Of a DNA stretch of 26,701 bases, positions 1 through 26,701 are shown piece by piece. The position numbers and the translations under genes are program-made. The notes beneath the pieces are model-generated. The model did no database searches. It saw only the letters and a list, made by a program, of their open reading frames with translations, and was not told the DNA's origin. How positions within the stretch are numbered: the first letter of the stretch is position 1; each line of letters opens with the position of its first letter. This DNA is from Nannocystales bacterium (GTDB lineage: Bacteria; Myxococcota_A; Polyangia; Nannocystales; Nannocystaceae): NCBI GenBank assembly GCA_050633305.1, contig JBOEGF010000030.1:1-26701 (forward strand), in the 5' to 3' direction.

Positions 1-498
1 ACCGACGTTGACGCTGAGATCCCGAAACTCTCTGAGGGAAAGAGATACGCGGCCCCCGTCGGGAAGCTCCGCTGCTTCTACGGCATCGACACAACGACGG
101 CGATGACCATCGCGACGGAGTTGCACGGCAACATGGCCCGCTTCCCCTCGGCGCCGCAGCTCATGTCCTACATCGGCGTCGTGCCGAGCGAGTACTCGAG
201 CTCGGATAGGACGCGGCGAGGTGCGATCACGAAGACCGGGAATGCTCATCTACGACGAGTCCTCGTCGAGGCCGCGTGGCACTACCGACATCGCCCCGCG
301 GTCGGCAAGAAACTCGTCGAGCGTCGTCTCGGACAGCCCAGCTCGGTGATCCAAATCGCCGACAAGGCACACCACAGACTCCACCGCCGCTATCGGCGGA
401 TGACGGAGGCAGGAAAACCGGCCAACAAGGCTGTTGTGGCCGTCGCAAGGGAGCTTGCCGGTTTCATCTGGGCGGCGTTGAAAGAGGACGCGGCCTAG
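1..498 (+). CDS. IS110-family transposase/recombinase, C-terminal part (5' end outside window)
   Basis: Motifs GVVPSEYSS, GAITKTGNAHLRRVLVEAAW and AVVAVARELAGFIWA are typical of the IS110/IS116/IS902 C-terminal domain; stop at 496-498. Confidence 0.93.
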   Translation, partial: TDVDAEIPKLSEGKRYAAPVGKLRCFYGIDTTTAMTIATELHGNMARFPSAPQLMSYIGVVPSEYSSSDRTRRGAITKTGNAHLRRVLVEAAWHYRHRPAVGKKLVERRLGQPSSVIQIADKAHHRLHRRYRRMTEAGKPANKAVVAVARELAGFIWAALKEDAA

Positions 499-789
499 AA
501 CACTGGGTTCGAGAACCGAAGCTGAGGGACGAGTGGGCACGAACGGAAAACCCGCGACGCTAGCTATGCGAACAGCCGCCCTTGGCGCCTGTACTCGCGA
601 TTCTAGACAGCGGCACTTCCAGGCGAAGCACGGTCATGCGGCGCTGCGGCGGCTCTCCGTCGTAATCCGCGAATATCAGAGTGACTCGTCGTCGAAGAGA
701 CCCATCTCGTCCCTCGCCTTCGGGGCTCGAGCCGGGCCCTGTCCCTGCCCCCCGAACAACGAGGTTGACAGGGGGTCGTTCCATATCAG
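499..789 (+). ncRNA. IS110 3' non-coding end, candidate bridge/seek RNA region
   Basis: About 290 bp with no credible ORF after the transposase. ATATCAG occurs internally (673-679) and at the presumed element end (783-789). RNA boundaries unknown. Confidence 0.55.
765..770 (+). promoter_or_regulatory. Outward-facing -35 hexamer TTGACA near the IS110 right end
   Basis: Perfect TTGACA about 19 bp inside the presumed end; IS110 elements commonly form a promoter at the circle junction. Confidence 0.5.
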
Positions 790-868
790 CTAGAGCTAGA
801 GCGCTGTCGGTGGAGCTTCAGCCGCAGATCGTGCTCGAGTTCACGGCCTGCGGCCCGGGCACAAGGGG

Positions 869-1441
869 TCAGCTCCAGGAGTAGAAGAATGTCGACTGAT
901 GCTCCTGGTACCGATGGCGGAAGGCGACGTCCTCGACTCCGCTCACCGTGAGCGCGGCGGCAATCACGAGCCCTTTCTCCAATGCGAGGCACTCGGGGTA
1001 GAGCTTCTCTGGATACGCGAGGTAGGCTTGGCCAGCGTTGCCGTCGATGCGAGCGTGCATGGGCGCGTTCCTGTGAAAATGCGCCCATCGACCGGCGGCT
1101 CCGCGAACGAGCATCGAAGTGCTCACGACGCGGGTGAGCGCTCGATAGAGCTTGGACTCGAGCATCTTCGTGTTCGCCCGCTCGCTACACTTCAAGAACG
1201 TCGACATCCCGATACGGCCGGCGATGAGGAGCTCGAAGACGTTGAGGTTCACGGTGCTGTACCAGCCGGTTCGGCTGATCGCGTCCAGGTCGAGGCCGGT
1301 CAGGCTCCGCAAGTCGTCGAAGACCAGCGGAACTTCGGCGTGGCAGGAGGCATAGGTGGTGAACAGCGCGCCGCGCGACTTGCACTGAGGGTACGAGTCC
1401 AGCCCCTTGGGAAGCGAGGCGATGTAGTCGCTGGGCGTCAT
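869..1441 (-). CDS. Myxobacterial conserved hypothetical protein, possibly DUF2378-like
   Basis: Protein-like ORF MTPSDYIASLPKGLDSYPQC...GWYS...LYRAL...AAGRWAHFH. Start uncertain (ATG 1441 or 1453). Family call tentative. Confidence 0.6.
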   Translation of the reverse strand: MTPSDYIASLPKGLDSYPQCKSRGALFTTYASCHAEVPLVFDDLRSLTGLDLDAISRTGWYSTVNLNVFELLIAGRIGMSTFLKCSERANTKMLESKLYRALTRVVSTSMLVRGAAGRWAHFHRNAPMHARIDGNAGQAYLAYPEKLYPECLALEKGLVIAAALTVSGVEDVAFRHRYQEHQSTFFYSWS

Positions 1442-1645
1442 GGCTGGGTGCATACACGGGTTCGACCAGCGTGCGCGTTGATCGGCCTCCATCGTATCAA
1501 ACGCCCCCATCATGCGGAACGTCCGGCAAGAGGCACGGTGGTATCCGATTTGGCCCCCCCACACCCCGCTGCGAACGAGCTGTCCGCGGTGTTATCGGCT
1601 CAGGAGGCCGGCAGCTGCACCGGGGACGACGTCGTCGAATCCGGC

Positions 1646-2268
1646 CATACGGTTCTGTACTACGGTGTCTTGTCGGCCCGTCACGCCCTGCGCTCGGCGG
1701 TCGTGCCTCGCGCGGAGGAGCCTGCGCCCGAACCCAAGCAACTCGCGCTGTTTGTCCCTCGGGGGTCCATCGAGCTCCCGGGCACCACAACCTTGCTCGG
1801 GGCTCAGCTGCGGGATGCGGCTCCGTCTCGGCTGTCTTGGATGACGCTGCTGGCCCGGGTGTTCCGCATCGACATCTCGGTGTGCGCCCGCTGTCGCGGG
1901 CCCATGCGCGTCACTGGAGCCGTCACCACGCCGCAGGACATCGCGGGCGAGCTTCACGGTGCTCGGCCACCGCCGCGTGGGCCCGTGTCCGGACAACTCC
2001 CGCTGTTCTCGGCAACGTCCTGAGGGGTCTGAGCTGTGGCTGTGGATGGGCACCGCTTCGTGCGGGGCTGGTCTCGGCGTGCCGGGATTCTGGGCCTCGG
2101 GCCTCGGCGGTCGCTTCGGGCCGGCTTTTCGTCACCGATGCCTTCGCTCCGGCACGCTTTGCCTCAATCCACAGCCTCCCGCTGGCCCGCTGCGCGAGCA
2201 CCGCCCTCGGCGGCGAGAGACCGTACTCCTTCGCATCGGCTTTTTCCCACTTCGTTTCGCTTAAACGC
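1646..2268 (+). mobile_element. IS91-like (Y2/HUH rolling-circle) remnant: transposase C-terminus (to stop 2023) plus 3' non-coding end (putative oriIS)
   Basis: HTVLYYGVLS...RLSWMTLLARVFRIDISVCARCRGPMRV matches the IS91-like C-terminal pattern (YxGVL, WxxLLxRVFxID, CxxCxGxM). Homology with the copy at 21789-22091 stops at CGCTTAAACGC (2258-2268). Confidence 0.75.
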
Positions 2269-2298
2269 GGAAATTCATGGTGGTACTCTTGGGCTCGG

Positions 2299-3720
2299 GT
2301 GTCTGGTCTGTTCGGTTTTCGCGCGCACAGGTTGGTGCCATACATCTCGATGATCGCGTCTGTCGGTTGCGCGCCTTCGGTGTACGTGTGCGAGGCCGAC
2401 GCCCAGTGTATGAACGGCAGCGAAGCGGGAACGTGCGAACTGGGCTACTGCGCCTTCGCGGACCCGGACTGCGCGTCTGGGAAGCGATTCGGGTCGCACT
2501 CGGGCAGCCAGACCGGTCAGTGTGTCGACGAGGTGCCAGACGCCACCACCTCTGTAGCAGGGGACGAAACGACAAGCTCACCCGTGCCAGGGTCGACCTC
2601 GACGGCGATCAGCACTTCGGCAGGCACCGGCAGCGACAGCACCGAAGCGCCTCCGGACGACACGGGAGAGATCAGCGGAACGGCTGGGAGCACCACATCT
2701 GGGAGTGCCGGTAGCTCGACCACGGGGTCCTTCGACGACCAACTGCACAACTACGTGTTCATCACCTCAGAGTCTTTCTCCGCTGCGATGGGAGGCATCG
2801 ATGGGGCAGATACGATCTGCCAGTCGTTCGCGGACGACGCGGGCCTTCCAGGGACCTACGTCGCGTGGCTCTCCACCGACGAGCAGAACGCAATCGATCG
2901 GCTTGCCGATGCCCGAGGCTGGGTGCGCGTCGATGGGCGTCCCTTTGCCATGTCTGCGCAGGACATCATCTCGAACGAGACGTTCTACCCGATCCGCATC
3001 GACGACACCGGCAACGACCGGCGATTCTCGAATGCCGTCACCGCGACCGACACCGACGGGACGTTGGGGGGGCCAGGGAACTGCGACGGTTTTACGAGCA
3101 CCGCGGGCCTGGTACGGAGGGGGGTGGCCGATGGACTCGCGACGGCTTTCACCTACGCCTTCGAATCGTCGTGCAGCGCGAACACGCGCCTGCTCTGCTT
3201 CGGCATCGACGATGCGATCGGCACCCCGCTCCTCCTCGATCCCACAGACCGTCGCGCGTTCATTTCGTCTGCCGCCTTCCCTGGCAACGTGGGGTTGAGC
3301 GTCTTCGACGACGCATGCCAGGCTGATGCCGAGGGGGCGAACATCGAAGGGACGTTCCTTGCGTTCGTATCCACCGTCGACATGGCAGCTACCGAGCGCT
3401 TCGATCTGAACGGGCCGTCGTGGTCGCTCGTCAACGACGTGCAAATCGTCGAATCGCCGGCCGATCTCCTGGACGCGGACCCGGTCATCCAGGCGCCGAT
3501 CTGGCGAGATGCTCTTGGCGTTCCCGTGACGAGCGGGCAAGTCTGGACGGGTTCCGAGTCCCCGAGCTTGGCCGGCAGCCCGGCCTCGACCTGCGAAGGG
3601 TGGACATCCGCCGCTGGGGTCGCCCGGGTCGGTCGCCCCGTGCGTTCGGCGGACATGTGGTGGACCGCCGTCGACCGAGACTGCACCGAGCAGAAGCGCG
3701 TGTACTGCCTTCAAGAGTGA
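2299..3720 (+). CDS. Lipoprotein: six-Cys N-terminal module, Ser/Thr/Gly linker, two DUF1554-like (C-type lectin/endostatin-like) domains
   Basis: GTG 2299 gives a signal ending ASVG-C. Repeated domain VFITSESFSAAMGGIDGADTICQSFADDAGLPGTYVAWLST / AFISSAAFPGNVGLSVFDDACQADAEGANIEGTFLAFVST, ending LLCF / VYCLQE. Confidence 0.75.
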   Translation: MSGLFGFRAHRLVPYISMIASVGCAPSVYVCEADAQCMNGSEAGTCELGYCAFADPDCASGKRFGSHSGSQTGQCVDEVPDATTSVAGDETTSSPVPGSTSTAISTSAGTGSDSTEAPPDDTGEISGTAGSTTSGSAGSSTTGSFDDQLHNYVFITSESFSAAMGGIDGADTICQSFADDAGLPGTYVAWLSTDEQNAIDRLADARGWVRVDGRPFAMSAQDIISNETFYPIRIDDTGNDRRFSNAVTATDTDGTLGGPGNCDGFTSTAGLVRRGVADGLATAFTYAFESSCSANTRLLCFGIDDAIGTPLLLDPTDRRAFISSAAFPGNVGLSVFDDACQADAEGANIEGTFLAFVSTVDMAATERFDLNGPSWSLVNDVQIVESPADLLDADPVIQAPIWRDALGVPVTSGQVWTGSESPSLAGSPASTCEGWTSAAGVARVGRPVRSADMWWTAVDRDCTEQKRVYCLQE

Positions 3721-3885
3721 GTCCGGGGTCCTGTCCGGGCGGTGGGAGCGGGGGACCTCCGCCAGTGCAACGCCCGAGATCGGGGCGCGGCCTCGCCCGC
3801 TCAGTGGGTGTCGATCCAGCGTTGCACTTCGTCGCGGGCCTGGGATGTCACCGCTCCTGTGTCGGTGTAGGCCGCGAGCGCGAGC

Positions 3886-3970
3886 TCGAGCTCCCGGGCA
3901 CCACAACCTTGCTCGGGGCTCAGCTGCGGGATGCTGCTCCGTCTCGGCTGTCTTGGATGACGCTGCTGGC
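3886..3970 (+). repeat. 85-bp direct copy of an internal IS91-like transposase segment (1770-1854)
   Basis: 84/85 identical by eye; followed immediately by TAACCGC (3971-3977). Confidence 0.92.
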
Positions 3971-4490
3971 TAACCGCGAGCCCGAGCTGGCCCCTGTCCT
4001 CGAGGTGTCGCTCGAGCTGGTCAACGATACCGAGGAGACATTCTATCTCGTAGAGGAAGGTTCTGGGTGTACTCCGTTCGGCATCCGGCGTGACGGAATG
4101 TGGCTCTCGGCCGAGACGGGATTCCACTGTGGGTGTGAGTGCAATCCGCCCGGCAACCAGATCGGTATGGTCTCCGTCGCGCCCATGCAATCGCTTTCGT
4201 TGTCCTGGGACGGTCGTGCGCTGGCGACCTATACAAGGCACACTCTGTGTGAGGAGAAGCCCTTTCCCCAACGTTGCATCTCGGAAACGGATGGGTCCCC
4301 ACAACCGCTCGAGCCGGGTTCGGTTGAGGTGGTGATACCGGTCCTAGGCCCCGACTCGCCGATGCTGATCCCCGAGCGGCCTCGGATCACCGAGATGTGT
4401 CCAGGGGAGGCATCCTTCTCGATCGCCCTCGAACTCGAAGGCGACGACATCTCCGTTCAGGTCCCACTGAGCACAATCGTCCTGAACTGA
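3957..4490 (+). pseudogene. 5'-truncated Cys-containing exported-type protein fused in frame to a transposase fragment
   Basis: Protein-like sequence EPELAPVLEVSLELVNDTEETFYL...FHCGCEC...LSWDGR starts right after TAACCGC; no native start or signal peptide seen; ATG 3957 comes from the duplicated IS segment. Confidence 0.55.
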
Positions 4491-4529
4491 CCCAGCCGCG
4501 ATCTCGACCTCGGACTCCTCTTCGTTCCG

Positions 4530-4875
4530 CGGGTGCGAGCCTCAGCGCCGCGAGGTCGGGCAACGACTCCGCGTCGCCCCCGAGAAGCCCTGCGGCCTTC
4601 AGCGCTCGCCGATACTCGCGCTCGGTGTTGGGGCTCATCCTCAGCTGGCGAGCGATGCTGAGGGCGCCCTCGCCAAGTGGGTACAGTCGAACGAGCTCTT
4701 GAAGCCGATGCATGCTGATCCTCCGCATTTCGGCAGCATCACCGCATCACCGGTCGCGCCTACGCTGTGCGCTGGCCTCCCCTTCAGGAGGGAGGGGTCA
4801 GTTCTGCCGAGCTGAGGTGGATCAGTTCAGGCGAGCTGGGCCCGGATCAGTTCTGCCGAGCTGGCGTGGATCACA
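4530..4875 (-). mobile_element. istA: IS21-family remnant: left end plus istA N-terminal HTH only
   Basis: MHRLQELVRLYPLGEGALSIARQLRMSPNTEREYRRALKAAGLL; end begins TG (4875) with three 17-bp repeats TCAGTTC(TGC/AGG)CGAGCTG at 4798, 4822 and 4847; no DDE domain or istB. Truncation point approximate. Confidence 0.75.
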
Positions 4876-4897
4876 TAGCCCGAGCCACAACACTCTT

Positions 4898-6256
4898 TGT
4901 GCATGTCAAGACATAGGTGATGTGCATGTCAAGACATAGGTGACACTTCCGATCATTTCATCGGTGACACTTCGGCGTCGCCAACAGGTGACATCCGAGC
5001 CACGCCGGGCGGGACAACGCGGCCACAATCCCAGGTCACGCTGCGAGCTCGAATGTTCCCAGGTCGAGTTCGTAGAAGTGAATCCGAACGCTGTCGGAGG
5101 CGATCGTCTCGATTCCAACTTGGTACCCACGGAAGCCGGACCCGACCTTCAGAAGCTGGCCACGGTATCGAACACGCCCCGACGACTGGACCTTGCGAAC
5201 GACGAAGCTCGACGGGTACCGGGCATTTCGCGTTCTACGGTACAGCCTTGGAGAGCGACGGTAGATGTCGCCGGGCGTGCGCATCTCCAGCGCCTCATGG
5301 GGCCGAACGTGGTTGAACTCTTGTCGCCACTCGTCGAGCTTCGCTTGCTGGGCAGTTTTCGACTTCGCGCCGACATCCTCGACTTCGTACCGCATGTCGA
5401 GATGCATGCGCTCGTGCCCGCCGTTGTCTTGGGGGTGTCCCGGCCGACTTCGATGCACGCGAATCCCAAGCGCAACCCACCATGCTGAGAGAGTCGTCGT
5501 GCCATGCCGCGCCCGGGTCGAGGCGAACGGAGGGCCGTTGTCGACGAGGATCGCGCGAGGAAGCCCGTACGCGTCGAAGAAGCCTTCGAACGCGCTCCTG
5601 ACCGTTTCGGCGGACGAGTTGTCGAGGAGCTGCGCGCCAAGAACGAATCGGCTGTATGCATCTCGGACCGTCAGCGGCTCGCACTTCGCACCGTCCTTGG
5701 AGTTCCACCATCCCTTGAAGTCCACCGTCCACAGGTCGTTGGCGTCCTCCACGTTGGGCGAGGGCGCATCGGTGGGACGGTCGCACTTCACCGCGCGACG
5801 CCGCTTTCGAGCCTCGCCCGCTCGGTCGAGGATGCGTGCGATCGTTCGGACGCTCGGAGCGTCCTCCTGCCCTCGAGACAGTACTTTGTGGAGCTTCTTC
5901 GGGCCCCACCGTGGATGCAGCGCTCGCTGCTCGAGTACCTGCAGCACCATCTCGCCCGAGGCGCGCAGAGGCGAGCTGTGAGGGCGTTTCGACAAGTCCT
6001 CGAGCCCTTGGACCCCCCGCGCTTTGAAGCGCTCCAGCCACTTGTACGCAGTCTTGCGACTGATGCCGTGCTCCCGGCACAGCTCCGAAATGTTCGCGTC
6101 CGGCTCAAGTGCCATGAGCACAAACTGGTGTCGAATCTTCACGACTGACGTCTCCCGCCAGGGCACGGTGCAAGGAGAACATCCCCCTGCGCGAGCGACG
6201 CGAGGTGTTACCCATGTCCTGGCACTGATGTGTCACCCATCTCATGGCACCAGACC
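4898..6256 (-). mobile_element. IS481-family insertion sequence
   Basis: Left end TGTGCATGTCAAGACATAGGTGA with GGTGA(CA) repeats at 4916, 4939, 4963 and 4987; inverted related repeats at 6205-6225 and 6230-6250. No clear target duplication; right boundary approximate. Confidence 0.8.
5036..6166 (-). CDS. IS481-family DDE transposase (HTH plus integrase core)
   Basis: MPWRETSV, ELCREHGISRKTAYKWLERF, WTVDFKG, LVDNGPPF, HPQDNGGHERMH, EFNHVRPHEALEMRTP. Confidence 0.93.
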   Translation of the reverse strand: MPWRETSVVKIRHQFVLMALEPDANISELCREHGISRKTAYKWLERFKARGVQGLEDLSKRPHSSPLRASGEMVLQVLEQRALHPRWGPKKLHKVLSRGQEDAPSVRTIARILDRAGEARKRRRAVKCDRPTDAPSPNVEDANDLWTVDFKGWWNSKDGAKCEPLTVRDAYSRFVLGAQLLDNSSAETVRSAFEGFFDAYGLPRAILVDNGPPFASTRARHGTTTLSAWWVALGIRVHRSRPGHPQDNGGHERMHLDMRYEVEDVGAKSKTAQQAKLDEWRQEFNHVRPHEALEMRTPGDIYRRSPRLYRRTRNARYPSSFVVRKVQSSGRVRYRGQLLKVGSGFRGYQVGIETIASDSVRIHFYELDLGTFELAA

Positions 6257-6294
6257 CGAGGGTCATCGAGCGAGCGCGGAGCGGTGAGCGTGTG

Positions 6295-6954
6295 TCACCG
6301 GTGCCGCCGCGAGACCACCACATAGCGAAGCACACCGCCCACCAAGAGTGCCGCTCCGACCCCCGTGAGGGTGAAGCCGACGCGTTCGTAGCTGCGACCT
6401 CGGTCGACCTCGCGGGAGAAGGCGCCCTCGGTGGGCTCAAGGTCCACGCGCCGCGCGATGCTCCGTGCGCCGACCAGCAGGCCGACTCCGACGCCCGCCG
6501 TGACGAGTCCCGTCCCGCTCAGCACGCCTCCCCAAGGATCCTGGAACCACCGTCGTTGCGGCTCAGCTCGAGGCTGGGGGAGCGCGACCGTTGGCTCGGG
6601 GACGACCGGCGGCGGCGGCTCGACCCTCTCGCGGGGTGGTGACGGCTCGGTGGGTTCGAGTTCGGCGGCGCACTCCTCGACGTGCGCCTGCGCAATCGCG
6701 GCGGCGGCATCGGTCGTCTCTCCCCCCATGAACAGCTCAAACAGCTCGACCGCGACCGCGCAGTCGCCCAGGCGTTTGTAGACGACGGCCCGCGCGTAGA
6801 GCACCTCCGGGTCGGGGTGGGTGCGGTAGAGCGCGTCCAGCACGGCCCTGGCCTCTTCATAGCGCTCCTCGTCGAACAACTCGAGCGCCACCCGCTTGAG
6901 TTGCGCCGGATCTGGAACCAGGGCCAGCGTGAGAGCTAGAAGGAGGTGGACCAC
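6295..6954 (-). CDS. Exported TPR-like protein with Pro-rich linker and C-terminal hydrophobic segments
   Basis: Signal-like N-terminus, helical repeats LFDEERYEEARAVL / VLYARAVVYKRLGDCAVAVELFELF, two Gly-rich hydrophobic stretches; 10 bp downstream of the kinase gene. Confidence 0.75.
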   Translation of the reverse strand: MVHLLLALTLALVPDPAQLKRVALELFDEERYEEARAVLDALYRTHPDPEVLYARAVVYKRLGDCAVAVELFELFMGGETTDAAAAIAQAHVEECAAELEPTEPSPPRERVEPPPPVVPEPTVALPQPRAEPQRRWFQDPWGGVLSGTGLVTAGVGVGLLVGARSIARRVDLEPTEGAFSREVDRGRSYERVGFTLTGVGAALLVGGVLRYVVVSRRHR

Positions 6955-6964
6955 GAGCGCGCCC

Positions 6965-8395
6965 TCAGTCGACAGGGTACAGACTGTTCATCGCGTCGGG
7001 GCGCTTGCGCTGTTTCGTGGGCCGGCGCGTTCGTCGTTTTGGCTTCACCACAGCTTTGGGCTCTCGTGCGTTCTCGGGCTTCGTCGCGTCGGCGGGCTCG
7101 AGCCCAACCGCCACGTCGGTCTTGGGGGCGGACTCGACCGCGACCACCGAGTCGGGGTTCGGCGCCGGATCGGGGTTGGTCGATTCCGCCACGCGGGCGT
7201 CCGTGGACTCCGCCGCCGCCGCCGCCGCCGCCGCCGGTGGGGACGTGTCGATGGGTCGCGGTGATGCCTCGGGTGATCCGAACGCCAGGCTGGCCACCGT
7301 GATCGCCGCCCCGACGACGGCCGCCCCGACGACGGCCCAGCCCGACCATCCGCGACGCACCGGGACATGGTCCTCGACCGGATCGGCAACCGGGGTCACC
7401 GACGCGTTCACCACCGTGACCGCCGGTTGCTCCGCGAGCGTCATCTCCGGCAGGGCGCCCATCAACGCACCGATCGTCGAAGCCAGTCGCTCCGAAGACC
7501 CCCGCAGCCCCGCGCGCTCCGCGAACGCCTCGAGGTCCCCCCGAAACGCGCGCGCGGTCGGGTAGCGCTCGTCGGGCTCCACGCAAAGCGCCCGCGCAAC
7601 GATCCCCTCAAGCGCCTCGGGATAGCCGGGTACGAGCTCGGATGGCGCGGTGTACTTGCCTTCGACGATCGCATTGAGGATGACGAAGTCGCTGTCGCCC
7701 CAGAAGCACCGCGCGCCTGTGGTCACCTCGTACAGCAAGATGCCCAGGCCAAACACGTCCGTCCGCGCGTCGACCCGGGCACTGCGCGCCTGCTCGGGCG
7801 CCATATAGCCGACCTTGCCCTTCATGGTCGACGCCCGGGTCTTGGGGGACTGGGCCACGGCCTTGGCGATGCCGAAGTCCGCGAGCTTGACGATGCCATC
7901 GTCCCTGACCATGACGTTCGACGGCGAGATGTCGCGATGCACGATGCCCAGCCGCTTGCCGCGGGCGTCGGTCTGCTGGTGTGCGTAGTGCACCGCGGAT
8001 GCGACGGCCTCGACCAGGTACACCGCGCAATCGAGCGGTAGGCGCTTCCGCGTCGCGGCTGCGGAGAGAATCTTCGAGAGACTGCGTCCGTGCACGTACT
8101 CCATCGCGATGAAGTGCGCACCCCCAGCAGATCCGACCTCGAGGGTCTGCACGATGTTGGGATGGAAGAGCATCGAGGCCAGCCGTGCCTCGTTGAGGAA
8201 CATCTCGACGAACTCGGGCTCGCTGGCGAGTCCCGGCAGGATCTGTTTGAGCGCGACGATACGTTCGACGCCCGCAGGTCCGATCGCGCGGGCCAAGAAC
8301 AGCTCCGCCATCCCGCCGACAGCCAGGCGCTCGAGCACGTGGTACGGCCCGACCTTGGCCCCTGGCCGGATTTCGCACTCTGCCTGCGTGAACAC
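6965..8395 (-). CDS. Membrane Hanks-type Ser/Thr protein kinase
   Basis: LAVGGMAELF, VALKQ, HRDISPSN, DFG, GYMAPE, DVFGLG all present; TM helix WAVVGAAVVGAAITVASLAF; short low-complexity tail. Confidence 0.95.
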   Translation of the reverse strand: MFTQAECEIRPGAKVGPYHVLERLAVGGMAELFLARAIGPAGVERIVALKQILPGLASEPEFVEMFLNEARLASMLFHPNIVQTLEVGSAGGAHFIAMEYVHGRSLSKILSAAATRKRLPLDCAVYLVEAVASAVHYAHQQTDARGKRLGIVHRDISPSNVMVRDDGIVKLADFGIAKAVAQSPKTRASTMKGKVGYMAPEQARSARVDARTDVFGLGILLYEVTTGARCFWGDSDFVILNAIVEGKYTAPSELVPGYPEALEGIVARALCVEPDERYPTARAFRGDLEAFAERAGLRGSSERLASTIGALMGALPEMTLAEQPAVTVVNASVTPVADPVEDHVPVRRGWSGWAVVGAAVVGAAITVASLAFGSPEASPRPIDTSPPAAAAAAAAESTDARVAESTNPDPAPNPDSVVAVESAPKTDVAVGLEPADATKPENAREPKAVVKPKRRTRRPTKQRKRPDAMNSLYPVD

Positions 8396-8428
8396 CCACG
8401 CCAGCGTACGCAGGTCGGGCGAACCTCT

Positions 8429-9088
8429 TCAACCCTTCGGTTCCGGTCCCTCGAGACGTTTGGGCGCGGAGACTGCGCTGGCATCCATCGTCACGGCGAC
8501 CTCCTGGGTCCACCGCTCGTGCTCGTTCTTCAAGGACGCGCTCAGAGGATGAGGCAGTCGCAGGCGCTCGAAGTGCGAGGCCATTTCCGCCCGCGCCTTT
8601 GACAGCCGGCTGCGAACGGCGCTGCCTGAGATCCCCAGGACCTGTCCCACCTCGCGCGCGTTGAGGCCCTCCCAGTACACCAGCTGCATCGCGACCTGCA
8701 GGTCCATGGGCAGCGCCGCCAGGGCTCGCAGGACGTAGTGGTGCTCCTCGCGACGCGCGAAAAGCCCGGTCAGCGACGTTCGGGTCTCGGGCGAAAATGC
8801 TCGGTTTACGCGAGGTTGCGCCGCGCCGCGCTGCTGGGTCTGGCGCAGCTGCATCAACATCATGTTCCGTGCGATTCCAAACAGGTACGGACGAAACCCG
8901 ACCTCGGGCGAGCACTCGGCGACCCCCTCGAGACAGGCGAGGAACGTCCTCTGCGTCAGGTCGTCCGCGACCCGGCTCAGCCGAGCCTCGAAGAATCGCC
9001 GGACCGAGACGTAGTGTTGGCGAACGAGCGCATCGCCAGCGGCGTTGTCCCCGTCCTTCCACCGTGCCAGTAGCTCGAGATCGTCCAC
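8429..9088 (-). CDS. ECF (sigma-70 group 4) sigma factor
   Basis: Region 2 (DLELLARWKDGD, ADDLTQRTFLACL, FRPYLFGIARN) and region 4 (ALAALPMDLQVAMQLVYWEGLNAREVGQVLGISGSAVRSRLSKAR). Likely GTG start at 9088 within the 626-aa ORF. Confidence 0.92.
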   Translation of the reverse strand: MDDLELLARWKDGDNAAGDALVRQHYVSVRRFFEARLSRVADDLTQRTFLACLEGVAECSPEVGFRPYLFGIARNMMLMQLRQTQQRGAAQPRVNRAFSPETRTSLTGLFARREEHHYVLRALAALPMDLQVAMQLVYWEGLNAREVGQVLGISGSAVRSRLSKARAEMASHFERLRLPHPLSASLKNEHERWTQEVAVTMDASAVSAPKRLEGPEPKG

Positions 9089-9145
9089 CCGGGCGCATCC
9101 TGGCACAGGCGCGGCTGGGTCGCAGCCTGCTATTGTTCGGACCGC

Positions 9146-10924
9146 GTGCTGCGTGGATCGGCAATTCGATGTGCGAGGACGGTCGCCTTGCTCCTTTCGG
9201 TCGTTGCAGGGTGCGCAGACTTCGGGGCCTTCGGCTGCGACGAGGCCGCCGACTGCGACGCGCGGGCAGGTGGGCGATGCGAGGCGTCGCGGTGGTGCAG
9301 CTACGACGACGCCTCGTGCGACAGTGCCCGCCGCTATGGCCCCTATGCCGGCGACGGCCTCGCGGACGCCTGCCTCGAGGCGGACGCGCCCACGAGCACC
9401 GGCGACACGGGCTCGACCGGGTCCTCGGAGACCGACCCCACGGGCGAGTGTGACGCGGAGTCGTGTTCGGGGCTGGGCACCTGTGTCGAGGTCGACGCCG
9501 TCCCCACCTGTGCATGCGACGAGGGCACGTATCGCGAGGGGCTCGCCTGCCTCGAAGACCCCTGCACTCCCGGAGCGACCTGCCTCTTCGTCGACGCCGA
9601 GGCCGGCAGCGACGACGACGAGGGGAGTCGTGAGCGCCCCTGGCAGACCCTCGCGCCGTTGCAGTCGACCGCGCTGCAGCCGGGCACCTTCGTCCTGCTT
9701 CGTCGCGACCGCACCTACGCCAGCCCAGCGGAGCTCTCGGGCATCTTCGCCACCCTCGAGGCGCCGGTCACCCTGGGCGCCTGGGGTCCGCGGAACGCCG
9801 CCAAACCGGTGCTCAACGCCGGCCTGGTCGTCTCGGAGGCCGCCGGGCTGGTGCTGCGCGACCTGGAGCTGAGCAACCCAAGCGGGCCCTGCCTCCAGGT
9901 CGAGCGCACCGATGGCGTGGTCGGACGCAGCCTCAGCATCCACGACTGCGCTGGAGAAGGCATCGCCGTTCTCGACGGAAGTCAGCACACGGTGTGGATG
10001 GACAACGTCGTCAACGCCACGCAGAGCACGGGGATCGCCGTCCGCGACGTCGTGCGGTCCGTCGACGGCGTGGACACCGACATCTTCGTCGGGCCCCACC
10101 ACTACATCCTCGACAACGAACTCTCCGGAACCCACGGCGTGTTCGTCCGCCTGCGAGGGCCCGGCAGCGATGGCGACGTCAAGCTGCTGGGCAACACCCT
10201 GCTCGCCTCCACGTTCTCGGGACTCAGCTCGCTTCAGCGTGTGGGCTGGGTGGTCGGAAACACGGTCGGTGGACTCCCAGACGGCGCGGGCCTCACCGGG
10301 CGCCCGCACTCGCTGCTGATCGACTTGTCAGCGACGCAGCAGATCGCCGGCAACGTCTTCTTCGACAGCGGCCTTGGCGCAGAGATCGACCTGAGCACAC
10401 TCGGCGTGCTCGAGCGCAACACGTTCGCCTTCATGGCTCCTGACACGTCCGTGACCCGCCCGATGCGGCTGCAGGCTTCCACCACCCCACAGCGGCTGGT
10501 GATCCGTGGCAACCTCTTCCTGACGTCGGTTGACGAGCAGATCTCGACGGAGCCCGGCGCGCTCCTGACCGATATCGACAACAACGCCTTCGTCCCGCAG
10601 TCCGGCACCTGCGCGTTCGATGAGGGGGGAGACGTACTCTCGTTCGAGGCCTGGCAAGCCTTGGGCCGCGACCTCGCCTCGACGTGCGGAACCATTCCTG
10701 GGGTCACGGGCGACCTGCTGGCGGGAACCGATCCCGCGGCGCTGGAGGCCGAAGGCTTCTTCGCTCCGCTCGTCCCCGCGCCGGGCTGGGAGGGCTGCGA
10801 GGTCGGCGTTGGAGCCTTCGACTGCTCCGGGGCGCGGCATTCGGCGCCCCTGCTCGACCTCGGCCTGGCGGACGACTGGGACGGCATCCTCGAGGTGTGG
10901 CAGCGCTACGCCCGGGAGGGCTGA
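9146..10924 (+). CDS. Lipoprotein: six-Cys module, EGF-like repeat and right-handed parallel beta-helix (pectin-lyase-like fold)
   Basis: Lipobox VAG-C; CSGLGTCVEVDAVPTCACDEGTYREGLAC; FVDAEAGSDDDEGSRERPWQTL followed by N-ladder beta-helix repeats. Confidence 0.8.
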   Translation: MLRGSAIRCARTVALLLSVVAGCADFGAFGCDEAADCDARAGGRCEASRWCSYDDASCDSARRYGPYAGDGLADACLEADAPTSTGDTGSTGSSETDPTGECDAESCSGLGTCVEVDAVPTCACDEGTYREGLACLEDPCTPGATCLFVDAEAGSDDDEGSRERPWQTLAPLQSTALQPGTFVLLRRDRTYASPAELSGIFATLEAPVTLGAWGPRNAAKPVLNAGLVVSEAAGLVLRDLELSNPSGPCLQVERTDGVVGRSLSIHDCAGEGIAVLDGSQHTVWMDNVVNATQSTGIAVRDVVRSVDGVDTDIFVGPHHYILDNELSGTHGVFVRLRGPGSDGDVKLLGNTLLASTFSGLSSLQRVGWVVGNTVGGLPDGAGLTGRPHSLLIDLSATQQIAGNVFFDSGLGAEIDLSTLGVLERNTFAFMAPDTSVTRPMRLQASTTPQRLVIRGNLFLTSVDEQISTEPGALLTDIDNNAFVPQSGTCAFDEGGDVLSFEAWQALGRDLASTCGTIPGVTGDLLAGTDPAALEAEGFFAPLVPAPGWEGCEVGVGAFDCSGARHSAPLLDLGLADDWDGILEVWQRYAREG

Positions 10925-10958
10925 GCAGTTCGCCGCGACCGCGATCGCGGCTACAAAC

Positions 10959-10989
10959 TTCCTTGGACACCTTCGTCGGCTCGGGCAAC
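10959..10989 (+). promoter_or_regulatory. Bipartite motif TTCCTTGGACAC-N11-CGGGCAAC, copy 1 (candidate ECF promoter)
   Basis: Identical boxes and spacing at 15850-15880; 20 bp before ATG 11010. Confidence 0.6.
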
Positions 10990-11009
10990 CGAGTGTCCGA
11001 AGGCTGACG

Positions 11010-12725
11010 ATGCGCGAACCCGAGACCCCCTGTTGTCGAGCCCTCATCTGGGCTTTCCTGCTCACCGCACCGGGGTGCTACGCCGGCCTCGAGCTCGACG
11101 TTGACCCGTACCCCGACGCCTCCGGTGGCGAGGACGGCGAGGACGGCGAGGACGGCACATCAGGCGAGAGTGGCGGGGAGACCGGGGGTATCTCGGACGA
11201 CGCCGACTCTGCGTGCGGTCCGGCGGGGACCAACGTAATCGCGACCGCGCCCATGCGACGGCTCACTCGCCACGAGTACAATAACACGGTCCGCGACGTG
11301 CTCGACGACCACACCCAGCCCGCGGACGCCCTCGGCGTCGATATCAAGACGACCGGACGCGGCTTCGATGCCAATCGCCTCAACGACCTCACCACCGACG
11401 GTGTGGAAGACCTGCTCGGCACCGCCGAGGCCGTTGCCGCACGGGCGGTCGTCGAGCACGACCTCCCGACGTGGTTGGGGTGCGACCCGGACGTAAAGAT
11501 CTGCGTTGAGAGCTTCGTGGCGGAGAAGGGACGCCTCTTGTACCGCCGCCCCCTCACCGACGAGGAGCGGACCGCGGTCATGAGTGTGTACGGCGACGCG
11601 GCTGAGGAGGGAGGCCCGCAGGAGGGCATGGAGGCCGCGCTGACCGCGATGCTCGCCTCTCCGCACTTCACCTACCTCGTGGAGTTGGGTGAGCCCGTCG
11701 AGCCGGGCAGCCTCGTCCTGCGGCTCTCGTCCTACGAGGTCGCGGCCCGGCTTTCCTACTTCCTATGGTCATCAGGTCCGGACAGCACCCTCCTGGACCG
11801 GGCCGAAGCCGGAGCACTCGACGACCCGGCGGCGATCGAAGCGGAGGCCCGACGCATGCTCGCCGACGACCGGGCCCGCGACACGATCGGAACGTTCACG
11901 AACCAGTGGCTGCGGATCGACACCCACCTGGCCGAGGTGGACGACGCAGGACGCGACGCTGCGCTGTATCCGATGTGGTCCGAGACGCTGCGTGACTCGA
12001 TGCTCGAGGAGCTCACCCTCTTCGTCGACGATATTGTGCGCATCCGCGGACTGGGCGTCGACGAACTCCTCACGGCCTCCTATGGCTTCGTCGACGCAGA
12101 CCTCGCCGAGGTCTACGGCGTCGAGGCTCCGGCTCTGCCGATGATGCGGGTAGAGCTCGACCCGCAGACCCGTTCGGGGCTCCTCACGCGCGCGGCCGTG
12201 ATGGCCTCGAGCGCCTCCTCTCCCAACGAGCCAAACCTCATTTATCGCGGGCTCCTGGTCCGAAACGAGCTGATGTGCGGCAACCTCGAGCTGCCGGAGA
12301 TGGATGTCGACCAGCAGCTGTCCTCCGCGGAGCGCGTCGCCGACCCGTACTGCGGAACGTGTCACAGCCTCGTAGACCCCTTGGGACAGACGTTCGACGC
12401 GTACGACTCGATCGGTGCGCTTCGAACCATGGACAATGAGGGGAATCCGATCGACGCCACGGGGGTGTTATTCCCGCCTGAGACTCTCGCCGGTCCCGGA
12501 GCGCTCATCGACGAACTCATCGACTCCGAGACGGTCGATGACTGTCTCTTGGAGCGATGGACCGAGTTCGGGCTGCGAACCGAGGGCGGTATCGAGAACG
12601 AGGAGTGCACGCTGGAAGTCGTGCGTGAGGCCTACGAGAGCAGCGGCCACGACCTGCGCGAAGCCATCGTGGCGTTGACCACGACGGACGCGTTCCGGTT
12701 CCGCCGACTCGCCGAAGAAGACTGA
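11010..12725 (+). CDS. DUF1592-family multi-domain lipoprotein (DUF1587/1595/1592/1588-like) with a CxxCH motif
   Basis: MRRLTRHEYNNTVRDVL, LYRRPLTDEE, MLASPHFTY, YEVAARLSYFLWSSGPD, RSGLLT, CGTCHSLVDPLG; lipobox APG-C. Confidence 0.9.
   Translation: MREPETPCCRALIWAFLLTAPGCYAGLELDVDPYPDASGGEDGEDGEDGTSGESGGETGGISDDADSACGPAGTNVIATAPMRRLTRHEYNNTVRDVLDDHTQPADALGVDIKTTGRGFDANRLNDLTTDGVEDLLGTAEAVAARAVVEHDLPTWLGCDPDVKICVESFVAEKGRLLYRRPLTDEERTAVMSVYGDAAEEGGPQEGMEAALTAMLASPHFTYLVELGEPVEPGSLVLRLSSYEVAARLSYFLWSSGPDSTLLDRAEAGALDDPAAIEAEARRMLADDRARDTIGTFTNQWLRIDTHLAEVDDAGRDAALYPMWSETLRDSMLEELTLFVDDIVRIRGLGVDELLTASYGFVDADLAEVYGVEAPALPMMRVELDPQTRSGLLTRAAVMASSASSPNEPNLIYRGLLVRNELMCGNLELPEMDVDQQLSSAERVADPYCGTCHSLVDPLGQTFDAYDSIGALRTMDNEGNPIDATGVLFPPETLAGPGALIDELIDSETVDDCLLERWTEFGLRTEGGIENEECTLEVVREAYESSGHDLREAIVALTTTDAFRFRRLAEED
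11127..11156 (+). repeat. In-frame 9-bp tandem repeat (GGCGAGGAC)x3.3 encoding GED
   Basis: Read directly in the linker of the DUF1592 gene. Confidence 0.85.
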
Positions 12726-12749
12726 TCGAAGCAAGAGGAGTTTACGAAG

Positions 12750-14078
12750 GTGCGACATACGAAGATCCGACGACGAACCCTGATTCAAGGCCTTGGCGCG
12801 AGCACGCTGGCCGCCGCGCCGTTCCTCAGCCGCATGGCGCACGCCGAAGACGGTGCGCCGAAGCGGTTGGTCATCCTCGCGACCGGACAGAACTCCCTGC
12901 AAAAAGAGCTGTGGGGCCTCGATGGCCTCTCCTCTGGGGCGGACCTCCCCGCTCAGGTCTCGCCGGCCAACGCTCATCTCCCGCTGGAAGGTCTGCAGGA
13001 CTACCGAGACAGGCTCAACGTTCTGCTCCAGCTCGACGCGATGCCCGGCAACAGCGGGCACCGAAACTCCCCGCAGATGTTGACCGGCGTGCAGGCGAAG
13101 GTCAGCGACATCTATTCGGCAGGCATCTCGATCGACGCCCACATCTCTCAAGCGCTGCTGGGCCGACCTCCCATGGCGCTCGGCGCACTTGCAGGACGCC
13201 CGCCCGTCGATGAGCAGTCGTACCTGAGCTACGCCGGCGGAGGCCTGCCCATCGTCCCCGAAGACCATCCCATGGATGCCTTCGACAAGTACCTCTTCTC
13301 GGTCGACGCCGACGACCCGGCAGAGGTGAGACTCGCCGGACGTCGTCAGTCGGTTCGGGACCTGGTGCGCGGAGACCTTCAGCGGCTGCGAAGCCACGTC
13401 TCCAAAGAGGATTTCGAGCGGGTGCAGCGTCACCTCGAAGGACTCGACGCGATCGAGGACCGGCTCAGCGGTGGCCTGAACTGCTCGCCGGTGGCTCCCG
13501 TCCTACCCGCGGGCTACGACCCCATGTCGGCGCAGCACTACCCCGAGACCATGCGCATGCAGATCGACATCGCAGCCGCCGCGCTGGCCTGTGATGCTCA
13601 CCGTGTCGTGACCCTGCAGTTCGGCAAGAACGGGCCGAACTACATCTATCCGACCTGGCCCGAGCACGGGATCAACTACAGCTTCAACGAGCACCGCGCT
13701 GCCCATCGTGTCGACATGAACGACAACGACGTGGGGAACGACCCGAAGATCCACGTCGAGGCTTGGTACAATACGTTCGCGCTCAAGTACCTGCTCGACA
13801 AGCTCGACAGCGTGCCCGAGGACGATGGGAGGACCATGCTCGACAACACCCTCGTCATCCGCCTCAACCACTTCGGCGCGACGATGAACAACACGCACAA
13901 GGGTCCGAGCTCGATGATTCTGGCGGGGGGCCTCGGAGGCACGATCGAGACCGGCCGCGTCTACGACTTCCCCAGTTGGACCAACAACGACCTGTACACG
14001 GCGCTGTGTCAGAAGTTCGATCTCGAAGACGAGAGCTTCGGCGACGCCGACCGCAACAACGGGCCACTTCCCATCTGA
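12750..14078 (+). CDS. DUF1552-family Tat-exported protein
   Basis: Twin-Arg RRRTLIQGLG...AHA; APKRLV, ISIDAHI, RRQSVRDLV, HLEGLDAIE, AALACD, TMLDNTLV, MILAGG, NDLY; directly downstream of the DUF1592 gene. Confidence 0.9.
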   Translation: MRHTKIRRRTLIQGLGASTLAAAPFLSRMAHAEDGAPKRLVILATGQNSLQKELWGLDGLSSGADLPAQVSPANAHLPLEGLQDYRDRLNVLLQLDAMPGNSGHRNSPQMLTGVQAKVSDIYSAGISIDAHISQALLGRPPMALGALAGRPPVDEQSYLSYAGGGLPIVPEDHPMDAFDKYLFSVDADDPAEVRLAGRRQSVRDLVRGDLQRLRSHVSKEDFERVQRHLEGLDAIEDRLSGGLNCSPVAPVLPAGYDPMSAQHYPETMRMQIDIAAAALACDAHRVVTLQFGKNGPNYIYPTWPEHGINYSFNEHRAAHRVDMNDNDVGNDPKIHVEAWYNTFALKYLLDKLDSVPEDDGRTMLDNTLVIRLNHFGATMNNTHKGPSSMILAGGLGGTIETGRVYDFPSWTNNDLYTALCQKFDLEDESFGDADRNNGPLPI

Positions 14079-14162
14079 GGCACCAGCCCATTGCGACCAC
14101 AGCCCGGGTGACCGACTGCCCAAAGTGCAGGAAGTCCGGCGCTCGGAAAGCGCCCCGCACGG

Positions 14163-14813
14163 TCACTCCTGGCAGACGGTCCCGCTGTCGTCTCCCTGCG
14201 TGTAGTCGGCGCACCCGTCGCATGCGTCTTCGGACCACGTGAATACGATGGGCTCCTCGCCGCCGGTGACGGTGATGGTCCCGACATAGAACTCGTCGTC
14301 GCAGGCGGTGTCCTCGGCGTTCGAGACGATGCCCGACACGGCCAGGGTGGCATCGTCAAAGACGATGGTTCCCGAGATGTCGCTGGTGCCGCTGTCATTG
14401 AAGGAGGCTGCGAGCCAGCCCTCGCTGTCGCTGTAGGTGAGGTCCTCGTAGGACCAGGCTGTGTCGAAGGTGTCTGCGATGAGGGATCCGTTGATAACGA
14501 GGCTACCGCTGCTGTTCTGCCGCATCTCGCCGTCGTAGACAAACCGTCCATCGATTCCGAAGCCATCGAATTCGTAGGTGTCGGCGTCGGCTCCTTGGCT
14601 GACGACGACGGTCCCCACCCACGCCTGGTCGTCGTCATCGGTACAGTCACCGGTGATGGTCATCGCCGTCTCGGTCTGGGTGATGGCCGGGCAGGCATCT
14701 TGGGCGAGCACGAGGACGTTGGTCAACACCAGCCAGACAGCTGGAAGCGTGACGGCGGCGAGGGTCTGGGCGGGACTGACTGCGTTGGAAGATGCAGGGC
14801 TCTCGTCGGTGAA
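14163..14813 (-). pseudogene. 5'-truncated acidic, Cys-containing exported-type protein
   Basis: Protein-like from FTDESP (ACPAITQTETAMTITGDCTDDDDQAWVG, ACDDEFYVG, ACDGCA); no start codon of its own before the hipA sequence begins. Confidence 0.55.
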
Positions 14814-14814
14814 T

Positions 14815-15375
14815 CTCGTTGGCGGGCAGCCACCCGAACGCCGGGTTGGGCAGCTTGAGAATGTGGGTGGAGGGCGCGCCGGCGAGGGGCAACAGGATCG
14901 CGTCGGCGTGTACGCACACCGGGAGCTTGTCTTGCGCACCCGCGAGCGAGAGCCGATTGCTCTCGTCGAGCGTGGCTGCGACCGCGACTGGCTCGACGAG
15001 GCGCGCGAGTTCGGCGGGGGATAGCTGCCGGTAGTGCCCCACAGGCTCGCTCGCAGCTGGTTCCCGGTCGACATCGAGGACCAACGCACCCGCACACTCG
15101 CCGCCCAGTGCGACCAGGAGCCGCCAGTCATCGTCGGGCGCGATCCTCAGGCGTCGGGCAATTCGCTCGCGAGTGCTGCCCTCGGGCAGCAGGTTGTCGA
15201 ACCAGGCATGGACACCCTCCTCGATCGCGGGCTCCTGGAGCTGCAGCGAGCTCGAGACCGGCCACGCGTCGTCGGCCCCCAGCCAGCTCGGCGCATATGT
15301 GAATCGCCAGGGCTCGAGCACTCCGACGAGGGTGCCGCGGTAGCGGACGAAGAGACGCTGCGGCGACTCGTTCAT
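14815..15375 (-). pseudogene. hipA: hipA-like toxin, truncated after about 187 aa
   Basis: HipA N-terminal domain (FTYAPSWL, PVSSSL, WFDNLLPEG, GGECAGAL), P-loop SLAGAQDK, THILK, ANE; the C-terminal catalytic half is absent. Confidence 0.85.
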
Positions 15376-15614
15376 GCGTCGGCTCGATCCGAAAGGCTCA
15401 GCGAGACGCGGACTCCGAGTATTTCGAGGACGGCGAGCACCTTCCCGAGCTGAAGCGATGCCTTGCCGGCCTCGAGCTCACCAATGAAGCGCGGACCTAC
15501 GAGCGCGAGCTCACCGAGCTGCACCTGTGTGAGCTGCTGCGCCTTGCGTCGCAGGCGGACGACTGCACCGATCGCCTTGGGGGAGCGAGCGTCGATATGT
15601 TGGAGGGCCGCCAT
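15372..15614 (-). CDS. hipB: HipB-like XRE HTH antitoxin/repressor
   Basis: IGAVVRLRRKAQQLTQVQLGELALVGPRFIGELEAGKASLQLGKVLAVLEILG; 4-bp ATGA overlap with hipA. Confidence 0.88.
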   Translation of the reverse strand: MAALQHIDARSPKAIGAVVRLRRKAQQLTQVQLGELALVGPRFIGELEAGKASLQLGKVLAVLEILGVRVSLSLSDRADA

Positions 15615-15732
15615 CTTCCCGAGCGGGAAGATTAGCGGAGAGATGCCCTCGATTCCAGAAGAAACTTCCCGCTCGGGAAGATCAGGACTCGCCAGACGGC
15701 TAGATGGAGACAATCTTCCCGATCGGGAGGAT
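15613..15732. promoter_or_regulatory. Three palindromic operators ATCTTCCCG-NN-CGGGAAGAT
   Basis: Copies at 15613-15632 (perfect), 15663-15682 and 15713-15732 (one mismatch each); exactly 50-bp period, immediately upstream of hipB. Confidence 0.85.
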
Positions 15733-15849
15733 TTGGGGCGAGCGCTCGCGTCCGAGCGAAGCGGAGCGTGGCGGCTCGTCGTCCATCCCGCGAGCGTGAC
15801 GCCGAGGGTCGGATTCATCGCGTCCGTAGCGTAGCTGCGCCTACACAAG

Positions 15850-15880
15850 TTCCTTGGACACGGATCGCGACCCGGGCAAC
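15850..15880 (+). promoter_or_regulatory. Bipartite motif TTCCTTGGACAC-N11-CGGGCAAC, copy 2
   Basis: Matches 10959-10989; 53 bp before GTG 15934. Confidence 0.6.
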
Positions 15881-15933
15881 GGATGGCGTGACGCGGCGGT
15901 GTGCCGCACCACCCCCACCAAGGAAGCGCTCCC

Positions 15934-17142
15934 GTGAACACGCCAATTTCTCATCTCCACACGCTGGTTCTCATCTCATCGGTCCTCTGCGGTTGCGCGG
16001 AGGGGGACGTCGTCGACCTCGACGCCGACGACACCGACCAGGCCGCAGAGACGGACGAAGACTGGGACCCCGTGGCCGCAGCCTCGCCTGCGCCGACGCT
16101 GCGCTTCAAGAAGGACGCGTACTTCACTAACGAAGGCACCGGCAAAGCGAACGTCGTCGTACAGCTGAGTCAGGCGAGCAGCAGCGAGGTGTCCGTGGCG
16201 TACAAGACGCGCTCCGGGACTGCGCGGGCGACCGACGACTTTCATTGGGGGAACGACGTCTTGGTCTTCGCGCCCGGCCAGACTCGGAAGACCGTCACCG
16301 TGGATCTTCGGGATGACGACAAGCCGGAGGACGACGAGATCTTCACGGTACGGCTGTCCAATCCCAAGAACGCGAACATCACGACGGGATCCGTCAACGT
16401 GACGATCGTCGACGACGACGGTGGTTCGGGCGGTGGTTCGGGAGGCAGCTCGGGCAGCGCGTGCCCCTCCGATGACGACCTCCTGTGGGAAGACGACTTC
16501 ACCCCGTTCGACGTGTCCGACTACCACAAGCAATACAGCTGCGCTGCGAGCTCCCTGGACGTGGTGAACGGCGCACTGCGGATCACGACCGACGCAGGCC
16601 CGGTGACGCCCGGATGTTCGTACTTCTCGAACAACGAGTACGAGCAGAGGAAGCACCGCACCGAGCTCAGCGTGAACGCCTCTCGAACCCCGGCCGGCGA
16701 ACCTTTGTGGCTGAAGTTTCGCTTCAAGCTGGCCTCCGACAATCTGCCGGTGGGCCACATCTTCCTGCAGATGAACGGGAGCGAGCCCAACGTGAGATCC
16801 AACCCGGAGATCATCTTCCACCGCCAGGGCTCCAACATCACCGTGAACATCATGGCAAGGGACGGGAACCTCACCGTAGGCCCGGCCCAGACCGACGAAT
16901 GGGTCGACATGGTCGTGCACGTCAAGCAGTCGCGCGGCAACGACGGCTTCTTGAAGGTGTGGATGAACGGCGAGAAGCGCATCGACTACACCGGGAAGAC
17001 CAAGCGCTTCGCGGATCAGACGGAGCAGATCTTCAAGTTCGGAAACTACTGGGGCGAAACGAGTGGGTCGGGCAATCGCGTGGCGTTCTTCGATGACCTG
17101 AAGATCGGCTCGGGGGCCCCGCCGGCCTGCGTGCTGGAGTAG
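15934..17142 (+). CDS. Lipoprotein: Calx-beta domain plus polysaccharide-lyase-like beta-jelly-roll domain
   Basis: Lipobox LCG-C; Calx-beta (SGTARATDDF, LVFAPGQTRKTVTVDLRDDDKPEDDEIFTVRLSNP, VTIVDDD); lyase-like HRTEL, IFLQM, WVDMVVHVKQSRGNDGFLKVWMNG, FKFGNY, FFDDLKIG. AGGAAG upstream of the GTG. Confidence 0.8.
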   Translation: MNTPISHLHTLVLISSVLCGCAEGDVVDLDADDTDQAAETDEDWDPVAAASPAPTLRFKKDAYFTNEGTGKANVVVQLSQASSSEVSVAYKTRSGTARATDDFHWGNDVLVFAPGQTRKTVTVDLRDDDKPEDDEIFTVRLSNPKNANITTGSVNVTIVDDDGGSGGGSGGSSGSACPSDDDLLWEDDFTPFDVSDYHKQYSCAASSLDVVNGALRITTDAGPVTPGCSYFSNNEYEQRKHRTELSVNASRTPAGEPLWLKFRFKLASDNLPVGHIFLQMNGSEPNVRSNPEIIFHRQGSNITVNIMARDGNLTVGPAQTDEWVDMVVHVKQSRGNDGFLKVWMNGEKRIDYTGKTKRFADQTEQIFKFGNYWGETSGSGNRVAFFDDLKIGSGAPPACVLE

Positions 17143-17152
17143 GGGCAGCCCT

Positions 17153-18517
17153 GTGGAGACTTCGGTGCCCAAGCAGGACTCGCGGCGTATGGTCTGGACA
17201 GCCGGATGCTGGCTCGGAGCCGCGCTCGCGGTTGCGTGCAGCCCAGGCGAGTTCGAGTGCCAAGACGACTCGATGTGCGGTCGGAGCGGGTCTTGCGAGC
17301 CCAACGGGTTCTGCAGCTTTTTCGACCCTGACTGTCCTTCGGGTTGGCGATATGGGGAGCACGCAGCGCCGTCCCTCGCCTCCACCTGCGTCGTCCCACC
17401 GACACAGACGGACGGCGAGACGGAGTCTCCTCCCCCCGTTGAAACGACCGATGCGTCGTCTTCGACGGGCGCGTTTGATCCCGGCTCGTCCTCAGAGACG
17501 ACGGATGAGCCGGTGGTCGATGCGGGGGGGAGCACGACCGAGTCGGAATCTGGGGTCGAGGTCGATGGCGAGCGCATCGAGTTGCCCGAGGGGTGGGACG
17601 CGGGCGTGTGGTTCGACTTCTCCGACGCGTTCACGTTCGACCCCGCCGCCTTCCCTGATCCACCGTCGACGACCTATAGCAACCTGCCCCAAAACCTCTT
17701 CGTACTTCCGGATGCGTTCCCGGGCGAACTCGGCATCGTCACGGCACATACGCTCATCGAGCTCGGAGAGGAGTACGCCGAACGCAACTTCTACGACATC
17801 ACCGGGGCAGGCCCATATGCGATGTGGCAAGGCGTGGATTGCTCCGGGTTGAACGCGATGCCGGCCGCAGTGTGCGTGGGTGCGGGCGCGTTGGGAGCCA
17901 ATGGTGATGGCGTGTTCGTCGTCGATCCGAGCTGGACGATGTCCGCGTTGTCCTCGCTCAACAACAGCAATGCGCTGGGTTTCGATCCCGCTGGGCTGTT
18001 CGACGGCGTGGGTGAACCGACGCTCTACATCGGGACACCGTCGAATCTGATGCGCTACCCGGCCGACCCGATCCTCGGTTCGAGCCTACGACCCCGGCAG
18101 GTGCTCGTGGACGGTTCTTTCGCCATGATTCGCGACAACCTCGAGGTCGGCTTGCAGCAGCTGGTGGTGTTTGCTTCGTCCGTTCGTGAACCGAGCGTCT
18201 TCAAGAACCAGCCGCTGCCCGAGGTCGTGCTCAGCGCCCAGAACCCGGGCGCTCTCGAGATCGTCACGGGCGATCCCGCGGCCTTCGGAGGCTACCTGCA
18301 CGCCATCGTCGATACGCATCGACTCGTCGAGTTCGGCGCGGACGGGGCAGAGACGGAGCTGGCCGAGTCCGACCCGCAGCGGGGGTGGCGTTGGGCCTCG
18401 GCCGTGGTTCCGCCGCTGTCTCACCCGTTGGCGGACGGTCGGACCACCTTCTACGTGCTCGAGTCCAATCGTGACCTCGACGTCGACCGCGTGATCTGGA
18501 TCCGTCCGCCGCTGTAG
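17153..18517 (+). CDS. Lipoprotein with six-Cys module, Ser/Thr linker and beta-rich (possibly propeller-like) C-terminal domain
   Basis: Lipobox AVA-C then FECQDDSMCGRSGSCEPNGFCSFFDPDCPSGWRYG; C-terminal fold is a guess. Confidence 0.7.
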   Translation: METSVPKQDSRRMVWTAGCWLGAALAVACSPGEFECQDDSMCGRSGSCEPNGFCSFFDPDCPSGWRYGEHAAPSLASTCVVPPTQTDGETESPPPVETTDASSSTGAFDPGSSSETTDEPVVDAGGSTTESESGVEVDGERIELPEGWDAGVWFDFSDAFTFDPAAFPDPPSTTYSNLPQNLFVLPDAFPGELGIVTAHTLIELGEEYAERNFYDITGAGPYAMWQGVDCSGLNAMPAAVCVGAGALGANGDGVFVVDPSWTMSALSSLNNSNALGFDPAGLFDGVGEPTLYIGTPSNLMRYPADPILGSSLRPRQVLVDGSFAMIRDNLEVGLQQLVVFASSVREPSVFKNQPLPEVVLSAQNPGALEIVTGDPAAFGGYLHAIVDTHRLVEFGADGAETELAESDPQRGWRWASAVVPPLSHPLADGRTTFYVLESNRDLDVDRVIWIRPPL

Positions 18518-18586
18518 ATCTCGTGTAAACTCTGCGGCGACCGAGATGCCGCACTCCGACTACGCCTGCAGGGAATCGCCGCGCGC

Positions 18587-19030
18587 ATGAGCAGCGGGCC
18601 CACCCGAACCGTCGAACGCGACGTGCAGTCGAGCACGCAGGCCGCGACGGCGCGCCTGGTGTTCGTGCATCCTCCCGAACGGGAGACGGCGATCGATCTT
18701 CGGCTGGGTGCGACGACGATCGGTCGCGAGGCAGCCGACGGGGTCGCGGTCGTTCCCCATGCCGCGGTGCCTCGCCGTCATCTGCTGATCGAACGCACGG
18801 GTGCGGCGGTTGTCGTCTCTGACCAGGGAAGCCACAACGGAACCTGGCGCGGGGGTGTCCGCCTGCGGGGGGCGCCCACGCCCCTGGGGCATGGCGACGT
18901 GCTGCGTTTGGGCGATGTCAGCGGGGTCGTGGAGATCGCGGGCGACGGCGACGCCCCCCACACACGACTTCCAGACTGGTCTCTCCCCCCCCCCCCGCGA
19001 TATCCCCGGACCGCTGCGGACGTTGCATGA
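18587..19030 (+). CDS. FHA-domain protein, probably a truncated regulator
   Basis: TTIGRE, VPRRH, DQGSHNGT, LGHGDVLRLGD; the conserved SRxH serine reads Pro; degenerate tail over a C12 run. Confidence 0.7.
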   Translation: MSSGPTRTVERDVQSSTQAATARLVFVHPPERETAIDLRLGATTIGREAADGVAVVPHAAVPRRHLLIERTGAAVVVSDQGSHNGTWRGGVRLRGAPTPLGHGDVLRLGDVSGVVEIAGDGDAPHTRLPDWSLPPPPRYPRTAADVA

Positions 19031-19033
19031 GTC

Positions 19034-19918
19034 GTGAAGACATTGATTCCTACGCTTACCGTGCCGCTTTCGGTGCTGCTGACAACCGCCTGTGGTTCCG
19101 CCGTTGCCGACAACGCCGACGGCACAACCAGCGGAAGTGGTGCTTCCGTGGAGACCTCCGAGTCCTCGAGCTCGGGCGACGTGCTCACGCCCCAAACCAC
19201 CACGGGCGGGTCGACGTCAGGCGAACCCGCTAGCAGCTCCTCAGACACCACAACCGGGCTGACAACCTCCGCCGAGTCTTCGTCCACCGGGGCCCCCGTA
19301 TTCTGCGGCTCTCCCCTCCTCGACCCCGACGACCGCCTCCAGCTCGCAAACGCCCCAACGCGCGGCAATCCGGACGCTCTGGTCACGCTGGTGGTCTGGA
19401 CCGGCTATGCCGACCCGTTCTCGCGCTCGCTGCAGAGCACGTTGTCGGGGCTGGCGGACGGACCGCTCGGCGACGAGCTTCGTATCGTCTCCAAGCAGAT
19501 GCCGCTGCCGTTTCAGGACCCCCGCAGCCGGCTCGCGCGGGCCGGCCTCGCCGCCCACGCGCTGGGGTTGTACTGGCCATTCCACGACGCCATGTTTGCC
19601 GCCGAGGATGACCTCGAGCCGGACGTCGTCGACGCGATCGCGCTCGACGTGGGCCTCGACCTGGACGCCTTTCAGACCGCGATGGACAGCCCCGAAGTCG
19701 CCGAGCAGCTTGCTGAGGACATGGCATTGTTCGCGGCCGTCGGTGGCAAGGGCACGCCGTCCAGCGTCGTCAACGGCCAATTTCTCTCGGGCGCCCAGCC
19801 GCCGGAGGTGTTCGAGGAAGCCGCCGAGTCTCAGCGCGCTGCGATGGAGGAACTCATCAACGACGGCGTCCCGGCATGCGTCGCGTTCGAGCAACGCCTC
19901 GACGACCAACTGCCGTAA
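19034..19918 (+). CDS. DsbA-like thioredoxin-fold lipoprotein lacking CxxC
   Basis: Lipobox TTA-C; APTRGNPDALVTLVVW, KQMPLPF, YWPFHDAMF, GTPSSVVNG, SGAQP; the active-site position reads ADPFS. Confidence 0.82.
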   Translation: MKTLIPTLTVPLSVLLTTACGSAVADNADGTTSGSGASVETSESSSSGDVLTPQTTTGGSTSGEPASSSSDTTTGLTTSAESSSTGAPVFCGSPLLDPDDRLQLANAPTRGNPDALVTLVVWTGYADPFSRSLQSTLSGLADGPLGDELRIVSKQMPLPFQDPRSRLARAGLAAHALGLYWPFHDAMFAAEDDLEPDVVDAIALDVGLDLDAFQTAMDSPEVAEQLAEDMALFAAVGGKGTPSSVVNGQFLSGAQPPEVFEEAAESQRAAMEELINDGVPACVAFEQRLDDQLP

Positions 19919-20151
19919 CGAGGTCGAGCGAACCGTCGTGCCCAGGTGCTCAAGGCCCCGGGGCCGCGGACCACGAGAATCTCGAGCTTGGCGGCGACCT
20001 GATCGCGGCCATCGTGGTGGTCGAAGACGAAACGCTCCTGGTCCCTGGCGGTGACGGGCTCACGGCGCTGCGCGTGCGGTGATCGCCCCGGGGCCGGAGC
20101 AACCCATGGCCTGAGGGGCGTGCGCGTAGGGGGGTGCCACTCTCTCGCCCC

Positions 20152-20547
20152 ATGCACCGCGCGATCGCCCTCATCGCCCACGACGAGAAGAAGCCCGGGC
20201 TGATCGCCTTCGCACGCGCACACGCCCAGCGCCTCGCCGAGCACCCGCTGGTGGCCACCTGCACCACGGGCAAGTTGCTCGTCGCCGAGACCGGTCCGCA
20301 CGTCGAGGCGCTGCTCTCGGGGCCGCTGGGCGGTGATCAGCAGATCGGTGCGCGCGTCGCCGAGGGGCGCATCCTCGCGGTTGTGTTCTTCCGCGACCCG
20401 CTTACGGCCCAGCCACACGAGCCCGACGTCTCCGCGCTGATGCGGATCTGCGACGTGCACGACGTCCCGCTGGTGACGAACCGGGCGGGCGCCGAGGCCC
20501 TGATGCCGTGGTTGGCCACGCTCGCGTCGCCCGACCCCGCCGGCTGA
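20152..20547 (+). CDS. mgsA: Methylglyoxal synthase
   Basis: IALIAHDEKK, SGPLGGDQQIGA, FFRDPLTAQPHEPDVSALMRICDVHDVPLVTN. Confidence 0.95.
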   Translation: MHRAIALIAHDEKKPGLIAFARAHAQRLAEHPLVATCTTGKLLVAETGPHVEALLSGPLGGDQQIGARVAEGRILAVVFFRDPLTAQPHEPDVSALMRICDVHDVPLVTNRAGAEALMPWLATLASPDPAG

Positions 20548-20764
20548 GCGAGCGTGTCGATCATGGCCATCCCGTCAGCACCACGTCGAGGCGCCGCTGG
20601 GTCACCCTCTCCCAGGCCGCCGCATCCTCGGGCCGGACCCCGTCGCGTCCCATCGCCTCCCAGTCCGCACCCGCCGAGCCCAGGCCGAGCCACTCCAGGG
20701 GAGACCAGTCTGGAAGACATGTTCTGTGAAACGGCCGGGCGCCGCGGTCGACCCCTGCGGTGCA

Positions 20765-20944
20765 ATGTAGAGCCCCCGAAACCTCTATCCTGACACCACG
20801 CTGTACATCACGGTCGGCGCTGTTCGCCGCAGCTACCGCCTCGTCCCCAAGAATCGCGTCAATCGCGTCATCCACTATGCCTTCGCGGTCGTGTCCTCAA
20901 GGTACAGGGAAGAATGGGGCATGGAGTTCTATGAGTTCGAGGCG
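20765..20944 (+). pseudogene. N-terminal remnant resembling a Y1/RAYT-like HUH transposase
   Basis: Manual translation M*SPRNLYPDTTLYITVGAVRRSYRLVPKNRVNRVIHYAFAVVSSRYREEWGMEFYEFEA, ending where the SNHxH motif would be expected. Recognition from memory only. Confidence 0.45.
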
Positions 20945-20949
20945 TTTAA

Positions 20950-21311
20950 TTTATTCGCTTCGCCCGAGATCGTTGCGCCAGATACTCGGCCGACGCGGCT
21001 GGGCTGCCCGCGAGCGAGGGTCCCACGGCGGCTTCGCGAGAGCGCCGGCGCTGGCGACCTCGGTTGGCGTTGAGGCCTCGTCGGATCGCGGTCCGCAGCA
21101 ACCAGGCGCGAATGTCGTCGTGATGAGGGTCGAGAGGCTTCTCGCCGAGCGTGATGAACACCTCCTGCGCGAGCTCCTCCGCTTCAGCCCAGCCGGCACA
21201 GACCCGGGCCAGCACGCGCACAACGAGCGGTCGATATTGGCGGAATGCCGCCGCCAGCGCGTCAGGCCTGTCGCGCAACAGGGTCGCTCTGCATCGTTGT
21301 GAAGCCACCAT
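20950..21311 (-). pseudogene. ECF sigma factor fragment (region 2 only)
   Basis: AFRQYRPLVVRVLARVCAGWAEAEELAQEVFITL...IRAWLLRTAIRRGLN; stops at TTAAACGC with no region 4. Start uncertain. Confidence 0.75.
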
Positions 21312-21788
21312 ACATGTGGACACCGCGGGCCCGAGGTCTGTGACACCGGGTGGTCCGGCCCCAACGGAGCGCGGCCTCCGCGTGCGTGAGATCCGTACAA
21401 GAAGGGTACGTCGGCGGGGAACTCGGATGCTCCCGTTGGGCCGCCCGATTGGCCCAACTACTTCGTGCCTCGAGACCTCCTCGTTCACAGAGGCCAGCGG
21501 GCCAGGCCCCGCGGCCGAGCCCGGTCTTGCGCCGATCCACCTTTGGCCGCTATCCGGCGGGGATCGGCGAGTCAGATTCCGGTTGTGTAAAGGCCGGCGC
21601 AGGTCCAGAACGTCGGGGCGACACACGAGCCCGGGAAGGAGGTGTTGTTGCGCGCGGTCTGGACAATGAGGACGCCCTCGCCAAGGCTCACGCGGAGGAA
21701 GGCCCCGTCACCAGACTGGACTCCGTACCCGAAATCGTCCAGCTCGACGAGCCCCGACTTAGCCTGAGTGTTGCGCAACGTCAATCGC

Positions 21789-22091
21789 CCACCGCCGCGT
21801 CGGCCTGCGTCCGGACAACTCCTGCTGTTCTCGGCCCCGCGCTGAACGCTCAGGGCTCTGCCGGTGGATGCGCGCCGCTTTGCACCGCGCTGGTCTCGGC
21901 GTGCCTGGGTTTTGGCCCCGGTGGCTGCGCGTTGCGCTTCGGGCCCGCCTTTGGGCCCCTATGCCTCTGCTCTGCCAGGCTCAGCCCAAATCCACAGCCG
22001 GCCGCTGGCCCGCTGCGCAACGACCGCGCTCGCTGGCAGGAAGCCGTACTCCTCCGCCCCTGCTTTTTTCCATTTCATTCCGCTTAACCGC
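21789..22091 (+). mobile_element. Second IS91-like 3' end (diverged paralogue of 1967-2268)
   Basis: Encodes PPPRRPASGQLLLFSAPR* versus PPPRGPVSGQLPLFSATS*; shared blocks GCTGGTCTCGGCGTGCC, AATCCACAGCC, CCGCTGGCCCGCTGCGC, CCGTACTCCT; ends CGCTTAACCGC. Confidence 0.78.
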
Positions 22092-22303
22092 AGAAGCTGC
22101 ACACATCGGTCATCCTCCCAATCGTGGAGGATCCACGACAAGACGTAGGCGTCGGCGGAGGGTAGAGGATCGTTGAATGCATCCAGTGCGCTCAACGTGG
22201 CTCGTGGTCGCTGCGCATCCCCCATCGCAGGCGCATTGGCGGCGATGACCTCGGGTCGGTCGATGAGGGTTCCGCGTAGTTTCGGAGTTGCGGTGAGGAT
22301 CGC
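22092..22303 (-). pseudogene. Internal fragment of a SAM-dependent O-methyltransferase
   Basis: AILTATPKLRGTLIDRPEVIA...DAFNDPLPSADAYVLSWILHDWEDDRCVQLL; bracketed by TCCGCTTAACCGC at 22079-22091 and 22304-22316. Confidence 0.85.
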
Positions 22304-22505
22304 TCCGCTTAACCGCTAACCGCCGAGGCCGAGGCATAGGGTGACAGCGAGCAGTGTACGGGGAGACTGGTGCGGCATCGCTGGGGTTGTTCCGCCCCAG
22401 GCCGAGCGGTTTAAGCGTTCCCGAGAAATTGTTTCGGCCCCAGGCGCAGCGCAACGCGACACGGCAGATAGACCCGCTGGTGCTTCCGAGATACCCTCGT
22501 CAGGG

Positions 22506-24005
22506 ATGCGCAACCTTGGACCTGCCGGCGTCGTCGTCGTCGTCGGAGCGGCGTGCTCTCAGGCCCAGCCGGCGAACGAGACTCCGAGCACCGGTGGGGG
22601 GAACTCGTCATCGCTGACCGGAGACCCGGTCTCGACCTCTGGCGCAGAGGATTCAAGCGAGACCTCGTCCGCCAACTCGACCACGCTTTGGACGACCACC
22701 GACGCGATGAGTTCGAGCAGCGACGGATCGACCGGGGGCCCTCCGCCCGTCGTTTCGTGGTCTCCGGCGGTGTTGGACTACCAGTTGCGGTGCAAGTTGA
22801 TCTCGGGCGCGGACATCGAAGATCCGACCGCAAACGATACGCACCACCGGGCAAACCTGCGAGGGACCGATCTCGGCATCCCGCTGGTGGTGGACGATCA
22901 GCTGCTGTTGTTCTTCGGGGATACACAGGGCTATCGGACGATCTGGATGCCGGGTGAAGACCCCGACACTGTCGGGCGGGTAGACGCTGCGCAGGCGCGT
23001 GAGGACCCCGGTGTGTTGTGCGACAGCCTCGAGTTCTTGCTGACCGCCGACGACCCCTCCGTCGCCGCTGCGAGCGACCCGTCGATCCTGCGCGACTTCG
23101 CGGCGAGCACGATGCTCGTCCCACCAGGGGAAGTGCTCTCGGACTACATCGGCGATTCACCGCCTCCGTTTCCGAACATCCCGGGAACCTTCGAAGTCCC
23201 AACCGGGGCACTTCGGATCGGCGACGATGTCTACACCTGGTGGGCTGGGAAGACGACCTTCGACCCGCGACCGCAGATGACGTTGAGCTACCTCGCGCGC
23301 TGGGATCGACCTCGCACGCTTCCCAACCACCAGATCATCCGGCCTTTCGACGCGCTGGAGGGGGGCGCGCTGGGGGGCCACTTTCTGCAAGCGTGGCCGA
23401 TCGTGCTGCAAGAGTCCGTGTACGTGCTGGGCACGGGCGACTATCGATTCGGCGGTGTGTCGCTGATGCGCTTCCCCGTGGCGGAAATCGAGACGGGAGA
23501 CGAAGCGGCGGTGTTCGACCCTTCGAGCGGAACTTGGGTCGACACCGCAGGGGCGGATCCCGGTGGGCTCGGGTCGATTCCCACGTTGTTCGAGGACGAC
23601 GGCGTCGGCGAACTCGGCGGCGTGTTCTTGGAGGCGTCGGGCGTCTTCATCGTGATGTACCAGCGCGAGCTGCACGACCGTGGTGGTGCAGTCATCGACA
23701 ACCGCGTCGTGTTGCGGACCGCCGCGCAGCTCGAGGGCCCGTGGAGCGACGCGGTGACGGTCATCGACATGGCGGACCCCGCGTTCACCGCCCAGCATTG
23801 CTGCGGGGCGGATGGGTGCCAGGGCAACCAGATCTTGAACTGCTTCGTCGCGGGGCTCTATGCGATCTATCCGCTGCCGTCCCCGACCGTAACCACCGGC
23901 GACGACGGCACCCTCGACGTGGACTTGGCGTTCGTGGCGTCGACGTGGAACCCCTACAACGTCGTGCTGTTCGAGACCCAGGTCGAGATCACGCCCGGGT
24001 TCTAG
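22506..24005 (+). CDS. DUF4185-like lipoprotein (putative beta-propeller glycoside hydrolase)
   Basis: Lipobox GAA-C, Ser/Thr linker, GTDLGIP...LLLFFGDT, VPTG, VGELG, LRTAAQLEGPWS, GLYA, STWNPYNV. Confidence 0.75.
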   Translation: MRNLGPAGVVVVVGAACSQAQPANETPSTGGGNSSSLTGDPVSTSGAEDSSETSSANSTTLWTTTDAMSSSSDGSTGGPPPVVSWSPAVLDYQLRCKLISGADIEDPTANDTHHRANLRGTDLGIPLVVDDQLLLFFGDTQGYRTIWMPGEDPDTVGRVDAAQAREDPGVLCDSLEFLLTADDPSVAAASDPSILRDFAASTMLVPPGEVLSDYIGDSPPPFPNIPGTFEVPTGALRIGDDVYTWWAGKTTFDPRPQMTLSYLARWDRPRTLPNHQIIRPFDALEGGALGGHFLQAWPIVLQESVYVLGTGDYRFGGVSLMRFPVAEIETGDEAAVFDPSSGTWVDTAGADPGGLGSIPTLFEDDGVGELGGVFLEASGVFIVMYQRELHDRGGAVIDNRVVLRTAAQLEGPWSDAVTVIDMADPAFTAQHCCGADGCQGNQILNCFVAGLYAIYPLPSPTVTTGDDGTLDVDLAFVASTWNPYNVVLFETQVEITPGF

Positions 24006-24840
24006 ACCGCCCCTCGCAGGCTGACTTCCAGTACGACCGGTACCGCCGCGTTTCGGCTCTCCTACCCCGGGGCGAAAAATCCTTCGCGATCCGCCGCTCC
24101 GGGTTCTTCCTCAACCTGCTAGTGTCCTGAGTCCGTAGCGTCGAGAAAAAGTTAGGCTTCCTCGCCGAGGTCGAGGAGCGTCTGACAGTGACGCTGGACA
24201 GCGGCGATGATCTGGTCGGCGGACTTGGTCCAAATGAAGGGCTTCGGTTCCTCGTTGTGTTGGTCGATGAACTCACGGACAGCGTCCTCGAGTTCTTTGG
24301 TGGAGCGATGAACGCTCCTTCTCAGGGCGCGTTCGGTCAGCATCGCAAACCATCGCTCCACCTGGTTCAGCCACGAGCTGTAGGTCGGGATGAAGTGGAA
24401 GTGGAATCGCTTGTTGCGTTTGAGCCACCGCTGGATCTCGGGTGCGGAGTGCGTCGCGTAGTTGTCCATGATGAGGTGGACTTCGAGGTGCTCCGGGACC
24501 TCGCGTTTGATCTTGTTGAGGAACTTCCGGAACTCGACTGCTCGGTGCCTGGGATAAGTCTGTCCAAGAACAGACCCGGTCGCGACGTCGAGCGCGGCAA
24601 AAAGGGTCGTGGTCCCGTGGCGAAGATAGCTCGGCGTCTTTCGCTCGGGCTTTCCGAAGATCATCGGTAAGACCGGCTGCTTGCGTTCCTGCGCCTGGAT
24701 TTGAGACTTCTCGTCGACGCAAAGTACGACTGCGTTGTCGGGTGGACTCATGTACAAGCCGACGACGTCGCGTACTTTTTCGACGAAGAAGTCGTCGGTA
24801 CTCAACGTGAAGGTCGACTGACGGTGGGGCTGGAGTTTGA

Positions 24841-26164
24841 GGGAGTGTCTGAAGTTTTGTGTGTGAGGCCGACTGGCTGAAAATGGGCTCCCGAGAGGAG
24901 CAAGCATGAACACCAAAAACGAAGAAGTCGAAAAGCTGCTGGACCAGCTGAACATCACGAAGGACACCCAGATCGTGGGCGAGGGCGGGCTGCTCAAGGA
25001 ACTGACCAAACGGCTCCTGGAGCGGGCTCTCGAGGGCGAAATGACTGCGCACCTTGGCTACGAGAAGGGCGAGCGGGGCCCTGAAGGTCGCAGCAATCCG
25101 CGCAACGGCTCGTCGACCAAACGGGTCAAGACGGGCAGCACGGAAGTCGAGATCGAGGTTCCCCGCGATCGCCGAGGCACGTTCGAACCGGAGATCGTCA
25201 AGAAGCGCCAAGGTCGTCTCGACGGCTTCAACGACACCGTGATCTCGTTGTACGCGCGTGGGATGAGCACCCGAGATATCCGCGGCCACCTCGAAGAACT
25301 CTACGGTATCGAGGTCTCGCCCGAGCTCATCTCGAAGGTCACCGACGCCGTCCTCCAAGACGTCGGAGCATGGCGTAAGCGGTCTCTAGCGGCGGTTTGG
25401 CCGATCGTCTACCTGGACGCCATGGTCATTCGCGTCCGCGAGAGCGGCAGCGTGCGACGCAAGTCCGCGTACCTGGCGATTGGCATCGGAGTCGAGGGGC
25501 AGAAGGAAGTCCTCGGCCTATGGCTCGAGGAAACCGAGGGCGCGAAGTTCTGGCTCTCGGTCGTCACCGAGCTCAAGAATCGCGGCGTCGAGGACATCCT
25601 CATCGCCTGCGTCGACGGCCTCAAGGGCTTTCCCCAAGCCATCGAGGCGGTCTTCCCTCAGGCGACTGTCCAGACGTGCATCGTGCACATGATTCGGAAC
25701 TCCACCCGGTACGTGTCCTGGAAGGACAGGAAACAGGTCGCCAGAGACCTCAAGCCGGTCTACACTGCTGTGGACCGGGAGGAGGCCGAGGTGGCACTGA
25801 CCGTGTTCGAGGAAGCGTGGGGTCGCCAATACCCCATGATTACGCAGTCCTGGAGGTCGAACTGGGAGCGCGTGGTTCCTTTTCTCGACTTCCCGCCGGA
25901 CCTTCGGAGGATTCTGTATACCACCAACGCAATCGAGTCCTTCAACGCTCGAGTCCGCAAGCTCGTCAACGGTAAGGGACATTTCTCGACCGACGACGCC
26001 GCGTTCAAGGTCATCTACCTCGCTGTCGTCGCCGCTGAAAAACGATGGACTCGAAGACCCCAAGGCTGGGCTCAAGCCGTCAACCAACTCGCCCTACATT
26101 TTGAGGGCCGACTGCCCATCTGAAGCCGCGGGGTCTCCGCAAACACAGAAAATCGGACACACTC
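24841..26164 (+). mobile_element. IS256-family element
   Basis: 8-bp target duplication GAGTTTGA (24833-24840, 26165-26172); imperfect terminal inverted repeats, 20/28 by eye. Confidence 0.95.
24906..26123 (+). CDS. IS256-family transposase (intact)
   Basis: ERALEGEMTAHLGY, VPRDRRGTFEP, IVYLDA, ACVDGLKGF, QTCIVH, YTTNAIES. Confidence 0.96.
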   Translation: MNTKNEEVEKLLDQLNITKDTQIVGEGGLLKELTKRLLERALEGEMTAHLGYEKGERGPEGRSNPRNGSSTKRVKTGSTEVEIEVPRDRRGTFEPEIVKKRQGRLDGFNDTVISLYARGMSTRDIRGHLEELYGIEVSPELISKVTDAVLQDVGAWRKRSLAAVWPIVYLDAMVIRVRESGSVRRKSAYLAIGIGVEGQKEVLGLWLEETEGAKFWLSVVTELKNRGVEDILIACVDGLKGFPQAIEAVFPQATVQTCIVHMIRNSTRYVSWKDRKQVARDLKPVYTAVDREEAEVALTVFEEAWGRQYPMITQSWRSNWERVVPFLDFPPDLRRILYTTNAIESFNARVRKLVNGKGHFSTDDAAFKVIYLAVVAAEKRWTRRPQGWAQAVNQLALHFEGRLPI

Positions 26165-26701
26165 GAGTTTGAACGCGCGCCACACTCTGCTCACCGAGCT
26201 CTGGCTGACGCCGAGTTTCTTCGCGAGCCCCCGGGACGACCAGTGCGTTTGCCCCTTGGGGGTCGTCTCCAAAGTCGTTCGGACGATGGACTCGACGAGT
26301 TCGTCCCCGAGTCGTCGTTCCACCTTTGGCCGAGGAAGATCGTGGAGCGCCGAAAGCCCGCCGTCCAGGAAGCGCCGCTTCCAGTTGGACACCGTTGCCA
26401 CGGCGACGCCGAGGTCGGAGGCGATATCGCCGGGACTCTTTCCTTCCGCACACGCGAGGACAATTCGCGCCCTTACGACAAGCCGGTGTGAGACGGTCCG
26501 GGAACGCGCCCATCGTTCGAGGTCGGCACGGTCGCCCGCATTGATCGTGACCGGTGTGAGAGGACGGCCCATTCTTCGCGTTGATGCTGCCACACCCCCG
26601 CAACAGCCTGAGGATGTCGAAATTCCCCATTCTAGAACGTTTTCTCGACGCTACGGACTCAGGACACTAGACCCTATGAAACGACCGGCTCTCCTTCGAG
26701 G

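Follow-up and report, generated by a model that had tools for sequence, protein, structure and literature searches.

ISCR elements (ISCR1, ISCR2/ISVsa3, ISCR27 and ISCR28) form the CR subgroup of the IS91 family, and their transposase combines a zinc finger with an HUH domain whose CRY motif holds a single tyrosine. Their oriIS end is sharp, lies ∼235–245 nt past the transposase stop and finishes in ACGC-like letters (for the oriIS of ISCR27, see PMC8894482). Variable DNA is found on the oriIS side (PMC6218425), and for ISCR28 a 'sandwich' of a remnant and a second oriIS is mentioned, as cited in a passage of PMC12772301. Sections of PMC13393415 and PMC9376610 hold ISCR elements responsible for many resistance genes reaching pathogens, and describe their movement as experimentally unproven. 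In Pseudomonas syringae, an IS91-family enzyme yields IS801 mini-elements, which are right-end pieces of three sizes with an intact ori, a shortened left side, GAAC-like tetranucleotide ends and a clean insertion in the target (in sections of PMC3189936). IS91 itself, according to part of PMC13181058, requires CTTG/GTTC as its target, and the DNA that it takes along lies on its ter side. Helitrons are HUH rolling-circle elements that build gene-fragment mosaics (in a section of PMC10288648). The elements described here resemble each of these systems in part: ISCR in transposase and end, the IS801 minis in their left-shortened pieces, Helitrons in their mosaics, and the one-ended transposition of IS91/IS1294 in that read-through past the left end copies the upstream flank (415 nt here).

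The stretch analysed, referred to as the window, comprises 26,701 nucleotides of a Nannocystales bacterium (GCA_050633305.1 JBOEGF010000030.1:1-26701). The original prediction was that the short motif TAA[AC]CGC marks gene-fragment breakpoints and serves as a minimal nick/join site in host DNA. The motif occurs six times in the window (plus strand at 2262, 3971, 22085, 22310 and 22317; minus strand at 20948), against 0.73 expected from the genome-wide rate (P≥6 = 1.1e-4; without the two element ends, P≥4 = 0.0065). The five TTAA tetramers, at 2261, 20946, 22084, 22309 and 22411, compare with 1.27 expected from the genome-wide rate (P≥5 = 0.01). The coordinates and letters of all motif sites were correct on re-check, and five of the six places proposed as breakpoints stood, the exception being 22406–22417. 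The motif does mark joints in gene-fragment mosaics, a pattern that returns elsewhere in this genome and in its congeners. It is no host site: it forms the last letters of oriIS in an ISCR/IS91-type HUH element, and by sequence comparison the copies at joints are shortened pieces of that element's own end. The features are listed in Table 1.

Table 1. Element pieces, ori stubs and truncated genes in the window, with positions counted from its first letter.
Feature	Position	Strand	Remark
5'-truncated ISCR-like element	1645..2268	+	78–82% to near-full-length copies on contigs C40 and C50
Source stretch of duplicated internal piece	1770..1854	+	99% identity over 85 nt with 3886–3970
Internal transposase piece, copy of 1770–1854	3886..3970	+	downstream of parent, co-oriented
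7-nt ori stub TAACCGC	3971..3977	+	exactly between IS piece and headless gene
Headless gene, in-frame fusion to IS piece	3978..4490	+	homologue N-termini longer
5' piece of RAYT-like HUH transposase gene	20698..20941	+	cut just before H-Y-H motif
8-nt ori stub TTAAACGC	20942..20949	-	ori side joined to RAYT-like piece
ECF-type sigma factor gene, C-terminally truncated	20950..21305	-	region 2 only, PF04542 only
5'-truncated ISCR-like piece, 306 nt	21785..22091	+	ends in private variant TCCGCTTAACCGC
O-methyltransferase gene, internal piece cut at both ends (captured segment X)	22092..22303	-	83% aa to C32 gene
13-nt ori stub, identical to end of 22091 piece	22304..22316	+	begins exactly at end of methyltransferase homology
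Stacked 7-nt ori stub TAACCGC	22317..22323	+	outside contig homology begins 22322
Look-alike CGCTTAAACCGC, outside the system	22406..22417	-	bridged by 94%-alike contig

The first element comprises the last ∼125 transposase codons (stop at 2023) and a 245-nt oriIS region ending in CGCTTAAACGC. The motif was said to end both IS91-like remnants, and the ends at 2268 and 22091 are indeed shared, as one sharp end, with ∼21 other genomic copies. The stub at 3971 (TAACCGC) differs from the end at 2268 (TAAACGC) by one mismatch. Its reading as the joint between an IS fragment and a headless gene was borne out by the IS copy before it and the N-terminally short ORF after it: the ORF 3' of 3977 matches three 262–279-aa homologues from about its first residue, and these carry ∼105 extra N-terminal residues.

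The predicted meeting point of two truncated genes at 20942–20949 was likewise recovered. The RAYT-like piece is 80–84% alike to copies on C26, C2 and C20, and its homologues diverge exactly after 20941, with the same break in contigs of an outside sequencing run (word share 0.09; contigs of a relative only). The full-length C26 protein has the THYH motif; its match to NF047646 is weak (E=0.0065, 16.4 bits, cut-off 80) and a Pfam search of it matched no family. The nearest relatives of the sigma factor are just 31–35% alike, and its cut point is approximate. At the 20941/20942 joint the motif is absent from the donor genes, and no parent for the stub was found nearby on the minus strand. A degenerate plus-strand ori piece at 20953–20959 (TTCGCTT, 7 nt) was too short to claim.

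At the third locus, the methyltransferase piece fills 22091–22303 exactly, between the ori end and the next stub, and differs from the C32 gene by 10/4/40 mismatches at codon positions 1/2/3. The double motif at 22304–22323 is a breakpoint, as proposed: methyltransferase homology stops at 22303 and the 94%-alike contig begins matching at 22322. The 13-mer TCCGCTTAACCGC has two copies in the 11 Mb genome, at 22079 and 22304, and the stub stacking recurs at C50:38289 and in congeners. The 623-nt and 306-nt window pieces are just 76.5% alike, and neither has a close parent. The 94%-alike contig (depth 3.8, one record) is unbroken across 22322–22681 and reads C at 22411; 22406–22417 therefore marks no junction, and an attC-like or inverted pair of 22310 and 22406 was ruled out for this reason.

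The assignment of the element to the IS91/ISCR type was upheld. Transposase copies on C40 and C50 contain the PF14319 zinc finger and the PF04986 domain, of which the window retains the 3' end only. The intact protein (∼496 aa) aligns end to end with ISCR2/ISVsa3 at 31% identity, including the HLH and CRY motifs, and scores 124.5 against NF052416 (cut-off 925). CRYLLRPP aligns with CRYISRPA of ISCR2 and the second tyrosine four residues on is absent, which would make the enzyme Y1-type in the distinction between Y1 (ISCR) and two-tyrosine (IS91) enzymes drawn in a section of PMC10288648. The family end CGCTTAAACGC lies 237–245 nt past the stop; ISCR2, ISCR1 and an ISCR3-like element end in CCTATACGT, CCTATACCC and CCTATACGC ∼235 nt past theirs. 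The family end is homologous to these ISCR ends (TATACGC), and ends of relatives (TTAAGCGC, TTAACCGC and CTATACGC) bridge the two forms. Terminal inverted repeats are lacking, the left ends being unrelated in sequence to the oriIS end. The left ends (n=16) begin near CTGCCGAG repeats or GTGTGGCCAATGATG with a variable start, and upstream flank is part of some copies. No conserved hairpin emerged from the final 100 nt of ori, which folded differently in each of three copies, and an Rfam search gave 0 matches.

An intact HUH transposase encoded elsewhere had been assumed; none was found among 24 matches in the assembly, which is 92% complete. The two near-complete transposases are disrupted, the C40 copy by a stop and the C50 copy by a split over frames, and the arrays of this genome are therefore dead or imported. 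The window itself is a dead relic. Intact transposases are present in congeners, and the host genus of the element is Nannocystaceae-like, that is, myxobacterial.

The close genomes are all metagenome bins. In 657 kb of congeners G003 and G004, we identified 92 ori-bearing pieces of 25–1857 nt, plus shorter stubs of 11, 12, 16, 17, 18 and 22 nt. Stub lengths are continuous with those of the long pieces, truncation ranging from 7 nt to beyond full length. Outside mapped pieces, TTAAACGC was observed 8 times against 1.07 expected. The pieces end at exactly the same base in 76 of 92 cases, with small slips in the A run at congener ori ends, and the commonest 4-mer after the ori occurs in just 3 of these 76 exact ends. 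Two ISCR2 ends likewise diverge immediately past the end. A ter-like tetranucleotide was sought at the left cuts and none was found, with 22 different 4-mers in 29 rows; the tetranucleotide by oriIS and the matching one at the left cut that define IS91 proper are absent. In G004, a tract 97% alike to G003 stops exactly at an 11-nt CGCTTAAACGC. The same layout is present in several genomes and genera and in complete plasmids. Four clinical ISCR2 loci have, in upstream-to-downstream order, a longer copy, X adjoining the ori of that copy, and a copy shortened at its 5' side; at one of them the third copy exceeds the preceding one in length.

The arrays are polarised. Truncated copies at least 95% alike and at most 30 kb from 14 full-length elements were downstream in 22 cases (20 distinct), upstream in 2 and inverted in 2, with 275.6 versus 275.5 kb available. 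By array, eight were downstream-only, one mixed and one inverted-only, and three had no daughters; some had little upstream sequence, and copies within an array are not independent. Neighbours were co-oriented in 66 of 81 pairs. A looser test gave a less clear picture: for 57 pieces with a longer relative at least 95% alike, the best relative lay upstream of 31 and downstream of 10, was located elsewhere or inverted for 13, and was tied for 3.

In 10 of the 22 flanks that have a homologue, the homology begins right at the piece boundary, compared with 7 of 74 controls (Fisher p=4e-4). The flanks of ori pieces map to different loci, and none of the loci was a simple insertion between contiguous flanks, the form in which a target duplication would be visible. 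Inserts on C50 are 78–87% alike to resident loci, the ori copies there being 93–97% alike. The gyrB insert on C50 shares 83% identity with the resident gene, with 29/19/180 mismatches at codon positions 1/2/3, and is as distant from it as other species are. Between twin elements of G003 lie pieces 96% and 82% alike to G004, one 100% alike to its own chromosome, and 415 nt copied from the flank upstream. Since one own-chromosome insert is 100% and others are 93–96% alike, not all cargo is foreign. The captured pieces are often congener DNA. The mosaics consist of gene pieces, as proposed, which are largely related-species DNA and not host genes. Donor searches found no close donor for three of the inter-ori stretches searched. 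All 5 of the 5 genomes have ComEC, as do 10 of 14 controls, so the gene says little on competence.

The window probably preserves remains of arrays built by capture on the ori side. They are laid out as E...ori / X / truncated-E(n)...ori / Y and would have formed by aborted rolling-circle capture. The HUH transposase would nick the bottom strand at ori and keep the element's 5' end as a phosphotyrosine, in keeping with the bottom-strand polarity of IS91 chemistry given in a section of PMC13181058. The freed 3'-OH of flank Y would then be extended leftwards by n bases in rolling-circle fashion, with an early stop, and a scrap X (foreign or own-chromosome, sometimes several joined) would bridge the new 3' end and the ori end still bound by the enzyme. 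The element would remain where it was, with other DNA now beside its ori and part of its end duplicated downstream; without X, a stacked end such as TTAACCGC-TAACCGC would result. Because the scrap would be joined in at the ori nick, the array would grow one way.

Classical one-ended rolling-circle transposition with ter-side mobilisation and local hopping, followed by decay in which deletions and inter-copy recombination leave the stubs, appears unlikely. Sections of PMC3189936 report right-end pieces of 229, 360 and 679 nt from IS801 in vivo and attribute most genomic fragments to reorganisation, part of PMC13181058 gives termination failure in 1–14% of IS91/IS1294 events, and many internal element fragments without ori occur in this genome, all of which suit that account. 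IS801 minis, however, stop at consensus tetranucleotides and the pieces here do not. Stubs of 7–13 nt are far under the 82-bp right end of IS91 (in a section of PMC13181058) and could thus hardly have mobilised X. Random hopping predicts no 22:2 downstream bias, and decay leaves unexplained the flush-stacked ends and the stub that shares the private variant of the copy 225 nt upstream. Junction overlaps of 0–6 nt are compatible with transposase joining and host repair alike, and the latter enters an account in which the transposase makes the lesion only, host end joining or template switching patches in scraps, and limited synthesis gives the partial ori copy. Overlaps of 4–6 nt at some left joints, inserts that at some loci are concatemers with internal joints lacking ori, the A-run slips and the presence of Ku in G000, G003 and G004 all point that way. 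We nevertheless consider host patching rather improbable: base-exact ori ends are the prediction of strand transfer and not of resection, and Ku was not found in G024 and G020 (both 94% complete), which both have ori stacks or repeats.

The reading of TAA[AC]CGC as a minimal host-DNA site reused by an enzyme encoded elsewhere deserves hardly any credence, even with the motif excess in the window and three congener ori ends fused at TTAA to sequence whose intact form has (T/C)TAA there. The motif was absent from the donor at the cut at 5 of 5 full ori joints with a homologous donor, which rules it out as a target site, and stubs form a length continuum with long pieces. The genome holds 299 heptamers, which are enriched close to elements by 1.3x (p=0.34) and 2.0x (p=0.043, 3/9 from the window), compared with 1.56x for all TAA; neither form is among the top 15 of 125 TAA heptamers, and the bare heptamer was dropped as a genome-wide breakpoint marker. 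In congener islands, TAAACGC shows just a modest enrichment, occurring 18 times against 7.5 expected and ranking 8th against the TAA background (p=0.011). Chimeric joins at repeats during assembly or binning are a very improbable source of the pattern. The genomes are MAGs, the two public records with the most copies of this transposase are bins that share a sample label, and some duplicated stretches are 99.6–100% alike. Against this, donor loci have no element where the joint falls and hence no common repeat through which they could be misjoined; stubs of 7–13 nt are too short to drive joins; the layout is repeated across genomes, genera and complete plasmids; and two window breakpoints also appear in the outside run.

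Beyond capture at single loci, ISCR-type HUH elements could tentatively be viewed as stationary, polarised DNA-acquisition sites that ligate scraps to their own ori independently of sequence and record congener DNA, although we hold this wider view to be doubtful. Single-stranded scraps would come from transformation, lysed neighbours or prey, and part of the ori would be re-copied each time, so that arrays resembling those of integrons or CRISPR would build up. If true, this would explain the ori-side resistance genes of clinical ISCR1 and ISCR2 and the shortened copy behind them; the usual ISCR model assumes ter-side carriage, yet variable DNA is often ori-side. If the scraps are incoming DNA, genes would be taken up across species by a route that needs no homology. 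The one-way pattern of stubs and spliced pieces suggests how such elements gain genes. The myxobacterial arrays offer more than 100 natural junctions, near-identical parent–daughter series and intact congener transposases, and allow a test of the one-step model, which predicts ori / X / partial ori on the downstream side only and without a target site.

IS801 mini-ends and ISCR sandwiches are already published; our literature search found no paper describing polarised ori-stub arrays or the one-step model, though earlier print is possible. Compared with ISCR, the arrays here are chromosomal with dozens of copies per genome, their stubs reach down to 7 nt in flush stacks, their cargo is random chromosomal scraps including gyrB and not selected resistance genes, and one-way growth was measured. 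Unlike the IS801 minis, piece lengths are continuous, no tetranucleotide borders the pieces on the left or the right, and the flanks trace to two separate loci; unlike IS91, new DNA lies on the ori side without a target motif. In contrast to Helitrons, there is no RepHel helicase (Pfam: IS91 domains only) and no AT/TT target, and cargo piles up outside the element's end, not within a moving unit. Integron cassette arrays and CRISPR spacer acquisition also show polarised growth, in which a fixed element gains additions on one side and a repeat separates them. Here, however, the repeats are transposon ends of 7 nt to >1.8 kb, apparently without an attC or fixed repeat, an integrase or Cas1 seems to play no part, and the inserts are cut mid-gene.

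The original prediction's letters and coordinates were correct: the window has five TTAA tetramers and six TAA[AC]CGC heptamers, where 1.27 and 0.73, respectively, would be expected. The prediction's proposal that gene fragments break at these sites was borne out at five of the six marked places, as listed in the table. The sixth, 22406-22417, is a look-alike because a relative's contig from one sequencing run, 94% alike to this part of the window, spans the motif with a base differing inside it (one record, depth 3.8). The 13-mer TCCGCTTAACCGC has two sites only in the genome, one at 22304 and the other 225 nt upstream, where the element ends. As a general breakpoint marker the bare heptamer did not hold, with 299 copies in the genome.

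Places in the window where the motif meets a breakpoint
Position	Observation
2268 and 22091	Right ends of the IS family; ~23 sharp ends in the genome
3971	85-nt copy of 1770-1854 (99%) fused to a gene; three homologues are ~105 residues longer N-terminally
20942	RAYT-like gene cut at the exact point where homologues diverge
22304-22323	O-methyltransferase piece ends exactly at the 13-mer TCCGCTTAACCGC

Near-complete copies of the element on two contigs of the same genome, C40 and C50, encode PF14319 and PF04986 proteins, both broken, and intact transposases of ~495 aa are present in the congener genomes G003 and G004. The transposase was matched in 53 of the 72 genomes of the family, and is 31% identical to ISCR2/ISVsa3 from end to end; it has an HLH motif, and its CRY motif contains one Tyr only. 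The predicted IS91/ISCR-type assignment is confirmed. Records holding close relatives are labelled Nannocystaceae or unclassified MAGs, which points to a Nannocystaceae-type myxobacterium as the probable source of the window. In one public record, L143, a bin labelled Sandaracinaceae, the transposase is 87% identical to that of the congeners, which suggests spread across myxobacterial families, or mis-binning.

At ~235 nt past the stop, ISCR2 ends in CCTATACGT, ISCR1 in CCTATACCC and a third element, which we take to be ISCR3-like (its record is labelled IS91 family), in CCTATACGC. The window's element family ends in CGCTTAAACGC, and other genera of the bacterial family show TTAAGCGC, TTAACCGC or CTATACGC. 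The motif is therefore the oriIS terminus (ori, the downstream end), that is, the element's own truncated end. The original reading of the motif as a host site used repeatedly for joining is contradicted by the donors, which lack it at all five loci where a complete terminus borders DNA for which a homologous donor exists. No tetranucleotide followed the ori end (the commonest reached at most 3 of 76), and the left cuts were not marked by one either (29 rows, including one for a parent, gave 22 different 4-mers). The element belongs to the ISCR subgroup of the IS91 family and lacks the target tetranucleotide that IS91 proper has. Tandem CTGCCGAG, in 1-7 copies, was observed at the left ends of full-length elements in G003 and G004, and CTAGAG repeats occupy the same place in the C40 copy (~23890-23910); these repeats possibly reflect stuttering at the left end, terIS.

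The own assembly comprises 11.0 Mb in 90 contigs (66% GC, 92% complete), and the window takes up its contig C30 completely. Mobile DNA is abundant on this contig, with IS110, IS481, IS630-like and IS256 transposases. An IS630-like element (24119-26670; 35-nt inverted repeats at 24119-24153 and 26636-26670) is split by an IS256-family transposase gene that is itself intact (24906-26123). The end of another IS (4535-4990) contains a 21-nt repeat in three copies (4795-4864) as well as a 19-nt tandem (~4900-4945), and adjoins an apparently intact IS481-family element (5036-6240). On the minus strand, an HTH gene and a HipA N-terminal piece continuing into unrelated sequence (14650-15941) form a truncated hipBA-like pair, at the cut of which the ori motif was absent. 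The RAYT-like element's 5' end (20698-20722) has an inverted counterpart of 25 nt (88%) at 18962-18986, 1.7 kb upstream of that element and followed by a C12 run; this counterpart may be a REP-like end. The RAYT-like HUH family, whose 401-aa ORF had no Pfam match, lies repeatedly beside ISCR arrays in this genome (C26 ~66500-67800, C20 ~100800-101900, C50 ~12055-12212), and on C50 a full-length ISCR starts directly after its 3' flank.

In 657 kb of G003 and G004, we identified 92 pieces that carry ori and measure 25-1857 nt, and in 76 of them the end is exact to the base; the regions were picked by transposase hits and copy densities are thus not genome averages. Beyond these pieces, the congeners hold stubs (very short ori copies) of 7-22 nt, and flush-stacked ends measured 7, 31, 60 and 67 nt. 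A G004 tract 97% alike to G003 stops precisely at an 11-nt CGCTTAAACGC, in the layout seen at window 22304. Two 8-nt stubs stand back to back at G004:C28 69993-70013, forming the palindrome GCGTTTAA-CTAG-TTAAACGC. Elsewhere, TTAA-ending ori ends run into GGG(C/G)ACCTCTAT(T/C)TAT (G003:C34 5917 and 7303; G004:C28 76915), which is the right-hand portion of a 28-nt site; where this site is intact (G003:C20 ~70260, G004:C28 ~75518), it starts with GTTGCG..TAA. The ori end ATTTCGCTTAA resembles a XerC arm of dif/pdif sites, and the three fused ends may be Xer-type crossovers; the pattern was not found in the window's own genome.

The arrays, known from MAGs, showed a measurable polarity. Adjacent ori pieces were co-oriented in 66 of 81 congener pairs. 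The polarity test was balanced by adding upstream DNA, with equal sequence on both sides of 14 full-length elements, and truncated copies at least 95% alike were found downstream in 22 cases (20 distinct), upstream in two and inverted in two. Eight arrays were downstream-only, one mixed, one inverted-only and three without daughters. A looser nearest-relative test (n=57) placed the parent upstream in 31 cases, downstream in 10 and elsewhere in 13, with three ties. In a further genome of the family (G024:C13 16459-55433), four to five full-length elements, 99.5% identical, all face one way; their upstream flank is common and the sequence after ori differs for each.

The captured pieces are of mixed, in many cases foreign, origin and break off within genes. 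Seven ends on C50, all in one orientation and 93-97% alike, lie between pieces 78-87% alike to resident loci. One piece is an open gyrB fragment with mismatches 29/19/180 at codon positions 1/2/3, and its similarity is 82-83% both to the resident gene and to those of two other species (83-86% among themselves). Before its capture it had diverged as a functional gene of a different species. The window's O-methyltransferase piece gave 10/4/40. In a single G004 array, some pieces match G003 at 97-99% and residents at 77-81%, while other matches are to a resident at 96% and to both at 80%. Twin elements in G003 enclose pieces that match G004 at 96% and 82%, one that is 100% alike to the chromosome it sits on, and a 415-nt duplicate of the flank upstream of the element. 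No close donor was found for three of the inter-ori stretches searched. In the own genome, 53 left flanks, 29 ori flanks and 287 controls were examined, and where a homologue existed the boundary was the start of homology in 7/14, 3/8 and 7/74, respectively. Such coincidence would also be expected if an element had simply inserted into a gene that has a paralogue; unlike such an insertion, the flanks on either side of the element here belong to different loci.

In IS91, the bottom strand is the one processed, with cleavage between flank and ori (PMC13181058). We infer a one-step capture in which the freed flank end would be extended n bases into the element, after which the reaction would close via a scrap, giving E-ori / X / E(n)-ori / Y (element, captured piece, copy shortened to n ori-end bases, flank). 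Expected from such a reaction are ori ends that are exact, left ends at random positions, co-oriented daughters downstream with common private variants and, when X is empty, flush stacks, all of which were seen. The window stretch 21785-22323 can be read as two such events, one giving a 7-nt stack and the other a capture of 212 nt in which 13 nt were re-copied. At four ISCR2 loci on plasmids the arrangement is the same: a longer copy comes first, X follows at its ori, and after X stands a copy shortened at the 5' end, except that one of these loci has a third copy exceeding the second in length. The second joint may be made by the transposase or by host repair; Ku was found in three of five genomes and joint overlaps were 0-6 nt. 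The element is dead in the own genome, and the window's misfits (two long pieces without a close parent, a one-base difference at 3971, and 20942 without a minus-strand parent) may reflect an old or imported relic.

Our literature search, key reviews excepted, found no description of stubs of 7-13 nt, of arrays growing in one direction or of the capture of congener DNA. The polarity of the arrays can be measured, and the model of one-step capture can be tested. Published work describes ISCR movement as unproven (PMC13393415, PMC9376610), the DNA flanking ISCR1 at its oriIS as variable (PMC6218425) and, as cited in PMC12772301, a two-oriIS sandwich for ISCR28. For IS801, miniature right ends made in vivo are bounded by tetranucleotides (PMC3189936), whereas the window's element family is without them.

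Follow-up and report, generated by a model that had tools for sequence, protein, structure and literature searches.

A 13-bp stub of an ISCR-type element end behind a captured gene piece in a Nannocystales genome, and a possible route of capture at oriIS

The stretch of DNA analysed here (the window, 26,701 nucleotides at its full length) holds the smallest foreign-DNA unit found in a genus-wide pattern in which an element end, a cut piece of DNA and a truncated copy of the same end follow one another. This layout is secure; that it arises in one step, through capture of loose DNA at a resident oriIS, is our best guess and is held with slightly more belief than doubt. The window's own genome (G000) comprises 11.0 Mb in 90 contigs and is 92% complete; G001, G002 and G004 denote relatives in the same genus.

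The unit begins with a 5'-truncated, apparently ISCR-type element end of 303 bp (21789..22091, plus strand) that comprises the last transposase codons and the oriIS region, was the top match of the element-end profile search and shows 78.5% identity with the final 302 bp of the full element at C50:12212-13942. Its terminal 13 nt (22079..22091, plus strand), delimited by repeat matches and the end profile, read TCCGCTTAACCGC, and the initial annotation had rightly placed an identical 13-mer at 22304-22316, at a spacing of 225 bp, with an extra TAACCGC abutting the right copy at 22317-22323. Exact copies of TCCGCTTAACCGC number two in the 11.0-Mb genome, both in this unit; with up to two mismatches allowed, the 13-mer has four matches in the window as against 0.63 expected. 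The terminus reading CCGCTTAACCGC was seen in one of 135 catalogued ends, that of the window at 22079..22091. The left 13-mer is the element terminus (oriIS), and the right 13-mer (22304..22316, plus strand), which shows the variant of the adjacent end only, and the 7-mer (22317..22323, plus strand), a head-to-tail duplication holding no insert, are stubs of that terminus. The spacing is, as had been pointed out, a multiple of three, but this is without consequence, and an in-frame fusion of the O-methyltransferase insert was ruled out, since an in-frame TAG directly precedes the piece.

Both flanks of the unit are cut genes. At its left edge the truncated end meets the C-terminal piece of another gene (21572..21788, minus strand), whose homolog in G006 forms the end of a 542-residue frame, and immediately after the 7-mer the next segment begins with the 5' end of a gene (22324..22378, minus strand) that is cut after approximately 19 codons. 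A public contig aligns with the window from 22322 to 22681 (21 differences, 4 gaps) and carries unrelated sequence at the place of the window's stub; its own continuation, read by eye, encodes LGSASGC, which we take to be a lipoprotein-type signal, and has 2 bases in common with the window stub. The left and right flanks as one rejoined gene were ruled out, these being pieces of different genes. Three unrelated cut genes thus meet at element ends, and the site is not a plain insertion.

Over the 395 kb downstream of the 135 ends, the window stub was the sole uncatalogued same-strand suffix of an end reaching 8 nt or more; in the same scan the opposite-strand control gave three such suffixes (two of 8 nt and a longer one that is a real 17-nt stub), and the upstream control gave two, each of 8 nt. 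Genome-wide, 7-mer stubs near ends were not enriched (4 against 4.65 expected), and the 9-mer class counted 3 against 0.36 expected. The same 7-bp duplication as the TAACCGC of the window also occurs at G002:C18:109151. Elsewhere in the window lie a second truncated end of the same element family (1645..2268, plus strand; 624 bp), which is 77% identical to the 303-bp end, and an 85-bp internal element piece with TAACCGC directly after it (3886..3977, plus strand), which is 99% identical to 1770-1854 and probably represents another short-stub unit.

The 212-bp insert (22092..22303, minus strand) comes from the interior of an O-methyltransferase gene and is cut on both sides; its donor is absent from the assembly. 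It had been described as a stop-free O-methyltransferase piece, and it is indeed stop-free and matches PF00891 (Methyltransf_2; E=1.2e-15) over profile positions 79-149 of 210. It had also been said to start just after the expected GxGxG motif and to end just after ILHDW; the order relative to these motifs was right, but "just after" is approximate, the comparison with homologs placing the start 4 residues past GGGHG and the end 9 past ILHDW. Seven homologs encode normal protein through both junctions, without the repeats, and have at least 5 mismatches to the 13-mer within 40 bp of the junctions, and so do not suggest a donor gene that natively contained both 13-mers. The expectation that other element ends would likewise hold captured fragments was also upheld, cut gene pieces being present in the same layout elsewhere.

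Compared with the nearest host paralog (C32:53157-53369), the piece is 74.6% identical in nucleotides and 83% in amino acids, and the mismatches at the first, second and third codon positions number 10, 4 and 40, respectively. With the differences falling mostly at third codon positions, the piece derives from a real gene that had diverged under selection, and not from copying of the host gene. An exact donor was found neither in the own genome (75% nt), nor in 40 relatives (69-76% nt for the best of the matches listed), nor in metagenome contigs, where the best of 31 loci reached 80% aa and 79% nt, nor in sequencing runs, where one run contig matched at 85% over 176 bp. Most probably the insert is a scrap with no function of its own.

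Long copies of the element are present in the own genome at C50:12212-13942 and C40:23990-25723; both are apparently frameshifted, and the assembly contains no full-length parent of the window's end. The transposase matches the PF04986 Y2_Tnp family and is 31% identical to that of ISVsa3 over 92% of the protein; VHLHA and RVCRY were present in 11 of 15 full elements scanned, and seven transposase frames were open. In intact frames (8 of 15 full elements) the distance from stop to end was 235-246 nt, compared with 235 nt in ISVsa3. The conserved core of the element end spans approximately 30 bp, the DNA after oriIS comprises 132 distinct flanks with no base preference, and the left regions of full elements align loosely, without a sharp terIS end. 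Against NF052416 (NCBIfam ISCR clade Ia), a 389-residue partial frame scored 134.7 with the cut-off lying at 925 bits, and NF033538 gave 38.6 against a cut-off of 125 bits. On these grounds the element appears to be an ISCR-type, one-tyrosine HUH element outside NCBIfam clade Ia, presumably of the rolling-circle kind, and the tyrosine of RVCRY would be catalytic.

It shares with the ISCR elements, which have been described as Y1 (PMC10288648), a single-tyrosine R-x-x-x-Y motif (RVCRY here, RLCRY in ISVsa3) and similar last bases (CCTAAACGC in at least 32 of the 135 ends, CCTATACGT in ISVsa3). With IS91, IS801 and IS1294 it has in common the match to PF04986, the lack of terminal inverted repeats and the retention of the ori end by truncated copies, but it differs in having no second tyrosine (R-V-C-R-Y, not Y-x-x-x-Y) and no target tetranucleotide by ori, the overlap being 1 nt where the exact donor is available; IS91 is reported to target CTTG/GTTC (PMC13181058). 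From the miniature right ends of IS801, which are described as ending at a tetranucleotide (PMC3189936), the copies found here differ in that their truncation points are without motif and their flanks do not rejoin.

A 21-letter pattern of the end gave 56, 82, 38, 1 and 0 matches in G001, G002, G004, G005 and G014, respectively, and its reversal, used as a control, gave none. Outside the genus, 4 genomes among 300 others in the phylum had a single match each; as the pattern was exact, these sparse matches are uninformative on diverged elements elsewhere. Twelve contigs of G000 and 740 kb around end clusters, a chosen sample and not all ends, furnished the catalogue of 135 ends (75 from G002, 36 from G004, 22 from G000 and 2 from G001), the counts being non-independent since the genomes are kin. 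Fifteen of the 135 ends were full-length and 118 were partial, 75 of the latter being at least 90% identical to a full element; these close partial ends measured 21-1505 bp (median 151), and 18 of the 75 were no longer than 50 bp. The initial annotation had proposed repeat-spacer-repeat capture at oriIS: the capture gained support, the repeat being the element end and other ends holding pieces as well, but the repeat is not fixed, end copies ranging from 7 to 1505 bp when the shortest stubs are included. No motif was found at the cut among the 75 ends (ACGC 0 against 3.7 expected, CGC 40 against 40.6 expected), and a ter-like motif at the truncation points was ruled out accordingly. The layout of end, piece and truncated end was present in three other assemblies.

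The truncated copies proved to be largely local. Among the 38 copies that reached at least 95% identity and 40 bp in length, the best match was a full element in the same region for 26 and one elsewhere for 12; the locally matching copies were all on the strand of the full element (26/26), and 23 lay downstream of it (counted by element, 9 versus 1, p=0.011, in three related genomes). Empty or near-empty duplications, with 0-2 bp between ends of 31-712 bp, accounted for 7 of the 75, and stutters of 6 to 18 bp occurred too; the 7-mer TAACCGC of the window is one of these empty duplications or stutters. In two arrays, terminal variants were common to the full element and its nearest copies, and the one insert with a 99.9% donor match is that nearest to its full element. 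Variants inside the copies of the largest array nonetheless change out of order, and three of five arrays (G002:C18, G000:C50 and G002:C30) show no rise with rank in divergence from the full element, so that newest-first order in a strict sense is not demonstrated. Ends of another subtype were located right beside full elements at G002:C19:29643, C30:723176 and G004:C27:97588.

On the ori side, homologs extending to the junction were available for 27 of the 135 ends. Agreement with the homolog was seen in 2, 8, 8 and 11 of these 27 cases at the four terminal bases of the element, and in 19-27 cases at the 40 positions that follow; the former values are close to chance for the base composition, consistent with an exact end that needs no target. 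The same comparison ruled out CGC or ACGC as a target motif. On the other side, a homolog was available for 23 of 102 ends, and in none of the 23 did the homolog of the left flank continue into the right flank. Overlaps here were 0 nt in nine cases, 1 nt in six, 2 nt in four and 3 nt in two, with single cases of 4 and 6 nt, such that 19 of 23 were of 2 nt or less; the mean of 1.3 nt is close to the approximately 0.9 nt expected by arithmetic for blunt joins. Counted by hand, the junction opens into element or repeat DNA in approximately 11 of the 27 cases on the ori side and 5 of the 23 on the left. An exact donor was identified in one case: the sequence at G002:C18:126558-127481, directly after a full element, is identical at 923 of 924 positions (99.9%) to the intact host locus C17:275778-276701, with a 1-nt overlap at each junction and a cut inside the IF-1 gene. 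Clearly essential genes (gyrB and IF-1) were cut at the non-ori junction only, and none of 55 frames at the ori junction matched a ribosomal, polymerase or gyrase family; this restriction is compatible with insertion into a living donor too.

With regard to the origin of the captured DNA, the pieces on contig C50 of G000 match host genes at 67-87% and their IS-like parts at 88-98%, whereas the ends are 93-97% identical to the local full element. An N-terminally cut gyrB piece on this contig (L002:11990-13720) shares 84% identity with the gyrB of the host and no more than 83% with that of any of the other 59 family genomes searched, which points to an unsampled species of the genus as its source. 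For the pieces in G000 it is possible that the donor is missing from the 92%-complete assembly, or that the contig is misplaced; the finding that an array contig of G002 carries the only gyrB match of that genome argues against misplacement. When nine stretches of G002 and G004 were compared with their own genomes, one matched over its whole length at 99.9%, another over a 1.3-kb part at 96%, and a third had identical IS copies; the others matched at 71-93% or not at all, and twice were closer to another species than to the host.

The process that we consider somewhat likelier than its negation starts with a nick at oriIS, whereupon the end is recopied in part and loose DNA is joined on the spot without homology. 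HUH enzymes are described as nicking one strand, holding the 5' end on a tyrosine and releasing it by means of a free 3'-OH (PMC5714925). By analogy, the HUH transposase would nick oriIS, and the 3'-OH of the flank would prime recopying of the end for n bases. Closure of the nick by the new strand's own 3' end would leave an empty duplication; were the 3'-OH of a loose piece to close it, with the new strand joined to the other end of the piece, the order end, piece and stub would result. The loose DNA, entering by uptake or as prey DNA, would thus be inserted without homology, with the old end, bound by the enzyme, on one side and the new copy on the other; the second join might be made by Ku-type end joining or by another subunit of the transposase. 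The identity of the end, the cutting of genes at both junctions and the lack of target motif or microhomology are read from the sequence, as are the local, same-strand and mostly downstream placement of the truncated copies and the empty head-to-tail duplications; we infer the nick with its covalent intermediate, on the basis of HUH chemistry, and also the order of joins, the maker of the second join and the route of DNA entry.

A single event of this kind would explain at once the exact ori junction, the random stub, the local templating and the lack of homology. Closure of the nick by the 3' end of the new strand predicts empty duplications, and the distance of the inserts from host genes, while the stubs match the local element, also counts for capture in place. 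The window unit matters for the mechanism in that its stub shows the variant of the adjacent end only and, at 13 bp, is too short for recombination by RecA and far below the length of the conserved core; it is probably too short for re-initiation as well. Against capture in place, the 13-bp stub may be an eroded longer copy, internal deletions being known to occur in the arrays. Further points against it are the out-of-order variants, the other-subtype ends, the 12 of 38 close copies with a best match elsewhere, the restriction of cuts in essential genes to the non-ori junction, the missing full-length parent of the window's end, the frameshifts apparent in both long copies of G000 and the junctions that open into element or repeat DNA.

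A rather unlikely alternative is the route proposed in print for ISCR1 (PMC7707992), in which a truncated end lands by a gene elsewhere and a circle of insert and end, formed by rolling-circle read-through, is then taken into the resident element through homologous recombination or an exchange between ori sites, which makes the 13-bp stub an eroded remnant. It yields the same layout, a sandwich of a full element and a remnant has been described for ISCR28 (PMC12772301), and both the other-subtype ends beside full elements and the variant mosaic fit units built elsewhere. It nevertheless requires three events, all motif-free, and has to accommodate a 99.9% donor locus that is intact with the cut falling inside IF-1, stubs of 50 bp or less that are common (18 of 75) and go down to 7 bp, and stubs that match the local element when the inserts are foreign. 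Distinctly less probable is that DNA of a relative, bearing an element end and its flank, pairs through RecA with the resident element, its far end then joining illegitimately inside the resident end and thereby duplicating it. The ComEC and Ku families are present in G000, and such an anchoring in homology accounts for the variant mosaic and for essential genes being cut only at the non-ori junction. Illegitimate joins, however, usually involve several bases of microhomology, whereas overlaps here were of 0-2 nt in 19 of 23 cases and 1 nt with the exact donor; the crowding of joins within 50 bp of ori and the empty duplications of 7-31 bp are also left without account. The variant mosaic, the other-subtype ends, the cuts in essential genes and the possible erosion keep both of these alternatives alive.

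Two further explanations carry very little weight. Plain insertions of miniature elements by one-ended transposition of the IS801 type, a chance repeat or an assembly chimera are highly improbable as a group and have largely been refuted already. IS801 does make right-end minis of 229, 360 and 679 nt (PMC3189936), and in the sequencing runs found there was no read support across the junctions (five runs had shares of 0.06-0.07, none of them RNA, and none of the four examined spanned the junctions); but flanks rejoin in 0 of 23 cases, those of the window are pieces of different genes, no tetranucleotide is present at either end, the 13-mer is unique to the unit in the genome and the layout recurs in three other assemblies. 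Most improbable of all is that the unit is kept for a function, as a spacer-like memory giving read-through antisense RNA against the host O-methyltransferase. Of the antisense idea in the initial annotation, the orientation held, as the insert is antisense to the element, and the ori region of ISCR1 is reported to have outward promoters (PMC6218425). Against it, 27 flanks were sense and 18 antisense among the 45 that could be called with a weak strand caller (200 of 268 calibration calls right; 66 of 132 flanks unclear), giving no antisense bias; the insert is 75% identical to the host paralog with a longest perfect match of 11 nt, no sigma-70-like promoter was found in 21700-22600, and unit lengths vary from 0 to approximately 30 kb.

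Capture in place at oriIS would bear on an old question, ISCR elements being noted for gathering genes beside oriIS. No ISCR transposition had been shown experimentally as of 2018, according to one account (PMC6218425). The published models of ISCR capture, as far as the sources at hand describe them, invoke read-through past terIS, circles and homologous recombination, and are multi-step inferences from selected resistance loci. Already in print, in the same sources, are the variable region after the oriIS of ISCR1, the circle-and-recombination model, the sandwich with two ori ends and the IS801 minis; a literature search, with most subscription journals outside its coverage, found no paper that describes long arrays of stubs or a capture in one step, without homology, at a resident oriIS. 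The elements here share with described ISCR elements the variable DNA that abuts oriIS and the captured DNA lying between two ori ends (PMC12772301; PMC7722449). In contrast to ISCR1, ISCR2/ISVsa3 and ISCR28, the arrays found here contain up to 12 ends and random gene scraps with no evident selected cargo, their stubs go down to 7-13 bp and the joins with the exact donor are homology-free. Helitrons offer an analogy as HUH elements that collect gene fragments, but they are described as doing so past the terminator (PMC5714925), whereas capture here is on the ori side. CRISPR and integron arrays are likewise analogous in their repeat-piece-repeat layout and downstream bias, and unlike in that no fixed repeat length or uniform unit exists here, the pieces measuring 0-29,913 bp.

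The present collection comprises more than a hundred natural junctions at which no selected cargo is evident, and the predictions drawn from them (an exact ori end, a random stub and no homology) make the question of ISCR gene capture directly testable. It may be, though we place a little less belief than doubt in so broad a claim, that ISCR-type transposases serve as stationary, sequence-blind capture enzymes, a nicked oriIS joining any loose DNA, whether of the cell or of related species, with a recopied stub each time, and arrays logging the DNA met. If true, this would supply the missing route for genes on the oriIS side of ISCR elements, which read-through past terIS does not reach, and the 13-bp unit would be the minimal footprint of capture. 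One-step capture at a resident ori, if it occurs, would constitute a new activity of HUH transposases and a homology-free uptake of genes between species.

Several minor observations were made in the course of the analysis. The closest twin of the window unit, at L046:13440-13838 (G002:C18), has 334 bp from the interior of a multicopper-oxidase gene after an end and before a 72-bp stub. At L069:10756-13292 (G004:C20), two units share 523 identical bases, made up of a 395-bp stub and 128 bp of the insert before it, a pattern to be expected had recopying started at a secondary end and continued into that insert. The largest array of G002 (G002:C18:170913-194027) ends approximately 9 kb from the only gyrB match of that genome. 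Two 42-bp matches situated 389 bp apart at L043 (G026:C3:43302-43732), in another family, received no score from the element-end profile. Within the window, a frame apparently starting mid-gene follows the piece at 3886-3977 and its TAACCGC; three 21-bp direct repeats at a spacing of 24-25 bp (4795-4864) are found close to an rve integrase-core transposase (5036-6166); a gene pair at 14647-15941 encodes a HipA N-terminal domain, in a frame that is seemingly cut, and an HTH protein; and a DDE_3 (IS630-like) element with 35-bp inverted ends (24119-26670) is split by a transposase gene of the Mutator/IS256 family (24906-26123).
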